This document shows, one piece after another, positions 1 through 64,000 of a stretch of 64,000 nucleotides of DNA. The translations under genes were made by a program, and so were the position numbers. The stretch lies in sequence record MW822008.1. One strand, 5' to 3'. Within the stretch, counting starts at the first letter, position 1, and the number at the start of each line of letters is the position of its first letter. The notes below the pieces were generated by a model. That model was given only the letters and a program-made list of their open reading frames with translations, searched no databases and had not been told where the DNA came from.

Positions 1-48
1 AGGATATTGATAAATTGAATATTCATTGTGAACTTTAAGGTATAACAA

Positions 49-432
49 ATGATAAACGATGTAATGCTTTATGTATTAATTACTCCGATTCTTATTAACT
101 CAGTAATAACTATTTCAATGGCATTATTTGGTATAGTAGCAATTGTTTATGCGGTTAGTACTGGAAAGTATACTTTAATTAGTAAGGTTGATTCATGGTT
201 CGCATCTGATAGTGTACCATATTCAGCTAGTATGATTACGATTGGTATTCTAATCGTTGCATTTACACTGCACTGTATTGGTTTTATTAATACAAGTATT
301 TTTTCAGTTTTTATTGGTCTATCATTATATCCATCACTTTGGTACTTGATTTATGTAATCGATGTTTGGTATAATAACTACAAGCAGTACAAAGTGAAGA
401 AATCCATTTTATCCAAAGGAAACAAATCATGA
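49..432 (+). CDS. hypothetical membrane protein
   Basis: ORF with 3 hydrophobic segments and a basic C-tail. Confidence 0.75.
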   Translation: MINDVMLYVLITPILINSVITISMALFGIVAIVYAVSTGKYTLISKVDSWFASDSVPYSASMITIGILIVAFTLHCIGFINTSIFSVFIGLSLYPSLWYLIYVIDVWYNNYKQYKVKKSILSKGNKS

Positions 433-779
433 AAGTAATTTTGTTTTTTGTTTGTATGATTATATGTGGTATGTCTTATGCAGAACCATTACCTGGACTA
501 GTCTGTACTGAAGGTGATATTAAACACATTTACCAAGGTGATAGCGATGACCATACTATCGTTTATATCGATGGTGAAGTGTATAATTTTGTTAAAGAAC
601 ATACTGTAGGTGACATTAGTTTTACGCAGTACTCGAATGATACTGATCCCAATATGCTTGCATTTCTTCAAGTTGATGTATATGAAGAAAGTAATGGCGA
701 ACAGTATGTTAAACTTGTGATGATGCGTAAGGCAGCAAAACAGGCAACATTCGGTGGCTTGTGTAAATATGAGGACTAA
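429..779 (+). CDS. secreted/periplasmic protein
   Basis: signal-peptide-like N-terminus, paired Cys, ATGA overlap with upstream gene. Confidence 0.75.
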   Translation: MKVILFFVCMIICGMSYAEPLPGLVCTEGDIKHIYQGDSDDHTIVYIDGEVYNFVKEHTVGDISFTQYSNDTDPNMLAFLQVDVYEESNGEQYVKLVMMRKAAKQATFGGLCKYED

Positions 780-783
780 ACAT

Positions 784-975
784 ATGTTGATTTATCAATG
801 TGATAACATTCGTGTTATGCAGCATCCATACTTACAAATCTTTGATGTGCAGCAGTATATGGAAGGTGATGATCCAAGAACCTATGGTCGTAAGTATGAT
901 TACTTCACTGTAAAGCAGTGTCGTGACATCAAAGAAGTACGACAATTAGTTCAAGAACTTCAAAATAAAGGTTGA
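784..975 (+). CDS. hypothetical protein
   Basis: GAGG RBS before ATG 784; ends in terminator. Confidence 0.7.
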   Translation: MLIYQCDNIRVMQHPYLQIFDVQQYMEGDDPRTYGRKYDYFTVKQCRDIKEVRQLVQELQNKG

Positions 976-1001
976 CTTCGGTCAACCTTTTTTGTTATAA
1001 T
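968..1001 (+). promoter_or_regulatory. fused intrinsic terminator / sigma70 promoter
   Basis: hairpin GGTTGAC-TTCG-GTCAACC plus T-tract; TTGACT 972-977, TG-n-TATAAT 996-1001. Confidence 0.85.
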
Positions 1002-1030
1002 TATTTCATCAACTACTGGGGATTTTAATT

Positions 1031-1471
1031 ATGTACGTATATCGTTTTGAACTTAAATTCAGTTATATTGAACCTAACTTAGATCCAGCAAAAACAGTAG
1101 GGCCGTTCGCACGGTACTCTTCACGATACAGTACTAAAAATGGATTTGACCGTTTGTGCATGACCACGCCTTCGCAATTCCAACCAGAACCAACTGAAGA
1201 TGGAATCTATTCAATCAAACGTGGCTGGGCATTTGGCTGTCAGAGTTTGAATGATTTGTTTAAGTTCTTTACTATGGACTTGGGTAAATTACATCGTGCA
1301 GGGTTTGCTGTATCAGTATATGAAGTTCCTGATAATCATGTTGACATTGGTCGTAGTCAGGTTCAGTACTATTGTGGTAGTGCCAATCTGGTTCGTATTA
1401 TGTCAGTGAGAGAAGCAAAGGATGAGTACCGCCAAAGTAAAAGAGTAATACATGAGGCTGTATATGGATAA
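1031..1471 (+). CDS. conserved phage hypothetical protein (possible ART-like fold)
   Basis: VYRFE...GPF...PEP.EDG...FGCQSL...GF.VSVYEV...QVQY pattern; fold is inference. Confidence 0.7.
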   Translation: MYVYRFELKFSYIEPNLDPAKTVGPFARYSSRYSTKNGFDRLCMTTPSQFQPEPTEDGIYSIKRGWAFGCQSLNDLFKFFTMDLGKLHRAGFAVSVYEVPDNHVDIGRSQVQYYCGSANLVRIMSVREAKDEYRQSKRVIHEAVYG

Positions 1472-1808
1472 GACTCAAATAGAATTAAAAAAATTTGTAT
1501 CGTTTTATCTACCCAATGACCCACGTTGTACACAATATGATGTTGCATATTACAATGCATTGACTACACAGTTAATGAAGAAATTCAAACAGTGCTTGAC
1601 TGTATTCAATGATGATGGTAGACGTAGATATAGAATCATTCCAATGAATGATGAAAACGATAACTACTTTGACTTTGATGTTGTTTTTCGAGCATACAAT
1701 GATGATAGAATAAAATTAAATTATGAGCAAATAATGCTTGACCTGAGTGTTATCTGTGTTATAATTACTCACATAGCCGAACTTGATGGTTTAAAAGAAT
1801 GGTATTAA
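1464..1808 (+). CDS. hypothetical protein
   Basis: GAGG RBS before ATG 1464. Confidence 0.7.
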   Translation: MDKTQIELKKFVSFYLPNDPRCTQYDVAYYNALTTQLMKKFKQCLTVFNDDGRRRYRIIPMNDENDNYFDFDVVFRAYNDDRIKLNYEQIMLDLSVICVIITHIAELDGLKEWY

Positions 1809-1822
1809 CTTAGAGGATAATC

Positions 1823-2089
1823 ATGAAGCTTAAATTACAATACAATGGTTTTACTTTGCGTAACGACACTGAGTTTGTCAATCGTTCACCCGGTGCTGAG
1901 TTGTTTTTGCGAGAGATGAACATTCCTTTCGTCATCACTACTGTTGGTGACCGTGAAGTGCTACAATACGCAGAGCATCAAGTTATTGATGTTCCGTGGT
2001 ATTCTGAGCATATGTATATGGATATGGCCCGTCGCTACGACTGTAAGTTCGTAGTTGAAGGTGATAAAATTACAGTCCAATTCAAATAA
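1823..2089 (+). CDS. hypothetical protein
   Basis: GAGGA RBS, operon context. Confidence 0.75.
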   Translation: MKLKLQYNGFTLRNDTEFVNRSPGAELFLREMNIPFVITTVGDREVLQYAEHQVIDVPWYSEHMYMDMARRYDCKFVVEGDKITVQFK

Positions 2090-2100
2090 GGTAACTTAAA

Positions 2101-2394
2101 ATGATCAGTACTTCAGTAAATGCAAGCATCGTGGCAGACGTAGAAATGGTTAAAGAATGTACAGACGAAACCCTTCGCAACATGTACATCAATGATTTGA
2201 TTTCAGAGTACGGAAGTCGTGGTGTTCATGAGTTTGTTCGCCTAAGCGGTGAATTGATGAAGAATCGCATTCGTATGAAGCTTAATGTGCATCCAAAAGC
2301 ATGGGCGTTTACAATGAAGTACGCTGAAGATATTGTTGAGTTGCGTCGCAATGATGTGTATAATCGTTTACACAATGGTACATTAAAGGACTAA
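2101..2394 (+). CDS. hypothetical protein
   Basis: AAGGT RBS; followed by hairpin GGAATCC-GTAAAA-GGATTCC. Confidence 0.75.
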   Translation: MISTSVNASIVADVEMVKECTDETLRNMYINDLISEYGSRGVHEFVRLSGELMKNRIRMKLNVHPKAWAFTMKYAEDIVELRRNDVYNRLHNGTLKD

Positions 2395-2444
2395 ATTATA
2401 GGAATCCGTAAAAGGATTCCTGTTCTTGTTTATAAGGTAATAAA

Positions 2445-2669
2445 ATGAAATATCTAGTACTAGTACTGCTATTCTTGAGTACTGTTGTATGTGCTAAACC
2501 AAAGTATCATGTAGTGTGTATCAACGAGATGGAAGGATATACTGAAACATATAAGAACCATATTGTTGAAGTTGCAGCCCAAGGTTCCTATGGGACCATC
2601 ATCTTCCTTAAGAACAATGTGATTGTTCAGTACAAAAAAGATTTAAATTGTAAAGTGACTAAAAAATGA
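2445..2669 (+). CDS. small secreted protein
   Basis: signal-peptide-like N-terminus, Cys pair. Confidence 0.7.
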   Translation: MKYLVLVLLFLSTVVCAKPKYHVVCINEMEGYTETYKNHIVEVAAQGSYGTIIFLKNNVIVQYKKDLNCKVTKK

Positions 2670-2739
2670 TCTAGATCAATTTTTCAGATATTCTCTGTAA
2701 ATAATAGCAGTACAGAACATTATTTTACGGAGGTGTAAT

Positions 2740-2976
2740 ATGGAAACTATAATCATCATATGTGCGTTGTTTGCATTTTTGGTAATGTGGTCACCAACAT
2801 TCATTGCATATAAAATGAAAAATAAAAATGCAGAAGCAATTATGTACGTAAACTTATGTTGCATACTAACTTATGGAATACTTTTATTCTTTACTGAATT
2901 TACATTAATCCCAGTAGTAGTTTGTTCATCAATGTTTATTTGGTTGTTTCTGCTTTATGAATCTATTAAAAAATAA
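2740..2976 (+). CDS. T4 Imm-like superinfection immunity membrane protein
   Basis: W.PTFIAYKMKNKN..AI..VNL motif typical of the Imm family. Confidence 0.6.
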   Translation: METIIIICALFAFLVMWSPTFIAYKMKNKNAEAIMYVNLCCILTYGILLFFTEFTLIPVVVCSSMFIWLFLLYESIKK

Positions 2977-3030
2977 AAGATATAGGGTTGGTAATATGCC
3001 ATCCCTTTTACTTTATGTGGGGTTTAATTA

Positions 3031-3603
3031 ATGAATAGAAAAGGTAAGTTCAAAGTATCAAAGAAGAACAAAAGTTCTAGATTTAGACCTATAACTTTAA
3101 CTTTTAAGGCTAAAGAAGAATTAACTGCACTTAGTAAAAAGATAATTTCATCTAAGATTAAAGTATCATACGTAAATTCGGTAAAATTTCAGAAGGTTAA
3201 ACCACAAGACAAACTCATTTCACTTATATTTAAACGTAATGATTTTGAGATATTAGTAGATGATTATAGAGCCTATAATGCTGGATTCATTCATGTCACT
3301 TGTAATACCGAACTAACTGAGTTGGAACATTTGACATGTATCATAAGTGTAGATAACGGTGTGGTGAAGTACAATTTTTTACATTTTACCAATATCAATA
3401 ATGGAATGGGTGTACAATCCAGACCTATAGTACCTACATGTGATGTGACTAATTTAGCAAAGCTCAATGAAGAAGAATATTTTCAAGAAAGCATTGTAAC
3501 TGAGCATTTAGATGCTATAATAGCAACTTACAAAGAATGCATATGGGTTTTGAATGCGATAAAGCCCAAATTGTGTTTAATGAATGTCGTTCGTGATTTA
3601 TAA
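3031..3603 (+). CDS. hypothetical protein, basic N-terminus/EExxFQxS family
   Basis: paralogous to 19998 and 40123 (KLNEEEYFQESIV). Confidence 0.7.
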   Translation: MNRKGKFKVSKKNKSSRFRPITLTFKAKEELTALSKKIISSKIKVSYVNSVKFQKVKPQDKLISLIFKRNDFEILVDDYRAYNAGFIHVTCNTELTELEHLTCIISVDNGVVKYNFLHFTNINNGMGVQSRPIVPTCDVTNLAKLNEEEYFQESIVTEHLDAIIATYKECIWVLNAIKPKLCLMNVVRDL

Positions 3604-3616
3604 CTGGAGATGTAGT

Positions 3617-4060
3617 ATGGGTTGGATTAACGTTAATAGCATTGAACTAAATGAGCAAGACATATTTGCCTTTGTTAATTTGGTAGAGAACATTGCTATT
3701 AAAGGTCGTCTGTTTAGTTCATCGGACGGTAAAAAATGGATCTCTCTTATGAACGACAATGGCGAGATTTATGACGTTATGCAACTACCTCATTGGGCTT
3801 ATAAGAATACATCTGATGATGTGATGGCTGCTGTTATGCGTGAGTTTGAGAAGCTGCCAGGTGGTGATATTAAGAACATCGTATTCAATGCAGAACGCAT
3901 GAACTACACACCAGAGCAGCTTCAACAGTTGGCAATTGCTGCCTATCAAGCTGCCATTAAGAAACCTGAATGTGTGATATTAAAGTACACACCGAACTTG
4001 AAGTTAACATTAGAAGATATGGATTCCTTTATCTTCAGTTCAGAACTTAAACAGTACTGA
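3617..4060 (+). CDS. hypothetical protein
   Basis: GGAG RBS before ATG 3617. Confidence 0.75.
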   Translation: MGWINVNSIELNEQDIFAFVNLVENIAIKGRLFSSSDGKKWISLMNDNGEIYDVMQLPHWAYKNTSDDVMAAVMREFEKLPGGDIKNIVFNAERMNYTPEQLQQLAIAAYQAAIKKPECVILKYTPNLKLTLEDMDSFIFSSELKQY

Positions 4061-4131
4061 TTTGACTTTGGAACAACCATTTCATATGTGATATAATCTT
4101 AAGTGTCTGTTGAAATAAACAGCACATGAAG

Positions 4132-4139
4132 TATAAATA
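4132..4139 (+). promoter_or_regulatory. T4-type late promoter TATAAATA
   Basis: exact TATAAATA 33 nt upstream of ORF 4172. Confidence 0.6.
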
Positions 4140-4171
4140 TTAAAGTAATTTATCTCTTTAAGGAGTATGAA

Positions 4172-4555
4172 ATGGTTGATAAATGGAATAAGAAAGATCC
4201 ATCGCATGATGTGGATATTTCTGGAATTGATAATGCACATAAGCATAAGTATCTTGATTCACTAGGTCTACTAAAGCCTGACCAAAGTCTTGCACATGAT
4301 CGTCCTTCACGTGAAAAAGCTTTCAGTCTAGAATCACTAGGCCATGAATTGAATCGTGTATTTGAAGATCATCCAATTTATGTACGTGATATCATTGAGA
4401 AACTTAAAGTGACTCCTAAAGAGCACTTCAAGGCAACAGTACACGCAGCATTCCGTGCACTACATGAAGCACTAAAGAAAACTCATAACCTTCGCAAGAT
4501 TCATGATGACATCGTGAACTCTATTGAAGGCGAAAAACATAAGTTTAAAAAATAA
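4172..4555 (+). CDS. hypothetical protein, probably late/virion-internal
   Basis: AAGGAG RBS, late promoter, highly charged. Confidence 0.7.
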   Translation: MVDKWNKKDPSHDVDISGIDNAHKHKYLDSLGLLKPDQSLAHDRPSREKAFSLESLGHELNRVFEDHPIYVRDIIEKLKVTPKEHFKATVHAAFRALHEALKKTHNLRKIHDDIVNSIEGEKHKFKK

Positions 4556-4561
4556 TTAAAA

Positions 4562-4595
4562 GGGGTTGACTTCAGTCAGCCCTTTGTCGTATAAT
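4562..4595 (+). promoter_or_regulatory. fused terminator / sigma70 promoter
   Basis: GGGTTGAC-TTCA-GTCAGCCC; TTGACT 4566, TATAAT 4590. Confidence 0.8.
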
Positions 4596-4642
4596 ATTTT
4601 CATCAAGTGATACAAAATACAAACAACGTGAGGTATTAAATT

Positions 4643-4756
4643 ATGCAAGGTACTAAATTCATCATCGCTGCCCTAATCGCTGCTGTTGTAGTGGGTACAG
4701 TATGTTATTCAATTGACACCTATATCAATACACCTAGTGTTGAACAAACCAAATAA
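4643..4756 (+). CDS. 37-aa single-TM protein (not in ORF track)
   Basis: GAGGT RBS, MQGTKFIIAALIAAVVVGTVC. Confidence 0.6.
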   Translation: MQGTKFIIAALIAAVVVGTVCYSIDTYINTPSVEQTK

Positions 4757-4764
4757 GGGATATC

Positions 4765-5028
4765 ATGGCTGAAACATTATCACTATATGCGTTAGTACTG
4801 TTATTTGTCGGATTTCTTCCCGCACTCATTACCGCCATTCGTGTTGTTAAACATGAAGCTGCATTGATTGTATGTAGTATTGGGTCGAACATTCTATTGT
4901 ATTTCTTTTTGACAAATACTATTGTACTGTTTGCTTTCTTTATCATGATTCTCTGGGTACTTGTAATTCTCGGATTCTTCATTTGGTCATTGGTTGATCC
5001 TAAGAAAAAATCAGGAGAAGTGAAATGA
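4765..5028 (+). CDS. Imm-like membrane protein
   Basis: FLPALITA..VKHE motif, 2-3 TM, similar to 2740. Confidence 0.5.
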   Translation: MAETLSLYALVLLFVGFLPALITAIRVVKHEAALIVCSIGSNILLYFFLTNTIVLFAFFIMILWVLVILGFFIWSLVDPKKKSGEVK

Positions 5029-5321
5029 AATTAATTATTGCAATGATGATGTGTTTGGCTTTCCCTGTACTGGCTACTCCTAATCTGGACTGCACACTGT
5101 TGCGTTCAGATGGTGACACACTTGAAATCAACACATATGAACTCTTTGGTCCAAGTGTAGTGGAGAATGAAACCACCTACAATTTCAAAGCTATTGACTT
5201 TGAAGGTAATGTTCCAGTACTAACTACAATGACTATTGACAAAACTACTTTACTCGGACGAATCACCACACAACGAGGTGAAAGTAAAACATTCACAGCG
5301 AAAGCTGACTGTAACTACTAA
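5025..5321 (+). CDS. secreted/periplasmic protein
   Basis: signal peptide, N- and C-terminal Cys. Confidence 0.75.
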   Translation: MKLIIAMMMCLAFPVLATPNLDCTLLRSDGDTLEINTYELFGPSVVENETTYNFKAIDFEGNVPVLTTMTIDKTTLLGRITTQRGESKTFTAKADCNY

Positions 5322-5342
5322 TGGTATAGTACAGTGAAAATA

Positions 5343-5381
5343 GGGTTGACTTCGGTCAACCTTTTCTTTATACTATAAATA
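5343..5381 (+). promoter_or_regulatory. terminator fused to sigma70 promoter and late promoter
   Basis: UUCG hairpin, TTGACT 5346/TATACT 5369, TATAAATA 5374-5381. Confidence 0.7.
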
Positions 5382-5426
5382 TAGTCATAGAGAATAAACA
5401 ATATGAAATCTATGGAGAGAAATCAA

Positions 5427-6914
5427 ATGCCAGGTCAATTTACTGATAAAAATGGCGGGAACATGGCAGGTCACTCTGATAAATGGAGTGAACGCAATCG
5501 TCGTCAAAATAGCTACCAAGCAGGACAGGGGTCACGTGGTTCACGTAATCAAGGGACAGGTTTAGCTGGTAAGGCAAACGCAGAAGCAGGTGAAGTTAAG
5601 AGTACTGAGAACATGACTGAGCTAGAAAAGCTACGTTATGTTAACTCATTAGGTCTTCTTAACGCAACACAGAAACAACGCCTTGCTGATATGGAACGTG
5701 CTGAGAAAGAACAAGCAGTTCCTAAAGAAGAACCAAAACCAGAAGCTCCTAAAGCAGCTAACCCTGTTAAAGAGTTATCTGATAACTTAGGTAAGATCTT
5801 TGCTAACAAACCACAGTTGATTCAGGGTATTGTCAAAGCACTACAGGCAGTTCCTAAAGAAGAACTCAAAGGTAAAGCACAAGCTGTACTTGATGCAATG
5901 AAAGGTAATAAGAGCACTGAACCCACTGAAGTATTCAGTACTATCATGCGTGCACTTGAAGGTACACACAAAGAAGATTCCAAAGAACCTGAACAGGGTG
6001 AAGCAAGTCTTGATGGTATTCTTAAAACTTTTGATAGTATTGGTAAAGCAGACCGTGCTAATGCCCAGCAAGTCAAGAATGTACTGGCTAAACTTGAAAA
6101 CCGTTTAGAAGGTAAAGATGATAAGGTTAAGCTCGTATCAGATGCAGTTAACAGTGCACTTAAATCTTATGTACAAGGTGAGAAAAGTCGCTTCGTAACA
6201 GCTATGGATGCTGCATTCAACACTATGAAAAAGTATGAAGCAGAACATGGTGAGAAAGTGACACCTGATGGATATCTACTACGTAAAGATGAAGAAGGTG
6301 CAGTTGAACAGAAAGATGTTGAGCCTGAGCAAGAAGATCTACCTGATACCGTTGATATGGATGGATACATTCATCGTCCTGAGATGGAAGAGTTTGGGTC
6401 AGATAAAGAAGGTTTTGAACATGCAATGGCAGTATATAAAGCATTAGTTAAAAATCCAGATTATGCTAACCGTTTTGTTGACGAGTTTGATAGTGCATGG
6501 AATAACTACAAAGAGAAAGGTTATGACTTCCCTGCTGAAGCTGCATTCTTTGAACTTGGTAAACTATTAGCTAAACATGGAATTGACGTTGGTTCATCTG
6601 ATTCTGACGGTATGGAAGAAGAACATCTTGAAATGACTGATAAATCAATTCATGAACTTCAAAAGTTAATGATGTGGATATCCGAGATTGGTAAAAAAGC
6701 AGGTGCTGATAGTAAAAGTATCAACAAAAATATTAGTTGGATTAAAGATAATGTTGGTAACAATGCTCGTAAACTTCAAAAGGCTTGGGCTGATTTAGTA
6801 AATGGTGCAGATGATGTTGACATTGAATCACCAGAAGCATATGAGTATGCACTAACTACACTTGATAACTCATTCAAAGAGTACGACCGTGGTGTTGGAA
6901 AGGATAAAAAATAA
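5427..6914 (+). CDS. large charged helical protein, putative virion-internal protein
   Basis: GGAG RBS favours ATG 5427; late promoter; E/K/D/A rich. Confidence 0.7.
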   Translation: MPGQFTDKNGGNMAGHSDKWSERNRRQNSYQAGQGSRGSRNQGTGLAGKANAEAGEVKSTENMTELEKLRYVNSLGLLNATQKQRLADMERAEKEQAVPKEEPKPEAPKAANPVKELSDNLGKIFANKPQLIQGIVKALQAVPKEELKGKAQAVLDAMKGNKSTEPTEVFSTIMRALEGTHKEDSKEPEQGEASLDGILKTFDSIGKADRANAQQVKNVLAKLENRLEGKDDKVKLVSDAVNSALKSYVQGEKSRFVTAMDAAFNTMKKYEAEHGEKVTPDGYLLRKDEEGAVEQKDVEPEQEDLPDTVDMDGYIHRPEMEEFGSDKEGFEHAMAVYKALVKNPDYANRFVDEFDSAWNNYKEKGYDFPAEAAFFELGKLLAKHGIDVGSSDSDGMEEEHLEMTDKSIHELQKLMMWISEIGKKAGADSKSINKNISWIKDNVGNNARKLQKAWADLVNGADDVDIESPEAYEYALTTLDNSFKEYDRGVGKDKK

Positions 6915-6920
6915 ACATTT

Positions 6921-6956
6921 AAAAGGTTGACTTCGGTCAACCTTTTTTTGTAAATA
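6921..6956 (+). terminator. UUCG intrinsic terminator followed by TGTAAATA late-like promoter
   Basis: AAAAGGTTGAC-TTCG-GTCAACCTTTT. Confidence 0.8.
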
Positions 6957-6985
6957 TTGTAGAGGGTTTTATAAGAGGTAATGCA

Positions 6986-7598
6986 ATGTTTAAATATGTT
7001 TTATTTTCACTTGTATTGTTTACTGATATAGTTTATAGTACTGAATACCAGTGCTCCATTGCTAGACAGGAGTTTAGAAACGGTGAGTTCTATACCAAGT
7101 CTTACACTAGAGGATTGGTACATGACAATAATAAAACTATAGGGTTCAATGCATTTGATAACAAAGATCGATATACGTCTGGAATACTATCTGAACGTAA
7201 GTCGGATATACTAGGTATCGAGCGTGAATTCCGGTGACACGGTTGCAATGTGTAATGATATTGAGAGTACTAAGAAAGTATATACTAATGGTGAAAATAC
7301 CTTTAGATTCCACAATCTTACTACCAATGAAAGTTTATACTTCTACAACTGTAAAGAGTTCATTAAACCTGCGGATAACTCATGTGATATGCCGGAGCCA
7401 AAAGCTGCTGTATGTGAGGAACCACAATCTAAAGCTGACAAAGATTCAAAAGATAAGAAAGACAAAGCTGACAAATCGGATAAAAAAGAAAACAAAAAGA
7501 AAGCTAAAGATGATAAAGATAAAAAGTCCCCTAAGCCAAATCCATTTGAAAAGCCAAAGAATGAAAAGCCAAAACCAGACATGACATGTAAAATATAA
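6986..7598 (+). pseudogene. secreted protein apparently split by a frameshift near 7215-7225 (ORFs 6986-7237 and 7224-7598)
   Basis: joined product aligns by pattern with intact neighbour 7665-8078; second ORF lacks a good RBS; K/D-rich tail. Confidence 0.5.
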
Positions 7599-7605
7599 AA
7601 GAAAA

Positions 7606-7638
7606 GGGTTGACTTCGGTCGGCCCTTTTTGCTATAAT
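7606..7638 (+). promoter_or_regulatory. fused terminator / sigma70 promoter
   Basis: GGGTTGACTTCGGTCGGCCCTTTTTGCTATAAT. Confidence 0.85.
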
Positions 7639-7664
7639 CATTTCATCAACTACTGGAGGCAAAC

Positions 7665-8078
7665 ATGTTAAAAGTTATTTTCCGTTCTATCAGTTCATTA
7701 CTTCTTATGATTAGTTCAGTTTGTTATGCAAATGAAGTATCTGATTTATTTGAGAAGAATTACCCAACTGCACAAGAGATGGGTGTTTTAAAATGCAAGC
7801 TAACTTCGTACAACATCATCGGCAGTAAACTTGTACTGGAACATGAACGTAGTACACCAATCCCTCTAGTAGAAGAAGGTAGTACCTTTAGCTTCAAGTA
7901 CGGGGTGAATGTAACATCTGGTGTAATGAACAATGTTGATGCAGAGACTGGTTCAACATGGAGTACTAGCGGTAAAGATGTGTTTCATCGTATGCGTGAA
8001 AATGGTAAACTGAAGTACGTATATGAAAGTTCATTCATGAAACGTGTATTCATTATAAAAAATTGTGTACCAGCATAA
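7665..8078 (+). CDS. secreted/periplasmic protein
   Basis: signal peptide, terminal NC motif. Confidence 0.75.
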   Translation: MLKVIFRSISSLLLMISSVCYANEVSDLFEKNYPTAQEMGVLKCKLTSYNIIGSKLVLEHERSTPIPLVEEGSTFSFKYGVNVTSGVMNNVDAETGSTWSTSGKDVFHRMRENGKLKYVYESSFMKRVFIIKNCVPA

Positions 8079-8089
8079 GGAACAACATC

Positions 8090-8365
8090 ATGCGTTCATT
8101 TGAAAACTTAATCGGTAAACTTCGCTTACAAGAAATTGAAGCTGATGTGAAGGAATTATCTGAAACTAAGAGTTACATTCATTTAGATGAACTGTTTATT
8201 AAGTACGGTGAGATTGGTTTTAAGTCATTATTTGTTTTTGTCATGAAGGTGCATAGTTTAAAGTACTTTGATTTGAGTTCAAAAGACGGACAACCAAATC
8301 TGTATTACATGTATTATCTTAAGAACATAGACGAAGCTAATACATTATTCTTAGAATATATGTAG
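8090..8365 (+). CDS. hypothetical protein
   Basis: AAGGA RBS before ATG 8090. Confidence 0.7.
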   Translation: MRSFENLIGKLRLQEIEADVKELSETKSYIHLDELFIKYGEIGFKSLFVFVMKVHSLKYFDLSSKDGQPNLYYMYYLKNIDEANTLFLEYM

Positions 8366-8374
8366 GGGTAAAAA

Positions 8375-8713
8375 ATGGAACAACATTTTGAATTAATTAA
8401 TAAGGTATCATTTTATGTAGTATCGTTAATTTGGGTGTATTACATGTTTTGTTACATTATTGCATTCTTCCGATACACGACCTTGTATCAACGCATATAC
8501 TACGATGCACCAATTTCATTTTTGATGTTCAGTGCATGTACGTGGGGGATAATTGAAGCACTGGTATGTGGATATAGTACGGACGAATTAAATCTCGTAT
8601 CGGTGTTGACATTACTAACAATTGCTACTATGATAGCTACAGTTCCGATATTTTTGCTCTTTAAACTGCTTCATCGCATCGATGAGTGGCGTAATAAAAT
8701 CCCTGAAAAGTAA
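8375..8713 (+). CDS. 3-TM membrane protein family member
   Basis: FFRYTTLYQRIY and C-terminal WRNKIPEK. Confidence 0.75.
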   Translation: MEQHFELINKVSFYVVSLIWVYYMFCYIIAFFRYTTLYQRIYYDAPISFLMFSACTWGIIEALVCGYSTDELNLVSVLTLLTIATMIATVPIFLLFKLLHRIDEWRNKIPEK

Positions 8714-8722
8714 GGATTGATA

Positions 8723-9064
8723 ATGATTTTTTACACTAATGCGTTTGCTTATGCCGTTGCATCAATCTACATTGTGTACTTCTTATTTGGTGGAGTACTG
8801 TACTTCTTTAAGTACAAAACATTGTTTAACCGAATGTATCCAAATCACCCAATTGTAGTAGTACTTTTGATTATTTCTGTTGCTCACATCATTGTAGAAA
8901 CAATAATGGGTATTAGTGCAGTACATTACAGTCTAGGTACTATTGTAATTATTACTATGATCATCGCATACATTTTAGTAATGGGTTCTGGTTTATTTGG
9001 GAATGTAGCAATGAAAATGTATAATCGAATCAAAACATTACGTGATAATCTACCGGAGCGTTGA
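8723..9064 (+). CDS. 3-TM membrane protein family member
   Basis: YFFKYKTLFNRMYP, LRDNLPER. Confidence 0.75.
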   Translation: MIFYTNAFAYAVASIYIVYFLFGGVLYFFKYKTLFNRMYPNHPIVVVLLIISVAHIIVETIMGISAVHYSLGTIVIITMIIAYILVMGSGLFGNVAMKMYNRIKTLRDNLPER

Positions 9065-9065
9065 G

Positions 9066-9410
9066 ATGTATAATTTAAATTTAATATCATATATCATAAC
9101 AACACTGTTTACTTTCTATGTCTTTGTTGGTATACTCCTACTGTACTTTAAATTTTATAAACTCTTTGACCGTTTATATCCATCATTGAAACATGAATTC
9201 TTATTGGTGATGTACATCTGTTTAACGTGTATGTCTACATTTTTCACTGTATTTGATGGTATCATCGGTATTAAAGCTGAAGATCCAAATGGGAGTACAC
9301 TTGTTGCCTTTATTCTGGTAGGATTCTTCGGTACTTATATCACTTTCATTTCAACATGGTCTGTGGTTGATTATCTCATTAGATTACGAGATAAAATGCC
9401 AAATCGATAG
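9066..9410 (+). CDS. 3-TM membrane protein family member
   Basis: YFKFYKLFDRLYP, LRDKMPNR. Confidence 0.75.
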   Translation: MYNLNLISYIITTLFTFYVFVGILLLYFKFYKLFDRLYPSLKHEFLLVMYICLTCMSTFFTVFDGIIGIKAEDPNGSTLVAFILVGFFGTYITFISTWSVVDYLIRLRDKMPNR

Positions 9411-9418
9411 GGGGTGCT

Positions 9419-9676
9419 ATGTTTGCATTGCGTAATAAAAATACAAAAGAGATTCTATGTATCTCAACAGTATGGGATTGTGCAGGAAGTGAAATGATTC
9501 TCGAAGAAGGTTCAGGTGATTGTGTTTATGTTGTACAGGATCGTCGCGAACTGGAATCATTACTTGACGAATTTAATGCTGGTGGAAATCCTAAAAGTAC
9601 TCAATTCCCTGAGATCAGGAATCCAGCACCACCAGGCTCTTATGAAATTCTACAACTGTGGGAGATGGATAAGTAA
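9419..9676 (+). CDS. hypothetical protein
   Basis: MFALRNKNTKE, similar to 11538. Confidence 0.7.
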   Translation: MFALRNKNTKEILCISTVWDCAGSEMILEEGSGDCVYVVQDRRELESLLDEFNAGGNPKSTQFPEIRNPAPPGSYEILQLWEMDK

Positions 9677-10055
9677 TGCGTCAAATGCACAAAGTAACCG
9701 AGCTAAACAAGCGTCTGATTAAACAATCAATGTTTGAGGATAAAGAGTCTTACTATAACTTCAAACGTGCTGTAGAGGCTGCTATCCACATTCAGAAGCT
9801 TAAAGATAGTGGATGTATTATTCTCGAAAATGGTTCTGACGTTGTTACTGATGACTTCAGTGTAGCGTTTGATGTTTCACCTGATGGTTCGCTATCAATG
9901 CCACGCTTAGGGACTGGTGACATGACTGTGTGGTAGGTTTCACTATGGGGAATGTACCAGGCACGGTGTATGTAGATGATGCTGAGTTGAAAGAAAGCTT
10001 CAAAAACTTATCGCATCTTGAACCACAATACGCACATGAAATGAATTTATTTTGA
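9676..10055 (+). pseudogene. hypothetical protein with probable frameshift at 9931-9936
   Basis: ORF stops at TAG 9934 but the -1 frame from 9933 stays open (VGFTMGNVPG...MNLF) to TGA 10053-10055. Confidence 0.5.
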
Positions 10056-10056
10056 G

Positions 10057-10114
10057 TTGACAAACTCATTCAGTACTGTATAATGTTTATCAAGGGGATG
10101 AACTTCTCATCCCC
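10057..10114 (+). promoter_or_regulatory. early sigma70 promoter with GGGG/CCCC leader hairpin
   Basis: TTGACA 10057, TATAAT 10079, GGGGATGA-acttc-TCATCCCC. Confidence 0.8.
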
Positions 10115-10131
10115 ACAATCGAGGAATTGTC

Positions 10132-10686
10132 ATGATTACTTTTAAGAAAACTGCTAACCACATCCATGAGATCTACATTAACGGTCACAAAGCTGGCCTT
10201 CTTCGTTTACTCGCCCATCATCCGAATATTACCGTATCTGATAATGAACCTAAAGATTGGCGTGTATTTTTCTTTGGAAAGTACAGTGATTTTCAAGTAT
10301 CAAACCTGAAGAACATTCGTTCAGTATGCACGTTAACTGAAATTAAAGAAAAGTTAACCAAAGCATTGAAAACTAATCCAGATAGTGTTCTTCCACCTGA
10401 TAACTTTGTAGAGAAAGGATATGCCTTAGCTCATTTCAAAGATGGTACTATTCAATCTATCAGTACTGAATATGAATATCAATGGACTGAGTACTTCACT
10501 TATGGATCGCGTAATACATTGATGGCTTCACGTAGTAAATTGGAAGAAGTACTGACTCGTATGAATGAACGCGAGCGTCAATTTTATGACAAACCAGAAA
10601 TGTGGAGTTCAACTTACATTGACCGTATTGACTATGTTATTATGACTCCAATCTTTGACACTGCTTACTATGATTCTTTGAAATAA
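10132..10686 (+). CDS. hypothetical protein
   Basis: GAGGA RBS, own promoter. Confidence 0.75.
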   Translation: MITFKKTANHIHEIYINGHKAGLLRLLAHHPNITVSDNEPKDWRVFFFGKYSDFQVSNLKNIRSVCTLTEIKEKLTKALKTNPDSVLPPDNFVEKGYALAHFKDGTIQSISTEYEYQWTEYFTYGSRNTLMASRSKLEEVLTRMNERERQFYDKPEMWSSTYIDRIDYVIMTPIFDTAYYDSLK

Positions 10687-10697
10687 GGATAACTTAT

Positions 10698-10874
10698 ATG
10701 AAACTACGTACTCGTAATCGACTGATGGATGCACTGTACCATGAACAGCTTTCACTGAATGAAGTGAAGCGTCAGTTAATGTACACATATCTGTTACCCG
10801 CTCGCATTGCAAAACAACGTGCTAAAGAATTGCTGAAAGAAGCAATCGAGTACTGGGAATCTGATTCGTACTAA
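10698..10874 (+). CDS. 58-aa hypothetical protein (not in ORF track)
   Basis: AAGGA RBS, MKLRTRNRLMDALY. Confidence 0.65.
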   Translation: MKLRTRNRLMDALYHEQLSLNEVKRQLMYTYLLPARIAKQRAKELLKEAIEYWESDSY

Positions 10875-10902
10875 TTGTCACGTTAATTAAGTGAGGCGAT
10901 AA

Positions 10903-11154
10903 ATGAAAATTTTATTAGTTCTAATACTACTAATTGTTTTACCATTTACGTTAGTATCTCCTGAACTTGCATGGAATGTGTTTGTGTACTTACTATGTAC
11001 TATTGTAGTAAATGGTATCTTGTTCTTAGTTCTATTCATAAATGGAATAGGACACGGTGGAGGATGGACCAGTACTGCTGATATTGTACATAAAACCACT
11101 ATGTCTTTATTTGTAGTGTGGAATTTATTCTGGACTTGGTTTGTGTTCTTCTAA
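10903..11154 (+). CDS. membrane protein
   Basis: hydrophobic, GAGG RBS. Confidence 0.7.
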   Translation: MKILLVLILLIVLPFTLVSPELAWNVFVYLLCTIVVNGILFLVLFINGIGHGGGWTSTADIVHKTTMSLFVVWNLFWTWFVFF

Positions 11155-11164
11155 TTAAAAAAAT

Positions 11165-11536
11165 ATGAATATAGATTTGAAAGGTGCAACACGAACTGTC
11201 ATACTCATTGGGGAATATGCTATCAAGATTCCAACCTTTAAAAGTTGGAAGCTATTCTTAACAGGGATGATAGCTAACCTCAATGAACGTTCGTGGATGC
11301 AGTACTCCAAGCGTAGTAATAGTGGTATCTGCCCTACGTTGTGGTCATCATGTACTGGACTAGTAACTGTACAGAAACGTTGTAAGCCAGTGCAACATAG
11401 GGGTTTATTTTGGCTGGAGTTGTGTGCTTTAGCATTGAATTCAGAGTTAAGTGCTGACTTCTTTTATTCAGATGCGAAGCCAGAAAACTTTGGGTATCTG
11501 TGTGGTAAGTTGGTTAAACTTGATTATGGAGATTAA
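11165..11536 (+). CDS. minimal protein-kinase-like protein
   Basis: KGATRTV, AIKIP, NLNE, SDAKPENFG, VKLDYG motifs. Confidence 0.65.
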   Translation: MNIDLKGATRTVILIGEYAIKIPTFKSWKLFLTGMIANLNERSWMQYSKRSNSGICPTLWSSCTGLVTVQKRCKPVQHRGLFWLELCALALNSELSADFFYSDAKPENFGYLCGKLVKLDYGD

Positions 11537-11537
11537 T

Positions 11538-11810
11538 ATGTACGCACTGTATAATAAAGAAAAGAAACGATTTGCTAAGGTTGAAATTTCGATTGATACA
11601 TTTGACATGTTGGAGTACTGTATTGTAACGGACTTATATGCTAACTTGTATTACGTTCTTGATGACGTATCAGTACTGCAACGATTGCTTGAGAATTCCA
11701 AAAGTCAATGCCAGGGCATCCATGATGGTTCATCTTATGAAACACCTGAGTGTTCCTACGGCTATCTGGACGGGTATGAGATTGTGAAGTTGGGTATTGT
11801 TGGATGCTGA
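11538..11810 (+). CDS. hypothetical protein
   Basis: GGAG RBS before ATG 11538; MYALYNKEKK, paralogue of 9419. Confidence 0.7.
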   Translation: MYALYNKEKKRFAKVEISIDTFDMLEYCIVTDLYANLYYVLDDVSVLQRLLENSKSQCQGIHDGSSYETPECSYGYLDGYEIVKLGIVGC

Positions 11811-11814
11811 AACA

Positions 11815-12084
11815 ATGACCAATGATGAATTCATGGAATTTATAAAAAATATACAAAGTTCAAAAACTGGAGAAGAAAAAGAAACATATAAATTTAAAAG
11901 TTCAATAATACTTATGAAAATGAAATTGATTTCTCATACTTTTAATGAGAAGTATGATTTTATCTTTGTGAACAGTGACTACAATGATTTAGTTTATAAT
12001 ATAAATGTTTTGTGGGAAGAAGAACTACAAAGCAAAATACATACAGTACGAAAACCATTAAAAAATCCTTTCAAAACGGGTTGA
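11815..12084 (+). CDS. hypothetical protein
   Basis: operon context; start uncertain. Confidence 0.55.
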   Translation: MTNDEFMEFIKNIQSSKTGEEKETYKFKSSIILMKMKLISHTFNEKYDFIFVNSDYNDLVYNINVLWEEELQSKIHTVRKPLKNPFKTG

Positions 12085-12110
12085 CTTCGGTCAGCCCTTT
12101 TTGCTATAAT
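12078..12110 (+). promoter_or_regulatory. fused terminator / sigma70 promoter
   Basis: 33 bp identical to 12661 and 15421. Confidence 0.85.
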
Positions 12111-12138
12111 CATTTCATCAAGACGAGAGGATGAATAC

Positions 12139-12654
12139 ATGACACGCATTAACTTAGTACACGTTAAAGAACTTGCTGACCAACATCTGATGGCTGAATA
12201 TCGTGAACTCCCACGTGTGTTTGGTGCTGTACAAAAACATGTTCAAGCACGTAAGCGAGTCCGTGATTTCAAAATTAACAGTACTTACCTGTTAGGTTCA
12301 GGTCATGTAACATTCTTCTACAACAAGTTATTGTACTTACAGAAGCGTCATATTGATATTGTTAACGAATGTTTGCGTCGTGGTATGAAGATTCAAAACA
12401 CTGAAGTAAACGACATTAGCGGATTCCCTGCTGAGTTTTGTAATGACTACGTACCATCGGAGTCAGAGATTAAAATGTCTCGTGAGCGTTTGATTGAGAA
12501 GATACAGATGAAGCCTATGTGGTATAAATTTACTGACGTTGAACGCCCACAGTACGTTAAAGATATGCAGGACGTAAGTGGTGATATAGAATCTAGTACT
12601 GATATGTTCGACGAAATTGAAGAACAAATCAAAGATGAAATGAATAATTATTAA
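12139..12654 (+). CDS. denV: pyrimidine dimer DNA glycosylase / endonuclease V
   Basis: MTRINLV...[17 protein letters not shown]...LG.GHV.FFYNKL.YL.KR, T4 DenV signature. Confidence 0.95.
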
Positions 12655-12660
12655 AGGAAA

Positions 12661-12693
12661 GGGTTGACTTCGGTCAGCCCTTTTTGCTATAAT
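12661..12693 (+). promoter_or_regulatory. fused terminator / sigma70 promoter
   Basis: GGGTTGACTTCGGTCAGCCCTTTTTGCTATAAT. Confidence 0.85.
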
Positions 12694-12719
12694 CATTTTA
12701 TCAACTTAAGAGGTAACAC

Positions 12720-12962
12720 ATGAAACTATCTTTTATACGATTAGCAGAATTCTTCGGTACTGATATCATTACTTTACAACAAATTGCAGACAATACTTCA
12801 TTAAGTACACAAGAAGTACTTGACTTAGATGTAATTCAGTGCGATAATACGTCCATCGATTACAAAGAAGGTCTTGTCGAAAAAGATAAGATTCAGGCTA
12901 AGATTAATGGTGCTGGACGGGTTCAGTACTGGAAAGGAGTTTTAAGTAATGTTAATTTATGA
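12720..12962 (+). CDS. hypothetical protein
   Basis: GAGGT RBS; overlaps endonuclease start. Confidence 0.65.
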   Translation: MKLSFIRLAEFFGTDIITLQQIADNTSLSTQEVLDLDVIQCDNTSIDYKEGLVEKDKIQAKINGAGRVQYWKGVLSNVNL

Positions 12963-14364
12963 CGAGCTTGGTGTTGGATACCATTTTACCGATGTTGTGC
13001 AATTGGAGGGTGAATATGTACGCGACGCACGAGAAGACACACCACTTGATAAAATAAAAACACTTAATTCACTAATAATAAAAAATATAATACACATTGA
13101 ATTATTACAAGGATTTGTCGTTGATGGCATAGATGAGTATAATAAAAAAAGATATTCTAAAAAATTTCGACAACCAAAATGTAATTTGAAAATAGCATTT
13201 TGGTATGATGGTTTATTGTTCATTCAAGGTTATAAACAATTTCTTTCCAACTTAAGTTCAGGAAACTATTGTCCGGGTGAAAAAATATATAATTTAGAAA
13301 AAACCATTTTATCTGCAAAAAATAAACTATCCGGTGGGTGTAGTATAATAACTGGGAATGGTGAGTGGCTGGGGAGAACAAATACTAAACTTTATGCACT
13401 CTGCACGAAAACCAATAAACCTTGGGAATTCACCATCGGTACACAATATTCTCAGAATTGTCCTGACTGTAAAAAAAGCAAAAAAACTAATAAAGACTTA
13501 GATGTGTTTTTTGAACAACAATGTATAAAATTAAATGCAAAATTTATTGGTATTTTCATGTATAATGGTGTAGATAATAGTATTGTCAAATCGGTATGTA
13601 ATTGTTGTGGTAATGAACGTATGGATTATGGAATAACGTTTCGTGCGGGCAGTAGAAAAAGTTTATGCCCACTTGAATCAAGCAGAGTAGAAAAAATAAA
13701 AAAATCCCAATACTTACAAAATGAAGTTTTGGAAGAAAAAATAAAAACTGCAATGAAAATCCATAATATAAGATTTGATGATTCTAACAAATTTGAACCT
13801 GAGAAATACGCAAATGTCAAAACTACTATTATAAATTATATTGATTCGAGTGGAACCCCTGGTAGTACATGTCTTTCAAATTTGATTTATAATACAGACA
13901 AACGAAGTATTGGTTCAAAAAACATGACTAATGGTGGTGAGTTGTATACAAATTCATTTGGAAATATGTACAAACTAGGTCACACGACAAAAACAAGTCG
14001 TAGGATATACGAACAAAATTTATCCTTCTCCAAAAAAAATATATTATGGAAAAATGAACTAATTTTAAAGTTTCCTGGTGAAAATGGGTATGGTCGAGCG
14101 ATTTATTTTGAAAAAACAATTTTAGATTATGTAAATAATATAATTGATTGGGTGAAAAACGTTCAAAAAACACCAATATTCGCCCGTGGTTGTGTTGACG
14201 AAGGTGATGGACATACTGAAACATTTTTAAAGATATATGAATCATATTTTAGATATAAATTGAATGAATTGTACTTGACATATAAAGATGAATGGGATAT
14301 AATTATTTTCAAAGATGAAAAGAATTTTATTTCTAATACAAGAGATACTAAAAATGACCAATGA
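12949..14364 (+). CDS. putative homing endonuclease, Zn-ribbon repeats plus C-terminal GIY-YIG/T5orf172-like domain
   Basis: CPDC and CNCC motifs; ELY...MYKLGHT..TSRRI.EQ. Confidence 0.6.
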   Translation: MLIYDELGVGYHFTDVVQLEGEYVRDAREDTPLDKIKTLNSLIIKNIIHIELLQGFVVDGIDEYNKKRYSKKFRQPKCNLKIAFWYDGLLFIQGYKQFLSNLSSGNYCPGEKIYNLEKTILSAKNKLSGGCSIITGNGEWLGRTNTKLYALCTKTNKPWEFTIGTQYSQNCPDCKKSKKTNKDLDVFFEQQCIKLNAKFIGIFMYNGVDNSIVKSVCNCCGNERMDYGITFRAGSRKSLCPLESSRVEKIKKSQYLQNEVLEEKIKTAMKIHNIRFDDSNKFEPEKYANVKTTIINYIDSSGTPGSTCLSNLIYNTDKRSIGSKNMTNGGELYTNSFGNMYKLGHTTKTSRRIYEQNLSFSKKNILWKNELILKFPGENGYGRAIYFEKTILDYVNNIIDWVKNVQKTPIFARGCVDEGDGHTETFLKIYESYFRYKLNELYLTYKDEWDIIIFKDEKNFISNTRDTKNDQ

Positions 14365-15412
14365 ACAAATTATTGATATTTTAAACAAACTTGGATATGA
14401 TGAAATAACAATTAATGTGGATAAATGTACATATGATGTATTTCATCCTAAAAGAAAAATAATTTATACTGGTATGGATTTAAATAAGATCAACTTTAAT
14501 ACAAAAGCAATAAAATTTCCACCGTTGGATTATAACACAATAAAATTAAGTTGTGAGAATATTTTCAAAGATAGTGAATGTAAATTTTGTTATTTGGAAT
14601 ATAATGAAAACAAACCAAATGACACAAAAGTTTTTTATTGTGCACCTAAAAGAAAAAAACCAACCAGTATATATTATAGACATTTGGTGAGTGGTGGTAT
14701 TCGTATTAATGTTGAATGGGATATTGAAGACATCTATGATAATGTCTTGATTAAAATAAAAGATATGGATGGTTTTGATATTGATCATGTTGAATATAAT
14801 GAAAAAGAAACTTCAAAAACTATAATTCATTTTAAACACCCAAATAGATTATTAACAGTTAAAAATGAATTTAGATATATAATGAGAGATAATTGGTCAT
14901 TAAAAGAACCGCAGATTTCATTAGACGAAATAAATGAGATTGGTAAGAAATTTTCAAAAGAACATCCAAAATATAAGTATCTTGGATGTAAAAGATTCAA
15001 AGGTTCAAAATCGATATTATCGTTTGTTAAAATCGATAATGGAAAAATTTGGAATCCATCATATGAATCAATAGTTTATAGTAATATTAACAGTGATGTT
15101 GGTGGATATATTGCAAATGATATAAAAAATTTATATATATTTAAAACTGATTCATTTGTTGGAACATTTATATGCAATGAAACAAAATTTAACTTTCATA
15201 AAAATGAAAGGGAGTTTTGGTTGGATGATGGGGAGATTGAGATAATTGGACAATTCAATGAACGATATTCTTTTTTAAAAGGTATTGTAGATACAGTTAA
15301 TAGTGAAATAGAAATAGATCATGATTTAGATATTGTTGGATATACGTGTATTAGGAAAATACATAATATTGAATATATACAACAACGTTGTTATGATTTA
15401 TTCAATTTATAA
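14354..15412 (+). CDS. putative degenerate homing-endonuclease-like protein
   Basis: repeated Y...TK..Y...HL..G units, weak GY...LYIFK C-domain; very AT-rich. Confidence 0.4.
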   Translation: MTNEQIIDILNKLGYDEITINVDKCTYDVFHPKRKIIYTGMDLNKINFNTKAIKFPPLDYNTIKLSCENIFKDSECKFCYLEYNENKPNDTKVFYCAPKRKKPTSIYYRHLVSGGIRINVEWDIEDIYDNVLIKIKDMDGFDIDHVEYNEKETSKTIIHFKHPNRLLTVKNEFRYIMRDNWSLKEPQISLDEINEIGKKFSKEHPKYKYLGCKRFKGSKSILSFVKIDNGKIWNPSYESIVYSNINSDVGGYIANDIKNLYIFKTDSFVGTFICNETKFNFHKNEREFWLDDGEIEIIGQFNERYSFLKGIVDTVNSEIEIDHDLDIVGYTCIRKIHNIEYIQQRCYDLFNL

Positions 15413-15420
15413 CAAAAAAA

Positions 15421-15453
15421 GGGTTGACTTCGGTCAGCCCTTTTTGCTATAAT
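15421..15453 (+). promoter_or_regulatory. fused terminator / sigma70 promoter
   Basis: 33 bp identical to 12661. Confidence 0.85.
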
Positions 15454-15481
15454 TATTTCATCAACTGATGAGGATAACGAA

Positions 15482-16252
15482 ATGACCAGAGAAGCACGTA
15501 GCATTCAAATTCAGAAAAACTTCAACTCCATGATGGTTGCTCTTGAGTGTTTGCTCGACGATAACAGTACTGTAAAAAGTATGGTTGTCAGCGGTGCACC
15601 TGGTGTTGGTAAGACTTACACCCTGTCACAACGCCTCCAGAAAGCTCATGACGCAGCAGAATGGAACGTAGCCACTATCAGTGGTAAAATGACTACTCTT
15701 GCTCTGTACGAAGTTCTGTACAAGAATCGTCATAGCACCAACGTATTAGTACTGGATGATATGGACAGCATCTTTGATTCAGAAGACGGTATGAACCTGC
15801 TCAAAGCAGTACTGGACAGCGGTAAACGTACTGTGTCTTACATGACTAGCTCTAAGTACTTAACTACCAACGGTATCCCTAACAGCTTTGATTTTAACGG
15901 TCGTATCGTATTCATTACTAACAAAGATTTAGCACTGAATGCTAAAGCTAAAACCAAAATGTCTGCTCACTATGCTGCTCTTATGTCTCGCTCTGTGTAT
16001 GTTGACTTACAGATCCAGACTAAAAGCGATATCATGATTCACATTGAAAACGTAATGAACAAGACCAATATCCTGTCAACTAAAGGTGTTAATAGTAATG
16101 GTAGCAAAGCAATCCTGAATTGGATGCTGAAACATGAAGATGCACTTCGTGCTCCTTCACTGCGTATGCCTCTGTTGATTTCAGCAGTATACAACAACAA
16201 CCCGTATGATTGGGAAGAGCAGTGCGAAAACTTGTTCCTTGAGAAAATTTAA
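15482..16252 (+). CDS. AAA+ family ATPase
   Basis: Walker A GAPGVGKT, Walker B LVLDDMD, sensor VFITN. Confidence 0.85.
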   Translation: MTREARSIQIQKNFNSMMVALECLLDDNSTVKSMVVSGAPGVGKTYTLSQRLQKAHDAAEWNVATISGKMTTLALYEVLYKNRHSTNVLVLDDMDSIFDSEDGMNLLKAVLDSGKRTVSYMTSSKYLTTNGIPNSFDFNGRIVFITNKDLALNAKAKTKMSAHYAALMSRSVYVDLQIQTKSDIMIHIENVMNKTNILSTKGVNSNGSKAILNWMLKHEDALRAPSLRMPLLISAVYNNNPYDWEEQCENLFLEKI

Positions 16253-16261
16253 TTACATGTA

Positions 16262-16290
16262 TTGACAGTACTACCATAGTGTAGTACTAT
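16262..16290 (+). promoter_or_regulatory. sigma70 promoter with paired AGTACT sites
   Basis: TTGACA-17-TACTAT. Confidence 0.7.
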
Positions 16291-16319
16291 AACTTAATAT
16301 TCACCACCGGAGATACGAT

Positions 16320-16658
16320 ATGCTTGAGTTTTTTAATTCAGATACAATGCTTAGTATTACTTTGATTTATCTGTTTGGTTTTTTCTTTTATCATGCACTA
16401 GTTGTAGTACTATGGTATTTTAAAAAGAAAATCGTTTTCAAACTGTATCCTGATGGAAACATTTCACTACTTCTTTTCACTATTATCCAAGGTATGTTTG
16501 CAATTGTTGGTCTTATCGCACACTTAATTTATTGTGCTAATCCACAGTTGAACTCAATATCACAATATATTGTATTCCTTGGATTACTAATTTGGGTGCT
16601 GATATACTTGTTTAATCTCATCATCAATGGTAGAGCAAAAATTCGTGGGGACTTCTAA
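16320..16658 (+). CDS. 3-TM membrane protein family member
   Basis: LWYFKKK..FKLYP. Confidence 0.75.
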   Translation: MLEFFNSDTMLSITLIYLFGFFFYHALVVVLWYFKKKIVFKLYPDGNISLLLFTIIQGMFAIVGLIAHLIYCANPQLNSISQYIVFLGLLIWVLIYLFNLIINGRAKIRGDF

Positions 16659-17005
16659 TGTTTGAATCTTATCTTGAGTTTTTAAAGAGTAGTTCTGTTG
16701 CACATTCAATTGCAGGGATTATTCTAACAGGTTATGTAACATTTTGGGTGGTTATGTTTCTAGGATGGTATTTTAAACGACAATTCTATAAGCGTAATGG
16801 TGAAGATTTTATGAATTCTGTTATTAATCAATCGTTGTTTGCATCAACATTGATAGCATGTATTGTAGCAACACTCACAGGAAAGGTACTGCCAGCATTC
16901 TCCGCAGTTTACGGTACATTGGGTATGATATGTGTAGTTTTTTACTTGACCATTAAACTTTGTTGTGTTATGATTGACCTTCGAAACAAGATACCGGAGG
17001 AATGA
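16658..17005 (+). CDS. 3-TM membrane protein family member
   Basis: GWYFKRQFY, LRNKIPEE. Confidence 0.75.
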   Translation: MFESYLEFLKSSSVAHSIAGIILTGYVTFWVVMFLGWYFKRQFYKRNGEDFMNSVINQSLFASTLIACIVATLTGKVLPAFSAVYGTLGMICVVFYLTIKLCCVMIDLRNKIPEE

Positions 17006-17340
17006 TGGAATATTTTTTACACTTACTGCCGTGGTATATGAAAGTTAGTACTATGTACTATATTCTTAGTGCTGGATTCTACTTTCTGATGTGGTTCTTC
17101 AAACGACCAATTTCAGTATTCATCTCTGATAACATGCTGCAATTAAAATTACACGCATGGTTTTTTATGGCGATGTTTATGCCTATTATTCACTACTCAA
17201 TGATTAGTAGAGGGTTCCGTTCCAATGGTGAACCAATTATATTAGTATTCTATTGGGGTTCAACTATTGCATATGTAAGTTTGTTGTTGATCCCAGCCGT
17301 TCATAAATTACGTGCTAAAGTTCCTGATGCGAGGTACTAA
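17002..17340 (+). CDS. 3-TM membrane protein family member
   Basis: MWFFKRP, LRAKVPD. Confidence 0.75.
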   Translation: MMEYFLHLLPWYMKVSTMYYILSAGFYFLMWFFKRPISVFISDNMLQLKLHAWFFMAMFMPIIHYSMISRGFRSNGEPIILVFYWGSTIAYVSLLLIPAVHKLRAKVPDARY

Positions 17341-17654
17341 TGGATATCGTAACATTGATTTACACGCTTTATTCATTCTATTTTATTATGTGTTGGGTTG
17401 GATTTTTATTTGTATTGAAGATGTTTGATTATGTTGAAAAACAGATAAAAGAATTTTGTATTCCTTTTATTGGGTCAACCATAATTAGTATTACTTGTTT
17501 GTATTATTTGGTATGTGATCCACCTGTTAATACAGCAATGATTGACTTCATGTTATTACCAACAACAGTTATTTTTTTATGTAGTCTGATGCCACCGATT
17601 AGTCGTGGGCTAACCGAATTTAGACGCAATCAAAAGCGTAAACGAGGGATGTGA
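17340..17654 (+). CDS. 3-TM membrane protein family member
   Basis: 3 TM, basic tail, coupled start. Confidence 0.7.
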   Translation: MDIVTLIYTLYSFYFIMCWVGFLFVLKMFDYVEKQIKEFCIPFIGSTIISITCLYYLVCDPPVNTAMIDFMLLPTTVIFLCSLMPPISRGLTEFRRNQKRKRGM

Positions 17655-18022
17655 TGGAAATTGCACTTATTATATTAACTGCTATGTTGTTTATTAGTAC
17701 AATTGTTATTATTGGCAAGTTCTTCTGTGTATCCTTCTTGGAAACCGTATACGATGAAATTGCTGATGATTATGAATTACATGCGGGATTTTTTACTACG
17801 TATTGGATTAGTTTATTACTACTTATCACTGTATGGATTTTACATATATTCAAATGGGGTATGGTAGATGGTGATCCAGTACTGGCAATTATCTGTGTAG
17901 TGTTTGGTCTACTCGGTGGTGCTGTCCATAATCTGATGGTAATTTGGCAAACCGTACAATATGTATTAGTTCCACATTTTCAGAGAATGCACCAAAGCAT
18001 CAAATACCGCAAACGAGGATAA
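17651..18022 (+). CDS. 3-TM membrane protein family member
   Basis: IGKFFC, basic tail. Confidence 0.7.
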   Translation: MMEIALIILTAMLFISTIVIIGKFFCVSFLETVYDEIADDYELHAGFFTTYWISLLLLITVWILHIFKWGMVDGDPVLAIICVVFGLLGGAVHNLMVIWQTVQYVLVPHFQRMHQSIKYRKRG

Positions 18023-18023
18023 C

Positions 18024-18386
18024 ATGAATAATATTGAATTATCTTTTATTGGTCAATTAATGGTAATGGCGTATACATTTATCTTCTCACTGAATGCATT
18101 CGTGTGCATTGGGAAGTACTTCCATAAGCGACCATTATCAAATATATATGATGTAATACAAAGGAGATATAGTCCAGCATATACTGTGTTGAGTACAGCA
18201 TTCAATTTTGGTTTTATTCTAATGCTGGTTGCATTATTAACATCGAGTTCGAATTTTATAACATTTGGTATTATGGTATGTTCACTAACACTGTGTGTGG
18301 TTATTCTCTGTGCATCAGTTGAGTTGATGGCGTGGATGTATAATAAGATTTCCGAAATCCATGAGCGTTTAGGTAAGAGGAACTAA
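18024..18386 (+). CDS. 3-TM membrane protein family member
   Basis: IGKYFHKRP. Confidence 0.7.
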   Translation: MNNIELSFIGQLMVMAYTFIFSLNAFVCIGKYFHKRPLSNIYDVIQRRYSPAYTVLSTAFNFGFILMLVALLTSSSNFITFGIMVCSLTLCVVILCASVELMAWMYNKISEIHERLGKRN

Positions 18387-18387
18387 A

Positions 18388-18759
18388 ATGAGTTATCGTG
18401 AAATATTTTCGATCATTACTATTATTGTGTTTAGTTTAGGTTCTTTGATTTGGTTATTGTATTACTTCTGTGTAACCCCAGTATATAATATGCTAAATTC
18501 AGTTCGCTCTGATGTTGGTATTGTTTCTTTTATTATCTTCATGGCATATTATATGCTAAGTATCACAGGTTTGGTTTTGGTTGTTATCTTTGACCTTGGA
18601 CCGAATCAAGATGGTATGGAGATGTGGGAATTGATAACGATGTTTGCATGTATGATACCTGCATTTGGTGTATGTGCTGGTGTATTTTATGGGTTGTGTA
18701 AAGGTGTAAACTACTTAAAAAATATCCACAATACTATTCGTAAAAAACGTATGTTGTAA
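18388..18759 (+). CDS. 3-TM membrane protein family member
   Basis: LYYFCVTP, basic tail. Confidence 0.7.
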   Translation: MSYREIFSIITIIVFSLGSLIWLLYYFCVTPVYNMLNSVRSDVGIVSFIIFMAYYMLSITGLVLVVIFDLGPNQDGMEMWELITMFACMIPAFGVCAGVFYGLCKGVNYLKNIHNTIRKKRML

Positions 18760-18765
18760 TAAAAA

Positions 18766-18790
18766 ATCCAGTACTATAATAGTACTGGAT
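18766..18790. terminator. bidirectional terminator between convergent blocks
   Basis: ATCCAGTACTA-TAA-TAGTACTGGAT. Confidence 0.75.
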
Positions 18791-18795
18791 TAATT

Positions 18796-19920
18796 TTAAT
18801 TATCTAAGCCACCAATTACACTGAACAGTGTGGTAACGTCTGAACTATTATCTATGTAAGTTCTTCTACCAACATAATATAGTTGTCCTTTTGCTTGAAT
18901 AAAAGTTACGGTCCCTGTATTGAATGTTATAATATCATTGTATGTAATGTCAGGTGGTAGTGCTGCTGATAACGCAGTAACTTTACTTAATGCAGCACTA
19001 GTACTACCATTTATACCAGCAGCAATACTACCAGTACCATAGAACTTATTATCTTTACCAATGAATACGTTGGCTGATGCTTGTGTAGCTGATGTTATTG
19101 CCTTACCAATTTGGAATGCGGTTCCTATGGTGTATGGTGTGCTCCTGGCTGCGTCTATGCTTTGTGTATATCCATCCCCTAGCTGACCATTAACTTTGTC
19201 ACCACATGAGTATAAAGTACCATTGAGGCTGTATATGATCCCACGGTTAGAGAAGCTAACAGCTTCTGCATTAGTCCATACTGGAGCGGTGTATGAGTTT
19301 ACACGACTAGCAGTAGTTCCTAGTCCTAGTATACCATATGTGTTATCACCACATCCAAACCATTGTCCAGTACTGTTTTGATAGAACACTGAACGTTCTG
19401 TTGATTCCATGCGTACAGCATCCACAGCACCACTTTTAACGAACGAAGTGGATGAGGATGTAGTACCAGTACCCAATGCACCATAAGTGTTTGTACCAAT
19501 CGCATAGATTGATCCTAGTGGTGTCATCACACGTATACAGTTATATCCCAATTGAACTTTACATTCAAATAGGTTGTCCCATATTTCAGGAACAGCAGAA
19601 AATAAATTTGTAATTTCGAACCATGATGTTGTCGAACCAATTAATCCTATACTGCTTTTGTTTCCTAAAATGAAAACAGTTTTGTCCTTCTTAATTATCC
19701 ATGATGATAGGAAACCTATCTCACAGCTATGAACATTTGATTCTATTTGGGTAATATAATACTTAACTGTGTTATCACCCATGAATGCCGCAGCACCGGA
19801 TGCAAAAAGGTTTCCAGTTTGTTTATTTAAAATGTAGTTATTGTTTCCATATACACTAACATCATAAGAACTTTCTTGTTTTTCGTTCCCATAATCAAAT
19901 AACAATACGAAAGGTAACAT
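18796..19920 (-). CDS. MLPF-tagged RCC1-like beta-propeller protein 1
   Basis: MLPFVLLFDYGN tag; G.N.YG.LG.G repeats. Confidence 0.85.
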   Translation of the reverse strand: MLPFVLLFDYGNEKQESSYDVSVYGNNNYILNKQTGNLFASGAAAFMGDNTVKYYITQIESNVHSCEIGFLSSWIIKKDKTVFILGNKSSIGLIGSTTSWFEITNLFSAVPEIWDNLFECKVQLGYNCIRVMTPLGSIYAIGTNTYGALGTGTTSSSTSFVKSGAVDAVRMESTERSVFYQNSTGQWFGCGDNTYGILGLGTTASRVNSYTAPVWTNAEAVSFSNRGIIYSLNGTLYSCGDKVNGQLGDGYTQSIDAARSTPYTIGTAFQIGKAITSATQASANVFIGKDNKFYGTGSIAAGINGSTSAALSKVTALSAALPPDITYNDIITFNTGTVTFIQAKGQLYYVGRRTYIDNSSDVTTLFSVIGGLDN

Positions 19921-19997
19921 GATAAAATCTCCTTGTGTTATACTTTATTTAATCATTTTATAATGTACAATTTTACAGCGATTTAATTGAGGTACTC

Positions 19998-20648
19998 ATG
20001 AATAAAAGAAGTAAGTTCTATCAAGAATATTTCACTAAACATAAACGATTCACAAAAAAATACTTTACATCATCCCACCGACCAGTTGCAAGTTACAAAC
20101 GTCCTAATACTAACTATCTTGCTGGTGGCAAGTTTAGTGCAAAGTTCGAATTACTTATGCGTGAAAAGAATATCAAGATGCATTACGCAGAGACGAGAAA
20201 AAACTCATCAATTATTTGCTCTGATTTTCTTGAGTACGGTTGCTTAACTTATAAATTCAATGATGTATATTTGTATATTGATGTTGATTGTAACAGTACT
20301 CTTATGTTTGAGATTTCAATTCACCCAAATCACAACCGTTATATAAACATTAACTTGATTGATAAAGTACTGATTGGTATATCTAGTACTGATGGTGGTG
20401 GATTTGAATTTATTGCTTCAAAATATGATGAAGATTTCGTACTTTACCCAGTACTTGATGATGTGAAAGATATTCTCAATTCATTAAAAGGAAGTCAATA
20501 CAAATTATCTGAAGAACAGCTATTTCAGTACTCACTTATTCATGATGATATCGAGATATACTTAGAGTGTGCGAGAATCTTGGAGTATCTTTATAATGAA
20601 CTAACAACAACTGGTAAAGTGACTGCATTCACATTATATAATATGTAA
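19998..20648 (+). CDS. hypothetical protein, basic N-terminus/EExxFQxS family
   Basis: LSEEQLFQYSLIHD; GAGG RBS. Confidence 0.75.
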   Translation: MNKRSKFYQEYFTKHKRFTKKYFTSSHRPVASYKRPNTNYLAGGKFSAKFELLMREKNIKMHYAETRKNSSIICSDFLEYGCLTYKFNDVYLYIDVDCNSTLMFEISIHPNHNRYININLIDKVLIGISSTDGGGFEFIASKYDEDFVLYPVLDDVKDILNSLKGSQYKLSEEQLFQYSLIHDDIEIYLECARILEYLYNELTTTGKVTAFTLYNM

Positions 20649-20680
20649 AAGAAAAGCCAGTACATAGTACTGGCATTATA

Positions 20681-21817
20681 TTAAACTGGTGGAGAATTAT
20701 ATGGCTCAAATTTATAAGTTGTCGTAGCAGTACCAGCAATGGCGTTGTTAGCTAGTATGTACATAGTCCTGTAGTCGATTACCACTACAGTAATACTACC
20801 ACCAAAAGCATAGTCTGTTATGTTATTAGTGTTGAATGGTAAATTAGATGAACTGGTCCATGTATTAGCTGTTGTGCTATTTGTACCATTGGAATAACCT
20901 ACACTAGATGCACCAGTTGTCCATAAGTTTCCATCATTGAACAAGGAGACATGGTTAGTTGTATATGATTTATTAGGTATAGAACTATCAATTGGTGTAT
21001 TCCAAACTTTAGTAACCCATGTTGTAACTGCTGTATTATTAGTAACGCCATTACCTAATGAACCATTTATTGGTATACCTCTTATATAAGAAGTGTTAGT
21101 ACTAGGGTCAACATATCCAAATGTATATGTATCAAATGCAAATTGAAAACAATCAGAACTCGGTAATGTGTACAGTAATGTATATGAAGACGTGTTTATT
21201 GATGAATTTGTACCGTTCACACCTTGGTATAAAATACCACTAGCCAATATTTGATTATTATTTTTTGTTATAGTGTTCATTGATGGATATGTTTTCACAT
21301 CACGCACATCATTAGTCACATATGTTTGTGTTGATAATGCAACGTTACTACCATTACCTATAACCCCTGTATTTGCACCACTCCCATAAAGTGAACCATC
21401 ATTCAAAAGAACCATTGTAACATTACCATTTCCCGTAATTGTTTTAATATTACTAACATCCACCGCAGCAAATACAGTTGATGTTAAATCAGTGAAACGT
21501 GTATAATGTGATGTTGTGCCATTGATTGGTGTCGCAAAACCAGAATACAAAATTCTATTTTCTTTGGTAATAAGGAATGTGCCAGTAACACCATTTGAAT
21601 GGATATCAACAATATTATCGCCCATTAATACCCAATCACTTACGAATGTTGTTGTACCAGTACCCAACCCATATGTCGTATTGTATCCACGTCCATACAC
21701 TCTACCATCACTGAGTAATGTTACCACACATTGACCACCACCACCAAGTATAACTTTTTGTATAGTACTCTTTACTTTTATATTCCCGTACTTAACCATT
21801 CTTGCAAAAGGTAACAT
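20681..21817 (-). CDS. MLPF-tagged RCC1-like protein 2
   Basis: MLPFARMVKYGN; GRVYGRGYN.TYGLG. Confidence 0.85.
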   Translation of the reverse strand: MLPFARMVKYGNIKVKSTIQKVILGGGGQCVVTLLSDGRVYGRGYNTTYGLGTGTTTFVSDWVLMGDNIVDIHSNGVTGTFLITKENRILYSGFATPINGTTSHYTRFTDLTSTVFAAVDVSNIKTITGNGNVTMVLLNDGSLYGSGANTGVIGNGSNVALSTQTYVTNDVRDVKTYPSMNTITKNNNQILASGILYQGVNGTNSSINTSSYTLLYTLPSSDCFQFAFDTYTFGYVDPSTNTSYIRGIPINGSLGNGVTNNTAVTTWVTKVWNTPIDSSIPNKSYTTNHVSLFNDGNLWTTGASSVGYSNGTNSTTANTWTSSSNLPFNTNNITDYAFGGSITVVVIDYRTMYILANNAIAGTATTTYKFEPYNSPPV

Positions 21818-21831
21818 TCTTTTTCTCCTTG

Positions 21832-22980
21832 TTATATTGATGGCATATCCAACACATATGAGTTGCTAGTGATTGATGAATATGTAGAATTTAAACCTGT
21901 ACTATAAACATAATCACCTGCCCATAAGAATGTTCTATCCAATGTTGTATGTATTTCAATATCATCATATGATGATAATGATATTTGTGCTAGTGTATAT
22001 GTAGTAGCATCAATGTTTGAACCAATACCCAAAGTACCATTGTATTGTGATTGGGAGTTTTGACCAGTTGCATATATACCAGATTTGGTTATTAAATGCT
22101 GATTATACATTGACGTACCTTTAAACAATTTAATTAAATTAGAGTTAGGTGTTGTTATTTGTGCAGGAGCAAGTATTGTTGTTGTAGTGCCACCATCACC
22201 TAATTGTCCATATCGTTGGTAACCACCAGCGTATACCTGTTTAACTCCAGTAGTAGTTTCTATAATAAAGAATGAACCATAGCCAGTAGTATTAAAGTCT
22301 ATAATTTTATTTGTACTCAAACCAACATTATATCTAGTAAATGTTGTTGCATTAGCAGAACCACCAGCATTCCCACCGACCATTTGACCACTATAATAAA
22401 ATGCACCAGTACTGTCAGTATAAGCCATACAGTTCTCACTACCATAGATTTTTACTGGTGTACTGGGGAAACTAGAGGTTATATTCACACATGTATTATA
22501 TTTTGCAGTAGTTCCAGTAATTTCACCATTGTTGTTTTGACCAATTGCCCAAACTGTGTCATCGGAACGTATAGCCATTGAGCTAAAAAACGATGACACA
22601 AATTGTTTAATAAAGGAACCAGGGAGGGAAGTAAGCATACTATTGATTTGTGCACTCACATTGGTCCATGTATTCACAACTGAATTGACACCTGCCGCTG
22701 CACCTGAACCTGAACTCCACCATGATTCATCATTCTTTTTAATCAATGTACCGTTAGCAGAACAATAAACATCAGCAACTGAACTATTAACTAATATCCA
22801 TTCCCTCGCTGTTGTGGTATTACCAGTACCTAGCTGTCCTGCTGCATTACTACCCTTAGCATATAAATCACCACTCTGCGTTAAAAGCATAGCATGTTGG
22901 TATCCAGTAGATAATTTCTTTATTTTTGGTAATGCTGGTGCTTCATTTCCATAATCAAACATTCTAACAAAAGGTAACAT
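21832..22980 (-). CDS. MLPF-tagged RCC1-like protein 3
   Basis: MLPFVRMFDYGN; GDLYAKGSNAAGQLGTG. Confidence 0.85.
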   Translation of the reverse strand: MLPFVRMFDYGNEAPALPKIKKLSTGYQHAMLLTQSGDLYAKGSNAAGQLGTGNTTTAREWILVNSSVADVYCSANGTLIKKNDESWWSSGSGAAAGVNSVVNTWTNVSAQINSMLTSLPGSFIKQFVSSFFSSMAIRSDDTVWAIGQNNNGEITGTTAKYNTCVNITSSFPSTPVKIYGSENCMAYTDSTGAFYYSGQMVGGNAGGSANATTFTRYNVGLSTNKIIDFNTTGYGSFFIIETTTGVKQVYAGGYQRYGQLGDGGTTTTILAPAQITTPNSNLIKLFKGTSMYNQHLITKSGIYATGQNSQSQYNGTLGIGSNIDATTYTLAQISLSSYDDIEIHTTLDRTFLWAGDYVYSTGLNSTYSSITSNSYVLDMPSI

Positions 22981-23050
22981 AATTCCCTCCTTTATTCATT
23001 ATACTATATTTAATCAAAAAGAAAAGCCAGCACTCTGTACTGGCATAATA

Positions 23051-24202
23051 TTATTTCCACGGTAGAAGTGAATCTGGAACTCTTGTTGGTACATTGGTTG
23101 TTGACACACCTGTGAGATTTGGAACACCACATGTATATAAATTATCAGCTTCATCCACTAGCATTGTATAAGAATATCCCCTACAAAAACTACCAATTGC
23201 ACGGCCTTCTAATGCAGAAAGATTCATTTCAGTAAATGTTGTTATATTTGCCACGTTTGAACCAACACCACATTGACCATTTGTATTCAGACCACATAAA
23301 AATAACTTATTATTATTTTTAATTGTACATGATGGCCCTGCAAGGTTTGTGCCAAGTTCACCCACCAACTCTATTTCACCTTGGAATGATAAATTTGGAA
23401 TTAATGCACTCATAGGAACTGGTGTTGTATTTCCAGTACCAGCTTGTCCCCTAACGTTAGTTGAAGCCACTTTGACGGTCCCATCATTAAGAAATATATA
23501 AGAAGTTTCAATTGTATTGACTGCTTTAGTCGCAGTAATAATAGAAGATTCTTGAGTAAATGTTAGTACGTTTTGTGCTGATGTTCCTGATACAAATGTA
23601 TTACCTGCGTACCAATATGTGCCATCATTGAGCACTAATCCAGTACTGCGTATTGCACACCCAGCACTTCGAACATTTTCAATAGTACTATAAGTGAATT
23701 GTGTAACGCTTGCAGTTGAACCATTTCCAAATACACCACCTATTCCCGCTCCACAGTAGAACCACTTTCCATTTTTTAAAAATACACGTAAACAACCAGA
23801 TATAACAATATTATCAATATCATCTGCAATAACACCGAAGTCAGCAAAGTTCTGTGTTACTTCAACCCAAACACCGTTGGTATCTGCTGATAATATTGGA
23901 ATTACAGACCTTGAACCAGTGTACCAAATAGTTCCATTTTTCTTAATAGCAATTGTACCTTGAACACCACCCCAATAACGTTCCACATTTGTATTGACAT
24001 TAGTCCATGAAGTTGATGTGTTAGTTGAGCCATATGCACCATTACCGCTTTGTCCATATGTTGCTGTACCATACCAATATAGATCGCCTGTAGTGTGTAA
24101 ATAAAATTTGGAATCAGCCGAGCATTGTAATCTATTTTTAAATATAGGTTTTGGCTCTGGTGCTACATTCCCGAACTTAACCATTCTTGCAAAAGGTAAC
24201 AT
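23051..24202 (-). CDS. MLPF-tagged RCC1-like protein 4
   Basis: true start at tag ATG 24202 after AAGGAGG; MLPFARMVKFGN. Confidence 0.85.
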   Translation of the reverse strand: MLPFARMVKFGNVAPEPKPIFKNRLQCSADSKFYLHTTGDLYWYGTATYGQSGNGAYGSTNTSTSWTNVNTNVERYWGGVQGTIAIKKNGTIWYTGSRSVIPILSADTNGVWVEVTQNFADFGVIADDIDNIVISGCLRVFLKNGKWFYCGAGIGGVFGNGSTASVTQFTYSTIENVRSAGCAIRSTGLVLNDGTYWYAGNTFVSGTSAQNVLTFTQESSIITATKAVNTIETSYIFLNDGTVKVASTNVRGQAGTGNTTPVPMSALIPNLSFQGEIELVGELGTNLAGPSCTIKNNNKLFLCGLNTNGQCGVGSNVANITTFTEMNLSALEGRAIGSFCRGYSYTMLVDEADNLYTCGVPNLTGVSTTNVPTRVPDSLLPWK

Positions 24203-24279
24203 ATTTCCTCCTTTATTCATTATACTATATTTAATATAAAAAGAAAAGCCAGTATCAAGTACTGGCATAGTATTAAGGT

Positions 24280-25410
24280 TTAAATATTTTTATAATTAAT
24301 TTCTACATAGTTACGTTGTGTTCCAGTATATCCTGGAACATTACCTAAATTTCCATTACCTGCACCAAACAGACGTTCTCCGACTGCAAAATATGTCCCA
24401 TAGAAACAACCATCAAACACAGGAACATCATTATAATTTGATATGTAATTATCCATTGAATCCATTCTAGTGTATGCAGTCAGAGTTACATTTGTACCTA
24501 TACCATATGCACCATAAGGGTTAGTACCAGCAACATAATACCCAGTGGGTGTACATATTACTGGTGAATTTGCCCCTGATCTCGTGTGGATAAATCTAAA
24601 TGTACCTTCAGGTACTGGTGCTTCTTTACTGAATAATGTTGTAGCTACTACTGGGTAATCAATACCATAACTATTACCACTCAACCACGTTTTACCATCA
24701 CTATCTTTGAATAATGAACAGGATTGTGTGCATCCGAACAGATTCAAATTGGTTACATTTGGAAATTTACTAATTTGTGTATATACCAGAACTGTGGTTG
24801 CGGTAGCACTACCAAGTTGTCCACGACCATTATCACCCGCACTGTACATGTACCCATCGGTCTTTAATATTATACTAGCGTTTCCTAAAATATCAAAATC
24901 AACAACATCCGTTTGTGTTAATGTAGCTATAGGATAACGAAAATTCACTGCCTCACCAGTACCAAATTGACAATTGGTGTTTACCCCACATCCATATAAG
25001 TTGCCGTTTTGCATTAATATAAACAAACCTGTTGTCATTTTAATTTTCTTAATATTAAGAATATCTATATCTTGGAATATGTGTGTTACATTTACAAATG
25101 TGGTTGAGTTAACAGCACTTGAACCATAATAAGAACCGTTCCCGCTACCAAAGAATTCATCGCCTTTTCTGTACATTGCACATAGACTGCCACCCCATAC
25201 ATCATCAACTCCAGTGTCAATTTGAATAACTGAAGTAACACTAGTTGTTGCACCAGTGCCAAGTTCACCACCTGAATTGAATCCAAAACCATACAAATCT
25301 CCACTTTCGGTGAGCACCAAAACACTGTTAGTGGTTGTGCATGAAATCTTTTTGATATTATTAGATGGTCTTTTATTTCCGTACTTAACCATTCTTGCAA
25401 AAGGTAACAT
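24280..25410 (-). CDS. MLPF-tagged RCC1-like protein 5
   Basis: start 25410; GDLYGFGFNSGGELG. Confidence 0.85.
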   Translation of the reverse strand: MLPFARMVKYGNKRPSNNIKKISCTTTNSVLVLTESGDLYGFGFNSGGELGTGATTSVTSVIQIDTGVDDVWGGSLCAMYRKGDEFFGSGNGSYYGSSAVNSTTFVNVTHIFQDIDILNIKKIKMTTGLFILMQNGNLYGCGVNTNCQFGTGEAVNFRYPIATLTQTDVVDFDILGNASIILKTDGYMYSAGDNGRGQLGSATATTVLVYTQISKFPNVTNLNLFGCTQSCSLFKDSDGKTWLSGNSYGIDYPVVATTLFSKEAPVPEGTFRFIHTRSGANSPVICTPTGYYVAGTNPYGAYGIGTNVTLTAYTRMDSMDNYISNYNDVPVFDGCFYGTYFAVGERLFGAGNGNLGNVPGYTGTQRNYVEINYKNI

Positions 25411-25487
25411 AATTCCTCCTTTATTCATTATACTATATTTAATCAAAAATAAAAGCCAGTATCAAGTACTGGCATAGTTTTATAGTA

Positions 25488-26597
25488 TCATTTCGGCATT
25501 GTAATTGCAGACCATGAGTTCGTGGTAATAGGACCTGGCACATACAAAAAAGAACCACAAGCATAAATTTGATTATTACCATCAAATACTATACTAAAAT
25601 GTGCACATGTGTATAATGCTGATTTTTCTGGGTTGTAATTATCTAAAGTTAGTGTATTGGTGAATCTACTCAAACCACCACCAGAACCATTTCTACCAAA
25701 TTCACCAGTACTATATATCTTTCCTTCGGTTGTTGCGTACATATTAACATATGAAGTTGCACTTGATTTTGATATTTTATGTATCTTACTATCAATAGTA
25801 GTGGAGTTAAATGCAAATGGATATACTTGTGTGTTCGTTGTAATACCGTTACCAAGTTGACCAACATACTGCCAACCTGCGTTGTATATATTGCTGGCTG
25901 AATAAGCAAGAGTACCAGTACTGTTACCACCAAACAGTTTAACACTGGTTAACCTGCTTACTAGTGTAGTATACTGTCCTGGACTTACGCCAAGTGAACC
26001 ATACCCACTACTCCCACAACCGAGAAGTTCACCATTTGATGTTAATATTAATGTGTTATTCTGTGTACCCAATATATCAAGGACTGTATTAGCTCCGGTA
26101 TTAATAACTGAAACAAAAGTACTCTGAGCCGTGGAATACCCACCACCGAGTGAATAGTTACCATTCATGCCTCTACCATAAACAATCGAACCACTAGCAT
26201 CAACGTAGTGCATTGTATCTGCACCAATTGATATCATTTTAATATTAGATATATGTGGAAATGAAGAAGTAACATTCAAACCACCCAACGGAATCGTAGT
26301 ATTTCCTGTGCCTAATTGTGTGGTAACTCCATGCATTATGAATTCTTCACCCTTGATATAAAGAATATTGTACGCCCCAGCCCATGCATCAGTAACACCT
26401 TCTGAAATTAATATCCAAGTATTTCTTGTTGCTGTATTTGTAACGTTTAACTGAAAATACGAATTAACCCCACAACCATAAAGTGAGCCATCGCCATAGA
26501 GGACGTACAAATTATCAAGACCGCACAGTACTTTCTTTATCTTTGGATCTTCAGGTGCAATATTCCCGTAATCAAACATTCTAACAAAAGGTAACAT
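25488..26597 (-). CDS. MLPF-tagged RCC1-like protein 6
   Basis: start 26597; GSLYGCGVNSYFQL. Confidence 0.85.
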   Translation of the reverse strand: MLPFVRMFDYGNIAPEDPKIKKVLCGLDNLYVLYGDGSLYGCGVNSYFQLNVTNTATRNTWILISEGVTDAWAGAYNILYIKGEEFIMHGVTTQLGTGNTTIPLGGLNVTSSFPHISNIKMISIGADTMHYVDASGSIVYGRGMNGNYSLGGGYSTAQSTFVSVINTGANTVLDILGTQNNTLILTSNGELLGCGSSGYGSLGVSPGQYTTLVSRLTSVKLFGGNSTGTLAYSASNIYNAGWQYVGQLGNGITTNTQVYPFAFNSTTIDSKIHKISKSSATSYVNMYATTEGKIYSTGEFGRNGSGGGLSRFTNTLTLDNYNPEKSALYTCAHFSIVFDGNNQIYACGSFLYVPGPITTNSWSAITMPK

Positions 26598-26668
26598 ATT
26601 TCCTCCTTTATTCATTATACTATATTTAATACAAAAAGAAAAGCCAGTATCAAGTACTGGCCTATATC

Positions 26669-27406
26669 TTAGACTGAATTGTCAGGATAATATCTCCCAC
26701 GTCCCCATATTATTCGCACAGCACCACCACCAGCAGCCGTATAAGAAGAATTATCCCATATACTACCACCACCACCATACCTCTTACCAGCACCACCACT
26801 ACCAGCACCACCATTATATGAACCATCGTAGCTACCACCAATACCATTAGCACCTTGAACAATGATACCAGTACCACCACCCGTACCAATGAACGAGGTA
26901 TTATAGAATGCACCACCACCACCGCCCCCGCCAGCACCATTTTCACCAGTGATTGCATTTCCGTTACCACCTTTACCTGTGTAGCCACCAGCACCACCAC
27001 CAATGACTGCACCACCACTTAAACCAGTGTTGCCACCATTACCACCACCATCATTAATAGCGTTAGCAGCTTTTCCACCTAGTCCACCAACCGTATATGC
27101 ACCAGTGAAGCTAACACATAGTTTTTCAGTTCCACGATATAAACCGTTTTCAACTGCTGTAGTAGTGTTGGGATGTGTAAGAGAAACACTTAAGTACTCA
27201 CCACCAGAAACCGGAATATTATTACGCCACGATAAGCCGCCACCAGCACCACGTTGACCACCCGGCGAAATAACACATACTGATATTTCGGTAACGCCAG
27301 CAGGAACTGTAAATTGTGTTGTTCCTATTGTCGTGATTAATTGTTCACCATGTGGCTTATATTCAATTTTATTCCCGAACTTAACCATTCTTGCAAAAGG
27401 TAACAT
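26669..27406 (-). CDS. MLPF-tagged glycine-rich protein 7 (tail-fibre-type Gly-rich domain)
   Basis: FTVPAGVTEISVCVI.PGG...GGGG.VRIIW pattern. Confidence 0.75.
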   Translation of the reverse strand: MLPFARMVKFGNKIEYKPHGEQLITTIGTTQFTVPAGVTEISVCVISPGGQRGAGGGLSWRNNIPVSGGEYLSVSLTHPNTTTAVENGLYRGTEKLCVSFTGAYTVGGLGGKAANAINDGGGNGGNTGLSGGAVIGGGAGGYTGKGGNGNAITGENGAGGGGGGGAFYNTSFIGTGGGTGIIVQGANGIGGSYDGSYNGGAGSGGAGKRYGGGGSIWDNSSYTAAGGGAVRIIWGRGRYYPDNSV

Positions 27407-27477
27407 AATTCCCTCCTTTATTCATTATACTATATTTAACCAAAAAGAAAAGCCAGTATCAAGTACTGGCTTTTACA

Positions 27478-28668
27478 TTACAATTGTCTAGGTGTATCCA
27501 GTACATATCTATTTGTACTAGGACCACCATCATCATAAGTTCCGGTTGAATATATATTTTTCATATCAGCAGTTAGGAAAGTACGTAACGACCCTCGATA
27601 TATTTTTATTTTATCATACATAGAATATGTTATTTCTGACGGCAATGGACATGCAGTAAATTTACCAATGGTAACATTAGAACCAACACCCAATGAACCA
27701 GCATAACTACTCGCATTTAAACCTGTTGCATATACACCAGAACTCGTAACTAGTATACTAGATTGTGCTGGGTATCCAGTATGAATTGAATACAAAGTAC
27801 CGGGTGGTAAGGTTGAACTATTATTTCCTAATACTGCTCGTGCTGTACTAGACGTAGTGTTATTACCCCATGCCCCATTATTGGCGTTCCCACCCACTAG
27901 GAACTGACGTGCTCCTGTACTTGGATTCTCCACTAAAGCACTGACTGCACCAATTGTACATACAACATATTGTAATGTTTTTGTATATGTTGTACTTGGC
28001 TGATATAAAGTATATTGATTGTATGGAGTCCATGTATCAGTAGTACTTATACCTGATGTACTACCACCAATATATAAATTATTTTGTGTATCATAAAACA
28101 TTACACAGCTATTTGTTGACTGTATTCGTGCAATATCAACATTAGGCGTGACAGCTTTTACAAATGATCCATCTGTTATTTGTTGAGTACTACCAGTACC
28201 ATCAGCGAATTGTCTAGCCCCACTCCAACCAGTACTCCATATTGTATTATTATCCATTAAGAAAGTAAACCAAGTAGTACCTGCATACATCTGTTTAATT
28301 GAAGTACCTGAACTTTGTGTGTACAAATTTTCAATATATTGGTTATAACTTAAAAATGATGTAGTACTAGTTTCTAAACCAATATGACCACCATATCCAC
28401 AATAAAAATAATTTAAGTCCTTATCTTGAACTAACAAAGTTCCTTGTGTCATCCAGCAATCTTTGACATTTTCTCTAATTAATGTCCACGACCTTACTGC
28501 ATTATTATTTCCGCGACCGAACTTCCCATAACTATTATTTCCTCGTGCGTATAGTTGACCGTCAGTATAAAGTACAACCACATCAGTATCAGTTGGTATT
28601 ATTTTCTTAATTAGAAGAGGTTCAGGTGTGATATTCCCATAATCAAACAATCTAACAAAAGGTAACAT
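27478..28668 (-). CDS. MLPF-tagged RCC1-like protein 8
   Basis: MLPFVRLFDYGN; GQLYARGNNSYGKFG. Confidence 0.85.
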   Translation of the reverse strand: MLPFVRLFDYGNITPEPLLIKKIIPTDTDVVVLYTDGQLYARGNNSYGKFGRGNNNAVRSWTLIRENVKDCWMTQGTLLVQDKDLNYFYCGYGGHIGLETSTTSFLSYNQYIENLYTQSSGTSIKQMYAGTTWFTFLMDNNTIWSTGWSGARQFADGTGSTQQITDGSFVKAVTPNVDIARIQSTNSCVMFYDTQNNLYIGGSTSGISTTDTWTPYNQYTLYQPSTTYTKTLQYVVCTIGAVSALVENPSTGARQFLVGGNANNGAWGNNTTSSTARAVLGNNSSTLPPGTLYSIHTGYPAQSSILVTSSGVYATGLNASSYAGSLGVGSNVTIGKFTACPLPSEITYSMYDKIKIYRGSLRTFLTADMKNIYSTGTYDDGGPSTNRYVLDTPRQL

Positions 28669-28738
28669 ATTTCCCTCCTTTATTCATTATACTATATTTA
28701 ACCAAAAAGAAAAGCCAGTACTTGATACTGGCGTAATG

Positions 28739-29881
28739 TCAATAAGCTTCCCACGGTAAGGGTGTCTTCCTAAATCCATACCTGGTTGTGGTCGCACCAT
28801 CACCAGCAATGTATCGACCGATACCACATTGGTATAACTCTGTACTACTACATATAGCACCACCAATAGTACCACTACTCCACAGAATTATATTAGAATA
28901 TGTTATTGGTAAATCACTACATTTAGTATATACACCAACGGTAGCAGCCCCACTAATACCACCAAACATACTTCGGTTAGCACCAGTATAATATATACCA
29001 TCTGGACTCATAAATGCAGAGGTGTAAGTTGTACTACAATCCACTGGACTTCTTATAGTATTAAGATCGCCTGGGTATGTCCTGGCACCAAAGGTGTATA
29101 CATTACCATCAGTTGTAATACCATTACCTAACTGCCCACTGTTTTGTCCACCACATGTAAGCAACAATGCAGAACCAGAAACAATTGCAGTAGCATTATA
29201 CGAAGTACCCATCGCAATAGAAGCACCAGACAATAGTTTTGGAGTAACAATAGCTGTTGTATTACCCTGGCCTAATTCACCATTGATATTTCGTCCCCAT
29301 GCGTATATAGAAGTTGTATCCAATCGACATAGTACTGAACCATAACTAAACGTATATCGCATGTCAATTACCGCATTAGGCAAATTAACCTTAGTTGCAA
29401 CACTAATAACACCACCAGTAACACCACTGTTTGCGTTCATGTTACGACCATATGCATATAAAGAACCATCTGAAGTTTTAATATGCATCATACCATCTGT
29501 ACAATACAATGCATCTATACTATCCACTGCAACCGGACCCATACTGGTAGTTATATCGGTCCACCCAAGCGTGGTAGTACTGGAAATTAAGTTATTTCCG
29601 GCGTATAGTATTCTATTATTATTAGTAACTACAACTGTATATCTGGCAGTAACACCAATTAATCGAACATCAGTATATATCTTAGACCACGCACCTAATG
29701 AATTGGTGTTTGCATCCAAAAAGCCCAACTGCCCATCTGTATTGTATCCAATACCCCATACATCACCTGCACTGTCCAATAACACTTCATGTGAAAATCC
29801 AATCTTAAAATCTTTTATTGTAGGAACTACCGGAACTGGTGCAATATTCCCGTACTTAACCATTCTAGCAAAAGGTAACAT
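28739..29881 (-). CDS. MLPF-tagged RCC1-like protein 9
   Basis: IYAWGRNINGELGQG. Confidence 0.85.
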   Translation of the reverse strand: MLPFARMVKYGNIAPVPVVPTIKDFKIGFSHEVLLDSAGDVWGIGYNTDGQLGFLDANTNSLGAWSKIYTDVRLIGVTARYTVVVTNNNRILYAGNNLISSTTTLGWTDITTSMGPVAVDSIDALYCTDGMMHIKTSDGSLYAYGRNMNANSGVTGGVISVATKVNLPNAVIDMRYTFSYGSVLCRLDTTSIYAWGRNINGELGQGNTTAIVTPKLLSGASIAMGTSYNATAIVSGSALLLTCGGQNSGQLGNGITTDGNVYTFGARTYPGDLNTIRSPVDCSTTYTSAFMSPDGIYYTGANRSMFGGISGAATVGVYTKCSDLPITYSNIILWSSGTIGGAICSSTELYQCGIGRYIAGDGATTTRYGFRKTPLPWEAY

Positions 29882-29952
29882 AATTCCCTCCTTTATTCAT
29901 TATACTATATTTAATACAAATAAGAATGCCAGTATCAAGTACTGGCATTATG

Positions 29953-31062
29953 TTATTTTGGTAAATCAATTTTAGTAAAGACTGCAACATCCTCGCTTGC
30001 TCCAGGAATGGCGTAATACGATCCAGTACTATACACATCTCCATCTTTGGTTAATATTGATGTCAAACCATCACTAAAAAGAACATCCCTAATTGCACTA
30101 ACTTCAACGGGTAATTGTAAATTTGTAGCACTATATATAGCACCAGTTTGAGAATTGTTTAATCCCAAACCACGGTTCGCCCCAACACCCTTCTGATATG
30201 TACTAGTAATTACCATTTGTGTCGCAGTATTTAAGGCAGGTGAATTCGTCATAAACAACGGAGAACTATTCGGCAAAGTACTTACAGGAACTGCACGGAA
30301 TGTAGTCGTACCTGAACTAAGAAAGTTTGGAGTTTGACCACATACGAAATATGATGTGCCATTATAGTAATTTAATGCATTACCACCAATTGCTGCATCG
30401 ATTACACCAGAACTACGTAATCCCCAAGTGTTAACTTGTGTTTGGCTCCCCGTGCCATGCTGCCCACTGCTATTCCATCCAGAACTATATAGCTTATTAT
30501 CTAATGTAAGATACATACTATCATTCGCATTGGTCATTACTTTACGAACGTTCGTAGCACATTGAGTTAATGTGTAAATTGATGATGAACCAATACCTAA
30601 AGAACCACGATATCCATTATCTCCTGCACCATAGAGTACTGAATTAGTGCTAAGTACAAATATTAAACCATTTGTACATACAATATTAGCAATTTCACTT
30701 ACTGGTATTGCATTTGTGAACCAACTGGTTCTATCAACTAATACAGTACTGTAAGAAGTAGTTGTGGAAGATGTGAACCAGTACGTTTGACCTGATGACC
30801 ATATCGTATTATCATTTTTAATAATAACAAGTGTACGATCACCCACGAAAAAATTAGAAACATCTGTACTTACTAATATCCATGAGGATACTGTGTTGGT
30901 ATTTCCATTTCCAGATTCACCACCTTGATTTCTACCTATGTAATATAAATCATGTGAATCTGTCAATAAGAATTGACCCTGTGTAGAAGCACCAACTTTA
31001 ATTATATTTTTAGGACCAGGTGTGATATTCCCATAATCAAACAATCTAACAAAAGGTAACAT
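29953..31062 (-). CDS. MLPF-tagged RCC1-like protein 10
   Basis: LYSSGWNSSGQHGTG. Confidence 0.85.
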   Translation of the reverse strand: MLPFVRLFDYGNITPGPKNIIKVGASTQGQFLLTDSHDLYYIGRNQGGESGNGNTNTVSSWILVSTDVSNFFVGDRTLVIIKNDNTIWSSGQTYWFTSSTTTSYSTVLVDRTSWFTNAIPVSEIANIVCTNGLIFVLSTNSVLYGAGDNGYRGSLGIGSSSIYTLTQCATNVRKVMTNANDSMYLTLDNKLYSSGWNSSGQHGTGSQTQVNTWGLRSSGVIDAAIGGNALNYYNGTSYFVCGQTPNFLSSGTTTFRAVPVSTLPNSSPLFMTNSPALNTATQMVITSTYQKGVGANRGLGLNNSQTGAIYSATNLQLPVEVSAIRDVLFSDGLTSILTKDGDVYSTGSYYAIPGASEDVAVFTKIDLPK

Positions 31063-31072
31063 ATTTCTCTCC

Positions 31073-32203
31073 TTAATTTAGTAATGCCCCTGGCAAATCC
31101 ACTTTGACGAATTGTGCATATGCTGAGGAATTTTGATCAAAGTTTGGTCCCAATCCATAAAATGAGCTAATGCCGTCTTCATTTGTGTATATGATATAAA
31201 CGTTCTTTACATCATTTCCGCATATAAATCGAATGTCTTTCGTTTGTGTTCCCGCTGGAACATTACGAAGGTTCACAACGCCATTACTTGCATTGTTATC
31301 AGCCGACGCAATTGGTAATTGATTTTGACCATATTGACCACGCATATTTTTTGCATCTAAACCAAACACAGTATCTGATACCGCACCAACTTTCAAAAAT
31401 GAACCAAAACTATTATTGAATGACTTTGGAAATGTACCACTATAAACACTTCTCCCATCTGATAATACCGCTGAACTGAATTTCCCGCTATTCGATATGG
31501 CAAATTCATTGTAAGGAAGTGTACCCATTTTGGTATATACAGAATATGAATTAGTGGAAGTATTATCAATAATCTTATTACCATTATATCCAATACCATA
31601 CTGGTATCCGTCTGCATCTTGAACTATACACAAAGGACCACTTGGGGTTTGTGTCAACGAAACAACACGTTCAACTTGTATATCACCAAATGTATTTCTT
31701 CGCCATGTTCTATCTATTATAGTACTAGTATTACCCAAAGATAATGCCACACTATATAATAGATTGTTTTCAGTAAAAATGGCAACATAATATGCGTGGT
31801 TAATAACTTGCTTCATCCCAGCATCAATAACTTCCTGTGGAATATGATCAGTAACATCCAACCAATCAAGGTTAGATGATGCAATATCTGGAGTACTGAA
31901 TTTGTCAAATCTAGTTGAGCCACAAACTAGCACTCTATCATCATTTGTCAAAGCCACTGTGCTAGTCTGCATATTAGAACTGAATGATTTAACATTACTA
32001 ATGTTAGACTTGTACCAACCCTTATCAGCAGCACCCACCGTGAATCCGGTTCCCATTGATCCACTTGTACTTGTACCATAAGCCCACATCTCACCACTAT
32101 ATGTTAGTGCCATACAGTGGCTTCCATTTGCTTGGAAATCCTTTATACCAGTGGGAGCAACCACTGTATTCCCATAATCAAACATTCTAACAAAAGGTAA
32201 CAT
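31073..32203 (-). CDS. MLPF-tagged divergent RCC1-like protein 11
   Basis: start 32203; GEMWAYG...GSMGTG. Confidence 0.8.
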   Translation of the reverse strand: MLPFVRMFDYGNTVVAPTGIKDFQANGSHCMALTYSGEMWAYGTSTSGSMGTGFTVGAADKGWYKSNISNVKSFSSNMQTSTVALTNDDRVLVCGSTRFDKFSTPDIASSNLDWLDVTDHIPQEVIDAGMKQVINHAYYVAIFTENNLLYSVALSLGNTSTIIDRTWRRNTFGDIQVERVVSLTQTPSGPLCIVQDADGYQYGIGYNGNKIIDNTSTNSYSVYTKMGTLPYNEFAISNSGKFSSAVLSDGRSVYSGTFPKSFNNSFGSFLKVGAVSDTVFGLDAKNMRGQYGQNQLPIASADNNASNGVVNLRNVPAGTQTKDIRFICGNDVKNVYIIYTNEDGISSFYGLGPNFDQNSSAYAQFVKVDLPGALLN

Positions 32204-32277
32204 AACTAAAATCTCCATATAATAATTATAATGTATTTACAAAAAAATACCAGTACGTATTTCAGTACTGGTATCAT

Positions 32278-33459
32278 TTATGGTAAAATGATAGATTGTA
32301 ACGAACTCATACCCAATGCTGGAACACTAGCCTGTGGTGCTGGAGAATTCAATTTTGGTGATGAAACCGCATAAGTCATTCCTGTACCCAAATCTGGATC
32401 AAAAACTACAGCACAATAATTCCCACTATATATAAGTCCATTCTTGTATCCTTGTGCACTTTGAATGCATTTCGTGAACGTACCAATATCTGTAGTGGCA
32501 TTTATTAAGTTCCTCCCACGATAACCGCAGGTGTATATGAAATTATCATCGCCTATGTACATACTAGAATCCCCAGAAGAACTACATAGATACGACATAT
32601 AAGCACGCATGTTTTTAGGAGCAACTGACAATGTACCTGCATAGAATTTATTATTCGAACCCGTAATATCACCATCACCCAATGCACCAAAACTTCCCCA
32701 GCCAGTACCGTAATATCTCTTATCACTCAAAAATATAATACAGTTGTTATTACACATCTTGATTTGATATATCAATGAAGGATCAACCCCAGGGAATGAT
32801 TCAGTGAATGTTAGAACAGCCGGATCAGTACTAGCATTACATTGATGATATGTATTAGTACCAGCGGACAAGATTGTTCCATTAGCTAACAGAATTCTCG
32901 CAGTACCAGTACCAGCAGTACAAGCAACTGCACTTCCTGCACTTCCGGTGTATATTTGTCTGAAAGTAAAGAAACCAACAGTCTTACTCCCTTGTCCACT
33001 CCAACCAGTATTATCAACACCACACGCCCATACTGAACCATCTTCCATGATCATCATTACACCAAAGCGTTCTATTGAAATATAAACAATCTTTTTAGTA
33101 TCAACTGCACGAAATCTAGAAGTTATATCCGTCCAAACCTTTACACTTACCGAAGTCGCACTGGAAGTAGGATCTTCACCTGCTATCATTATCCTACCAT
33201 TGTTAGTCAGATACATTGTCTGACTATAACCAGTACTACAAAACTTAACACTATCAGTCTCTGGAACTTTTAACCACTCGTTGTAACGTGTTACGTTAGT
33301 GTTATTACCTAACTGATAATAGTTATTCATCCCAGATACATATAACACACCATCCTTTATTAAACTATAAGTCGCACTATAGTCACTACAGGTATAACGT
33401 GTACCCACAGGTCGCTCAACGACGTTCCCATAATCAAACATTCTAACAAAAGGTAACAT
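32278..33459 (-). CDS. MLPF-tagged RCC1-like protein 12
   Basis: GVLYVSGMNNYYQLG. Confidence 0.85.
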   Translation of the reverse strand: MLPFVRMFDYGNVVERPVGTRYTCSDYSATYSLIKDGVLYVSGMNNYYQLGNNTNVTRYNEWLKVPETDSVKFCSTGYSQTMYLTNNGRIMIAGEDPTSSATSVSVKVWTDITSRFRAVDTKKIVYISIERFGVMMIMEDGSVWACGVDNTGWSGQGSKTVGFFTFRQIYTGSAGSAVACTAGTGTARILLANGTILSAGTNTYHQCNASTDPAVLTFTESFPGVDPSLIYQIKMCNNNCIIFLSDKRYYGTGWGSFGALGDGDITGSNNKFYAGTLSVAPKNMRAYMSYLCSSSGDSSMYIGDDNFIYTCGYRGRNLINATTDIGTFTKCIQSAQGYKNGLIYSGNYCAVVFDPDLGTGMTYAVSSPKLNSPAPQASVPALGMSSLQSIILP

Positions 33460-33468
33460 GATTTTCTC

Positions 33469-34662
33469 CTATGATTGCCATAACTGCGTTGGCATTAATG
33501 TTAATGTTTTAATTAAGTAAGTACCATCCGGTAAGTTACCACCTGAACCGTTAAAGCCCCCACATGCATATAATTTATAATCTTTAGTTATAATTATTGT
33601 TCTGGACCAGTCTTTGGATGCCATAAGAACATTGTCATATCCACCCTGTATCGCACTTAAAGAAAACGCCCCCCACGAAGTAATTACTGTTGTATTTCCC
33701 GTCCCTTCTTGACCATATGTATTGATGCCTGCACTCCTGACATATGATGGGTATTGAGCCATAGGTGCACCAATTGTTGAGTTACCCATATTACTAGGAC
33801 ACAGGAAACCATCACTAATATTCACTATAACCTGTGAATTCTGAACTGTAGTTAATTGGTTTGTAGTTGAAGTAGTACCATTCCCAGCTTGTCCAGAATT
33901 GTTTCTACCACTCCAGTACACCCTACCGGCAGTGAACCACCAGGTAACATCATAAGTAGCACTTATATAATCGACGTTGGTTCGTATTAATTTATTAGTA
34001 AAAACGTATGAGCTAGTCCCACCACCACTTTCACCAAAGTTATCCTTACCACAAAACCATGCTTCTTTATTTGTTTTGAGATAGTGCGTACCCTGTAATG
34101 AACACGCCAATTGAGAAACTTCACCCATACCAGTAACAACTGTTAGTACTGGAATGGAATTTTGGTTACCTGTTCCACATTCGGCATTTGCATTTTTACC
34201 ACAAACAACTACTCTTCCATCGTGTAGTAATATTCTAGTACTTTCACCTATATGTACACTCTTGATTAAATTAGCGTGTACATTTATTTTGTTAAATGCG
34301 GCAGTAACATCAGTCCATGTTCTAAAATAACCATTAACTGGAGTTGCATCTCCATAATCGGGGAATGCTACAGTATTCCCTGTGAAATATATTCTATTAT
34401 CCAAGTCAATCATCAATGAGCCATGAACGCCTAACCAAAAGGCTGCACAGTGCGTTGCCAGTACTGTAAAAGTAGAAACTGTCGATTGATTCCCTAGACC
34501 TAATTGGCTCAAGTTATTACCACCATAACCGTATAGTGTATTCGTGGGCTTATGTAGATACATAGCATTAGTATAATGTTGCTGTAAAACATCAGTGAAC
34601 TCAACTGGTTCAGGAATAGGCAGTTTATTCCCGTATTTAACCATTCTTGCAAAAGGTAACAT
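33469..34662 (-). CDS. MLPF-tagged RCC1-like protein 13
   Basis: LYGYGGNNLSQLGLG. Confidence 0.85.
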   Translation of the reverse strand: MLPFARMVKYGNKLPIPEPVEFTDVLQQHYTNAMYLHKPTNTLYGYGGNNLSQLGLGNQSTVSTFTVLATHCAAFWLGVHGSLMIDLDNRIYFTGNTVAFPDYGDATPVNGYFRTWTDVTAAFNKINVHANLIKSVHIGESTRILLHDGRVVVCGKNANAECGTGNQNSIPVLTVVTGMGEVSQLACSLQGTHYLKTNKEAWFCGKDNFGESGGGTSSYVFTNKLIRTNVDYISATYDVTWWFTAGRVYWSGRNNSGQAGNGTTSTTNQLTTVQNSQVIVNISDGFLCPSNMGNSTIGAPMAQYPSYVRSAGINTYGQEGTGNTTVITSWGAFSLSAIQGGYDNVLMASKDWSRTIIITKDYKLYACGGFNGSGGNLPDGTYLIKTLTLMPTQLWQS

Positions 34663-34725
34663 ATTTCCCTCCTTTATTCATTATACTATATTTAATCAAA
34701 AATAAATGCCAGTACTCATTTAATT

Positions 34726-35880
34726 TTAACGAGGTATAACTATTTTTTTGAATAATCCAGTATTTCCTGCATTTTCTTCTTCATATGGAATTGTACCCAT
34801 ACCAGCAGTTCTGCCACCATTCCCTGAACCATACAGTTCTCCATTCTTAATCATGAATGTTATCATATAACCATGTGTCATTTTATCATATGGAACTGGT
34901 TCAGTTATATTATTACATGCTCGCCATGTACTAATAACACGAGAGTTCGTTATACCATCACCTGATGCGTTTCCTCGACCAGCGAAATACCATATCCCAC
35001 CTGCTCTAACGTGTGCTTCATAATTAGAACCACCTATGTAATCAATCGCAGTACTAGGAATACTAGAAGCTGGTATCTTTGTGATTGTTCTAAGACTGTT
35101 AATAGTGCCATCAGTTCCATCACCCAACTGTCCATCTATTTGTGAACCGAATACATATAGCCCATCACTCTTTAATACGTAATTAGCACTATATGCATTT
35201 TCTGAATTTATCTGTAATACTCCAGTAGTAACAGTAGTCAATGTGGTAGTTGTACTAGTCGTACCAGTCGAACCAATACTAGATTTATTCCCACTGTACT
35301 TTAATGTCCCATCATTGTATAATACAAATGAAGCATTATTCGCGGTTACACCAATATCTTTAACATCAACTTCAGGTGTCAATGTCAGTACTGATACTCT
35401 TTGTCCAACAGCCCCAGTAAAAACTTCACCGTTGTTATTGTCACCCATCTTATATAATTTATTATCTATTGTTAATAATAATGTAACGCCGTTTCCTATA
35501 ACTATTTTACTATATGTGTCATTCACATTATTAAAAATACCAAGTATTTCTGTCCATACACGATAAGTAGTATTAACACCACGATAGATTTGAGTACCAG
35601 TACTCCACCATGTGCCATCATTTTTACGTACTAATATTCCTTGTGTATCACCAGTAGTCCAAAATTCCTTTACATCAGTTAAACATAAAACCCACTCTTC
35701 AACTATAGTAGGAGAACTACTACCAGTACCTAATTGATAGTAAAAATTATGCCCTCTGCCATATAATCTTCCGTCTTCTAATAAAATAAACACATTATTC
35801 TGTAAAACTTTTACCATCTTTATACCAACTGGCACAGGTGCTTCATTCCCATAATCGAACATTCTAACAAAAGGTAACAT
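34726..35880 (-). CDS. MLPF-tagged RCC1-like protein 14
   Basis: start 35880; GRLYGRGHNFYYQLG. Confidence 0.85.
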   Translation of the reverse strand: MLPFVRMFDYGNEAPVPVGIKMVKVLQNNVFILLEDGRLYGRGHNFYYQLGTGSSSPTIVEEWVLCLTDVKEFWTTGDTQGILVRKNDGTWWSTGTQIYRGVNTTYRVWTEILGIFNNVNDTYSKIVIGNGVTLLLTIDNKLYKMGDNNNGEVFTGAVGQRVSVLTLTPEVDVKDIGVTANNASFVLYNDGTLKYSGNKSSIGSTGTTSTTTTLTTVTTGVLQINSENAYSANYVLKSDGLYVFGSQIDGQLGDGTDGTINSLRTITKIPASSIPSTAIDYIGGSNYEAHVRAGGIWYFAGRGNASGDGITNSRVISTWRACNNITEPVPYDKMTHGYMITFMIKNGELYGSGNGGRTAGMGTIPYEEENAGNTGLFKKIVIPR

Positions 35881-35953
35881 ATTCCCTCCTTTATTCATTA
35901 TAATATATTTAATACAAAAAAGAAAAGCCAGTATCAAGTACTGGCATATTAAT

Positions 35954-37102
35954 TTACTGCACAAATGACATATCGACTTCGGTATAATTAAGAACGTTCT
36001 GTCCAGCACTACCACCCATTACTACAAATGAAGCACCCGAATAATATAACTTCGAAGTGTCAGTAAGTATAAGTGAACCAGATGGAGTGCGTACCAAATT
36101 ACACGAAGTATTAAACGAAGTATATGAAGGAGTATAGGAGTACTGATTATTATTATTACCAACACCTAATTGCCCAAACCCATTCGATCCAGAAGCATAT
36201 AGAACTTCATCTGCTTTGACAATATGTGATGCCATGTTACCAACACAAGTATATAGAGTATAAACTCCTGAACTCAATAATGTCGGAGTTTTATATTGTA
36301 TATCTGTAGATGTAGAAGTACCACCTGTACCAAATTCGTTCCCATATTGTGCACCGAACTGTTTACCACAAGCGTACAAATTATTATCCGATTTGATAAA
36401 AAATGTACTCTGATAACTTACATTAAAATCTATAACATCCGAAGAAATCATCGTCACCCCAGTAATAGAAGTTTGATTACCCGTGCCCAACTGGTAGTAA
36501 TAGTTAAAACCACAACCCCATAAAGTATTATCTTCTCGCAAATAAATGTTACCAACTGCCTTTTTAACCGAAGTTATAGTATCTACTCTTTTGAATGTGT
36601 TAAAAGAATTAATGTTTGTGCCATCACCAAATGATGATATGTTCGATATATTGTTAGTTCCACAACAATACAATGTACCATCGTTTGTTATCAAATTCAC
36701 CTTCATATCATAAAAACTACTCATGTATTTTATATCAGAAACATTAATACCACTTGATGTTATCCACGTAGTACAGTCCGTCCACAAAGTTTTTCTATCA
36801 GTTACACCAGTGAATGCCTTCGTGTTACCAGTGATAAAAACTTTTCCAGTACCTTTCTCTTCATACAATTGACAATCACTACTGTTATCTTCCAATAGAA
36901 CTCGTTTAACATTCTCCGCACAAAGAATAAATTTACTCGATGTTACACCTGTACCAGTACCCCAATTCGCCGCAGAAGATGCATACAACTTATCAGTATA
37001 AGTATCATGAAGATACATAGAATCACTGGAATATATTTTAAAACGCCCAGAGTTGGTAGGTGCTTCATTCCCATAATCAAACATTCTTACAAAAGGTAAC
37101 AT
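35954..37102 (-). CDS. MLPF-tagged RCC1-like protein 15
   Basis: LWGCGFNYYYQLGTG, LYASGSNGFGQLG. Confidence 0.85.
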   Translation of the reverse strand: MLPFVRMFDYGNEAPTNSGRFKIYSSDSMYLHDTYTDKLYASSAANWGTGTGVTSSKFILCAENVKRVLLEDNSSDCQLYEEKGTGKVFITGNTKAFTGVTDRKTLWTDCTTWITSSGINVSDIKYMSSFYDMKVNLITNDGTLYCCGTNNISNISSFGDGTNINSFNTFKRVDTITSVKKAVGNIYLREDNTLWGCGFNYYYQLGTGNQTSITGVTMISSDVIDFNVSYQSTFFIKSDNNLYACGKQFGAQYGNEFGTGGTSTSTDIQYKTPTLLSSGVYTLYTCVGNMASHIVKADEVLYASGSNGFGQLGVGNNNNQYSYTPSYTSFNTSCNLVRTPSGSLILTDTSKLYYSGASFVVMGGSAGQNVLNYTEVDMSFVQ

Positions 37103-37114
37103 ATTTCCTCCAAA

Positions 37115-38020
37115 TTATTTAAAAACATACTGCGTATTAACACGTGTCCCGTTGTCGTAACCAAGTACGTAAAATATTTCAGCACTATTATTAGAGCCAA
37201 ATAATGCACCAGTACTATTACTCAACGTTGTATTGATAGCTAATGGTATCCATTTGTTTTGCTCGGCATCATATTTTAATAAATTTAATGCACCATAAGA
37301 TACTGCATATATACCTTTGTCATATCTATTGTAAATTATCTTACTAGGGTTAGCTCCACCAACTGCTGCCATTCTTGACCAAACCGCACTCTCTATGTGA
37401 TATTTTTGTGCAGGAGTAGATCCTTGTCCTGTAAAATATATGTAAGTACCATCAGTGCACATATCACCACCACCATTGTTTGTTGTATTCCCAGTAGTAC
37501 CTAACGATGCCCATGTATTAGTACTCGGCGTATAACTATATAATGCAGTATTAGACGGTGAACCCCACAAATATATCTTATCCCCTGTAGTAATCATCTT
37601 ACTATATACTGCCTGGTTAGGTTTGCCAACACTTGTATTATTCAGTGTCCATGTATCAGAGCTTATGTCATATACATAAAAATTATTATTAGCAACATTC
37701 GCTGCACCTAAACCACCGAACAAATATATTTTTCCTTGATAGGCACACAATGCACTTCCATAGGTGGATACTGGTGGTGATGATAATTGTACCCATATTC
37801 TAGAATTTAAATTAAAACTCCATAACTGATTATCCTGGTTCGAAGTATTCATTATACCACCAAATATATAAGCAGTATTTCTTGATGCATCATACGTATA
37901 ACCAAAGTTATTTCGTGCTGAAGGTACTGGTGATGTGGTAAATTGAGTTCGTACACCACCATTTGGGACTGGTAATGGAGCTTCATTCCCGTAATCAAAC
38001 ATTCTAACAAAAGGTAACAT
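37115..38020 (-). CDS. MLPF-tagged Kelch-repeat beta-propeller protein 16
   Basis: AYIFGG, IYLFGG...YVYD..SDTW Kelch repeats. Confidence 0.85.
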   Translation of the reverse strand: MLPFVRMFDYGNEAPLPVPNGGVRTQFTTSPVPSARNNFGYTYDASRNTAYIFGGIMNTSNQDNQLWSFNLNSRIWVQLSSPPVSTYGSALCAYQGKIYLFGGLGAANVANNNFYVYDISSDTWTLNNTSVGKPNQAVYSKMITTGDKIYLWGSPSNTALYSYTPSTNTWASLGTTGNTTNNGGGDMCTDGTYIYFTGQGSTPAQKYHIESAVWSRMAAVGGANPSKIIYNRYDKGIYAVSYGALNLLKYDAEQNKWIPLAINTTLSNSTGALFGSNNSAEIFYVLGYDNGTRVNTQYVFK

Positions 38021-38069
38021 AAATCCCTCCTTTATTCATTATATCATATTTACCCCAAAAAGAAAACCC

Positions 38070-38098
38070 TTGACAACCTTCCAGTACTGATGTACTAT
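38070..38098 (+). promoter_or_regulatory. sigma70 promoter for the micro-ORF array
   Basis: TTGACA-17-TACTAT, divergent from the late cassette of gene 16. Confidence 0.75.
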
Positions 38099-38123
38099 AG
38101 AAGGAATATAAGGAGAACTGTAC

Positions 38124-38351
38124 ATGACAACTACACTTAAGTACTACATTAATACTCTAAATGAAATAGAGTACGCGAAGTTTCTCGCGGATAGTTCGTG
38201 GCTAATTGAGCTAAAAACACATAACAGTACTGGATGTAACCTTATGCTGAACAATGCACTTGATACCCTTGTAGTGAGTATTTTACACAGCAACATCTGC
38301 GGGAATAGCAATAAACAATTATCAAAAATCTTAGTACTGGTAGCTCTATGA
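38124..38351 (+). CDS. micro-ORF array member 1
   Basis: AAGGAG RBS; KYYINTL. Confidence 0.65.
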   Translation: MTTTLKYYINTLNEIEYAKFLADSSWLIELKTHNSTGCNLMLNNALDTLVVSILHSNICGNSNKQLSKILVLVAL

Positions 38352-38560
38352 ACACTATGAACATTGAACAGTACTACATTGATGCACTACCAACAAAAGG
38401 TCTACGAGAAAGCCTACTGTATACACAAAATAATTATATAAACCTCAAACATTGTCCTAAACTCTTGAACTCGTACAGGAATAATAAAATAAGAAATGCT
38501 GTACAAGGGGTAGAAAGTATGCAATACTATTACATCCTAACCCTTTTAATCGAGCACTAA
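38348..38560 (+). CDS. micro-ORF array member 2
   Basis: EQYYIDALP; paralogue of 38759. Confidence 0.65.
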   Translation: MNTMNIEQYYIDALPTKGLRESLLYTQNNYINLKHCPKLLNSYRNNKIRNAVQGVESMQYYYILTLLIEH

Positions 38561-38561
38561 T

Positions 38562-38747
38562 ATGTATAAAGAATTCTACTGTAGTAAGCTGCACAAACAA
38601 TACAGAGATTCATTTCCCAATGAACCTATGGATATGAATAGTCCCTTTTATAAATTTGACTTCAGACTGGAGACACGTTATGCAATAGAACATCAATTTC
38701 CTGAAACTAAGTACTTATCTATCATGAACCTCATCTTTAAGTTCTAA
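38562..38747 (+). CDS. micro-ORF array member 3
   Basis: MYKEFYCSKL. Confidence 0.65.
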   Translation: MYKEFYCSKLHKQYRDSFPNEPMDMNSPFYKFDFRLETRYAIEHQFPETKYLSIMNLIFKF

Positions 38748-38758
38748 AAGAGTACTAT

Positions 38759-38971
38759 ATGAAAACAATGAACATACACCAGTACTACTTAGATATTCTC
38801 CCTAAAGATGTACAGTTCATCCTTAAACAAGAATACAGTACTTTAAAAAACCTTAAAAGAACCGCACCGAATGTATTAATCCTGCACCAAGAAAATGTAG
38901 TTGATAATATTCTACAAGGTGTACCAGGGACCGAGTACTTTAACATAATAAGGCTAATTACATTACCATGA
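38759..38971 (+). CDS. micro-ORF array member 4
   Basis: HQYYLDILP. Confidence 0.65.
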   Translation: MKTMNIHQYYLDILPKDVQFILKQEYSTLKNLKRTAPNVLILHQENVVDNILQGVPGTEYFNIIRLITLP

Positions 38972-39153
38972 ATCATATATTATACTATTACCAAAATCTA
39001 TCCGACAGGGACAAGTACACCCACAACTCCAATGTATGGTACTACAAACGCGGTAGTATAAGAGATAAACAACATTACTTCTGTATTGCTATAAAAGAAG
39101 CACTAACAACTAAGTACACGTACAGAGCAGTACTGAAACTTATTGATATGTAA
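38968..39153 (+). CDS. micro-ORF array member 5
   Basis: KYTYRAVLKLIDM. Confidence 0.65.
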   Translation: MNHILYYYQNLSDRDKYTHNSNVWYYKRGSIRDKQHYFCIAIKEALTTKYTYRAVLKLIDM

Positions 39154-39163
39154 AGAGAATACT

Positions 39164-39346
39164 ATGAGCATTGAATTGTACTTAAGTAAATTACAGCCTG
39201 GCGATAGATTCATCTACAATAAGTTCGAATTCAACTACAAGAACGGGAGCAACAAATATCGTCGAGGATACCTATATACAAGCACAAGAGATGCACAAAA
39301 CGAAAAGTACACATACAGAGAAGTACTTAAACTAATCTCTATTTGA
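39164..39346 (+). CDS. micro-ORF array member 6
   Basis: start 39164; AQNEKYTYREVLKLISI. Confidence 0.65.
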   Translation: MSIELYLSKLQPGDRFIYNKFEFNYKNGSNKYRRGYLYTSTRDAQNEKYTYREVLKLISI

Positions 39347-39354
39347 GGTAATAT

Positions 39355-39540
39355 ATGAATACATTTGAGTACTATACCAATAAACTATCTATGCCTGAAA
39401 GATCTCATCTCTATGTGTGGAGAAATGCGTATAAAAGCGGCAATAAACTTATACAAAGAAATTCCCTTACAGTGTGTACAAATTTAATTAAAGCAGAGTA
39501 CCGCACATATATTGAAGTACTGAAGCTGATAGCAATCTAA
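39355..39540 (+). CDS. micro-ORF array member 7
   Basis: MNTFEYY; YIEVLKLIAI. Confidence 0.65.
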   Translation: MNTFEYYTNKLSMPERSHLYVWRNAYKSGNKLIQRNSLTVCTNLIKAEYRTYIEVLKLIAI

Positions 39541-39548
39541 GGTACTCT

Positions 39549-39728
39549 ATGCAAGAATTCTATATCTATAACCTCCAGCACAAAGATAGATACAACTATA
39601 ATAAATTCCAAAGGTACTACACAGTCGGGAACAAAAGAGATAAAAAACGATACCTACTATCATGTACAGTAGAAGCACAAAACGAAAAGTACACGTACAG
39701 AGAAGTACTTAAACTAATCTCAATCTAA
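39549..39728 (+). CDS. micro-ORF array member 8 (59 aa, not in track)
   Basis: MQEFYIYNL...AQNEKYTYREVLKLISI. Confidence 0.65.
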   Translation: MQEFYIYNLQHKDRYNYNKFQRYYTVGNKRDKKRYLLSCTVEAQNEKYTYREVLKLISI

Positions 39729-39735
39729 GGTAGAC

Positions 39736-39924
39736 ATGAACACTTTTGAGTACTACTTCAATAAACTAAACCGCATAGAACAAAGTATGCACAACTCATT
39801 TATTCAGCACCATCAATCATCTGCATCTGGAATTAAAAATATATCGATTGAGATTATCACTACCCGTGTACTGTCATCTGAACGTTATATGTATATTGAT
39901 GTACTGAAACTCATCTCTATGTAA
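39736..39924 (+). CDS. micro-ORF array member 9
   Basis: MNTFEYY; YIDVLKLISM. Confidence 0.65.
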   Translation: MNTFEYYFNKLNRIEQSMHNSFIQHHQSSASGIKNISIEIITTRVLSSERYMYIDVLKLISM

Positions 39925-39932
39925 GGAATAAT

Positions 39933-40112
39933 ATGCAAGAATACTATATAGAACACATAAGCATTAAAGACCGTTTCATGTACGACACCTTCGTGAAGTA
40001 CTACAACCTGGCAACTAACAGTACTAAAAATATTAATCTCAATAGCTGCATTCATCACGCACTAACAAAAGATAATCCCTTCAGGGAAATCCTCGCACTA
40101 GCATCTGTATAA
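39933..40112 (+). CDS. micro-ORF array member 10 (59 aa, not in track)
   Basis: MQEYYIEHI...FREILALASV. Confidence 0.6.
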   Translation: MQEYYIEHISIKDRFMYDTFVKYYNLATNSTKNINLNSCIHHALTKDNPFREILALASV

Positions 40113-40122
40113 AGGAAACCAA

Positions 40123-40782
40123 ATGAAACTTAATGCACACAGCAAACAATACCTTAAGCACTTTAAGTACCTCAACAGTATTCAAGCAGAATCTTTTACA
40201 TCTGCATATACGTATCACCCAAATGTACTAAAGAAACGAAATAAAAAGAAAAAATCCAGAAATGTTCTCGTATCTAAGAACCTCAAATCGTACTTGAAGA
40301 AAAATAATATAGCTCTTGCTTTTATTAATATCTATAATACTGATTTAAAAGTATTGAGTACTAATACCAGCACAAAAGCACTAAAGAATGCATCTATCTA
40401 TATACACATGGATAATATCCCGTGCACTATAATTCTATCTTTCGGGAATGTATACTTCTTCGGGAATTGTAATAGCACCCATGATATCAGTACTGCACAA
40501 TTCCAAATCGGAGATATGTACTGCATGGGTTCAGAAAAAATACACGATAACATGCACTTCTTCCAAAAGCAACGTACTAACGAAACTGATACAGTACTGC
40601 AATTCCTCAAAGAACTACAAAACAAAGAATTATCAGAAGAAGATCTATTCATGTACAGTACTGTAATCGATAATCCAGGACTCTATAAAAACGCGTACAA
40701 ACTAACAAAACATGTACAGGAACTTATCAGTACTGATAAGAAATTTCATAACCTCATTACGTATATTTCAAACTATGTATAA
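40123..40782 (+). CDS. hypothetical protein, basic N-terminus/EExxFxxS family
   Basis: LSEEDLFMYSTVID; AAGGA RBS. Confidence 0.75.
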   Translation: MKLNAHSKQYLKHFKYLNSIQAESFTSAYTYHPNVLKKRNKKKKSRNVLVSKNLKSYLKKNNIALAFINIYNTDLKVLSTNTSTKALKNASIYIHMDNIPCTIILSFGNVYFFGNCNSTHDISTAQFQIGDMYCMGSEKIHDNMHFFQKQRTNETDTVLQFLKELQNKELSEEDLFMYSTVIDNPGLYKNAYKLTKHVQELISTDKKFHNLITYISNYV

Positions 40783-40957
40783 AGAATACTACAAAGATAA
40801 AATCCCAATGCATCTACAACACCATATACCAAACGTTGCATTGGGTATCAAAGAACACGCAAAGATAATGTTCCAACAATGTACTAAGTACACGCTCATA
40901 TACGATGATAATCCATATATGCTGTACTACGTAGTAATGCTAACATTCAGGTACTAA
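40775..40957 (+). CDS. micro-ORF array member 11
   Basis: start 40775; MYKEYYKDKIP. Confidence 0.65.
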   Translation: MYKEYYKDKIPMHLQHHIPNVALGIKEHAKIMFQQCTKYTLIYDDNPYMLYYVVMLTFRY

Positions 40958-40958
40958 T

Positions 40959-41138
40959 ATGCACAAATATAAAGAATTCTACCTCTCGTACCTTAATTCC
41001 GATATAGTAACATCCAATACCTTCAGTACTAAAATTATCTATAATGAATTAATGAAAGAATGTATTAAAGGTGCTATTAACCCTAAAGATACGTATGACT
41101 TGTACTATGCAGTACTAACCCTTGTTTTCACGAAATAA
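40959..41138 (+). CDS. micro-ORF array member 12 (59 aa, not in track)
   Basis: MHKYKEFYLSYL...YYAVLTLVF. Confidence 0.6.
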   Translation: MHKYKEFYLSYLNSDIVTSNTFSTKIIYNELMKECIKGAINPKDTYDLYYAVLTLVFTK

Positions 41139-41146
41139 CACATAAT

Positions 41147-41338
41147 ATGAATAACCACAAAGAATACTACATAGAGAAACTCCCAATGTATCTCCAACAT
41201 CTTGTACCAACAGAACCATTGCGTATAGAAAAAGACTACGAAAAAGACTACTTCGTTAAGTGCACTAAATCCTCGATAGATATTGAGGACTATAATCGAG
41301 TACTGTATCACATCCTTTTACTAATATATAAGTACTAA
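41147..41338 (+). CDS. micro-ORF array member 13
   Basis: MNNHKEYY. Confidence 0.65.
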   Translation: MNNHKEYYIEKLPMYLQHLVPTEPLRIEKDYEKDYFVKCTKSSIDIEDYNRVLYHILLLIYKY

Positions 41339-41339
41339 T

Positions 41340-41528
41340 ATGAATAACCACAAAGAATACTACATACAATTTCTCCCCAGTATTTTTGAACACTACGCCA
41401 GATATAAAGTCCCCCTGGATAACGATTTGGCAGTACTGGGATTCAATAACTGCATAGAACGAAGTATAGAAAATAGTAGTAGCTATGACCAATTATATAA
41501 CACTATCCTACTTATATTCAGGTACTAA
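41340..41528 (+). CDS. micro-ORF array member 14
   Basis: MNNHKEYY. Confidence 0.65.
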   Translation: MNNHKEYYIQFLPSIFEHYARYKVPLDNDLAVLGFNNCIERSIENSSSYDQLYNTILLIFRY

Positions 41529-41529
41529 T

Positions 41530-41718
41530 ATGCATAAAGAATACTACACAAAATATTTCCCAATGTACCTCAGTACTAATCTATTAGATAAACCTCGCGG
41601 TATCAATGCTCAAAACGATAAAGTGTACTTTACTATGTGCACTAAAGCATGTATACTAGATTTTGACAGCTATCATCGAGTACTGTATCATACCCTGTAC
41701 CTAGCTTTCGTGTACTAA
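41530..41718 (+). CDS. micro-ORF array member 15
   Basis: start 41530; MHKEYY. Confidence 0.65.
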   Translation: MHKEYYTKYFPMYLSTNLLDKPRGINAQNDKVYFTMCTKACILDFDSYHRVLYHTLYLAFVY

Positions 41719-41728
41719 AGAGGCCAAT

Positions 41729-41935
41729 ATGAACGAACAGAAAGAATTTTACACCAAACACCTCAGTGCATCAGAACAAATGTTTCTAAGGAGTGTATCA
41801 CCTTTAAGTTTAGATACACCACACGCCAGAGATTGCTTTAATAATTGTATACGTATTACTCTAGAAGCTTTAGAAAACAATAACAAAAATATTCAGTACT
41901 CAGGCGTAATGGGACTAATATTCTTCTATGAATAA
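41729..41935 (+). CDS. micro-ORF array member 16
   Basis: KEFYTKHLSASEQMFLR; near-duplicate of 42309. Confidence 0.65.
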   Translation: MNEQKEFYTKHLSASEQMFLRSVSPLSLDTPHARDCFNNCIRITLEALENNNKNIQYSGVMGLIFFYE

Positions 41936-42116
41936 CAAAGAATTCTACTTAAACCATCTGGAACTAAACTCCCAAATGCTTATACCACTAAAACCAATAG
42001 ATATCAAGGATAAGAAAAATACCAAACAATTCCACTACCACACACTATGTGCAATCAACCCAGATTATAATACATATAAACTGTACTACATTCTCGCCCT
42101 AATATACAGGTACTGA
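41928..42116 (+). CDS. micro-ORF array member 17
   Basis: MNNKEFY. Confidence 0.65.
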   Translation: MNNKEFYLNHLELNSQMLIPLKPIDIKDKKNTKQFHYHTLCAINPDYNTYKLYYILALIYRY

Positions 42117-42117
42117 T

Positions 42118-42303
42118 ATGCATAGAGAATACTACACACAATTTGTTAAAGGGAACTACAAACACGCCGTCCCCGTAAACCCCTTAAATTCTAATGACCC
42201 AAGTACTATATTCTTGTTCCATGACGCAATACGTACAGTACTCAATACTAAAGATGAACAGGTGCAGTACGTATTCTTACTATTACTTATATACAGACAC
42301 TAA
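42118..42303 (+). CDS. micro-ORF array member 18
   Basis: MHREYY. Confidence 0.65.
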   Translation: MHREYYTQFVKGNYKHAVPVNPLNSNDPSTIFLFHDAIRTVLNTKDEQVQYVFLLLLIYRH

Positions 42304-42308
42304 CTAAT

Positions 42309-42518
42309 ATGAATAAAGAACATAAAGAATACTACTCCAAACACCTCAGCCCCTCAGAACAAATGTTTCTAAGGACTACAGCACCTTTAAGTACTGATAC
42401 ATATTTCGGCAGATTATGCTACAATAATTGTATTCAAATGACTTTAAACGCAAACGACAATAATAACAGTACTAACCTGTACTCAGGCATCATAGGTATA
42501 CTATTTCTATATGAATAA
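42309..42518 (+). CDS. micro-ORF array member 19
   Basis: KEYYSKHLSPSEQMFLR. Confidence 0.65.
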   Translation: MNKEHKEYYSKHLSPSEQMFLRTTAPLSTDTYFGRLCYNNCIQMTLNANDNNNSTNLYSGIIGILFLYE

Positions 42519-42693
42519 AAAACATAAAGAGTACTATATAAGTAAACTAACATTCGTCCCCGTAAAAATATATAAAGAATGCGACCCAAGATTATACCTA
42601 TGGCACTTCAATGAGTGCATAAAAGATTCTATATACCATAAGAACTATAAAGAACAATTGATCTCAGTACTAACACTAGTACTATCATATTAA
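42511..42693 (+). CDS. micro-ORF array member 20
   Basis: HKEYYISKL. Confidence 0.65.
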   Translation: MNKKHKEYYISKLTFVPVKIYKECDPRLYLWHFNECIKDSIYHKNYKEQLISVLTLVLSY

Positions 42694-42706
42694 TAGAGAT
42701 AATACT

Positions 42707-42889
42707 ATGTATAAAGACTTCTATATAAGTAAACTAAAAGAAAATGAACAAATATGGATTAACAATCTAATCCCCCTACCAATGACTCAATACGAATTTA
42801 ATATGTGTACAAAGATTGTTTTAACTAGTAATGATATCTCTAATACGTACTACTTCCTATTAAGAGTACTATATGGTACTTTGAAATAA
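42707..42889 (+). CDS. micro-ORF array member 21
   Basis: MYKDFYISKL. Confidence 0.65.
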   Translation: MYKDFYISKLKENEQIWINNLIPLPMTQYEFNMCTKIVLTSNDISNTYYFLLRVLYGTLK

Positions 42890-42900
42890 TAAGGTATACT

Positions 42901-43107
42901 ATGCAGAACATAAAAAACTATAAAGAGTACTATATAAGTAAACTACCACCGACTGACCAAGCATGGATTAGATCTATAATAGTACTGGCATTTAATAGAT
43001 ATGCATTTAACAGATGTACCGAGATTGCTATAGACCCTTATAATATTAAAGAGAATGTACAGCATAATCAGTACTACTATATGTTAATGCTTATATATAG
43101 GAAGTAA
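42901..43107 (+). CDS. micro-ORF array member 22
   Basis: YKEYYISKLP. Confidence 0.65.
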   Translation: MQNIKNYKEYYISKLPPTDQAWIRSIIVLAFNRYAFNRCTEIAIDPYNIKENVQHNQYYYMLMLIYRK

Positions 43108-43230
43108 TTCAACATATAGACAGGGGAAGCTCCGCAGGGAAAGCATTGGACAGGCTTTAACATATGTTATATATGTTAAAATTCAGCCTGGACAAATGCG
43201 ATCACTAGGATTCTCCCCAGGCTAAACCCC

Positions 43231-43290
43231 GTAATCATATGTAGTCATAAGTAATCATATATAAACATTTATGTAATCATTTATAATCAT
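43231..43290 (+). repeat. ~10-bp phased GTAATCAT repeats
   Basis: copies at 43231, 43241 (variant), 43251, 43273, 43283 (variant). Confidence 0.7.
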
Positions 43291-43536
43291 TGTAGTGATT
43301 AGTATTGAGTACTAGAGTGTAATAGAGTACAGGAATGTGCACGTTTAATCAAGAACGTAGCAGTACTGCCCCAAAAGTATTCAGTACTGAAGGTGTCGAT
43401 ATCCCACTAAAGTAGGCAGAGGAAGTCTGCCGTACTTTTTAGTTTCCAAGCTCCTTTTCCATTTTTCAAATTACATCAAATGTAATCAAAAGTAATCACG
43501 CAATGATTAGTACTGAATTATTACTTTCACCTTAAT

Positions 43537-43578
43537 TTCAATTACCCTTTTACCCGTCGGGGTAAAATTCAATTACCC
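43537..43578. repeat. palindrome TTTTACCC-GTCG-GGGTAAAA flanked by direct repeats TTCAATTACCC
   Basis: read directly. Confidence 0.75.
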
Positions 43579-43994
43579 CTTGAGGCTCCAGAAAAAAGTT
43601 GGTTAGTACTCCATCCTAAATCTCGATCCTAAAAATTTTGGAGTACCTATGAAATAAAAGTTGGATCTTCGAAAGTTGAAATTTACGTTGGGACGTTTAT
43701 GATTTGTGGGATATAATGATGTTTGTAGACGGGTAGTTCTCAAGAATATCAGTACTGAATAATGAAAGAAAGTTATTGACATTATGATTCAGTACTGTAT
43801 AATGTTCTACATAGCTTCAAGGGTGATGAGTTGCTGCGAACAATTCATTTACTCTACCTCCTGTCGTGAGACAGTACAGAAAAGATAGTTCCTCCTGTGG
43901 TGGTACATCTTTTTGAACCTCATATGAAAATCGTAATAACAGTACTGATATTAACAGAATGGTGTCAGTACTGATTTTAATCTAAAGCATTATG

Positions 43995-44014
43995 CCACCA
44001 GCACAAGCTGGTGG
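43995..44014. other. back-to-back Chi sites CCACCAGC-acaa-GCTGGTGG
   Basis: exact E. coli Chi octamer in both orientations. Confidence 0.75.
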
Positions 44015-44200
44015 ATTCCCTCTAACAGTATTCAGTACTACATGATAGTCTTCATCCTCCTAGGGTAACATAGTGAGGGCTATGATGGCAGTACTGAATA
44101 CTCCCTTTCAAAAGATAGATCTATGGTATAGTACTGACGGATTTTGGGCGTAGTTACCCTGGATGGATTTTGGACGTAGATATGTCTAGCCCTCCAGAAG

Positions 44201-44326
44201 TCTGGAAGTAAAGATGGCTATCCATCTAGACGGCTAAACGGCTAGATTTCTGGATGGCTAGATGGCTAGACGTTTGGACGGCTAAACGGCTAGATGGTTA
44301 CACGTCTGGAAGTATAGACGGCTAAA
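44201..44326 (+). repeat. degenerate 8-bp tandem repeat (GGCTARAY)
   Basis: GGCTA at 44216, 44232, 44240, 44256, 44264, 44280, 44288, 44320, all on an 8-bp lattice. Confidence 0.8.
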
Positions 44327-44490
44327 TCAAAATTTTATTTTGTTTTTCCAATAGTTCCCCTACCGCGTGGGGATAGTTTCCCCGCAGTATCTGGAGTTAG
44401 ATTTTTCTGAATCTGGAATCATTATCTTATAAACTGGGGGCAATGTCAACGACCTGGACGGATATTTTTAAAAATTTTTTCAGTACTGAA

Positions 44491-44541
44491 TTTTGGGCGT
44501 AACTATGCACCCGGTGGGCTTGAGTCTTTCTCGACTTGATG
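44491..44541 (-). ncRNA. putative short RNA unit (CCCANNGGGUGC family), copy 1
   Basis: TTGCTT/TATAAT promoter on - strand, hairpin AGUC-GAGAAA-GACU, CCCACCGGGUGC, no ORF. Confidence 0.45.
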
Positions 44542-44644
44542 GAACTATTATACAGTACTGAAAAAATAAAGCAATACCCTGGAAGCAAAAAAGTTTTAAT
44601 TAATTTGCTTGCTATCCTGGGCCGGACTATGGTACTATATTTCA

Positions 44645-44696
44645 GTACTGAGAAAGTGCGTTTACCTGCTAGGGTGCGGGAGTGTATCCTTTTTTT
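44645..44696 (+). ncRNA. putative short RNA unit, copy 2
   Basis: GUACU-GAGAA-AGUGC, CCUGCUAGGGUGC, 3' hairpin plus U7 tract. Confidence 0.45.
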
Positions 44697-44706
44697 ATAT
44701 CTTGAA

Positions 44707-44756
44707 TTTTGGGCGTAATTTCGCACCCTCTGGGGTTTCCGCTTTCTCGCGTCTAT
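44707..44756 (-). ncRNA. putative short RNA unit, copy 3
   Basis: TTGACT/TATAAT, CGC-GAGAAA-GCG, CCCAGAGGGUGC; convergent with copy 2. Confidence 0.45.
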
Positions 44757-45166
44757 GTAGTAATTATACGCTTTTTCAGGATCAAGTCAATACCTAAAAA
44801 CAAAATAATTGAAAATAATTTAACGCGTTTAAACGGCCCGTAAAGCCCTGGAATGATTGGAATGGTGCAAATGTATAGCTTATGTGTATTAATGCGTTAG
44901 AATGCGTCTGAGGCCGTTTTACGGGGTATGGGGATGATTTGGTGGATTGATTCAGTACTGAATAATAGTACTACTATATAGAAAGATAGTTCCCCTGGAT
45001 GGTTGCAGTACTGAATGATAGTACTGAATAATAGTTCCCCTATATAGAAAGAAAACTATTTTAAAAGTATTTGTAGAAAGTACTTGCAAACTAAGTTTAA
45101 CGGCGTATAATGTTTTACATCGAGAGCGGGAACACTTCCCGCTACATATTACGAGAGATTAAAACG

Positions 45167-45529
45167 ATGGCGACTCAAATCACTAAAATTATTGCTAACC
45201 TGGTTAACTTTCGCGACGAGATGAAAGATCTTCCGGCAGAAACGGTAAAAATTCACATTTCAGCTTATCGGGAACTTATTGCAATGTTACCGCTTAAGCG
45301 TGAACAATACGCCGCGACCGTGATGCTTGATGCGATGATCCATAAGATGATCGCCAGTGATTTAACGATGGTTTATCAGTATATGGGCGAAAATTTCGCG
45401 GTGTATAGTAAACCAGTACCAGGAATGGAAAGTACAGAAGTATTACACGGTTTAAATTTAAAACAAGATGCATGGGATAATATGCCTCGTTTCCTGGTAT
45501 GGGCTGACAGTGGCAAAATTTACGAATAA
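45167..45529 (+). CDS. early hypothetical protein
   Basis: own promoter; true start ATG 45167. Confidence 0.75.
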   Translation: MATQITKIIANLVNFRDEMKDLPAETVKIHISAYRELIAMLPLKREQYAATVMLDAMIHKMIASDLTMVYQYMGENFAVYSKPVPGMESTEVLHGLNLKQDAWDNMPRFLVWADSGKIYE

Positions 45530-45623
45530 GTTTAATAAAGTACTTGCAAACTAAGTTTAAAAGCGTATAATACTTTACATCAGGTGGGGAATAGTTCCCC
45601 ACTATAATTAAGAGATTAATTTT

Positions 45624-45857
45624 ATGAGTACTATTTTAACTGTTTCTCAATCCGTTGCACTGACTGACCTATTAAACGCTTTAAGCCGTTGCACTGAGGT
45701 TGGCTTGTTTGATGTGGTTGACGTTGCACCGGACGTTATTAATCATTTTTGTGATGCGATGGAAGAATGTAAGGAAGATGATAGCCGTATGATGGCGGTC
45801 GCCTTTGAGGAAGTACAGCCGGGTGAGATCAAAGGTTTACCAGTACTGAAAAAATAG
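45624..45857 (+). CDS. early hypothetical protein
   Basis: own promoter, acidic. Confidence 0.75.
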   Translation: MSTILTVSQSVALTDLLNALSRCTEVGLFDVVDVAPDVINHFCDAMEECKEDDSRMMAVAFEEVQPGEIKGLPVLKK

Positions 45858-45939
45858 TACTTGCAAACTAAGTTTAAAAGCGTATAATACTTTCTATCAG
45901 GTGGTGAATAGTTCCCCACTATATAAGAGGATTAAAAAA

Positions 45940-46179
45940 ATGGCTAAATCAAAAATGTTCTTAGGTCACAAAAACAAAACTCATTGGAATGTAAGCCTTT
46001 GGATTAATAACGATGAGTCATTGTACCGGTTGGCCCAGGACTTTATTAATGATAGCACTAATCGCAATGATGCGGCCCGTCATATGATGCTATTTTTAGA
46101 ACAGACTGGACAAGATAAAACACCGGACGGATTCAAATATAGCACTACTGCGATCCGTGCGGCGATGGTTGGAATGTAA
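45940..46179 (+). CDS. early protein, GHKN..WNVSLWINN family
   Basis: paralogue of 47980; GAGG RBS. Confidence 0.8.
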   Translation: MAKSKMFLGHKNKTHWNVSLWINNDESLYRLAQDFINDSTNRNDAARHMMLFLEQTGQDKTPDGFKYSTTAIRAAMVGM

Positions 46180-46265
46180 TAGAATTTATTTAAAGTACTA
46201 TCATTTTTTTGCGATAGTACTTTATAATAGTGTTTTATTCATACACCAACGATAAGGGTAACAGC

Positions 46266-46532
46266 ATGAATATTAAGTATTTTGCGACGCGTGAACAAGC
46301 TCGGATCGCCGCACGCCAGGACGGGGCAACGTTTAAAGATATGGGAGCGGGATCGGCAAGTGGTGAACGTTGGGCCATTGTAAAGCGTAGTACCGCCAGA
46401 TCATTACAGTACTGGTTAGCGGCGTTAAAAAGTCCCGATAGTGTATCGCGTCGAGTGGTAGAAATAAAGCTCGACCGAAAGGGCAACCGCGTGACCGTGT
46501 ACCGTACTAAAAAGATTGCAGTACTTGAATAA
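46266..46532 (+). CDS. early protein, ATRE.AR family
   Basis: paralogue of 58638. Confidence 0.75.
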   Translation: MNIKYFATREQARIAARQDGATFKDMGAGSASGERWAIVKRSTARSLQYWLAALKSPDSVSRRVVEIKLDRKGNRVTVYRTKKIAVLE

Positions 46533-46619
46533 AAAGTACTTGCAAACTATGTTTAATGGCGTATAATGTTTTACATCGAGAGCGGGAACACTTCCCGCCT
46601 ATAACCTGGAGTAATAAAA

Positions 46620-46850
46620 ATGACTAATATGTATATGACTGAAGTTAAAACCGTAAAAGATACTACCACGAATAAAACTACTTACTTACAGCGGATCTGC
46701 GGTGTATGGCAACGTATCAGCAAATCAAAGTACTTTAAATTAACATCATATGCAAACCGTTCGGATTCATTCAGTACTGAAATAAAAGGTAATAAAGTAC
46801 ACCAATACGGCACTTATTATTATTATAGCCTGGACGCGATTGCAGTATAA
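46620..46850 (+). CDS. early hypothetical protein
   Basis: GGAG RBS, own promoter. Confidence 0.75.
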   Translation: MTNMYMTEVKTVKDTTTNKTTYLQRICGVWQRISKSKYFKLTSYANRSDSFSTEIKGNKVHQYGTYYYYSLDAIAV

Positions 46851-46914
46851 GCAGTTTACAAATCTTTACAATTGCCGGTATTGACTTATTTTGTCAGTAC
46901 TGGCATAATGTATT

Positions 46915-46960
46915 CATTGGCAGATAAGCCGTAGCCCATAGGGTGCGGGAGTGTATCTAT
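46915..46960 (+). ncRNA. putative short RNA unit, copy 4
   Basis: TTGACT-17-CATAAT, GGC-AGAUAA-GCC, CCCAUAGGGUGC. Confidence 0.45.
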
Positions 46961-46977
46961 AGAAAAAGTAGTTTATT

Positions 46978-47019
46978 ACAGTTACAATTGTGCACCCGGT
47001 GGGTTAGCTGTTGTCATGG
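46978..47019 (-). ncRNA. putative short RNA unit, copy 5
   Basis: TTGACA-17-CATAAT on - strand, CCCACCGGGUGCA; convergent with copy 4. Confidence 0.45.
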
Positions 47020-47133
47020 GGTATATTATGCCAGTACTTGATAATGCTGTCAATACTTTTTTTACTATTCAGTACTGAAAACTATTTTTAAAAAGTACTT
47101 GCAAACTATGTTTAAAGGCGTATAATGTTTTAC

Positions 47134-47208
47134 ATCAGGACGGGGAACGAAATAAGTAACTCCCCGTTAAGTAGCCCAGGAGTAAGGCACACGAAAAACT
47201 CCCCTGAT
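47134..47208 (+). ncRNA. putative 75-nt structured RNA (three-way junction), copy A
   Basis: AUCAGG/CCUGAU closing stem, ACGGGGA/UCCCCGU, GGAGU/ACUCC; between tandem promoters. Confidence 0.5.
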
Positions 47209-47276
47209 AAAATAGTTTGACAAATGTTTTTAAAAGCGTATAATACTTACATCAACTACTGAATGAGGGTTACAAA

Positions 47277-47888
47277 ATGAAAACTATCACTACTACTACT
47301 TTCGTTATGGATTTTTCTGAATTGAACGCAGAACAAAAAACGTCAGCTATCGAACTGGTTCGGGAACGTGAAAAAAACTTAAACGATGATTATTTTTCTG
47401 AAAGTGAAATTGAATACTATAAAGAAACAGTACTACCGGAATATGGCATTAATGACGCTGATTTACGTTTCAGTGGCTTTTGGTCCCAGGGTGACGGTGC
47501 ATCAATCAGTACTGACCACGTTGACGCAGTGAAGTTTTTACGCAAGGTAAGAGCATTAACTAAGTATCGCTCAATCCGTCACTTGCTGAATGAAGATGAT
47601 TTGGCGATGAGTGTAAAGCGTTCTCACTCCCACTACTCGCATGAAAACACTGTAAGCGGGTACATTGAATCGGCTTACACTGATTTAACCGCAAAACAAG
47701 AAACGTTAGTTAATGAGCTTGAGGAACTACTCACTGAAACTATTCGTGAATTATCCCGCAAGTTGTACCGTGATTTAGAGAATGCATATGAGGATCAATT
47801 CACTACTGAAAACATTACGGCACTGATTGAGGGTAACGAATATCAATTCAATGTTATTGATGGCGTAGTAGAATCAATCGAATATTAA
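47277..47888 (+). CDS. conserved mobile-element early protein (FSGFWSQGDGA motif)
   Basis: motif seen directly; function unknown. Confidence 0.75.
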   Translation: MKTITTTTFVMDFSELNAEQKTSAIELVREREKNLNDDYFSESEIEYYKETVLPEYGINDADLRFSGFWSQGDGASISTDHVDAVKFLRKVRALTKYRSIRHLLNEDDLAMSVKRSHSHYSHENTVSGYIESAYTDLTAKQETLVNELEELLTETIRELSRKLYRDLENAYEDQFTTENITALIEGNEYQFNVIDGVVESIEY

Positions 47889-47979
47889 TTTAAAAAAGTA
47901 CTTGCAAACTAAGTTTAAAAGCGTATAATACTTTATATCGAGGCGGGGAGTGGTTCCCCGCTCAAACGAGGATTTAAAA

Positions 47980-48219
47980 ATGGCTAGTTCTAAAACTTAC
48001 AACGGGCACAAAAACAAAACTCAATGGAATGTAAGCCTTTGGATTAATAACGGTGAGTCATTGTATCGGCTTGCACAAAGTTGTATCGCACAAAGTAGAA
48101 CTAAAGATATTGCAGCGGAATGTATGTACCGCAGATTAAAAGCCAACGGTACTACTACAACGCCGGACGGTTTTAAGTATAGCACTACTGCGATCCGTGC
48201 TGCAATGGTTGGAATGTAA
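47980..48219 (+). CDS. early protein, GHKN..WNVSLWINN family
   Basis: paralogue of 45940. Confidence 0.8.
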   Translation: MASSKTYNGHKNKTQWNVSLWINNGESLYRLAQSCIAQSRTKDIAAECMYRRLKANGTTTTPDGFKYSTTAIRAAMVGM

Positions 48220-48276
48220 TATTCAGTACTGAGATAATGGCGGGTAATAGTTCCCGCCTTTACTGAGGGTTATCTA

Positions 48277-48537
48277 ATGAGTAAAGTAATAAAGTACAAT
48301 GTGTTAAGCAAATCATTGTCTATCAGTGAATGCACCGATGGTTTTTGGATGTACGATGAAACGCGTGGCATGAATTTAGCTATGCGTGCAAAAACTGCTG
48401 AGGCGGCGTATATTCAAGCACTGGAATACTACCAGGAACGTTTAAAGGAAGTAGAAGAAGATTATAAAAGCCTCAAAGCGAAAGTAGATCATTTCGTCGG
48501 TCAATTCATCGAGGAAGACGACGACAAACAATATTGA
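48277..48537 (+). CDS. conserved phage hypothetical protein
   Basis: GFWMYDETRGMNLAMRAKT, coiled-coil tail. Confidence 0.75.
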   Translation: MSKVIKYNVLSKSLSISECTDGFWMYDETRGMNLAMRAKTAEAAYIQALEYYQERLKEVEEDYKSLKAKVDHFVGQFIEEDDDKQY

Positions 48538-48623
48538 AAAAGTACTTGCAATTAGTTTTCAGTACTGTATAATGGTTTACATCAAAGGGAGAAATGGTTC
48601 TCCCTGGTAATGAGGAAAATAAA

Positions 48624-48845
48624 ATGGCTAATATCACTACTCTTTCCCAACTGGAAGCACTGGTTAAATCTATGCGGGAACATGCCGACAAAATCGGCGT
48701 ACAAGATCCAGCCGTTTGCTTCTGCGACGAATTGAATGATGATACCCTGGTAATAGCAGAAGTCCAGGACGTTTCTAACTATTCATCGCGTTACACTGGC
48801 GGCGTAGCAAATAAAGGTGACTTCTGTTTATACCTTACAAAATAA
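48624..48845 (+). CDS. early hypothetical protein
   Basis: GAGG RBS before 48624. Confidence 0.75.
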   Translation: MANITTLSQLEALVKSMREHADKIGVQDPAVCFCDELNDDTLVIAEVQDVSNYSSRYTGGVANKGDFCLYLTK

Positions 48846-48902
48846 CAACGCGGGGAGATAATAACTCCCCGTTACTTTTTCAGTACTGAATCATTTAATA
48901 GA

Positions 48903-48946
48903 CGGATCTATGCACCCGGTGGGTTAGTGACTGTTTCGTCTTGATG
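48903..48946 (-). ncRNA. putative short RNA unit, copy 6
   Basis: TTGACA-17-CATAAT on - strand, GAC-GAAACA-GUC, CCCACCGGGUGCA. Confidence 0.45.
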
Positions 48947-49088
48947 TAGTAATTATGCCAGTACTGGATGCACTTGTCAACAACTATTTTTCAAATACTT
49001 TTTATTAAAATACTTGCAATTAGTTTTTAAACGCGTATAATGTTTTGCATAGGGGGAGCGGTTCCCCTGGTAACTAAGGAATAATAAA

Positions 49089-49325
49089 ATGCTTGAACAA
49101 ATCAAATCAACGTCTTCGAATGTAACGGGAACGGTAGCACACTTTACTAGTGATGAATCGCGGGGCGTTCCCTATTGTGCTGTACATGTAAACACTGAGG
49201 GTAACTACTGGTTTACGGTTTACGGATCATATTCATTTGGACGGCCAGGGCATCAAAAAATTCTGGATAAAGTACAACCAACGGGTAAAAATATCACTGC
49301 TGAAATGTTTTATAAAAAATCATAA
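49089..49325 (+). CDS. early hypothetical protein
   Basis: AAGGA RBS, own promoter. Confidence 0.75.
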   Translation: MLEQIKSTSSNVTGTVAHFTSDESRGVPYCAVHVNTEGNYWFTVYGSYSFGRPGHQKILDKVQPTGKNITAEMFYKKS

Positions 49326-49409
49326 AGTACTTGATAATAGTTTTTAGTACTGTATAATATTTTACATCGCAAGGGGGAGCGGTTCCCCCTGGTAACTAAG
49401 GATAATCAA

Positions 49410-49709
49410 ATGAAAATTGCAATCATCGCCCTGGCTTTATCTGTTTCCTCTTTCGCTGTTAATGCGTCATTAGATGTAAGTAGTGAAAAATTCATTCAGT
49501 GCACTGTTGCAATGACCGATGAAAGTACTGGCGAGATTGTTTTAAAGGATTTAGAGATCCAGCCGGAAGCATTTAAAAACGGGCCGTTCCATGAAGAAGA
49601 CGAAAAAGGTAGCACGACAATTTATTACGATGCAAGTACTAAACGCGGTTCGGTCACTGTTATGGATACTGAGAAAGTAACTCATACTGGCGTTATTAAT
49701 TGCCGTTGA
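49410..49709 (+). CDS. early secreted protein
   Basis: signal peptide, Cys pair. Confidence 0.75.
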   Translation: MKIAIIALALSVSSFAVNASLDVSSEKFIQCTVAMTDESTGEIVLKDLEIQPEAFKNGPFHEEDEKGSTTIYYDASTKRGSVTVMDTEKVTHTGVINCR

Positions 49710-49730
49710 TATATACTACGGGGTAACATC

Positions 49731-49961
49731 ATGACTAAGCGAATTGTTTTACTTAACGAAAGCAGTACTACACAACTACTTAACGCCGTGCATTATGATA
49801 TTGAAACGAGCGTTAATCTTATCAGTACTGTAGTACTGTTGGACACTGGAAAGGTCGCCAATGATAAAGCGATTGCAGGTATACTAACGGATCTTGAGCC
49901 TGGTAGCAGTGCATCAATAACGTTAAATGGTAAAGTGTTTAACATTTTACTTACTGATTAA
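49731..49961 (+). CDS. early hypothetical protein
   Basis: followed by terminator AGCCCAC-CTG-GTGGGCT-T7. Confidence 0.7.
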   Translation: MTKRIVLLNESSTTQLLNAVHYDIETSVNLISTVVLLDTGKVANDKAIAGILTDLEPGSSASITLNGKVFNILLTD

Positions 49962-50078
49962 GTACATAGCCCACCTGGTGGGCTTTTTTGTTTTTGTAGT
50001 ATCGTAGTACTGAGATACTTTGAAAATAGTTTTAAAAAAGTAGTTGACATTACCGCAGAAAAGCGTAGAATGTATTAC

Positions 50079-50151
50079 ATCAAGACGGGGAGCACTAAGT
50101 AGACCGCCAGTAAGTCGAACGAAAAACTGGACACGTCGAGAAAACTTTGAT
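50079..50151 (+). ncRNA. putative structured RNA, divergent copy C
   Basis: CCAGU/ACUGG replaces GGAGU/ACUCC around the same 14-nt AAG..ACGAAAA loop. Confidence 0.45.
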
Positions 50152-50194
50152 ACACTAATAAACGTAAACTAAACTTTAATTGAGGATTTATAAA

Positions 50195-50677
50195 ATGGCT
50201 AATGTAAAATCATTCATCAAAGCACTGGTAGCAAATGAAACTAACGTCGCGGCTGAGATCCTGGCTGAACTGGATAACGATACCATGAAAGCGGTACGCA
50301 ATAATTTTAACATCGCGTACAGTACTGCGAAAGAACTACAAGCAAATAAAGCGGCAGAAATTGAAGCGGCAAAGGCGGCCCGTGAAGCAGAACTACAAGC
50401 AACAATCGAAAGTATTCAGGCGGCAGTAGTTGGATTGGATCTGGAAGTAGTTACAGAGATGGCACAAAAAGCCCTGGCGGTTAAGTATGGGGAAGACAAG
50501 CCAGAAGTAAAAGCCAAAAAATGGATTCAGGAACGCGTAGCGGTAGTACTGGACAACGGGGAAGAATATCTGATTCCGGTGCGTGGTAACTGCATTGCGG
50601 TAGTACTGGACGCGATTAACTCCAGTGGTATGACTCGCGAGGAATGGATCGAAGCTCATCGCAAAGTTGAAGCATAA
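50195..50677 (+). CDS. H-NS-like nucleoid protein
   Basis: coiled-coil AAEIE region and C-domain DNGE....RGN.IAVV.DA...SG.T.EEW aligns with H-NS DENGE...[11 protein letters not shown]...GKSLDDF. Confidence 0.6.
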   Translation: MANVKSFIKALVANETNVAAEILAELDNDTMKAVRNNFNIAYSTAKELQANKAAEIEAAKAAREAELQATIESIQAAVVGLDLEVVTEMAQKALAVKYGEDKPEVKAKKWIQERVAVVLDNGEEYLIPVRGNCIAVVLDAINSSGMTREEWIEAHRKVEA

Positions 50678-50698
50678 CAATTAAAGTACTGAATCACT

Positions 50699-50724
50699 AG
50701 CCCACTTATACAGTGGGCTTTTTT
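50699..50724 (+). terminator. intrinsic terminator
   Basis: AGCCCACT-tatac-AGTGGGCT-T5. Confidence 0.8.
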
Positions 50725-50743
50725 GTGTTTATCGTTTACCAGG

Positions 50744-50813
50744 CCACCAGCACCGCCTAGAAACGATTCTAACGCATTAAACTGATTATCTGATGCATCA
50801 CCCTAGCTGGTGG
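50744..50813. other. inverted pair of Chi sites
   Basis: CCACCAGC 50744, GCTGGTGG 50806, intergenic. Confidence 0.7.
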
Positions 50814-50961
50814 CGTTAAGGTCGTTAGAATGCGATTGAGTGCGTTTAAAGTATTTTACAAAAAGTAATAAAAAGTACTTGCACGATTAAGAGATTAGCG
50901 TATAATGTTTTACATCGAGAGGGGGAAACGGTTCTCCTTCCAAATCAAAGGAATCAAAACA

Positions 50962-51189
50962 ATGGCTATTATCATTACTCGCGTATCTGGTACTACTGGC
51001 AACGAACAAGTAGTTGCAGTCATTACCAACAAGGAAGGTGCGGAATTGCAAAATGCAATGAATACCTGGGCCGTTAATGAGTTCGGTCAGTGGGCAAGTG
51101 TAGCATACATTGAAACCTATCAAGTGCCGTCGATTAGTTTAACTGATTTGGGCGTTGAGCGTATCCTTTGCCTTGATGAATTAAATTAA
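50962..51189 (+). CDS. early hypothetical protein
   Basis: AAGGA RBS before 50962. Confidence 0.75.
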   Translation: MAIIITRVSGTTGNEQVVAVITNKEGAELQNAMNTWAVNEFGQWASVAYIETYQVPSISLTDLGVERILCLDELN

Positions 51190-51275
51190 AAAAGTACTTG
51201 CAAAGTAAATCGAATAAAGTATAATACATTACATCAAGGGGAGAAAATGGTTCTCCCCACTACAAGGAAACTAAA

Positions 51276-51419
51276 ATGAAAACTTGTCAATGTGGTCAGA
51301 AATCTATTACGGGTTTAAAGCGGGGCGTTGCTCTTTGCCAGTACCATTATAATTTACAAGTATGGGGTAAAGAATGGGCCGACCAGGTGGAAGCAGCAAA
51401 GAAAGCAAAAAGTAAGTAA
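51276..51419 (+). CDS. 47-aa Zn-finger-like micro-protein (not in track)
   Basis: CQC...CQYH; own promoter and RBS. Confidence 0.65.
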   Translation: MKTCQCGQKSITGLKRGVALCQYHYNLQVWGKEWADQVEAAKKAKSK

Positions 51420-51498
51420 AAATATTATCACAGTACTATTGACATAGTTTGATAGTACTGGCATAATAGATTTTATCAAGACGACTAAGGAAAACAAA

Positions 51499-51711
51499 AT
51501 GGCTATCATTACAAAAATCAAAGTAAACAAATCACTGGTTAAACTTGAACAAGTGAAAGCAGGTTATAAAGTATCGTGGTGCGGTATGTATCGGATGTTC
51601 GCAGATATTGATGAAGCGATCAATTATTACAGCGACACGGTTAAAAACTTTGTTCGTGCTGATGTGGTTATGGCAGTGGCAGCACATAAAGCAGCGAAAG
51701 AAAGTAAGTAA
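51499..51711 (+). CDS. early hypothetical protein
   Basis: MAII family, similar to 54613. Confidence 0.75.
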   Translation: MAIITKIKVNKSLVKLEQVKAGYKVSWCGMYRMFADIDEAINYYSDTVKNFVRADVVMAVAAHKAAKESK

Positions 51712-51800
51712 AAATATTATCACAGTACTATTGACATAGTTTGATAGTACTGGCATAATAGATTTTATCAAGACAACATATTAATTTAAGGAATACAAAA

Positions 51801-52124
51801 ATGGCTAAAACTATCATTAACACCGTTTCCCTGGCTGCAATCCGTGCAATCAATGTTGACGGTAAACGTTGGACTGATTCATATGGCAATACTTATCATT
51901 CTTGTCATGTAAGCGTTGAACTGGATAACGGTTTGAATGATCTGGCGGTTGAATCATTTACTTATGGCTATGAAGATGCATATCAACAAACGGCGTTAGA
52001 TCTCTTAAAGGAATCAGTAGACGGGCTTAATACTGATGAAACCTCCCTTACTCGTTTGTGCAATGATCTTAATATCCCGTTGCATTGTACTGTACAGAAT
52101 GTTAAACGCAAAAAAGATCTTTAA
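51801..52124 (+). CDS. early protein, RWTDS.GNTYHS family
   Basis: paralogue of 58219. Confidence 0.8.
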   Translation: MAKTIINTVSLAAIRAINVDGKRWTDSYGNTYHSCHVSVELDNGLNDLAVESFTYGYEDAYQQTALDLLKESVDGLNTDETSLTRLCNDLNIPLHCTVQNVKRKKDL

Positions 52125-52204
52125 TTAGCTTTACTTTATGCAGATACTTTGATATAGTGTCTGCATAGGGGAAAGAAATTAAATTAACTTAAGAGGATCG
52201 TATA

Positions 52205-52474
52205 ATGAAAAATATCAGTACTTTAATCGATGCAGGTACACATGTTCGGCGGTCTATGGTTGCAACCAGTACTACAAAACAAGTAGCGAGCGGTTATCTT
52301 GTATTTGTGCACGATGGTAAACTCCTGGAACGTTCAATCAATTTTGATGTTAAAAACAATTGCCGTTTTATTATCTTTAAGCGTGAACAATATAAAATTG
52401 ATTTACCAGCGAAGCCCATAAGCGGGGCGTACAACGTGCAATCATTGTTTGAGCGTCAACCTTACACCTATTAA
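52205..52474 (+). CDS. early hypothetical protein
   Basis: GAGGA RBS. Confidence 0.7.
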   Translation: MKNISTLIDAGTHVRRSMVATSTTKQVASGYLVFVHDGKLLERSINFDVKNNCRFIIFKREQYKIDLPAKPISGAYNVQSLFERQPYTY

Positions 52475-52525
52475 TCAAAACATCGTTAGCGGTCGTTTAA
52501 GGCCGCTTATATTGGGGATTATACC

Positions 52526-52798
52526 ATGAACGTTAATCAAGTACTGAATGAGATCGAAAGCATCATTAAACCGATGAAGCGTACTGATGCTATGTTAACA
52601 CCGGAAGAAAGCCGCCTATATGAGCGTTACAGCGTCGAACAAGTCCAGGCAATGGCTATGGCTACGCCAGCCGTTAAACCGCCTGAGAATGCGTTACAGG
52701 ACGTTACAGGGGATTATATCATTAATCCAGTACTAGGGAAGATGCCGCCAATCACCGAAGAACAAAAAGACTATTTGAGTCAGTACTTAAAAGGTTAA
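52526..52798 (+). CDS. early hypothetical protein
   Basis: GGGGA RBS. Confidence 0.7.
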   Translation: MNVNQVLNEIESIIKPMKRTDAMLTPEESRLYERYSVEQVQAMAMATPAVKPPENALQDVTGDYIINPVLGKMPPITEEQKDYLSQYLKG

Positions 52799-52803
52799 TT
52801 AAT

Positions 52804-53013
52804 ATGCTTACTGTACAGGATAAGATCGACATCTTAAAGGTTAATATGTATGTGATTGATGCCGTACCTGGTAAAGTATTTGCATACGATGATTCTAATC
52901 GCAGTCCTTTCTATTGTAGTCATGTAGTTGGATACGTGCCGTTGGCGTATGTTATCGAAAGAGTGGTTGATGCAGCATACAATCATTTTTTAGAAAATAA
53001 TACTTGCAATTAG
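52804..53013 (+). CDS. early hypothetical protein
   Basis: operon context. Confidence 0.65.
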   Translation: MLTVQDKIDILKVNMYVIDAVPGKVFAYDDSNRSPFYCSHVVGYVPLAYVIERVVDAAYNHFLENNTCN

Positions 53014-53082
53014 TTTTTAAACGCGTATAATGTTTTACATGAAGGGGAGAAATGATTCTCCCCACTAATTAAGGAATATGAA

Positions 53083-53229
53083 ATGAAAGCATCAAAAAAG
53101 AGTAATACCAAGAAAGCATGTTCACCTTTCGCTGGGGTATTCCCTTTACGTTTCGTTGATGAAGTGGTTTCCTACCCGCTGGGCCTTACTCCTGAGATGG
53201 TAGAAAGTTTGCGTAAATCTAAAAAATAA
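53083..53229 (+). CDS. 48-aa early protein (not in track)
   Basis: own promoter, AAGGA RBS. Confidence 0.6.
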   Translation: MKASKKSNTKKACSPFAGVFPLRFVDEVVSYPLGLTPEMVESLRKSKK

Positions 53230-53310
53230 TACTTGCAATTAGTTTTCAGTACTGTATAATAGTTTACATGAAGGGGAGAAATGATTCTCCCCAATAACAG
53301 GAGAAACAAA

Positions 53311-53463
53311 ATGAAACAATACAACGCTCGGTTTGATGTTACTATCGGCAACGGCAAAGGTCAATTCTCTTTCAGTACTCGCCGCAGTTATACAGAAAAC
53401 TTCCTGCGAAATTGTGCACTGACCGCCGCACAAATTAAACATTACTTCCAGGCTAAAAAATGA
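53311..53463 (+). CDS. 50-aa early protein
   Basis: AGGAG RBS before 53311. Confidence 0.65.
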   Translation: MKQYNARFDVTIGNGKGQFSFSTRRSYTENFLRNCALTAAQIKHYFQAKK

Positions 53464-53549
53464 AATCATTAGCTTATTACAGTTCGGCGGTGATCGGTGC
53501 ATTGATCGCGGCATTGTTAGTAACCTATCTATTCTTTATGGTGATTTAA
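53460..53549 (+). CDS. 29-aa single-TM peptide (not in track)
   Basis: ATGA coupling, hydrophobic. Confidence 0.5.
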   Translation: MKSLAYYSSAVIGALIAALLVTYLFFMVI

Positions 53550-53669
53550 ATGAATCCTAACGGTTTAATTTACAGTACTACTAAAACGAAAGCAGATAAA
53601 GCGAAAGTAAAGGAGTACATTAAGCAAGGCATGACGCGAAAGGCGGCAGTACTGAAAGCTAAAAAATAA
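53550..53669 (+). CDS. 39-aa basic peptide (not in track)
   Basis: coupled start, fills gap to terminator. Confidence 0.5.
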   Translation: MNPNGLIYSTTKTKADKAKVKEYIKQGMTRKAAVLKAKK

Positions 53670-53679
53670 ATGAAAAAAG

Positions 53680-53711
53680 TGGTTGACTTCGGTCAGCCAT
53701 TTTGCTATTAT
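53680..53711 (+). promoter_or_regulatory. fused terminator / sigma70 promoter driving RNA unit
   Basis: TGGTTGAC-TTCG-GTCAGCCA; TTGACT-17-TATTAT. Confidence 0.75.
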
Positions 53712-53716
53712 ATATT

Positions 53717-53762
53717 CATTGAGAGATAGCTCACTAGCCCACCGGGTGCATAAGTGTATCTA
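53717..53762 (+). ncRNA. putative short RNA unit, copy 7
   Basis: UGAG-AGAUAG-CUCA, CCCACCGGGUGCA-UAAG-UGUAUCU. Confidence 0.45.
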
Positions 53763-53883
53763 TTATATAAGTATTGAGTACTGAGAACTATTTTTAAAAA
53801 GTACTTGCAAACTATCTCAATTGGCGTATAATGTTTTACATCGAGAGGGGGAACGGTTTCCCCTGGTAATAAGGAAACGAATC

Positions 53884-54225
53884 ATGACTATCTCAATTGC
53901 TCAATCTAACTTTGAAAATGAAATCATCGCCCAGGCACTGCGTTTAAATGATGGTCGGGCCGAAATTAATTACGGTTTCAATTCAGGCGGTTGTGAAAAC
54001 TATCAGTACTTTGTAACTGCTGATGGCGGTGTCCTGGGCATCAATACCGTTATTGTAAACATTCAGAAAATTAATTTCAATGATCCAGACGATAGCCAGT
54101 TTTACATTGTAGGCGTAGACGTGAACTATGAGGATGACTCACTAACTGATGATCACACTGGCGAGAAGTTAGAAAGTGCATACGGTGAAGATGATTATCA
54201 GTCCGGTCCAGAAGATTTTGAATAA
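53884..54225 (+). CDS. conserved acidic phage protein
   Basis: VNYED..L.DDHTGE.LESAYG motif. Confidence 0.75.
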   Translation: MTISIAQSNFENEIIAQALRLNDGRAEINYGFNSGGCENYQYFVTADGGVLGINTVIVNIQKINFNDPDDSQFYIVGVDVNYEDDSLTDDHTGEKLESAYGEDDYQSGPEDFE

Positions 54226-54316
54226 TATTAAAAAATAGTTTGACAATAGATTATAGTACTGTATAATAAGTTACATCAAGGGGAGAATAGTTCTCCCCAC
54301 TAACAGAGAAAACAAA

Positions 54317-54529
54317 ATGGCTAATATCTGCACTGTACTGAAAAATGCAAAACAAGTTTTATTTTCTGACCACGATTATTTTAATAAAGATATTACAGGC
54401 GTTCGGAATATCAAAGATGTAAAAAGTGTTATGGGTATCTATTGCAATATGAAACGTGTTGGAACGTTCGGCGACAAAGTACTATACCAGGCAGGGGATT
54501 ACAATTTTACACTGACTATCATTAACTAA
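54317..54529 (+). CDS. early hypothetical protein
   Basis: own promoter. Confidence 0.7.
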   Translation: MANICTVLKNAKQVLFSDHDYFNKDITGVRNIKDVKSVMGIYCNMKRVGTFGDKVLYQAGDYNFTLTIIN

Positions 54530-54612
54530 AAATATTATCACAGTACTATTGACATAGTTTGATAGTACTGACATAATAACTTTTATCAACTACACTACTA
54601 AGGAATTAAAAA

Positions 54613-54792
54613 ATGGCTATCATCGCAAAAACTGAAATCGTTGGTCTGGATTCTATCATCATGACGTTTGAAGATCAAAAAGGTATGTATGTAGTTTCAT
54701 ATGGTGATTATGTTCGGGAGTATGAAACGGTAGACGAAGCCTTTGAAAGTTATATTCGCCAGGTGAATAAAGCATACGACGACTACCGCTAA
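54613..54792 (+). CDS. 59-aa early protein (not in track)
   Basis: MAIIAKTEI; promoter nearly identical to that of 51499. Confidence 0.7.
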   Translation: MAIIAKTEIVGLDSIIMTFEDQKGMYVVSYGDYVREYETVDEAFESYIRQVNKAYDDYR

Positions 54793-54891
54793 AATATATT
54801 ACCAGTACTATTAAAGTTATTGACATAGTTTGATAGTACTGTATAATAAGTTTTATAAACAGTAGTTAACTTAACCTAAGAGAGAAATAAA

Positions 54892-55035
54892 ATGATCGCA
54901 CTGGATTCATTCATCGACGCAGTACTGGCAAAAACTGGCGAGGATCTGACCGCAGAACAATACGCGATGATCGAGCAATGTCAGCAAAACGGTAAATCGG
55001 TGAAAGATACTGTTAAGATTATCCGCAAGATGTAA
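54892..55035 (+). CDS. 47-aa early protein (not in track)
   Basis: own promoter; terminator with Chi at 55057 follows. Confidence 0.65.
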   Translation: MIALDSFIDAVLAKTGEDLTAEQYAMIEQCQQNGKSVKDTVKIIRKM

Positions 55036-55140
55036 GATTATAGCCCACTGGTTAACGCTGGTGGGCTTTAATCCTTTACCCTATACAATGTCAGTACTAA
55101 ACCGTTTATCTCATTAGAATGCGTTACAGGACGTTTGACA

Positions 55141-55338
55141 ATGATTAGCATGAAATCAGTACAAAAACAAATAGAAACATTATCAAAAATTAAACGTAAA
55201 CAGTACTCGTTAGAATATACAATCAATGGTAACTATCATCTAATGAAAGAGAATAATTTTATCGTCATTGATGAATCATTGCAAGTTATTAGTATAGTAC
55301 TGAAAGCATTAATTAATGATAGAAAAAAATTAAAATAA
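55141..55338 (+). CDS. hypothetical protein
   Basis: weak RBS. Confidence 0.5.
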   Translation: MISMKSVQKQIETLSKIKRKQYSLEYTINGNYHLMKENNFIVIDESLQVISIVLKALINDRKKLK

Positions 55339-55376
55339 TCTATTGACAATATCCTCCAGTACTGGCATAATACTTA

Positions 55377-55424
55377 CATCAAGACGAGAACGTCACTAAC
55401 CCATAGGGTGCACAAATGTAACTG
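55377..55424 (+). ncRNA. putative short RNA unit, copy 8
   Basis: TTGACA-17-CATAAT, GACG-AGAA-CGUC, CCCAUAGGGUGCA. Confidence 0.45.
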
Positions 55425-55669
55425 TATAATATTGATCAAAAAATGATCTGATCAATACTTGATCAATTTGCGTAAAGTAGTATAATTCTATGCAGTTGGT
55501 TAGACGAAAGGTTATGATTAGTAGTGCAAGTGTATAAAAATTTTCATGGTGTATCGTTCCGCACATATGGCAATGAATATGTGGTATCATGTGGATTGGA
55601 AAAAGTAAGAACAAGTAATATTATTGTCGCATTACAGTACTATAGTATTTTTATAATGAGGTTAAAATA

Positions 55670-55927
55670 ATGGCTGTAGGATTCGCGAAAGATGGGGCCG
55701 AACAAGACGAGATTAACGCAGTGATTCAGGCCGCCGTTAACCACGCTAGAAAGCAAATTAACGCACAAATAGAATCACTGATACATTGCCTCGACTGCGG
55801 CGATATAATCCCTGAGAAACGACGCCAGGCCGTTAAGGGATGTAAGTACTGCATAACTTGCCAGGAGGATCATGATAGTACTTTTAAACGTCCCCCGCGT
55901 AATTGTTGGCATAGATCTATGAGATAA
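55670..55927 (+). CDS. TraR/DksA C4-type zinc-finger protein (YbiI-like)
   Basis: MAVGFAKDG..QD N-terminus; CLDCG..IPE.RR.AV.GC.YC..CQ. Confidence 0.85.
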   Translation: MAVGFAKDGAEQDEINAVIQAAVNHARKQINAQIESLIHCLDCGDIIPEKRRQAVKGCKYCITCQEDHDSTFKRPPRNCWHRSMR

Positions 55928-56002
55928 AAAGTATTGACAGTACTATCCAGTAGTGTTATAGTACTTACATCAAGGGGAAACATCTTCCCCTACTAAGAGG
56001 AA

Positions 56003-56197
56003 ATGAAAATGGAAAACTTATCAAGTATTTTAGTACAAGATGATTTCGGTAATCCTGGAAGTGCTATCATTGTTCGGGGTAATAAAGCAACATTTGTTAT
56101 TGCTGGTGGACCTGTACAGCGTAGCATTAAAAACAATGCCGTTACTATTAATAATGTACGCTATCGCTTAGATAAAGAATTGATTCATAAACTGTAA
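56003..56197 (+). CDS. early hypothetical protein
   Basis: own promoter; contains Chi at 56102. Confidence 0.7.
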   Translation: MKMENLSSILVQDDFGNPGSAIIVRGNKATFVIAGGPVQRSIKNNAVTINNVRYRLDKELIHKL

Positions 56198-56224
56198 TAT
56201 TAATTTAATAGAGGATAACAATAA

Positions 56225-56548
56225 ATGTACATTCATACTACTATCACAAAGGAAGTCCGTTGCCAGTTCGAAAGTATTCCGGGCGTATGTTTCATCACTG
56301 GTACGTTTTCCCCTGGTGATCGTGATAATCCAGTACTGTTACAATTACGCCATCCATCATGGGATAAAGCATTTGATCTACCGTTGAATGAATTCGCAAC
56401 TACTGCTGAAAAGTACATTAAAAATATTCGCGAGAATGATCGACTATTCATTAATGCTTTCAGTGATTCCGCGTTAAGCGAGATCCACAGCGTATTGGTT
56501 GCAATCATGGAATCAATGGAGAAAACTAAATTCAAACAAGGTGAATAA
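56225..56548 (+). CDS. early hypothetical protein
   Basis: GAGGA RBS. Confidence 0.75.
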   Translation: MYIHTTITKEVRCQFESIPGVCFITGTFSPGDRDNPVLLQLRHPSWDKAFDLPLNEFATTAEKYIKNIRENDRLFINAFSDSALSEIHSVLVAIMESMEKTKFKQGE

Positions 56549-56631
56549 AAACTATTGACAAGATAATCTAGTACTGTATAATAAGTTACATGAAGGGGAG
56601 AAATGATTCTCCCCACTGAGAGGAAAGAAAA

Positions 56632-56844
56632 ATGCAAGGTCAACTAATCGTTCGTAAATGGTCTGATACTAACGCTAAACCGTGGGATGTACAATACATC
56701 GGACCGGATGGGGTATCACGTTATCAGCCTGGCGTAACGCATAGTACTGAGCAATATGCCGCCGCTCACCGCGAACGCCTGTTAGAATCCATGAAACAGG
56801 GATACGGTGAAAAATTCATTCAAGATCATTGGCTGAAAGATTAA
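56632..56844 (+). CDS. early hypothetical protein
   Basis: own promoter, GAGGA RBS. Confidence 0.75.
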   Translation: MQGQLIVRKWSDTNAKPWDVQYIGPDGVSRYQPGVTHSTEQYAAAHRERLLESMKQGYGEKFIQDHWLKD

Positions 56845-56861
56845 TATAAGGAGTACAGCTT

Positions 56862-56954
56862 ATGCAAATGAATCCGATGATTATTGTGTTAGCTGTACTT
56901 ATGATCATTCATGCAATAGTAAAAGTATTAACGCAATCAGGAGTAATAAAATGA
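56862..56954 (+). CDS. 30-aa TM peptide (not in track)
   Basis: AAGGAG RBS. Confidence 0.55.
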   Translation: MQMNPMIIVLAVLMIIHAIVKVLTQSGVIK

Positions 56955-57124
56955 TTCAAGTAGAATTATCAGTACTGAAAGATCTGTTTTATCGGTTAGG
57001 TACTACTGGCGAGTATCCTAAAAGTGATACCGCAAAACTTTTTGTATCACTCGACTTATGGCAACGCGAACAATTAGTAATGTCCTGGCGTAAAGGTAAA
57101 GCAGATAGCGAGGTGAAAGCATGA
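56951..57124 (+). CDS. 57-aa protein (not in track)
   Basis: AGGAG RBS, ATGA overlap. Confidence 0.6.
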   Translation: MIQVELSVLKDLFYRLGTTGEYPKSDTAKLFVSLDLWQREQLVMSWRKGKADSEVKA

Positions 57125-57270
57125 AAGAATTCTTATTCGAAGTAGTGTTTCAAGGTGTCGGTAGTAACCAACTGATTCGCTCAAGTGGTTATAATGTTAA
57201 CCAGGCATGGAATAACATTAAACAAATGTACCCGAACGCTATCACCTATCGCAACCCGAAAGAAGTTTAA
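57121..57270 (+). CDS. 49-aa protein (not in track)
   Basis: GAGGTG RBS, ATGA overlap. Confidence 0.6.
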   Translation: MKEFLFEVVFQGVGSNQLIRSSGYNVNQAWNNIKQMYPNAITYRNPKEV

Positions 57271-57283
57271 AAATATTTGAAAA

Positions 57284-57317
57284 AGGGATTGACTCCGGTC
57301 AGTCCCTTTGCTATTAT
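57284..57317 (+). promoter_or_regulatory. fused terminator / sigma70 promoter driving RNA unit
   Basis: GGGATTGAC-TCCG-GTCAGTCCC; TTGACT-17-TATTAT. Confidence 0.75.
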
Positions 57318-57322
57318 ATACG

Positions 57323-57363
57323 CATAGAAACAAATCAGCCCACAGGGTGCATAAATGTATCTA
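57323..57363 (+). ncRNA. putative short RNA unit, copy 9
   Basis: AGAAA, CCCACAGGGUGCA-UAAA-UGUAUCU; Chi at 57370 follows. Confidence 0.45.
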
Positions 57364-57443
57364 TTGTTTGCTGGTGGCTAGTACTGAAAACTATTTTTAA
57401 AAAAGTACTTGCATTGTACTTAGAATCAAGTATAATGTTTTAC

Positions 57444-57516
57444 ATCAGGACGGGGAACGAAACAAGTAACCCCGTTAAGTAGTCCAGGAGTAAGACATAA
57501 GAAAACCTCCCCTGAT
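57444..57516 (+). ncRNA. putative structured RNA, copy B
   Basis: same three stems as 47134-47208 with loop substitutions. Confidence 0.5.
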
Positions 57517-57585
57517 AAAATAGTTTGACAATAGAAAGTAAACGAGTATAATACTTACATCAACCACTGATAAGGAAACATTAAA

Positions 57586-57861
57586 ATGCGGATTCTACTG
57601 ACAGCTAACGAAATCGAACAAGTACTGACTACTAACCTGGAAGACTGGAAACGTGAAGCAGATATCCAGGCGGTTCAACTGCTTAACGATAAGTTAACGC
57701 CGGATGACTTAAGCAAGATTGTAGATCCTCAATTCTACGAAGATATCCACGACACCGCGTTAAGCGTCGAGGATGTACTAGATAAGCACTACATTGATAT
57801 TGATTTGCAGGTTTACGGTCGTAAAAACTTTATCACTATTCACGACATTTATAATAATTAA
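57586..57861 (+). CDS. acidic early protein
   Basis: AAGGA RBS. Confidence 0.75.
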   Translation: MRILLTANEIEQVLTTNLEDWKREADIQAVQLLNDKLTPDDLSKIVDPQFYEDIHDTALSVEDVLDKHYIDIDLQVYGRKNFITIHDIYNN

Positions 57862-57947
57862 GTATTGACAAAGTATCTTAGTACTGTATAATAGTTTACA
57901 TCGAGAGGGGGAATGGTTCCCCTCCTAACAAAGAGAGAGAAATAAAA

Positions 57948-58130
57948 ATGGCTAAATGCACTATCTGCAAGAAAGAAATAGTATTAGTTCCAAGTGCCCG
58001 TGAACGTGCCGCTCGGTTCGGTGGCAAAGCGTCAGACTATACAAAAATGTTTACTACCCATGCAGCTTGCCAGGTAGCAAAACGTTCACAAGAAAGCGTA
58101 GAATTAATGCGTAAACTTTCCAAAAAATAA
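57948..58130 (+). CDS. Zn-finger-like early protein
   Basis: CTIC...HAAC. Confidence 0.7.
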   Translation: MAKCTICKKEIVLVPSARERAARFGGKASDYTKMFTTHAACQVAKRSQESVELMRKLSKK

Positions 58131-58218
58131 GTATTGACAAAGTATCTTAGTACTGTATAATAGTTTACATCAAGTGAGGGGAAACGGTTCCCCTCCTAAC
58201 AAAGAGAGAGAAATAAAA

Positions 58219-58542
58219 ATGGCTATGATCCTTGCCCAGAAAGTAGAACTGAAAATTGTAACCTCCTTTGACATTAAAGTTAATCGGTGGACTGATTCAC
58301 ACGGCAATACTTACCACTCTTGCTACGTGTCCGCGTTAATTGGCGACCGCTGGGAAGACTTGGGACATGAAACCTTTACTTACGGTTACGGTACACAAGG
58401 AGAATACACGGGCTTGGAGATCATTAAAGAAACCGTTATAGGTTTCAACCCGAAAGAAAAAGTTATTCACCGCATCGAAAAAGAGATTAACAAAGAAATA
58501 ACAGTTCGCTACTACGATGTAAAACGTAAGAAAGACATGTAA
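58219..58542 (+). CDS. early protein, RWTDS.GNTYHS family
   Basis: paralogue of 51801. Confidence 0.8.
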   Translation: MAMILAQKVELKIVTSFDIKVNRWTDSHGNTYHSCYVSALIGDRWEDLGHETFTYGYGTQGEYTGLEIIKETVIGFNPKEKVIHRIEKEINKEITVRYYDVKRKKDM

Positions 58543-58637
58543 TAGAATCCATTTAAAGTACTATTTGACATTGCCCAGATAGTACTTTATAATAGACTCT
58601 AACTTGTAGTACTAACTCAACTAATAGGATGTATACC

Positions 58638-59033
58638 ATGATTACTAAATTCTACGCTACCCGTGAAGCTGCCCGTATTGTTGCACGCGAGGAAGGAGCA
58701 GCATTTAAAGACATGGGCAAAGATGCACCGAAAGGTCAACGCTGGGCCGTACAGTTCAAAGAAATCTCTGATATTGTGAATTCACCTGAGCCAGTACTAA
58801 CAGCAGCAGAACTAAAACGAGCGGATTTACTGGCGGCAGTACTTAACGCACAAGATGAATTTATCGCTGATTCTGATATCAAAGTACAGACAAACCATAC
58901 CGCTTGGACTCACGCGGATCACCTGGCAAACCTTAAGCGTCCAAGTGAACTGGTTCGCAACCAGAAAGAGATCCGACACGACCGTAAGGGTAATCGTGTA
59001 ACAGTATACAGTAAACGCCGCCAGGTTATCTAA
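58638..59033 (+). CDS. early protein, ATRE.AR family with internal insertion
   Basis: paralogue of 46266. Confidence 0.75.
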   Translation: MITKFYATREAARIVAREEGAAFKDMGKDAPKGQRWAVQFKEISDIVNSPEPVLTAAELKRADLLAAVLNAQDEFIADSDIKVQTNHTAWTHADHLANLKRPSELVRNQKEIRHDRKGNRVTVYSKRRQVI

Positions 59034-59095
59034 TAACTTGCAGTACTAACAACACGGCGGGATCAGTTCCCGCCTTTTTTATAGGATAAACTAAA

Positions 59096-59350
59096 ATGAT
59101 TAAGGTACAACTATCTAAAGATAATATCTTGCGGGTACACTATAAAGCACCACAGAGAATCATCACAAAGGCCGTACAGCTTGCTAATGAGTTTATTAAT
59201 GGTAACCTATTACCAAGGAAGTTAAGCAACGGAAAACTGCGTGTAATCGATGTAGACACTAACAACAGAATAGTAATTGAGAACACAGGAAAGATAAACC
59301 TATATGAACACCAACAATATAATAAGAAAATAAAACTAATATCACGTTGA
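59096..59350 (+). CDS. ParE/RelE-like toxin-fold protein
   Basis: RKL...LRVIDV...RI...LYEHQQYNK resembles the ParE-like HE.YN motif. Confidence 0.45.
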   Translation: MIKVQLSKDNILRVHYKAPQRIITKAVQLANEFINGNLLPRKLSNGKLRVIDVDTNNRIVIENTGKINLYEHQQYNKKIKLISR

Positions 59351-59403
59351 CAGTACTCAATTGTTTTAGTATTATGTACACATACCAACACGGGAGAAAC
59401 AAA

Positions 59404-59622
59404 ATGAAATTATCTAAAATCGAAAAGAAAACTATTGATGAAGCAGTTAAGCACGGTTATACCTTTCGTAATGATTCACATTTTACCAATTTTCAACAAG
59501 GCCAAAGGACTATTAAAAAACTAATTGACAAAGGTTTATTAGTTAAAGTAGATAACGGTAACGGCATTGAGTATCAGCCAACCCAAGACGCATTATCTTT
59601 AAAGAAATATGCAATTATCTAA
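59404..59622 (+). CDS. early hypothetical protein (possible winged helix)
   Basis: TIKKLIDKGLLVK; own promoter. Confidence 0.65.
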   Translation: MKLSKIEKKTIDEAVKHGYTFRNDSHFTNFQQGQRTIKKLIDKGLLVKVDNGNGIEYQPTQDALSLKKYAII

Positions 59623-59679
59623 TTGACAGTACTCAAATGTTTTAGTACTATATGTACATACCAACACGGGGAAAACAAA

Positions 59680-59922
59680 ATGATTACTTTAGAAAAACGT
59701 ATCAAAGAAACTACATCGCTGGTGGAACTGTTAACAGTACTGAAATGCCGTACTACTCGGTTTAGTACACCGGACTTTATTAATATGGTTGATGTTAACG
59801 GTCGTTATCGCATTGCAGTAGAACATGGAACAGCGAAAGTATTCAGTACTAAAAACACTAAGGAAGTGATTCACGCGGTTAGTGTGAAAAAAGTGGTTGC
59901 CATTGATAGTAAAGTACTGTAA
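59680..59922 (+). CDS. early hypothetical protein
   Basis: promoter duplicated from 59347; Chi at 59718. Confidence 0.7.
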   Translation: MITLEKRIKETTSLVELLTVLKCRTTRFSTPDFINMVDVNGRYRIAVEHGTAKVFSTKNTKEVIHAVSVKKVVAIDSKVL

Positions 59923-59953
59923 GATAGTTTCATTAACTCAAGGAGAACATGCA

Positions 59954-60538
59954 ATGCGTAATTATACTAAATTCATCCGTACCCTGTCAGAAATGGAAAC
60001 CAACAAAGAGATCCTTTCAGCTTGTCGGTTAGCTGGTCTGGAGATCATCGGTGCGGGTTCTTCCCGTATTGTATTCGCTTTAAATGATCGGTTAGTGATT
60101 AAGGTCGCCAATTGTGATGCGGGTGTAGAACAAAATGAAACTGAATGTAAGGTATGGAATTTTTTAGACTATGACCGCCCTCAATTGAAACAGTACTTTG
60201 CAAAGGTGCATATGCATTTATGCGATCCTGATAATATGTTTATCGTTATGGATCGGTTGAGTACTGCAAGCAAAGGCAGTGTAAAGCACGTTAACGCGTG
60301 CAACGAATTAAAGTACAATATTAAACGTAATGCCATTGAACGCCAGCACCGCTTTGCTGATGCACTACAACACGTCGATGATACATTATCAACACTAACG
60401 ATAAGAGATATCAGAAAACAGAATATCGGCCAGGATCGTAATGGACTTATTAAAGTACTTGATTACGGTTTAACCCGCAATATCTGGAATCAGTACTATA
60501 AAAAGCGTGATGTGGCAGCAAGTAAAGTAACACGATAA
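59954..60538 (+). CDS. Ser/Thr protein-kinase-like protein
   Basis: IIGAGSSRIVF, VIKVA, QNETE, DIRKQNIG, KVLDYGL. Confidence 0.75.
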   Translation: MRNYTKFIRTLSEMETNKEILSACRLAGLEIIGAGSSRIVFALNDRLVIKVANCDAGVEQNETECKVWNFLDYDRPQLKQYFAKVHMHLCDPDNMFIVMDRLSTASKGSVKHVNACNELKYNIKRNAIERQHRFADALQHVDDTLSTLTIRDIRKQNIGQDRNGLIKVLDYGLTRNIWNQYYKKRDVAASKVTR

Positions 60539-60552
60539 AAAAGATTAAAAAA

Positions 60553-60585
60553 GGGATTGATTTCGGTCAGTCCCTTTGCTATTAT
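60553..60585 (+). promoter_or_regulatory. fused terminator / sigma70 promoter driving RNA unit
   Basis: GGGATTGAT-TTCG-GTCAGTCCC; TTGATT-17-TATTAT. Confidence 0.7.
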
Positions 60586-60590
60586 ATATT

Positions 60591-60636
60591 CATTGAGAGA
60601 TAGCTCACTGACCCACAGGGTGCATAAATGTATCTA
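60591..60636 (+). ncRNA. putative short RNA unit, copy 10
   Basis: near-duplicate of copy 7; CCCACAGGGUGCA. Confidence 0.45.
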
Positions 60637-60761
60637 TTATATAAGTATTCAGTACTGAAAACTATTTTTAAAAAGTACTTGCATTGTACTTAGAATCAAG
60701 TATAATGTTTTATATCGAGAGGGGGGGAACGGTTCTCCCTCAAAGAATAAGGAATAAAATC

Positions 60762-60983
60762 ATGACTACAATGACTTGCATTTACGCTTCCAATCTTCTG
60801 AATGATGCGGCCTTTAATGTTGATTCAGAATATCAATGTTATCGGGATGAAAATAAAAAAGTTTTTGTAGTTGATAATAATGGTTTCCATATTGAAATAC
60901 AATCCGGCTTCACTGGTGTTGATGGTAAATCAGTATGGGGCGTACAGGATGATAACGGTACATATCATTTTAAACGTAATTAA
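60762..60983 (+). CDS. early hypothetical protein
   Basis: AAGGA RBS before 60762. Confidence 0.75.
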   Translation: MTTMTCIYASNLLNDAAFNVDSEYQCYRDENKKVFVVDNNGFHIEIQSGFTGVDGKSVWGVQDDNGTYHFKRN

Positions 60984-61067
60984 GTATTGACAAAGTATCT
61001 TAGTACTGTATAATAGTTTACATCAAGGGGAGAATAGTTCTCCCCGATACTAAAAGGAAACAAAATT

Positions 61068-61340
61068 ATGTCCAGCTACTCCGCTACTATGATCATTAAA
61101 GATATGAACGGTAATCCTACTTCCGCTGGTGGATCATTTGGAAACATTAATTTAGATGGTCGGTTATCCATGCAATCAGCCATCGATGCAGCGAAAGAAG
61201 TTTTTAAGAATGAATGCACTGTAAGCAAGCTGGATTATATGGGATTCGCTATCGAGAAAACTAATCGTTTTGTGAACTACAAAAATCCACTGATGATTGA
61301 TACTAACCTGAAAGCTAACGAAGTGGAATACTTATTATGA
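61068..61340 (+). CDS. early hypothetical protein
   Basis: own promoter; Chi at 61125. Confidence 0.75.
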   Translation: MSSYSATMIIKDMNGNPTSAGGSFGNINLDGRLSMQSAIDAAKEVFKNECTVSKLDYMGFAIEKTNRFVNYKNPLMIDTNLKANEVEYLL

Positions 61341-61528
61341 CAGTTGAAGAAGTTAAAAAAGTACTGGCAGTACTACGCTATCATAATCATTGCAAGGTGA
61401 AGAATGATCCTGATTATGTTGATTCATCCCTGGAGGAAGACACATTAAACGCAATAAGCCATATGCAAACATTAGCAAAGCGTATGACCGAAAAGAATAG
61501 ACCGGACTATATCGGAAATAAAATTTAA
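61337..61528 (+). CDS. early hypothetical protein
   Basis: ATGA coupling. Confidence 0.7.
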   Translation: MTVEEVKKVLAVLRYHNHCKVKNDPDYVDSSLEEDTLNAISHMQTLAKRMTEKNRPDYIGNKI

Positions 61529-61614
61529 AAAGTACTTGCATTGTAGTTAGATTAACGTATAATGTTTTACATAGAGCGGGGGAATAGTTCTCCCGCCAGT
61601 CCAGGAGATACACC

Positions 61615-61878
61615 ATGAACACTATCGAAATCACTATCAATGCACACGTATACGACAACGTAGTACTGCAAACTACTATGACCGCTAACGATACCAGTAC
61701 TTTGCGGAATACTGTTATTAGTGCCGTATGTGCCGCTATCGGTGATGTCGCCCTGGAAAATGCAAAACACGTAAACGATGGTTTCACTATGTGCAAACGT
61801 GATAACGCAAAACATATCATCGTGGAAGGTTACGGCGGTGTAGAATTTAATGTTTATATGAAAAAAGTACTTGCATAA
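61615..61878 (+). CDS. early hypothetical protein
   Basis: AGGAG RBS. Confidence 0.75.
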   Translation: MNTIEITINAHVYDNVVLQTTMTANDTSTLRNTVISAVCAAIGDVALENAKHVNDGFTMCKRDNAKHIIVEGYGGVEFNVYMKKVLA

Positions 61879-61945
61879 TAACTAAAACAAAGTATAATGT
61901 TTTGCATAGGGGGAGATGTCCTCCCCCACTAAAAGGAGTAATAAA

Positions 61946-62170
61946 ATGGCTAACTTTGATGAACTGATGCGGGAAGTAGCTAACCTGGCAGAAGAGAAAA
62001 AATCATTCGATTCTATCTATAACACCTCTTACCGTGATTCAGTACTGGCATGTAACCAGGATCAAAAAGATGAACTAATCGCCACCTATCATGAAGCATG
62101 GAAGTACTACCGACAATGGGAGAAAGAAGAAAGAGAGTCTACCATTGACGGCCTCAATAATCTAATCTAA
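61946..62170 (+). CDS. early acidic protein
   Basis: AAGGAG RBS before 61946. Confidence 0.75.
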   Translation: MANFDELMREVANLAEEKKSFDSIYNTSYRDSVLACNQDQKDELIATYHEAWKYYRQWEKEERESTIDGLNNLI

Positions 62171-62246
62171 AAGTTTTATTTCAGTACTATTGACATAGCT
62201 TGATAGTACTGATGTAATAACTTTACTAACTACAAGGGGAAACATC

Positions 62247-62504
62247 ATGGAACAATTCACACAATATCGGGTAAATCCTCAAGCTATGGCCTACGTAGAA
62301 GACCATAAAACGTTACCAGTACTGCAACCAGTTAAAGGCCATATCTATCGTGCAATGTCGTGGAGTACGGCCCAGGATGGCTATAAAACCGTAGCCGTTG
62401 GTATGTACTGCGGTAATGGTGAATGGTTTGATCCAAATAATCCGGTAGCCATTGACAGTACTGAAAAAATGAAATGGGCCGACTACATCGAAGATATTTC
62501 ATAA
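62247..62504 (+). CDS. early hypothetical protein
   Basis: own promoter. Confidence 0.75.
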   Translation: MEQFTQYRVNPQAMAYVEDHKTLPVLQPVKGHIYRAMSWSTAQDGYKTVAVGMYCGNGEWFDPNNPVAIDSTEKMKWADYIEDIS

Positions 62505-62519
62505 AAAGAATAAAAAAAA

Positions 62520-62552
62520 GGAGTTGACTTCGGTCCGCTCCTTTAGTACTAT
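62520..62552 (+). promoter_or_regulatory. fused terminator / sigma70 promoter driving RNA unit
   Basis: GGAGTTGAC-TTCG-GTCCGCTCC; TTGACT-17-TACTAT. Confidence 0.7.
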
Positions 62553-62557
62553 ATACG

Positions 62558-62598
62558 CATAGAAACAAATCAGCCCACAGGGTGCATAAGTGTATCCA
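62558..62598 (+). ncRNA. putative short RNA unit, copy 11
   Basis: near-duplicate of copy 9; Chi at 62632 follows. Confidence 0.45.
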
Positions 62599-62746
62599 AA
62601 ATATATAGTTAATAACGGTGAGTAACTATCTGCTGGTGGAACTAAAACTATTAATAAAAAAGTATTGACAAAGTATATCAGTACTGCAATAATGTATCTC
62701 GTAGGGCGGCAATGGTGCGACGGCCCACAAAGTTAGGAGATTCAAA

Positions 62747-63079
62747 ATGAGTACTTCAATCGCTATCGTTAAAGCTTTCATCCGTACCAATGTTTCATCT
62801 GTATTCATCGACGGTCTGGATCGGGAAGTAGAATACTCAATCATTATCGCACAGACTGCAAACGGTGCTCGGTATATCCTTAATGATAGTGAAGCAAATC
62901 ACTACTACTTCACTAAAGCTACTGGCTTTAAACGCATCGATGCTGATGTAGTATACGCTAAGATGAATAAGCTGGTAGACAAGATTAACGCTAAAGGTAC
63001 TATAGATTTACAGTACTGGACCGAAACCGATCCAGAATATGGATCTCACCGCTACCTGAATCCAGGTATTAAAATGTAA
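62747..63079 (+). CDS. early hypothetical protein
   Basis: AGGAG RBS. Confidence 0.75.
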   Translation: MSTSIAIVKAFIRTNVSSVFIDGLDREVEYSIIIAQTANGARYILNDSEANHYYFTKATGFKRIDADVVYAKMNKLVDKINAKGTIDLQYWTETDPEYGSHRYLNPGIKM

Positions 63080-63168
63080 AAAGTACTTGCATAGTACTTA
63101 GAATCAAGTATAATGTTTTACATAGAGAGGGGGAAATGGTTCTCCCTCCTAAATTAAGGAGTTTTATC

Positions 63169-63570
63169 ATGACCTTCTCAATCAATTCCTTCGCTGACGT
63201 TTTAGTACTGGCTCGGACTTTCGGTAAAGATGCACTGGAGTACGCTGTAAGTAATGGCACTATCCAACCGGAACAGTGCCGCATCATTGGAAACTGCAAA
63301 CGTTGGGCGGTATCCAATACTATTGCACTGGAAAACTTCCACGATGGCAACAATGAATATTCTGTTGATGTAGTATTCGAAGCCGTTGATCTCGGCGGTA
63401 TCTATAATACTAACCTGAATGATGTGCGTATCGTTCGCACGGGGTTCGGTGCTTATGATGTATCTATCCGTGAAGCTATGGACAACGGATACATTAGCAA
63501 GGACTTACTTGCTCACATCATGCAGCTGTGTACGGAACGTAACGAAGCACGCACTATCTTAGGACTGTAA
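63169..63570 (+). CDS. early hypothetical protein
   Basis: AAGGAG RBS before 63169. Confidence 0.75.
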   Translation: MTFSINSFADVLVLARTFGKDALEYAVSNGTIQPEQCRIIGNCKRWAVSNTIALENFHDGNNEYSVDVVFEAVDLGGIYNTNLNDVRIVRTGFGAYDVSIREAMDNGYISKDLLAHIMQLCTERNEARTILGL

Positions 63571-63638
63571 GCGTTACACATCACCAAACATCATAGGCCG
63601 CCTTGTAGCGGCCTTAACTATATCAGGAGTACATACAT

Positions 63639-63848
63639 ATGTTCTATACAGTATACAGCGTTCTAGGTACTATTGCAGGCGTACATGATAACGTCAATGA
63701 TGCTATGCGTACAGTACTGCAACAGGTTCCACTAAAGCCTAAGACCATTAAGCAGATGACAGCACGACTAACCAGGGCGACCGATGGCGTGGAAGTATGG
63801 CAGGACTACGGGGATACACAGATAATCGTTAGCGTAACGAAGGATTAA
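63639..63848 (+). CDS. hypothetical protein
   Basis: AGGAG RBS. Confidence 0.7.
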   Translation: MFYTVYSVLGTIAGVHDNVNDAMRTVLQQVPLKPKTIKQMTARLTRATDGVEVWQDYGDTQIIVSVTKD

Positions 63849-64000
63849 TGCGTAAAGGGATCTAGTACTGATTCAGAAAAAAGTCAAGGCGTTTTTAAAA
63901 TTATGCGTTAAAAAAATGCATAGGTAATCCCTTGACTTTTTTGAAATAAAAGGGATTGGACTATGGCAAAATGCGTAGGGGGCTAAAGGGCGGGTAACCT

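Follow-up and report, generated by a model that had tools for sequence, protein, structure and literature searches.

Chi is generally presented as a label of the bacterial chromosome, and virulent phages as blockers of RecBCD that act through proteins. T4 gp2, lambda Gam and Mu Gam face the same problem as the phage studied here, linear DNA exposed to RecBCD, and solve it with a protein rather than a DNA signal. Chi acts on RecBCD only when approached from its 3′ side (PMC12315714; Subramaniam and Smith preprint). The closest known cases to the Chi array of Escherichia phage BF17 are P1 and the LLS-type lambdoids. In P1, P7 and D6, Chi is clustered around the terminally redundant ends (Subramaniam and Smith preprint; Genome Res 2025). 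Like BF17, P1 has a Chi density above that of its host, sites on both strands and a concentration where the ends of packaged DNA fall; the proposed use is RecBCD–RecA recombination between the terminal repeats, circularising the injected DNA. However, P1 is temperate, about 95 kb long and packaged headful from pac with variable redundancy, whereas BF17 is a virulent myovirus of 363 kb with a fixed and exact repeat (20.6 kb), a Chi array that ends at the repeat boundaries and a putative RecA/UvsX-like system of its own. LLS-type lambdoids also carry many Chi sites near a genome end, in their case one end, and these are taken to draw RecBCD into recombination-dependent growth (PMC12315714). What defines the LLS class is the absence of phage recombination genes, and cos gives its Chi sites a strong orientation bias, while BF17 has predicted recombination genes, an orientation that equals strand composition and cos-less ends with long repeats. 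BF17 shares the density and end concentration of the P1 and LLS types, but not the orientation bias or, as in the LLS class, the missing recombination module. Protection of rolling-circle plasmids and of lambda red gam involves the same octamer, the same 3′-side rule and the same expected outcome at linear ends; those molecules are engineered or mutant and have one or few sites, whereas the BF17 array is natural and conserved across a clade. Long exact repeats with small early genes, as in BF17, are also found in T5 (first-step-transfer DNA) and in Herelleviridae (phage K, SPO1), lineages that are unrelated to BF17, as are their hosts. Unlike BF17, T5 has two Chi sites in its 10.2-kb repeat and four elsewhere, which is not significant (P = 0.06).

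The window, that is, the whole stretch analysed, is the final 64 kb of BF17 (Asteriusvirus), record positions 319494–383493 of MW822008.1. Record 1–20590 is identical to record 362904–383493 with 0 mismatches. This exact 20,590-bp direct terminal repeat (DTR) and the published DTR of about 20.5 kb from PhageTerm (PMC10059673) bear out what the original prediction had called a putative terminal repeat. Assembled contigs cannot show ends, and the physical ends of BF17 are taken from the published mapping. By sequence comparison, fEgEco12, vB_Ec-M-J and G17 have exactly the same DTR boundaries as BF17, and the termini of fEgEco12 have published experimental support from PhageTerm and digests. The DTR holds about 51 small early genes on the plus strand, most with a sigma-70-like promoter of their own (39 promoter-like sites were counted on this strand), and annotated CDS make up 64% of it. 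Ten exact Chi octamers, 5′-GCTGGTGG-3′, lie within window positions 43995–62639, eight on the plus and two on the minus strand. The features are listed below in window coordinates.

43411–64000, no strand: right DTR copy of BF17, exact duplicate of record 1–20590
43411–45166, no strand: non-coding leader of the DTR, 1.76 kb, from the left repeat boundary to the first gene; holds the Chi palindrome
43995–44014, minus at 43995 and plus at 44007: inverted Chi pair, CCACCAGC, a 4-nt spacer and GCTGGTGG, forming a 20-bp palindrome
50744–50751, minus: Chi, intergenic; second site toward the left end
50806–50813, plus: Chi, intergenic; forms an inverted pair with 50744 across a 54-nt spacer
55057–55064, plus: Chi, intergenic; shares bases with a terminator-like hairpin, in its 3′ arm
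56102–56109, plus: Chi within a 62-aa CDS; in-frame Ala-Gly-Gly
57370–57377, plus: Chi, intergenic; a promoter −35 element follows after about 30 bp
59718–59725, plus: Chi within an 80-aa CDS; frame 2 (Ser-Leu-Val-Glu)
61125–61132, plus: Chi within a 90-aa CDS; in-frame Ala-Gly-Gly
62632–62639, plus: Chi, intergenic; a TTGACA −35 element follows after 25 bp; outermost toward the right terminus, 1,361 bp away

All ten sites agree in coordinate and strand with the original prediction, as do its seven intergenic sites and its two inverted pairs. Seven of the ten lie outside annotated CDS (P = 0.028 given the 64% coverage) and three inside, and the sites have no flanking sequence in common. The palindrome lies 585–604 bp from the left end of the repeat. 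Its minus-strand Chi faces RecBCD entering the left genome end, and its plus-strand Chi is the innermost of the right copy. The first annotated CDS starts at record 1757 in the left DTR copy, and long open frames are absent around the leader Chi sites.

The number of Chi sites in the DTR is far above expectation. Ten are observed against 0.19 expected at order 0, close to the 0.2 estimated originally, and up to 0.38 with order 3–4 Markov models, giving an observed/expected ratio of about 26 for models up to order 4. Of the 8-mers that recur in the DTR, 542 in number, Chi ranks first in the order-4 model and second in the order-3 model. Its 24 one-mismatch neighbours have three copies altogether in the DTR, and 168 composition-matched permutations have a mean of 0.36, with Chi as the top word. 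The whole window has 17 sites against 0.57 expected from shuffles. Chi occurs once per 2.1 kb in the DTR and once per 14.3 kb in the other 342 kb, a 7-fold lower density (Poisson P = 3e-6); the published density in E. coli K-12 is 1 per 4.6 kb (PMC12315714). No Chi is present in the 39.5 kb after the left repeat or the 16.7 kb before the right repeat of BF17, and the stretch at 27.3–43.9 kb of the window is empty. The earlier count of one site in 1–18.7 kb (at 9578) and none in 38–43 kb was correct, and all of the Chi excess of BF17 lies inside the DTR.

The array is maintained within the genus and recurs in relatives. Nine of the ten octamers are invariant across four Asteriusvirus genomes, compared with only 32–84% of neighbouring 8-column windows. 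The palindrome is kept at 578–600 bp in fEgEco12, vB_Ec-M-J and G17 and is found at 484–503 bp in Klebsiella phage fENko-Kae01 (Kae01) and Salmonella phage Munch, with the spacer ACAA or its reverse complement TTGT depending on the relative. The Chi at 50744 is kept in fEgEco12 and vB_Ec-M-J and has one mismatch in G17; a minus-strand Chi is at a similar distance in Kae01 (7,013) and Munch (7,138). The distance from the 62632 Chi to the right terminus is 1361–1362 bp in all four Asteriusviruses examined. DTR counts (plus/minus) are 10/2 in fEgEco12, 9/2 in vB_Ec-M-J, 9/1 in G17, 12/2 in Kae01 and 7/2 in Pectobacterium phage CBB, and in these five genomes Chi is 6.7- to 12.6-fold denser in the DTR than in the rest (P from 1e-5 to 2e-11). 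Comparable clusters are present in Munch, GAP32, RaK2 and fHe-Yen9-04. The clusters span jumbo phages of Klebsiella, Salmonella, Pectobacterium, Cronobacter and Yersinia whose DTR sequence has hardly anything in common with BF17; the Kae01 and CBB repeats share with it only short promoter-like stretches.

The word itself changes with the host. In Staphylococcus phage K, each 8.5-kb terminal repeat contains the S. aureus Chi (GAAGCGG) 20 times, while the 131-kb unique part lacks it. The E. coli Chi is absent from the phage K repeat, and the S. aureus Chi occurs once in the BF17 DTR. As the repeats of an unrelated phage are thus enriched in the Chi of that phage's host, the word is tied to RecBCD/AddAB. 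Because the DTR word tracks this host signal, the ten octamers very likely represent an array confined to the DTR and selected as Chi.

Both termini are faced by Chi sites. In the repeat of the linear genome the BF17 sites turn their 3′ side toward a terminus: eight are correctly oriented for the right end, the nearest 1,361 bp in, and two for the left end, the nearest 585 bp in. The left end has only these two; if RecBCD recognises about 30–40% of the Chi sites that it meets, they would give roughly 50–64% recognition. The plus strand is G-rich. BF17 has a plus:minus ratio of 8:2, three lineages together have 27:6, and composition-matched G-rich words are 82% on the plus strand; against this baseline there is no orientation bias of Chi beyond composition in BF17 and the three lineages (P = 0.59). 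Since the ratio equals that of composition-matched words, both orientations are about equally enriched, and orientation alone is therefore no evidence of design. The proposal that both orientations are needed holds insofar as both are enriched by similar factors and both ends are faced, but the 8:2 ratio itself follows composition.

The most probable reading, to which we assign a probability of roughly 0.65, is that the Chi array turns RecBCD from destroying the ends to recombination inside the DTR. Virion DNA is linear, and host RecBCD could load at either end. As every base of the repeat is present twice, loss of one copy from an end would be tolerable. From the right end RecBCD would come upon eight Chi sites in the recognised orientation over 20 kb, starting at 1.4 kb, and from the left end two, the first at 585 bp. 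At a recognised Chi it would spare the 3′-ended strand and load RecA onto it. This tail, lying inside the repeat, would then have a homologous partner in the repeat of the other end or in a sister or co-infecting genome, and strand invasion of this partner could circularise the genome or prime concatemer-forming replication. With less degradation, fewer fragments would be available for CRISPR spacer uptake. Enrichment, confinement to the repeat, conservation, host specificity and position relative to the mapped ends are observations, whereas the action of RecBCD on the BF17 ends in vivo, its timing (incoming DNA or later ends) and the recombination outcome are inferred. In the literature searched we found no experiment on RecBCD/RecA dependence of growth for any RaK2-like phage.

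The recombination genes of the phage bear on how much of this sequence of events is left to the host. A RecA-family ORF of 389 aa (RecA/UvsX-like) is located at 228.5–229.3 kb of the BF17 record (PF00154, 54.8 bits summed), and UvsY-like and gp46/47-like genes are annotated in fEgEco12; BF17 probably carries all three types. Host RecA loading is thus not needed for want of a recombinase, which weakens the original suggestion that RecA loading is used to recombine the repeats. Chi might then only attenuate the RecBCD nuclease, preserving the ends and early genes and leaving few fragments for CRISPR adaptation, while the UvsX/UvsY/gp46-47-type system rather than RecBCD-loaded host RecA joins the repeats. 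Restriction of the sites to the region closest to the ends fits this account, and Chi sites reportedly bound spacer acquisition from DNA ends (Levy et al. 2015 and Modell et al. 2017 are said to have found this). We nevertheless consider it unlikely: RecA loading belongs to the same post-Chi switch of RecBCD, the phage recombinases are absent at the moment of DNA entry, and Smith and colleagues argue that Chi is a recombination signal, not simple protection (PMC12315714; Subramaniam and Smith preprint). The originally suggested mimicry of host self-DNA is a contested concept (Subramaniam and Smith preprint). The array had been proposed to work with or instead of a Gam/gp2-type inhibitor. A search of BF17 for T4 gp2, lambda Gam and Mu Gam detected no homologue, in agreement with this proposal, and none of the 51 DTR proteins is a known RecBCD inhibitor. 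On the other side, about 87% of BF17 proteins have no annotation, so a RecBCD inhibitor or end-binding protein may be encoded, and Chi would then be irrelevant on entry.

Chi could also act late, as in lambda/LLS, on replication or packaging ends (rolling-circle tails, terminase cuts) and not on incoming DNA, one end being occluded by terminase and the other open to RecBCD. In lambda/LLS, packaging polarity determines which orientation is active, and Chi is gathered at the open end (PMC12315714); the majority orientation in BF17 likewise faces one end. This orientation is accounted for by strand composition, however, and the minus-strand Chi that two genera keep at 0.5–0.6 kb from the left terminus points to a role for both ends. 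RecBCD activity may also have been lost by late infection, through an inhibitor or host DNA breakdown, and we regard an exclusively late role as rather improbable. It is very unlikely that the octamer matches Chi by coincidence and is read by something else, for example by a DNA-binding protein of the phage or the host, or as part of a promoter or terminator. Some sites do fall in a terminator arm or promoter spacer (BF17 55057; Kae01 3711, 9192, 16840 and 18721; CBB 21020), ccactggttaac followed by Chi, as at BF17 55057, is also present at Kae01 19354, and the site close to the left end forms a perfect palindrome, a common feature of sequences bound by proteins. Several Kae01 sites are located in promoter spacers, so Chi may also have some role in transcription. 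Yet the majority of sites show no constant placement with respect to promoters or genes, three are inside CDS, one-mismatch variants are nearly absent, and the phage K repeats are enriched in a different word that is exactly the Chi of their own host. An origin by chance, from base composition or codon usage, or through duplication of a longer repeat, to which the G-rich plus strand, the mostly Ala-Gly-Gly sites outside the DTR and the common GGT/GCT words might point, is refuted by the 26-fold enrichment up to order 4, the permutation test, the seven non-coding sites, the lack of common flanks and the recurrence in unrelated repeats.

In a giant virulent phage clade and, independently, in a Staphylococcus myovirus, host Chi is almost only in the repeat that forms the ends. 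The two instances are the RaK2-like Enterobacterales jumbo phages with GCTGGTGG and Kayvirus phage K with GAAGCGG. We propose tentatively, as a reading somewhat less likely than not, that virulent phages with long terminal repeats have generally, and by convergence, evolved host-specific Chi arrays in them; such repeats would be expendable substrates whose Chi makes RecBCD/AddAB, otherwise a defence, an initiator of circularisation or concatemer replication, even in phages with their own recombinases. This would extend the P1/LLS idea to such lytic phages and give long terminal repeats a concrete, testable function as expendable buffer and recombination substrate. Repeat-confined word enrichment could then reveal the unknown Chi of other hosts from their phages. 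The array may also limit spacer acquisition from phage ends during CRISPR adaptation, and host recBCD/recA status could affect the efficiency of jumbo phages considered for therapy.

Of the 24 Chi sites outside the DTR, 16 encode Ala-Gly-Gly in frame within long ORFs. GGT and GCT words are frequent throughout the BF17 genome. Six sites at 20.1–27.2 kb of the window, absent from the original prediction, all lie in ORFs in the sense direction and are read in frame as GCT-GGT-GGN (Ala-Gly-Gly).

The right end of the Escherichia phage BF17 genome is one copy of a long direct terminal repeat (DTR). By megablast, window 44000-52000 is 100% identical to the BF17 record (MW822008.1, Asteriusvirus, 383,493 bp), on which the window occupies positions 319494-383493. 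Comparison of the record with itself shows its initial 20,590 bp duplicated at its end with 0 mismatches, so window 43411-64000 is the right copy. The terminal repeat supposed in the original prediction is therefore real, and it agrees with the DTR of ~20.5 kb that the BF17 authors derived from the packaging pattern (PMC10059673). The DTR of fEgEco12, an Escherichia phage closely related to BF17, is 20,993 bp by PhageTerm, and restriction digests confirm it (PMC13070987). The outer 70 bp at both ends of the BF17 repeat are near-identical in fEgEco12, vB_Ec-M-J and G17. Together with the mapped fEgEco12 DTR, this identifies the boundaries used here as the mapped physical ends of the genus. Public runs matching BF17 number 24, all of them Logan contigs of relatives, with a best word share of 0.58.

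Chi, the E. coli octamer recognized by RecBCD, is concentrated in this repeat. All ten octamers of the original prediction are present where it placed them, eight on the plus and two on the minus strand of 20.6 kb, against 24 in the other 342 kb of the unique genome (362,903 bp). Counted genome-wide, as had been suggested with the prediction, Chi is 6.9-fold denser in the repeat than in the rest of the genome (Poisson P = 3e-6). The whole window contains 17 Chi, and 0.57 are expected from shuffles. Chi is absent from the 39.5 kb after the left repeat and from the 16.7 kb before the right repeat. It is established that Chi acts only on RecBCD coming from its 3' side (restated in PMC12315714). 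Grouped by the terminus that they face, the sites are as follows.

Chi of the BF17 repeat and their distances from the terminus faced
Right repeat, plus strand, facing the right terminus: 1,361, 2,868, 4,275, 6,623, 7,891, 8,936, 13,187 and 19,986 bp from it
Left repeat, minus strand, facing the left terminus: 585 and 7,334 bp from it

The presence of both orientations had been taken as something that a sequence serving as both genome ends needs. It is sound that a two-ended sequence can profit from both, but the 8:2 ratio is no evidence of design and was rejected as such, because composition-matched G-rich words have an equal strand ratio: 82% of them lie on the plus strand in the repeats of three lineages. 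The pooled Chi ratio of these lineages, 27:6, fits this baseline (P = 0.59). Measured against its own expectation, each orientation is enriched to a similar degree, plus-strand Chi roughly 25-70-fold and minus-strand Chi 20-50-fold. The inverted pair at 585/597 stands out: it forms a 20-bp palindrome of Chi plus its complement. Asteriusvirus, Klebsiella phage fENko-Kae01 (Kae01) and Munch all keep this palindrome, with different flanks, at 0.5-0.6 kb from the left terminus. Its spacer (window 44003-44006) is ACAA in BF17 and vB_Ec-M-J, the reverse complement TTGT in fEgEco12 and G17, and TTAA in Kae01. Such an ACAA/TTGT swap is the hallmark of a palindrome flipped via a hairpin.

We propose, from the sequence comparisons and with a probability of about 0.65, that the Chi array of the repeat switches RecBCD at the genome ends. 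RecBCD would load at a linear genome end and degrade into the repeat, where the information lost is duplicated at the other end. It would then meet and recognize a Chi while still within the repeat, and afterwards spare the 3'-ended strand and load RecA. The tail might next invade the other repeat copy, either closing the genome into a circle or priming a replication fork that forms concatemers; this recombination step is more tentative than the switch itself, and we would put it at somewhat below even odds. Confinement of Chi to the repeat fits the model, since in a single infection there would be no partner for a RecA tail made of unique sequence. Limited degradation would also limit the supply of CRISPR spacers. 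If RecBCD recognizes a single Chi with 30-40% efficiency, eight sites are computed to catch 94-98% of the enzymes and two sites 51-64%. Two rival readings of the role at the ends differ in what follows Chi recognition or in when it occurs. Chi may give protection without any recombination by host RecA, which we consider unlikely. An equally improbable rival, following the example of lambda and the LLS class of Chi-rich lambdoids, has the sites acting late, on ends that arise in replication or packaging.

A further possibility is that the octamer serves another reader. If the word were unrelated to RecBCD, an unrelated phage whose host has a different Chi should not enrich that Chi in the same way. 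Staphylococcus phage K (Kayvirus, KF766114.1) has an annotated terminal repeat of 8,486 bp (1-8486) and 40 copies of GAAGCGG, the S. aureus Chi, all within the two repeat copies (20 per copy, 13 plus and 7 minus). Over the whole record counted, the word is absent from the 131-kb unique part. In the repeat the runner-up among composition-matched words reaches 3 copies, and the flanks of GAAGCGG have no common sequence. Reciprocally, E. coli Chi occurs 0 times in the phage K repeat and S. aureus Chi once in the BF17 repeat. That phage K enriches its own host's Chi in its repeats makes another reader very improbable, and this comparison is the strongest argument in the analysis that host RecBCD/AddAB treats the enriched word as Chi. 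Phage T5 (AY543070.1) has 2 Chi in its 10.2-kb repeat, both on the plus strand (8127 and 8689), and 4 in the remaining 101 kb; the density differs 5-fold, with counts too low for a judgement (P = 0.06). SPO1 was set aside as a comparison because its record holds a single unannotated repeat copy and the B. subtilis Chi is just 5 nt. The inverted GAAGCGG pairs of phage K at 4595/4615 and 6235/6246 form hairpins.

Composition or chance is the least probable source of the array and can practically be discarded, because Markov models of orders 0-4 fitted to the repeat itself predict 0.19-0.38 Chi where 10 are found. Among the 542 8-mers with at least 5 copies in the repeat, Chi ranks first (order 4) or second (order 3) in observed over expected. 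All 24 one-mismatch variants together have 3 copies, and the 168 words of equal base composition have a mean of 0.36 against the 10 of Chi. As originally claimed, seven of the ten lie outside annotated CDS, though the coding share is 64% (P = 0.028), and a codon effect as the source of the excess is therefore rejected. In the rest of the genome Chi is merely one among several frequent Gly/Ala-codon words. Across the whole record, 16 of the 24 Chi outside the repeat are in-frame Ala-Gly-Gly codons of long ORFs. Seven Chi of the window lie outside the repeat, and six of them read GCT-GGT-GGN (Ala-Gly-Gly) in frame along the coding strand; glycine-rich minus-strand genes contain five of the six. 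The flanks of the ten repeat Chi have no common sequence and their promoter distances vary, so Chi as a piece of a longer repeat or promoter consensus is rejected for BF17. The near-variant, codon, flank and confinement tests show that the excess is specific to the exact octamer and ends at the repeat boundaries. Seven tandem minus-strand genes at window 20681-28668 (245-405 aa) hold five of the codon-driven Chi; RCC1 repeats occur in two of three scanned genes of this array, and the gene at window 26669-27406 is 28% glycine.

The array is also found in the relatives.

Chi in the terminal repeats or clusters of related phages
fEgEco12 (Escherichia), DTR: 10 plus, 2 minus
vB_Ec-M-J (Escherichia), DTR: 9 plus, 2 minus
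G17 (Escherichia), DTR: 9 plus, 1 minus
fENko-Kae01 (Klebsiella), 19.7-kb PhageTerm DTR: 12 plus, 2 minus
CBB (Pectobacterium), 22.5-kb DTR: 7 plus, 2 minus
Munch (Salmonella), first 21 kb: 11 plus, 2 minus
GAP32 (Cronobacter), cluster at 6-23 kb: 7 plus, 2 minus
RaK2 (Klebsiella), cluster at 222-244 kb: 10 plus, 1 minus
fHe-Yen9-04 (Yersinia), cluster at 2.6-12.8 kb: 6 plus, 0 minus

All ten BF17 Chi have positional equivalents in three other Asteriusviruses, with one mismatch in G17 as the sole exception. In all four Asteriusviruses nine of the ten octamers stay unchanged, compared with 32-84% of neighboring 8-column windows, which gives modest support for conservation of the octamer (simulated P = 0.02 with one pair counted twice). 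Kae01 is reported to share about 29% ANI with Asteriusvirus (PMC13070987). It has 14 Chi in the DTR versus 18 in the other 321 kb, and CBB has 9 versus 20 in 333 kb; DTR enrichment across fEgEco12, vB_Ec-M-J, G17, Kae01 and CBB is 6.7-12.6-fold (P from 1e-5 to 2e-11). The Kae01 repeat aligns to only 3.6 kb and the CBB repeat to only 1.2 kb of the 20.6-kb BF17 repeat, in short promoter-like stretches. Repeats that are barely alignable yet Chi-rich indicate that the array was maintained or re-created in diverged sequence. Some Chi lie inside promoter spacers (Kae01 3711, 9192, 16840 and 18721; CBB 21020), and four of these five end 2 nt before the -10 hexamer. They may reflect freely varying positions or a second role in transcription.

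The closest known cases are phage P1 and the LLS-type lambdoids. P1 has 50 Chi, mostly in or near the terminal redundancy, and RecBCD-dependent circularization was proposed (PMC12315714; Subramaniam and Smith preprint). BF17 differs in several respects: it is a jumbo myovirus with a virulent life style, its repeats are exact and fixed, it has its own recombinase, its Chi array stops at the repeat boundaries and a conserved Chi palindrome lies close to one terminus. A RecA-family gene is present in BF17 and UvsY-like and gp46/47-like genes are annotated in fEgEco12, which places BF17 outside the Chi-rich lambdoid class without a Rec module. The fEgEco12 paper covers circularization via the repeats and is silent on Chi and RecBCD (PMC13070987). 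A search mostly outside subscription journals returned no literature on Chi in RaK2-like, jumbo-phage or Kayvirus repeats and no published report of the GAAGCGG clustering in phage K.

In the BF17 record, T4 gp2 (protein and phrog_429), lambda Gam (PF06064) and Mu Gam (PF07352) have no match. PHROGs and Pfam scans of the 51 repeat proteins (window 45167-63848) find no known RecBCD inhibitor and match nearly all to families of unknown function. Single matches are to a DksA/TraR zinc finger (window 55670-55927), a ParE-like toxin domain and DUF7247, and two proteins match DUF7249. DNA-mimic inhibitors are often very acidic. Several repeat proteins are very acidic (pI 4.1-4.5), and that at window 53884-54225 has 23 acidic and 4 basic residues.

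The repeat also contains other motifs. One is CAGTACTG, a palindromic octamer with 36 copies in the BF17 repeat and 190 in the remaining 342 kb; base composition predicts an estimated 4 or so. It resembles a regulatory or binding motif spread over the whole genome. The early-promoter upstream element AAAGTACTTG, found 16 times in the repeat and 5 times elsewhere, also includes AGTACT. Across sequenced Asteriusviruses the alignable share of the repeat is only 22-66%. Metagenome contigs (pig, cattle and chicken gut; wastewater) cover window 54950-60900 piecewise, and their joints fall at promoter-like repeats; the letters between joints include AAAGTACTTGCACAGTACTG. The piecewise coverage and the limited alignability indicate that early-gene cassettes are shuffled between relatives at shared promoter elements.

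Follow-up and report, generated by a model that had tools for sequence, protein, structure and literature searches.

Eleven short transcription units, none with an open reading frame, lie in the direct terminal repeat (DTR) of Escherichia phage BF17, a giant E. coli phage of the RaK2/121Q group (Asteriusvirus). The window analysed here is a stretch of 64,000 nt from record MW822008.1, and all 11 units are wholly within the repeat, which is roughly 21 kb long. Each unit begins where a sigma70-type promoter is predicted to start transcription, and it has a layout of about 45 nt: a 5′ hairpin (P1), a short linker, a core R-CCC-(3–4 nt)-GGGUGC that is invariant across the family, and a 3′ strand NYRYCY. 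The DTR is the host-takeover region of the phage, and the family of RNA units is restricted to it. Judged from sequence, the units are possibly autonomous immediate-early small-RNA genes acting in trans, a reading to which we give a probability of about one in three. The RNA element appears undescribed so far; no published description was found in the literature searched. The first-pass annotation of this DNA rightly observed the repeated units and treated them as a family, but it missed that the region is the direct terminal repeat, that the family is conserved across genera and that it is confined to the DTR.

The repeated core is genuine and far commoner than chance predicts. Ten exact copies of CCCANNGGGTGC are found at 44507–62585; the chance expectation is about one match in the whole window even with one mismatch allowed. 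A variant, CCTGCTAGGGTGC at 44665 (unit 2), makes up the eleventh copy; it is the CCU...AGG form of the core that had been claimed before. The 50-nt frames (Table 1) bear out the eleven copies, strands and positions of the first-pass annotation, including the four minus-strand copies and the two convergent pairs. Its claim that the units contain no ORF also holds: no CDS overlaps any unit in the deposited annotations of BF17, vB_Ec-M-J and 121Q, and the copies share no reading frame, which indels between them would interrupt.

Table 1. Positions and parts of the eleven RNA units in the BF17 window
Feature	Position	Strand	Details
Unit 1	44491–44574	−	50-nt frame 44491–44540; RNA unit 44540 to 44491
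Unit 1 promoter	−35 at 44569–44574, −10 at 44547–44552	−	
Unit 1 RNA parts			P1 AGUC/GACU; core CCCACCGGGUGC; P3 GGGUG/CGCCC; tail AAAAUUC
Unit 2	44609–44693	+	Frame 44644–44693; variant core CCUGCUAGGGUGC; promoter TTGCTA-17-TACTAT
Unit 2 terminator-like end	44671–44690	+	P3 then T7; sole intrinsic-terminator-like unit in the window
Units 2/3 convergent pair	44694–44706		13-nt gap
Unit 3	44707–44790	−	Frame 44707–44756; promoter TTGACT-16-TATAAT
Unit 3 RNA parts			P1 CGC/GCG; core CCCAGAGGGUGC; P3 GGGUG/CGCCC
Unit 4	46881–46962	+	Frame 46913–46962; promoter TTGACT-17-CATAAT, TG upstream
Unit 4 P1			GGC/GCC, loop AGAUAA
Units 4/5 convergent pair	46963–46975		13-nt gap
Unit 5	46976–47053	−	Frame 46976–47025; promoter TTGACA-17-CATAAT
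Unit 5 RNA			P1 stem absent, GACAACAGC in its place; P3 weakened by G/A mismatch (GUAACU)
Unit 6	48843–48980	−	Solitary; frame 48896–48945 (48945 to 48896); promoter TTGACA-17-CATAAT
Unit 6 target terminator	48850–48872		Bidirectional GC hairpin of upstream plus-strand genes; unit 6 points at it
Unit 7	53676–53765	+	Frame 53716–53765; P1 UGAG/CUCA
Unit 7 promoter	53676–53703		−35 within GC hairpin and T run; terminator/promoter composite, PeSL type
Unit 7 downstream	from 53805		Next gene promoter (TTGCAA)
Unit 8	55343–55427	+	Frame 55378–55427; promoter TTGACA-17-CATAAT; P1 GACG/CGUC, loop AGAA
Unit 8 downstream	55430–55470		GATC-rich palindrome
Unit 9	57282–57366	+	Frame 57317–57366; promoter within hairpin 57282–57309
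Unit 9 RNA			P1 stem absent, AGAAACAAAUCAG in its place; Chi site at 57370
Unit 10	60550–60639	+	Frame 60590–60639; promoter within hairpin 60550–60577; P1 UGAG/CUCA
Unit 11	62524–62601	+	Frame 62552–62601; promoter TTGACT-17-TACTAT; P1 stem absent

The promoter of every BF17 unit is TTGAC-16/17-TATAAT-like and stands in fixed register to the unit. The near-consensus sigma70 promoter described earlier before each copy is thus present, and the register is fixed in the family too: 73 of 83 members match the promoter at 9 or more of 12 positions, and in 56 of these 73 the −10 hexamer ends exactly 4 nt before the 50-nt frame. Each gene that follows a unit in the window has a second promoter of its own, as had been noted. 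Many similar promoters precede DTR genes, and gene leaders in the same DTR consist of a start site, a 5′ hairpin and ACUAA, followed by a ribosome-binding site and an ORF.

The predicted RNA 5′ end is 2–4 nt upstream of P1, and the linker between P1 and the core is usually UAA, UAG or UGA. Compensatory changes are abundant in P1; all four pairs show many double changes, 95.7% of cells pair, and the four pairs are the four top mutual-information column pairs of the alignment. The different but still-pairing 5′ stems reported for the BF17 copies are confirmed, and covariation in homologues, which had been proposed as a check, is seen at 4/4 pairs. The loops of P1 are 6–7 nt long (GCGAAA, GAGAAA, AGAUAA, AGAACAA). 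The hairpin is missing in about 15% of units, and the lack of a clear stem in copies 5, 9 and 11 agrees with the earlier description. Because the promoters that lead genes in the DTR have a comparable 5′ hairpin, P1 may not be the specific part of the unit but a general stabiliser of 5′ ends; the first-pass annotation found the P1 hairpins but not this parallel in the same region.

In the P2 helix (CCC:GGG) the loop is 3 or 4 nt while CCC and GGG are fixed, with one CCU/AGG double change, and the flanking position is only ever a purine, opposite U. The P3 helix is formed by the invariant 5′ strand GGGUG and the 3′ strand NYRYCY. More than half of its pairs are G·U, so P3 is able to form on the sense strand only. 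Variation of the 3′ strand consists almost entirely of transitions that preserve pairing with GGGUG (91 transitions vs 11 transversions, compared with 244 vs 227 in unpaired columns). As read from the alignment, these wobble-preserving changes are not explicable by a protein site in duplex DNA. The pairing of GGGUGC with downstream GUAUCU or CGCCC had been proposed before and is confirmed, but it had been overlooked that P2 and P3 cannot both form, because the G run is common to both; their predicted energies are about equal. Of 79 distinct sequences, 72 keep U59 in the P3 loop, although neighbouring positions vary. The predicted folding is barely more stable than that of shuffled sequence (mean z −1.1, vs −0.7 for the reverse complement).

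A covariance model built from the units and then searched against related giant-phage loci, as had been suggested, finds the family in all relatives examined: 83 units in eight loci of at least four genera and unclassified relatives, 7–13 per DTR, with none found outside the DTR in the loci searched. The core module is invariant in Asterius-, Alcyoneus-, Mimas- and Eneladusvirus and the unclassified relatives, while P1 stems and the P3 loop drift. Unit 3 shows 84–94% identity over 33–77 nt in Xanthomonas, Erwinia, Salmonella and Klebsiella relatives, and its counterpart lies at about 1.07 kb from the start in five records whose first base is at or close to the left end of the genome. The map positions of the convergent pairs, about 1.0 and about 3.7 kb, are kept in every genus. 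Rfam 15, whose families include riboswitches, ribozymes, antitoxin RNAs, 6S and CsrB, gives no match in the whole window at the gathering threshold, and a search of 43400–64000 at E up to 5 yields just three weak unrelated matches, none on a unit; this search, also suggested earlier, supports an unrecognised family. The 596 Gb of bacterial genomes searched give no match, and the strict pattern has none among enterobacterial genomes. No sequence complementary to the core is present in the window, and no base-pairing target or binding partner was found.

About one third of the units face away from any gene; 13 solitary minus-strand units and 14 minus-strand pair members of the 83 have no sense gene downstream. 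Solitary minus-strand units adjoin a terminator hairpin. Of the 14 convergent pairs, 10 have a gap of exactly 13 nt between the aligned units. Most plus-strand units have no terminator, and the next promoter, where detected, is 19–97 nt downstream. A unit is followed by another one converging on it at a distance of exactly 13 nt, by palindromes that resemble Fur or LexA boxes, by the next promoter or by a terminator, and the DNA after the GGG cluster is very A/T-rich. A GC-rich hairpin with a U tract, the mark of an intrinsic terminator, is found in unit 2 only; the other P3 helices are G·U-rich and followed by A/U-mixed sequence. Among the features of sRNA genes, promoter and conserved structure are present, and a terminator exists only for unit 2 and for solitary minus-strand unit 6, with a predicted discrete RNA of about 100 nt; the plus-strand units otherwise have none.

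If the units are small-RNA genes, the host sigma70 polymerase would fire at their near-consensus promoters upon DNA entry. P1 would most simply stabilise the 5′ end, like the 5′ hairpins of neighbouring early mRNAs, and the core would be the payload, its G run pairing with the upstream CCC (P2) or the downstream YRYCY (P3). As a repeat holds 11 copies and a packaged genome is expected to hold two repeats, the module would be abundant within minutes, and it may bind a conserved partner in trans as a sponge or cofactor. On the phage side the partner may be a conserved early protein, on the host side a component of transcription, RNA decay or translation. Solitary minus-strand transcripts would end at the shared bidirectional terminator, those of convergent pairs where the two collide head-on or overlap, and plus-strand transcripts in the A/U-rich stretch that follows P3, where a roadblock or processing would set the end. 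This reading is supported by the non-random core, the fixed promoter register, P1 covariation, the constrained P3 and the features of P2, and also by gene-independent orientation, invariance across genera and DTR confinement; the shared layout of gene leaders and the DTR non-coding RNAs of phage PA5oct (PMC7318152) point the same way. Counting against it, terminator-less plus-strand units are equally explicable as leaders of read-through transcripts, folding is only slightly above shuffled, and neither partner nor target was found. Another point against it is that pairs are spaced at exactly 13 nt and keep their map positions, which suggests a local, position-dependent role that a diffusible RNA does not need.

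The first-pass interpretation stands as far as an RNA-level, strand-specific, promoter-coupled family absent from the libraries and papers searched is concerned, but its specific analogies are not borne out. A type III antitoxin RNA, or a pseudo-ToxI decoy of one, would consist of tandem direct repeats of about 36 nt with sequence similarity to a host antitoxin, beside a toxin locus or mimicking one. The units are dispersed 0.1–5 kb apart rather than tandem, have their own promoters, no adjacent toxin gene and no Rfam match of any kind, and they do not fit the pseudo-ToxI analogy. The nut-site analogy fails for boxA, and for boxB the features are mixed. The units resemble nut sites in being promoter-proximal RNA with a short covarying hairpin beside a conserved linear element and in their purine-rich, possibly GNRA-like loops (GAGAAA, GCGAAA). 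However, the conserved element is 3′ of the hairpin (5′ in nut), the loops are 6–7 nt, about 15% of units have no hairpin and a third face no gene. A boxB is a 5-bp hairpin with a GNRA-like pentaloop or CUAACC hexaloop, bound by the N peptide. CUAACC is the hexaloop sequence of phage 21 boxB (PMC12550061) and is often formed by linker plus core in the units, with no stem closing it. In nut sites a boxA of the CGCTCTTA/TGCTCTTTA type adjoins the hairpin; a search with YGCTCTTWA, one mismatch allowed, finds 52 matches (47.7 expected), and none of them falls in a unit. An N-like protein was not identified for the units; such proteins are not recognisable by sequence. With CsrB/RsmZ sponges and RNA decoys (pseudo-ToxI, RNA anti-CRISPRs) the units share a multicopy short invariant motif, hairpin context and strong promoters, and by this analogy a decoy role during host takeover is plausible. 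They differ in that copies are separate genes, not repeats in one RNA, the motif is CAGGGUG vs the GGA motif of CsrA sites, and they resemble neither ToxI nor a CRISPR repeat, with no toxin or cas gene adjacent. PA5oct, a distant relative, has abundant DTR non-coding RNAs that are highly transcribed from early infection (PMC7318152). They are likewise gene-less stretches within the long DTR of a related jumbo phage, but are 236–451 nt long, without a described family or structure, and the covariance model has no match in positions 7000–24000 of the PA5oct record, which span both.

A cis-acting co-transcriptional signal for RNA polymerase in each unit is a possible, if doubtful, alternative. 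P2 would form in the exit channel while polymerase sits at an elemental pause at about position +38, with the invariant GG at −11/−10 and the conserved U at −1 as pause elements; the enzyme would stay in place, be modified by a phage or host factor that has been loaded, or be let go, after which P3 would resolve P2. The adjacent transcription unit would be subject to antitermination, attenuation or promoter occlusion, or a stalled polymerase would form a barrier where operons meet. The fixed start-site distance is consistent with this, as are the position of units at operon boundaries (the promoters of units 7, 9 and 10 overlap the upstream terminator hairpin), the tandem placement of plus-strand units with a gene promoter a few tens of nt further on, the retention of U59 amid varying neighbours, and the fact that everything downstream of the units stops polymerase. 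As in attenuators and his-type pauses, successive mutually exclusive, near-isoenergetic helices (P2, then P3) share one strand, and GG-N8-U(G) fits the consensus elemental pause. However, most units lack a third (terminator) helix, the U tract after P3 is missing in 10 of 11 window units, there is no leader peptide, and for about a third of units there is no sense gene that could be regulated. Besides boxA, ops is also absent: the 12-nt site GGCGGTAGNNTG, which for RfaH recruitment lies on the non-template strand of the leader, gives 26 matches with up to 2 mismatches vs 18.5 expected, none in a unit. The his pause hairpin is roughly 11 nt from the pause site, and P2 ends just 8–9 nt from the putative pause. 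G is found at +1 in only 44 of 79 sequences, and a match to the pause consensus within 50 nt is not rare by chance.

The units are unlikely to be transcription-activated replication or recombination starts of the T4 oriF/oriG or ColE1 type, in which the G-rich transcript would re-anneal to the C-rich template beside A/T-rich DNA and the persistent R-loop would serve as primer for the leading strand or open up the repeat to strand invasion. A T4-type origin of this kind has a promoter followed by a DNA-unwinding element at which a lasting RNA–DNA hybrid forms. T4-type replisomes begin early replication from transcripts of host polymerase, and free orientation, confinement to the DTR and the very A/T-rich DNA after the GGG cluster fit such a role. 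An iteron-like array (44140–44330) lies 150–450 bp from the leftmost three units, and a leftward promoter reads across it, but among the unit clusters only the left one has iterons nearby, eleven origins per 20 kb are unparalleled, and selection for self-pairing of the G run (P2, P3) opposes hybrid formation. Least probable is that the core serves as duplex DNA to which a protein of phage or host binds, as an operator or roadblock immediately after the promoter. CCC-N3-GGG is palindromic and Fur- and LexA-box-like palindromes adjoin units in relatives, but the half-sites are 3 bp apart in some units and 4 bp in others, no unit is inverted with respect to its promoter, P1 covaries, and the adjacent 3′ strand is under G·U-tolerant pairing, which is meaningless in duplex DNA.

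It is also very improbable that the units are mainly PeSL-type promoter/terminator cassettes, providing homology for early-gene shuffling with a functionless transcribed part. The compensatory changes of P1 and the constrained changes of P3 imply selection on RNA structure, and the transcribed module is invariant across genera when promoters and surrounding genes are not. PeSL, or promoter-early stem-loop, cassettes have been described in T4-type phages (Arbiol et al. 2010, PMC2839356; Comeau et al. 2014, PMC4122927). The likeness lies in a repeated intergenic near-consensus sigma70 early promoter with a stem-loop or terminator among small genes of unknown function; PeSLs, however, are defined by terminator plus promoter and flank ORFs, and a conserved, structured, gene-less transcript is outside that definition. 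In units 7, 9 and 10, which qualify as PeSL cassettes by their composite terminator and early promoter, a hairpin with a T run covers the −35 element, and these terminator/promoter composites have the form A3G3-loop-C3T3, as in PMC4122927. Paralogous units are near-identical including the promoter: unit 10 is a close paralogue of unit 7, and unit 11, with a Chi site nearby at 62632, is a paralogue of unit 9.

The eleven promoter-driven units that the first-pass annotation proposed to encode a multicopy small RNA, numbered 1–11 from left to right, are genuine repeats. The core CCCANNGGGTGC occurs exactly ten times between 44507 and 62585, where about one match per window is expected even with one mismatch, and unit 2 carries the variant CCTGCTAGGGTGC. 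Each copy lies at a fixed distance behind a TTGAC-16/17-TATAAT-like promoter. Units 1, 3, 5 and 6 are on the minus strand, the others are on the plus strand, and units 2+3 and 4+5 form convergent pairs, all as annotated. The genes 3' of units do have a second promoter of their own. The units are also gene-less: no CDS is called there in the deposited annotations of BF17, vB_Ec-M-J and 121Q. Coding potential is rejected, with mechanical ORFs alone over units 1–3 and indels between copies that disrupt the frames. BF17 (MW822008) is an Asteriusvirus, a 121Q/PBECO4/RaK2-like jumbo myovirus; window 44000–48000 is 100% identical to it, and window positions equal BF17 record positions plus 43410. The direct terminal repeat (DTR) of its close relative vB_Ec-M-J is annotated at positions 1–21525, and that of fEgEco12, which PhageTerm and restriction digests both support, is 20,993 bp (PMC13070987). 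Therefore the stretch 44491–62598 lies entirely within the DTR. There are zero units in window 1–43410 and zero in the 18.5 kb right of the vB_Ec-M-J repeat.

BLAST of single units finds them in all Asteriusvirus records and, at 67–94% identity, in Klebsiella, Salmonella, Cronobacter, Pectobacterium, Erwinia, Serratia and Xanthomonas phages. In five relative records that open at, or close to, the left end of the genome, a counterpart of unit 3 is located ~1.07 kb in. The DTRs of nine relatives were searched with a profile HMM, then with a covariance model from 17 ungapped seeds. The model recovers the family in these related jumbo phages, with 83 units in eight loci and 7–13 copies per terminal repeat (Table); it misses the variant unit 2, so the window counts 10 rather than 11. 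Erwinia pEa_SNUABM_12 holds a further set of twelve. A strict 28-nt pattern run over IMG/VR matches RaK2-like jumbo contigs alone, and the matches fall within the DTR for all in complete 121Q and GAP32 and for all placeable ones in CBB and RaK2. In the distant relative PA5oct, no unit is found in record positions 7000–24000 (17 kb), where both DTR ncRNAs lie. The element is deeply conserved, restricted to the DTR and coupled to a promoter, with an invariant 12-nt core. A three-genome conservation profile (BF17, vB_Ec-M-J, 121Q) defines no 3' boundary around the units, because these genomes are too similar.

Table. Units per locus by covariance model, and coordinates of other features (window positions unless a record is named; L003–L010 are fetched relative sequences)
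Feature	Location	Count or remark
Units	window	10
Units	Muenster DTR	9
Units	XbC2 DTR	7
Units	fENko-Kae01 DTR	10
Units	Serratia BF DTR	12
Units	CBB DTR	12
Units	GAP32 DTR	13
Units	7t3 DTR	10
GC hairpin then T run, unit 7	53676–53703	
GC hairpin then T run, unit 9	57282–57309	
GC hairpin then T run, unit 10	60550–60577	
Terminator hairpin facing unit 6	48850–48872	
Palindrome after unit 8	55430–55470	four GATC sites within 40 bp
DksA/TraR-type zinc-finger protein	55670–55927	Pfam E 1.6e-10
Kinase-like protein, 194 aa	59954–60538	weak Pfam match
Inverted Chi pair	43995/44007	~590 nt from left genome end
Iteron-like array	44140–44330	0.7–0.9 kb from left end
Iteron-like array, Xanthomonas phage XbC2	L004 700–770	
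Leftward promoter	44449	reads across iteron-like array
Second gene-less RNA family	47099–47216; ~57400–57524; 50044 onward	
Fur-box-like spacer palindromes	L003 2414–2448; L005 1030–1060, 7306–7329; L006 1024–1054; L009 1376–1406, 7652–7675	
Left termini	L004–L007, L010 1–20; L003 1–30; window 43411–43440	TATC(T/C)NTTCCTGAAGTC in Mimas- and Eneladusvirus; ...GAAGTC in Asteriusvirus
Core-like match, Muenster left terminus	18–29	GCACCCAGTGGG, no promoter

The RNA anatomy is read from the model-guided alignment A3, which holds 79 distinct sequences. The RNA starts with (U/A)CA(U/A) and continues into a 5' hairpin, P1, of 3–5 bp with a purine-rich loop of 6–7 nt (GCGAAA, GAGAAA, AGAUAA, AGAACAA). 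The covariation noticed earlier in this stem is borne out across the family, with many double changes at all four pairs and 95.7% of cells paired; with the partner shifted by one to three columns as a control, pairing is 33–49%. Mutual information also ranks these four pairs above all others in the alignment. Pseudoknots and long-range pairs are rejected, as mutual information gives the P1 pairs alone. In ~15% of units the stem is absent and a GAAAACAA-like sequence takes its place. The linker to the core is UAA, UAG or UGA in 59 of the 79 distinct sequences. The core reads R-CCC-loop-GGGUGC, with CCC and GGGUG essentially invariant and a loop of 3 nt (ACA, AUA, ACC and others) or 4 nt (UAUA and others), and the 3' part consists of six nucleotides of consensus NNARNU followed by NYRYCY.

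Helix P3 pairs GGGUG with this downstream NYRYCY strand. Five often-variable positions of the strand show 91 transitions versus 11 transversions, compared with 244 versus 227 in unpaired variable columns (nominal Fisher p 2e-13, inexact as the sequences are related). Each permitted letter pairs with GGGUG (G.U/G-C, U-A/U.G), 90.5% of cells are paired and more than half are wobble pairs; P3 is therefore possible in the sense strand only, and in neither antisense RNA nor a cruciform. The substitution patterns show selection acting on RNA structure at both P1 and P3. The CCC:GGG helix, P2, hardly varies, which leaves covariation nothing to score. A P2 hairpin appears a better fit than a spaced duplex-DNA site, since the loop length is variable, there is one CCU/AGG double change and the flanking position opposite U is purine-only. 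P2 and P3 use the same G run, with median predicted energies of about −4.0 and −3.7 kcal/mol, respectively; 39 of the 79 sequences favour P3. Overall predicted folding stability is unremarkable, a weak signal (mean z −1.1).

The 83 units comprise 42 solitary plus-strand copies, 13 solitary minus-strand copies and 28 in 14 convergent pairs. In ten of the pairs, from four genera and with differing spacer sequences, exactly 13 nt separate the two 50-nt frames; units 2+3, a pair missed by the model-based list, show the same gap. In the other four pairs, gaps of 24–35 nt hold a palindrome (e.g. GAGAATGATAATCATTT) resembling the host Fur box. Every genus has convergent pairs at ~1.0 kb and ~3.7 kb, counted from the left end. 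Solitary minus-strand units face the terminator hairpin of upstream plus-strand genes, as unit 6 does, with a predicted RNA of ~100 nt. Solitary plus-strand units run into an A/T-rich region upstream of the next promoter (19–97 nt off where detected). Among window units, a U tract follows P3 in unit 2 only. The promoters of units 7, 9 and 10 are embedded in GC hairpins with a T run behind them, and each hairpin includes the −35 hexamer of the promoter that comes next (AAAGGGATTGACTCCGGTCAGTCCCTTT). LexA-box pattern matches (CTGT-N8-ACAG, e.g. TACTGTACATAAAAACAGTA) follow 13 of the 83 units at a constant 12–14 nt past P3; they occur in L004–L009, with zero in the window. The palindrome directly after unit 8 (TATTGATCA...TGATCAATA) overlaps the next promoter; downstream of it come 240 nt of non-coding sequence and then the DksA/TraR-like gene.

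Small plus-strand genes with 80–300 nt between each make up the DTR, and genes beyond the repeat are tightly packed. The DTR part of the window contains 45 promoter-like sites with at least 10/12 matches. Promoters other than those of the units have the same start-site context, then a different 5' hairpin (GGGGAGA-nnnn-TTCTCCCC) followed by ACUAA, a ribosome-binding site and ATG. The units therefore follow the same cassette design, with an RNA payload replacing the gene. Pfam on ten DTR proteins yields a DksA/TraR zinc finger, a weak protein-kinase match in a protein annotated as kinase in relatives, and DUF7247, with no RNA-binding or antiterminator domain. The DksA/TraR-type and kinase-like proteins could plausibly modify host RNA polymerase or RNases.

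The family is new to Rfam, with no match at gathering or permissive thresholds. Genome papers on CBB and fEgEco12 (PMC13070987) and the PA5oct paper (PMC7318152) report promoters, repeats or unrelated ncRNAs, and the element is absent from them; a literature search found no transcriptome for these phage genera. The shell of the promoter-early stem-loop (PeSL) cassettes of T4-type phages (PMC4122927) matches the terminator/promoter composites of units 7, 9 and 10, but PeSL covers this promoter/terminator shell and the transcribed module of the units falls outside it. Of the analogies drawn at first pass, the boxB likeness does not extend to a full nut site, since a boxA scan is at chance level and the element order is wrong; the units share the hexamer CUAACC with phage 21 boxB, but in the units it is not within a closed loop. 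The pseudo-ToxI analogy fails, as there is no tandem arrangement, Rfam match or toxin gene. An ops element is rejected, its scan being at chance level. CsrA sites have a critical A in CAGGAUG, which is absent from the CAGGGUG of the units, and this likeness is also rejected. So is host mimicry: in 596 Gb of bacterial genomes the strict 28-nt pattern gives ten scattered matches versus ~35 estimated by chance, all in unrelated metagenome bins and none enterobacterial. As for phage targets, no complement of the core occurs elsewhere in the window. On this comparative evidence, the units are a real RNA element with good structural support, and no description of it was found anywhere searched.

We favour, at a probability of roughly one in three, the reading that each unit is an immediate-early small-RNA gene in its own right and that its RNA acts in trans. 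It is favoured because the units lie in either direction with respect to genes and one in three leads nothing, because minus-strand units show a classic sRNA-gene layout with a terminator common with the converging gene, because P1 is placed as a 5' stabiliser would be, as on neighbouring mRNAs, and because a multicopy family would supply just the part that is invariant. The main rival has the units signal to RNA polymerase during transcription, and is possible rather than probable. Pointing to it are the fixed register to the promoter, the boundary positions of the units, the attenuator-like alternative helices P2/P3, the strict 13-nt spacing of pairs and the varied polymerase-stopping features downstream; the consensus elemental pause is matched as well, with invariant GG at −11/−10 and U59 at −1.

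An R-loop or origin role is unlikely; it draws on the iteron array beside units 1–3 and on T4, whose early origins are primed by host transcripts. Structural selection is a poor fit both to pure recombination cassettes, which we hold to be quite improbable, and to a duplex-DNA site, which is very improbable. 

It is also possible, though not probable, that the CCC/GGGUG module is a two-state RNA switch, made in >20 copies from each genome during the opening minutes of infection, that captures or reprogrammes a universally conserved host machine. RNA polymerase itself, an RNA-decay factor or a translation factor would be candidates, and the convergent pairs, with their exact spacing, would act as RNA factories defined by collision. 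If true, it would be a first for virulent phages: a host-takeover device based on a multicopy RNA.

How large virulent phages take over the host is accounted for almost wholly by small early proteins, to which a conserved RNA component would be added, spanning phages of Escherichia, Klebsiella, Salmonella, Cronobacter, Pectobacterium, Erwinia, Serratia and Xanthomonas. Action in trans would indicate a conserved host target, and action in cis would mean that E. coli RNA polymerase answers to a promoter-proximal control signal that is new. In both cases, annotators gain a defined RNA family and a marker of the pre-early region in genomes that are phage therapy candidates, and the element clearly merits the interest of those who study phages or RNA.

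Several other features were observed. The window contains 17 copies of Chi (GCTGGTGG) versus 0.57 expected, eight of them on the DTR plus strand (43995–62639), which suggests protection of linear ends from RecBCD. The iteron-like array, of GGCTAGA, GACGGCTAAA and GATGGCTA repeats, is conserved in XbC2 and may be an origin or packaging signal. Left genome termini are conserved within groups; the core-like match in Muenster has no counterpart at the termini of the other genomes compared. The palindrome AGTACT is found 275 times in 64 kb versus ~22 expected from base composition, at 8–14 per 4 kb outside the DTR and 20–34 per 4 kb from ~36 kb on, whole DTR included. It is located in promoter spacers (cAGTACTGgCATAAT), just 5' of the −35 element (AAAGTACTTGCA, 14 times) and 7–17 nt past most units, and could be a site for a DNA-binding or DNA-modifying protein. 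A second gene-less promoter-driven RNA family has TTGCAA-16-TATAAT promoters and a 5' hairpin ACGGGGAAC...CUCCCCGU, then UAAGUAG...CUCCCCUGAUAAAAUAG; it extends to the −35 element of the promoter that belongs to the gene itself.

Follow-up and report, generated by a model that had tools for sequence, protein, structure and literature searches.

A compact pseudoknotted RNA domain in early leaders of T7, an Asteriusvirus jumbo coliphage and other phages of enteric bacteria

Few phages are as well studied as bacteriophage T7, whose A1 leader serves as a standard template for transcription. RNase III severs this leader ahead of gene 0.3. Promoter-proximal structured RNAs in host-polymerase transcripts are known from HK022 put, lambda nut (boxA/boxB) and rrn (boxB-boxA-boxC); put consists of two simple stem-loops, and boxA is a requirement of nut and rrn. 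The ToxI antitoxins fold into small H-type pseudoknots that contain A-minor loops (PMC8860590), and the ToxI core pseudoknot stripped of its flanks does not bind ToxN (PMC8860590). ToxI forms tandem repeats of 34-36 nt that are flanked by ToxN cleavage sites and adjoin toxN, and phages are known to carry pseudo-ToxI mimics.

The window analyzed here, 64,000 nt of record MW822008.1, is the terminal-repeat early region of an Asteriusvirus jumbo coliphage (401 of 401 compared bases are identical to BF17). Three copies of a structured RNA had been predicted in it, and their positions are borne out by covariance model R1, which matched at 47164-47206, 57472-57514 and 50092-50134 with 48-55 bits (the runner-up on both strands of the 64 kb had 7 bits), and by a motif search of the window (three matches vs. 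0.13 expected). The copies, termed A, B and C, are isolated from each other, being 2.9 and 7.4 kb apart with one per leader, and all of them show the S1 and S2 pattern of the T7-type early-leader pseudoknot. The three repeats are true copies of a compact pseudoknotted RNA that opens early phage transcripts. The features of the locus are listed below, where start A47134 was predicted from a 7-nt spacing as in T7 A1.

47099..47126, plus strand: promoter P1 of copy A (TTGCAA-16-TATAAT), predicted start A47134
47134..47208, plus strand: element A, closing helix 47134-47139/47203-47208, hairpin H1 47140-47146/47161-47167
Within element A, plus strand: pseudoknot with S1 47171-47176/47186-47192 (A47189 bulged), S2 47179-47183/47198-47202 and A-rich L3 47193-47197
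47217..47244, plus strand: promoter P2 of copy A, 12/12 consensus
47277-47888: ORF after P2 of copy A, 203 aa
50044..50071, plus strand: promoter P1 of copy B (TTGACA-16-TAGAAT), predicted start A50079
50079..50151, plus strand: element B, no H1, outer helix 50079-50083/50147-50151, inner helix GACG 50084-50087/CGUC 50134-50137
Within element B, plus strand: pseudoknot with S1 50099-50104/50114-50120, S2 50107-50111/50126-50130 and L3 50121-50125
50195-50677: ORF after copy B
57409..57436, plus strand: promoter P1 of copy C (TTGCAT-16-TATAAT), predicted start A57444
57444..57516, plus strand: element C, closing helix 57444-57449/57511-57516, H1 57450-57455/57470-57475
Within element C, plus strand: pseudoknot with S1 57479-57484/57494-57500, S2 57487-57490/57507-57510 and L3 57501-57506
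57525..57552, plus strand: promoter P2 of copy C, 12/12 consensus
57586-57861: ORF after P2 of copy C, 91 aa

Copies A and C had been placed between two tandem promoters, which is correct, the P2 of each being a perfect-consensus one; the second promoter of copy B is only weak (9/12 consensus matches). In all three copies the element starts at +1, and nucleotide +1 is paired in all three types. No terminator-like site was found between the element and the ORF after any of the copies. Since no terminator follows, the element is a 5' leader domain and not the terminated, stand-alone sRNA of the original prediction; one metatranscriptome contig that runs from the element through P2 to the start of the ORF is weak evidence in the same direction. 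In one metatranscriptome the depth was ~1 upstream of P1 vs. 20-30 within the element. This is weak evidence for transcription, as this public read evidence consists of assembled metagenome contigs from which neither RNA ends nor strand are readable. The copies form the 5'-terminal domains of early transcripts produced by host sigma-70 RNA polymerase. Most other early transcripts of this phage open with a simple 5' hairpin. The downstream proteins had no informative matches in Pfam or PHROG, and the gene after copy B, previously termed H-NS-like, has no H-NS domain in Pfam and falls into a PHROG family of unknown function. In Justusliebigvirus muut, the element is followed by the same P2 and gene as copy C.

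The three-way junction drawn earlier for copies A and C agrees with their minimum-energy folds (z -2.9 and -2.3). It does not hold for copy B, which has lost the 3' arm of H1, retains AUCAA/UUGAU, GACG/CGUC and the pseudoknot alone, and folds no better than shuffled sequences (z -0.2). The stem swap from GGAGU/ACUCC to CCAGU/ACUGG in copy B is real, with the conserved loop retained. The UAAG and GAAA parts had been taken as single-stranded and as the repeated sites of a sponge; the UAAGUAG linker in fact base-pairs with the 14-nt loop AAG-N4-ACGAAAA, and the motifs are part of the resulting H-type pseudoknot and not exposed. In this architecture, the closing helix joins the RNA's first nucleotides and encloses an optional hairpin and the H-type pseudoknot of ~37 nt. 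The core pattern comprises S1 (GUAGxC with Gx'C(A)UAC), S2 (4-7 bp of free sequence) and an A-rich L3, GAAAA(A).

The case for this predicted fold rests on covariation rather than on single-sequence duplex energies; those of the short closing helices, taken sequence by sequence, are not individually significant. The pairing cells reached 94.9% in 25 distinct cores, compared with 81% in shuffled and 20-38% in slid controls. The S1 pair x-x' is AU in 17, CG in four and UA in four of these cores and unpaired in none; it is broken in two sequences, EmilieFrey and L217. At least 10 sequence variants of S2 occur, including CCUG/CAGG, CCAG/CUGG, GGAG/CUCC, CAACC/GGUUG and CUUAGC/GUUAAG. Among the T7-like phages, both sides have changed in 11 of 21 pairs distributed over four helices, and none of 500 shuffles was as good. 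G-U pairs put the fold on the transcribed strand. Within the A/C type, neither the closing helix nor the greater part of H1 varies, so the support for these helices comes from energy and from comparing the types. The covariation thus upholds the stems of the original prediction and its placing of a structured RNA family in the leader.

The same core is present in T7 between A1 and A2 and in 484 T7-like records, as well as in LIMEzero-like phages, other jumbo phages, Justusliebigvirus and Vequintavirinae, so that the carriers comprise several unrelated virulent phage groups of Enterobacterales. The Klebsiella-phage-like variant, which has no UAAG in L2, was missed by the first model R1 and was recovered by eye and with a regular expression. 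In all groups the element is 5'-proximal in host-polymerase early leaders, with the pseudoknot starting at +21 to +57, and it stays constant while the flanking promoters and downstream genes vary. The presence of one core in the T7 A1 leader and in unrelated groups therefore points to a conserved, horizontally shared RNA module. We consider it very probable that the element is such a module and forms a 5'-terminal early-transcript domain with a closing helix, an optional hairpin and an H-type pseudoknot.

The homologous core in the T7 A1 leader (NC_001604 ~531-595, A1-A2 interval) is UAAGUAGAC, with S2 CCUG/CAGG and loop AUAAGUCGCACGAAAAA. The phiA1122 version matches copy B at 32 of 35 positions, and two of the three differences make up one compensatory pair. 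As with copies A and C, the T7 element lies near the 5' end of an early transcript of the host polymerase, with a second strong promoter after it. Unlike in the window, the T7 domain is closed not by the 5' terminus but by an upstream hairpin loop, GUCAA, pairing with UUGAC of the 3' flank, a sequence that is also the A2 -35. Another 5' hairpin precedes the T7 element, which begins at +34. The A2 -35 hexamer coincides with the 3' strand of one helix in most T7-likes, and an A tract occupies the position expected for a proximal UP subsite. The T7 genome has a single copy and a boxA downstream, in contrast to the three copies and no boxA of the window.

Except in LIMEzero-like phages, which have boxA instead, the next strong promoter lies 0-55 nt beyond the element. 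An rrn-type boxA is found 15-390 nt downstream of the element in Autographiviridae and only ~15-25 nt downstream in LIMEzero-like phages; this sharing of a leader speaks for a link with cis antitermination. Two observations speak against such a link. On the plus strand of the window early region, no boxA GCUCUUUAACAA was found (five weak matches vs. 7.7 expected), nor was boxA found at the other non-Autographiviridae loci, and three T7-like leaders carry boxA with the pseudoknot absent.

Rfam 15 gave no gathering-level matches in the window and, at E up to 1, nothing relevant at the T7, muut, LIMEzero-like and jumbo loci; with copy A at E up to 10, the only match was a weak one to Lnt (13.5 bits, E 7.5). 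A tRNA/tmRNA scan found none. Mimicry of a host RNA was considered and rejected: scanning 185,579 bacterial species genomes for the motif gave 15 matches, of which the only real one is a 2.7-kb MAG contig that scores identically to T3-like phage copies. The element was not found in 5,426 complete E. coli genomes. We found no paper describing it under topics including pseudoknot, boxA, leader and Asteriusvirus, and no annotation or description of a conserved double-pseudoknot domain between T7 A1 and A2; the T7 element sequence appeared in the literature only within template or construct sequences. The element is a widespread RNA device among phages of enteric bacteria.

Its recurrence in jumbo, ~145 kb and LIMEzero-like phages, which have little but the host group in common, points to a common host target or to a shared problem of early host-driven transcription. 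It is a reasonable possibility, somewhat short of probable, that the element serves as a host-directed RNA takeover device, horizontally shared by virulent enterobacterial phages including T7, with a pseudoknot that binds a conserved host machine and acts in the opening seconds of infection, when no phage protein yet exists. Candidates for this machine are the exit region of RNA polymerase, Rho, a Nus factor, an RNase and a defence sensor. As to mechanism, our best guess, a tentative one, is a cis signal acting on host RNA polymerase or on the fate of the transcript. The nascent element RNA would act while still tethered to the polymerase that made it, early transcription would gain processivity or Rho resistance, as with put or nut leader signals, and the buried 5' end would additionally shield the leader. 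An effect of the T7 element on mRNA translation is excluded by the RNase III cleavage ahead of gene 0.3. A need for antitermination is not evident in the window, because only 3 of ~40 early promoters carry the element and the leaders are short (~115-145 nt).

Alternatively, the abundant early leader, or a fragment processed from it, could be a trans-acting decoy that titrates a conserved host protein or a defence nuclease, which we regard as rather unlikely. The unpaired UAA, UAAG and GAAAA are strongly conserved across unrelated phages with only the host group in common, the module is self-contained and moves independently of the flanking promoters and genes, the T7 leader is released by RNase III, as is well known, and ToxI is a precedent for its architecture. 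The copies are nevertheless single and isolated, with none of the tandem 34-36 nt repeats of ToxI; conserved flanking ToxN sites are absent, the flanks being paired in the closing helix, and GAAAU, the form that the A-rich ToxN cleavage site takes in E. coli, occurs in copy A only, within the H1 loop (copy C has GAAAC and copy B neither). These points, the inability of the bare ToxI core to bind ToxN and the lone Lnt match disfavor the titration of ToxN that had been suggested. Titration of Hfq, suggested alongside it, fares no better, as a terminator with a U tail is absent after every copy and UAAGUAG and AAG are paired in S1. The element also has no defined 3' end.

A purely structural leader is likewise doubtful. 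Here the fold would hide the 5' end from RppH and RNase E, deny Rho loading and resist backtracking near the next strong promoter, and the conserved loops would serve tertiary folding only. The paired +1 nucleotide in types A, B and C, the simple hairpins opening most other early transcripts, the nearby strong promoter outside LIMEzero-like phages and the A-rich L3, typical of minor-groove triples in H-type pseudoknots, fit this explanation. However, a simple hairpin would suffice, as it does at most other early promoters, the T7 element lies behind another hairpin, and the near-identity of the loops across phage families exceeds what stability requires.

A ligand-sensing aptamer reporting the physiological state of the host from the early leader is very unlikely: the element recalls small pseudoknot aptamers in size, in having a closing helix and an H-type pseudoknot whose 3' loop is A-rich, and in the invariance of its unpaired bases, but there is no Rfam riboswitch match, no linked expression platform (terminator or sequestered ribosome-binding site) and no constancy of the downstream genes. 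A DNA-level signal, that is, an UP element or protein-binding site for the downstream promoter, is the most improbable, since, despite the -35 hexamer and A tract of most T7-likes, compensatory changes affect four helices including the crossing ones, G-U pairs would turn into A-C mismatches on the opposite strand, and the spacing to the next promoter varies (0-55 nt), with no such promoter in LIMEzero-like phages.

If the reading as a host-directed takeover device is true, it would give the T7 early leader a role so far undescribed, and T7 genetics together with in vitro transcription put the function of the element within direct experimental reach.

Compared with known systems, the element shares with put, nut and rrn its place as a promoter-proximal structured RNA in a host-polymerase transcript, and it is promoter-proximal in the manner of put-type antitermination RNA. 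It differs from the two stem-loops of put in being a pseudoknot with a closing helix, and from nut and rrn in that the window has no boxA. With the ToxI-type antitoxins and the phage pseudo-ToxI mimics it has in common a small H-type pseudoknot with A-minor contacts, and it is unlike ToxI in its single copies, with no conserved cleavage sites, no neighboring toxN-like repeat locus and no model match. The preQ1, SAM-II and guanidine-III aptamers resemble it in architecture, size and an A-rich strand in the helix groove; in contrast to them, the element has no Rfam match, expression platform or link to metabolic genes. Finally, the ompA-type 5' stabilizing stem-loops and the simple hairpins of this phage likewise pair the 5' end from position +1, whereas the element is far more complex and shows conservation of its unpaired bases across phage families.

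The three repeats of one RNA foreseen in the original prediction were confirmed in the window:

47134-47208, copy A
50079-50151, copy B
57444-57516, copy C

A motif search of the window gave three matches against 0.13 expected, and a covariance model built on 25 distinct homologues recovered exactly three copies over the 64 kb (48-55 bits; runner-up, 7 bits). Copies A and C are approximately 86% alike, and copy B resembles the others in its 5' nucleotides and 3' half only. The predicted three-way junction is formed by copies A and C (z of -2.9 and -2.3, respectively), but not by copy B, which lacks the 3' arm of the optional hairpin H1 and folds no better than shuffled sequences. Likewise, A and C are located between two promoters, P1 and a perfect-consensus P2, as proposed, whereas the second promoter of B is weak. 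Using the promoter-to-start spacing of the T7 early promoter A1, the predicted P1 start is the first A of AUCAGG, and thus the transcript would open directly with the element, with nucleotide +1 paired. No terminator-like sites were found downstream of copies A, B, and C.

The linker, previously considered single-stranded, is complementary to the 14-nt loop: its GUAGxC matches Gx'C(N)UAC of the loop, forming stem S1, and the core of the element is a pseudoknot. Across 25 distinct cores, 94.9% of the cells are paired, compared to 81% in shuffled and 20-38% in slid controls. The variable x-x' pair, which was imposed by no search pattern, is A-U in 17 cores, C-G in 4, and U-A in 4, and is never unpaired in this set. 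This switch has occurred repeatedly: the T7/T3-likes have A-U but U-A at two loci (L017 and L243), a Klebsiella-phage-like clade has U-A but C-G at three (L206, L237, and L199), and window copy A has C-G, with U-A in the 121Q and UE-S1 counterparts ahead of the same gene. EmilieFrey and locus L217 are exceptions, each with a C.A mismatch. Another S1 pair varies among C-G, U-G, and U-A, and the third (A-U) is mismatched in about one quarter of the sequences. G-U pairs show that the transcribed strand is the one that folds. At least 10 S2 sequences, unrelated to one another, were observed. The loops (L1, 0-2 nt; L2, 0-4 nt; A-rich L3, 5-6 nt) match those of a classical H-type pseudoknot. In phage CMSTMSU, the S2 5' arm is partly missing from a copy of element C (L149, 9443-9477); this record is flagged unverified, and sequencing errors in it are possible.

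A closing helix is always present, in every type:

Types A and C: AUCAGG/CCUGAU
Type B and the EJP2 B-like copy: AUCAA/UUGAU
fENko and locus L052: GCGGC with GYCGM, plus an H1 of their own
LIMEzero-likes: CGAAG-type strand with UUUCG
T7-likes: upstream-hairpin loop GUCAA with UUGAC just 3' of S2

S2 is CCUG/CAGG in the EJP2 copy and CCAG/CUGG in window copy B. The T7-like pairing covaries (GAUUAG/CUAAUC, GUCGGU/ACCGAC, GUCAUC/GAUGAC, GUCAC/GUGAC, GUUAC/GUAAC). In a formal count over 21 T7-like sequences, covering 21 pairs in four helices, both-sided changes were seen at 11 pairs, against a mean of 2.6 in shuffled controls, of which 0/500 reached 11. In the A/C type the closing helix is invariant and H1 varies by one G-U only, so the support for both comes from folding energy and from comparing one type with another.

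A similarity search with copy B led to T7-group Yersinia phages, at their left end; relative to copy B, the phiA1122 version has 3 differences over 35 positions, and two of these make up one compensatory pair. T7 itself has, between A1 (498) and A2 (626), UAAGUAGAC with a CCUG/CAGG hairpin and the same loop, and the core ends 3 nt ahead of the A2 -35. Pattern scans of viral contigs combined with BLAST identified the core, as a single copy each, in 484 T7-like records, where the annotation under the match, if any, goes no further than 'hypothetical protein'. The core also occurs in LIMEzero-like phages and in the jumbo phages fENko-Kae01/Munch, Hallingskeid, and a 366-kb contig. Among 80 T7-like loci for which the RNA polymerase gene, not the motif, served as anchor, 65 have the pseudoknot, 3 have a leader (marked by boxA) without it, and 12 have neither in the first 5.2 kb of the locus; these 12 may lack their left end. 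The element was not found in 5,426 complete E. coli genomes, nor, except for one short MAG contig, in 185,579 species genomes.

Elements 91-93% identical to copy A are present in Justusliebigvirus (muut, outra, EmilieFrey) and in records annotated as Vequintavirinae (A73, W70, A5-4, A7_1). In A7_1, conservation is limited to the RNA element: the promoters on either side and the gene behind it are different. Across these phages, the element is followed by five different genes. The 91-aa gene downstream of copy C and its P2 (57517-57861) are near-identical in muut (L003, 1574-1918), which indicates that a cassette of leader, promoter, and gene was exchanged recently between phage groups that are unrelated.

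The element is transcribed by the host polymerase, lies 5'-proximally, is tied to no particular gene, and is conserved across phages with only the host group in common. In T7, RNase III separates the leader element from the mRNA. In Autographiviridae, the leader holds both the element and an rrn-type boxA, spaced by only about 15-25 nt in LIMEzero-likes; in the early leaders of T7-likes and LIMEzero-likes, boxA (CGCUCUUUAACAA) lies downstream of the pseudoknot, with sites in T7 (L001, 433-445) and at loci L029 (4167) and L119 (5448). No boxA was found in the window or in other large phages, including the jumbo phages. Taken together, these facts weakly favor a cis effect, exerted on the polymerase during transcription or on the fate of the transcript. 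This reading is closely rivaled by two others, a decoy acting in trans and a leader whose role is purely structural; as specific targets of the titration originally proposed, ToxN and Hfq failed the available tests.

Region 46900-47300 is 100% identical in Escherichia phage BF17 and 97-99% identical in some 30 other Asteriusvirus jumbo phages, and lies within a long direct terminal repeat, with the genome end a few kb away. An 8-nt periodic repeat run (CTAGAYGG-like; 44164-44323), approximately 0.8 kb inside the equivalent of BF17 position 1, is possibly an array related to the terminus or to packaging. Chi (GCTGGTGG) is approximately 30-fold enriched in the window (17 sites vs. 0.57 expected), with 11 sites in the terminal-repeat early region (43995-62639; e.g., 57370-57377), 9 of them on the + strand; this enrichment suggests that the linear ends are shielded from RecBCD. 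In fENko-Kae01 and Hallingskeid, GCTGGTGGC is also found ahead of the pseudoknot-bearing promoter.

The 43.7-63 kb region is dense in sigma-70-type early promoters, each with a small gene behind it; after most of them comes a 5' hairpin that is short and G+C-rich. The hairpin is simple (many sites within 45059-63160; e.g., 53841-53867), and transcripts often open with AUCGAGAGGG, the first ten nucleotides of the T7 A1 transcript, which also begins with a 5' hairpin. At four promoters (57282-57361, 53676-53773, 60550-60647, and 62504-62609) the -35 (TTGACT) is within a 12-bp hairpin, and a conserved motif, CAGCCCACAGGGTGCAUAAAUGUAUC, follows; it recurs at 46932-46970, behind an additional upstream promoter (46881-46909). 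With this promoter and those of the hairpin type, genes A and C are each preceded by three tandem promoters, resembling the A1-A2-A3 arrangement of T7.
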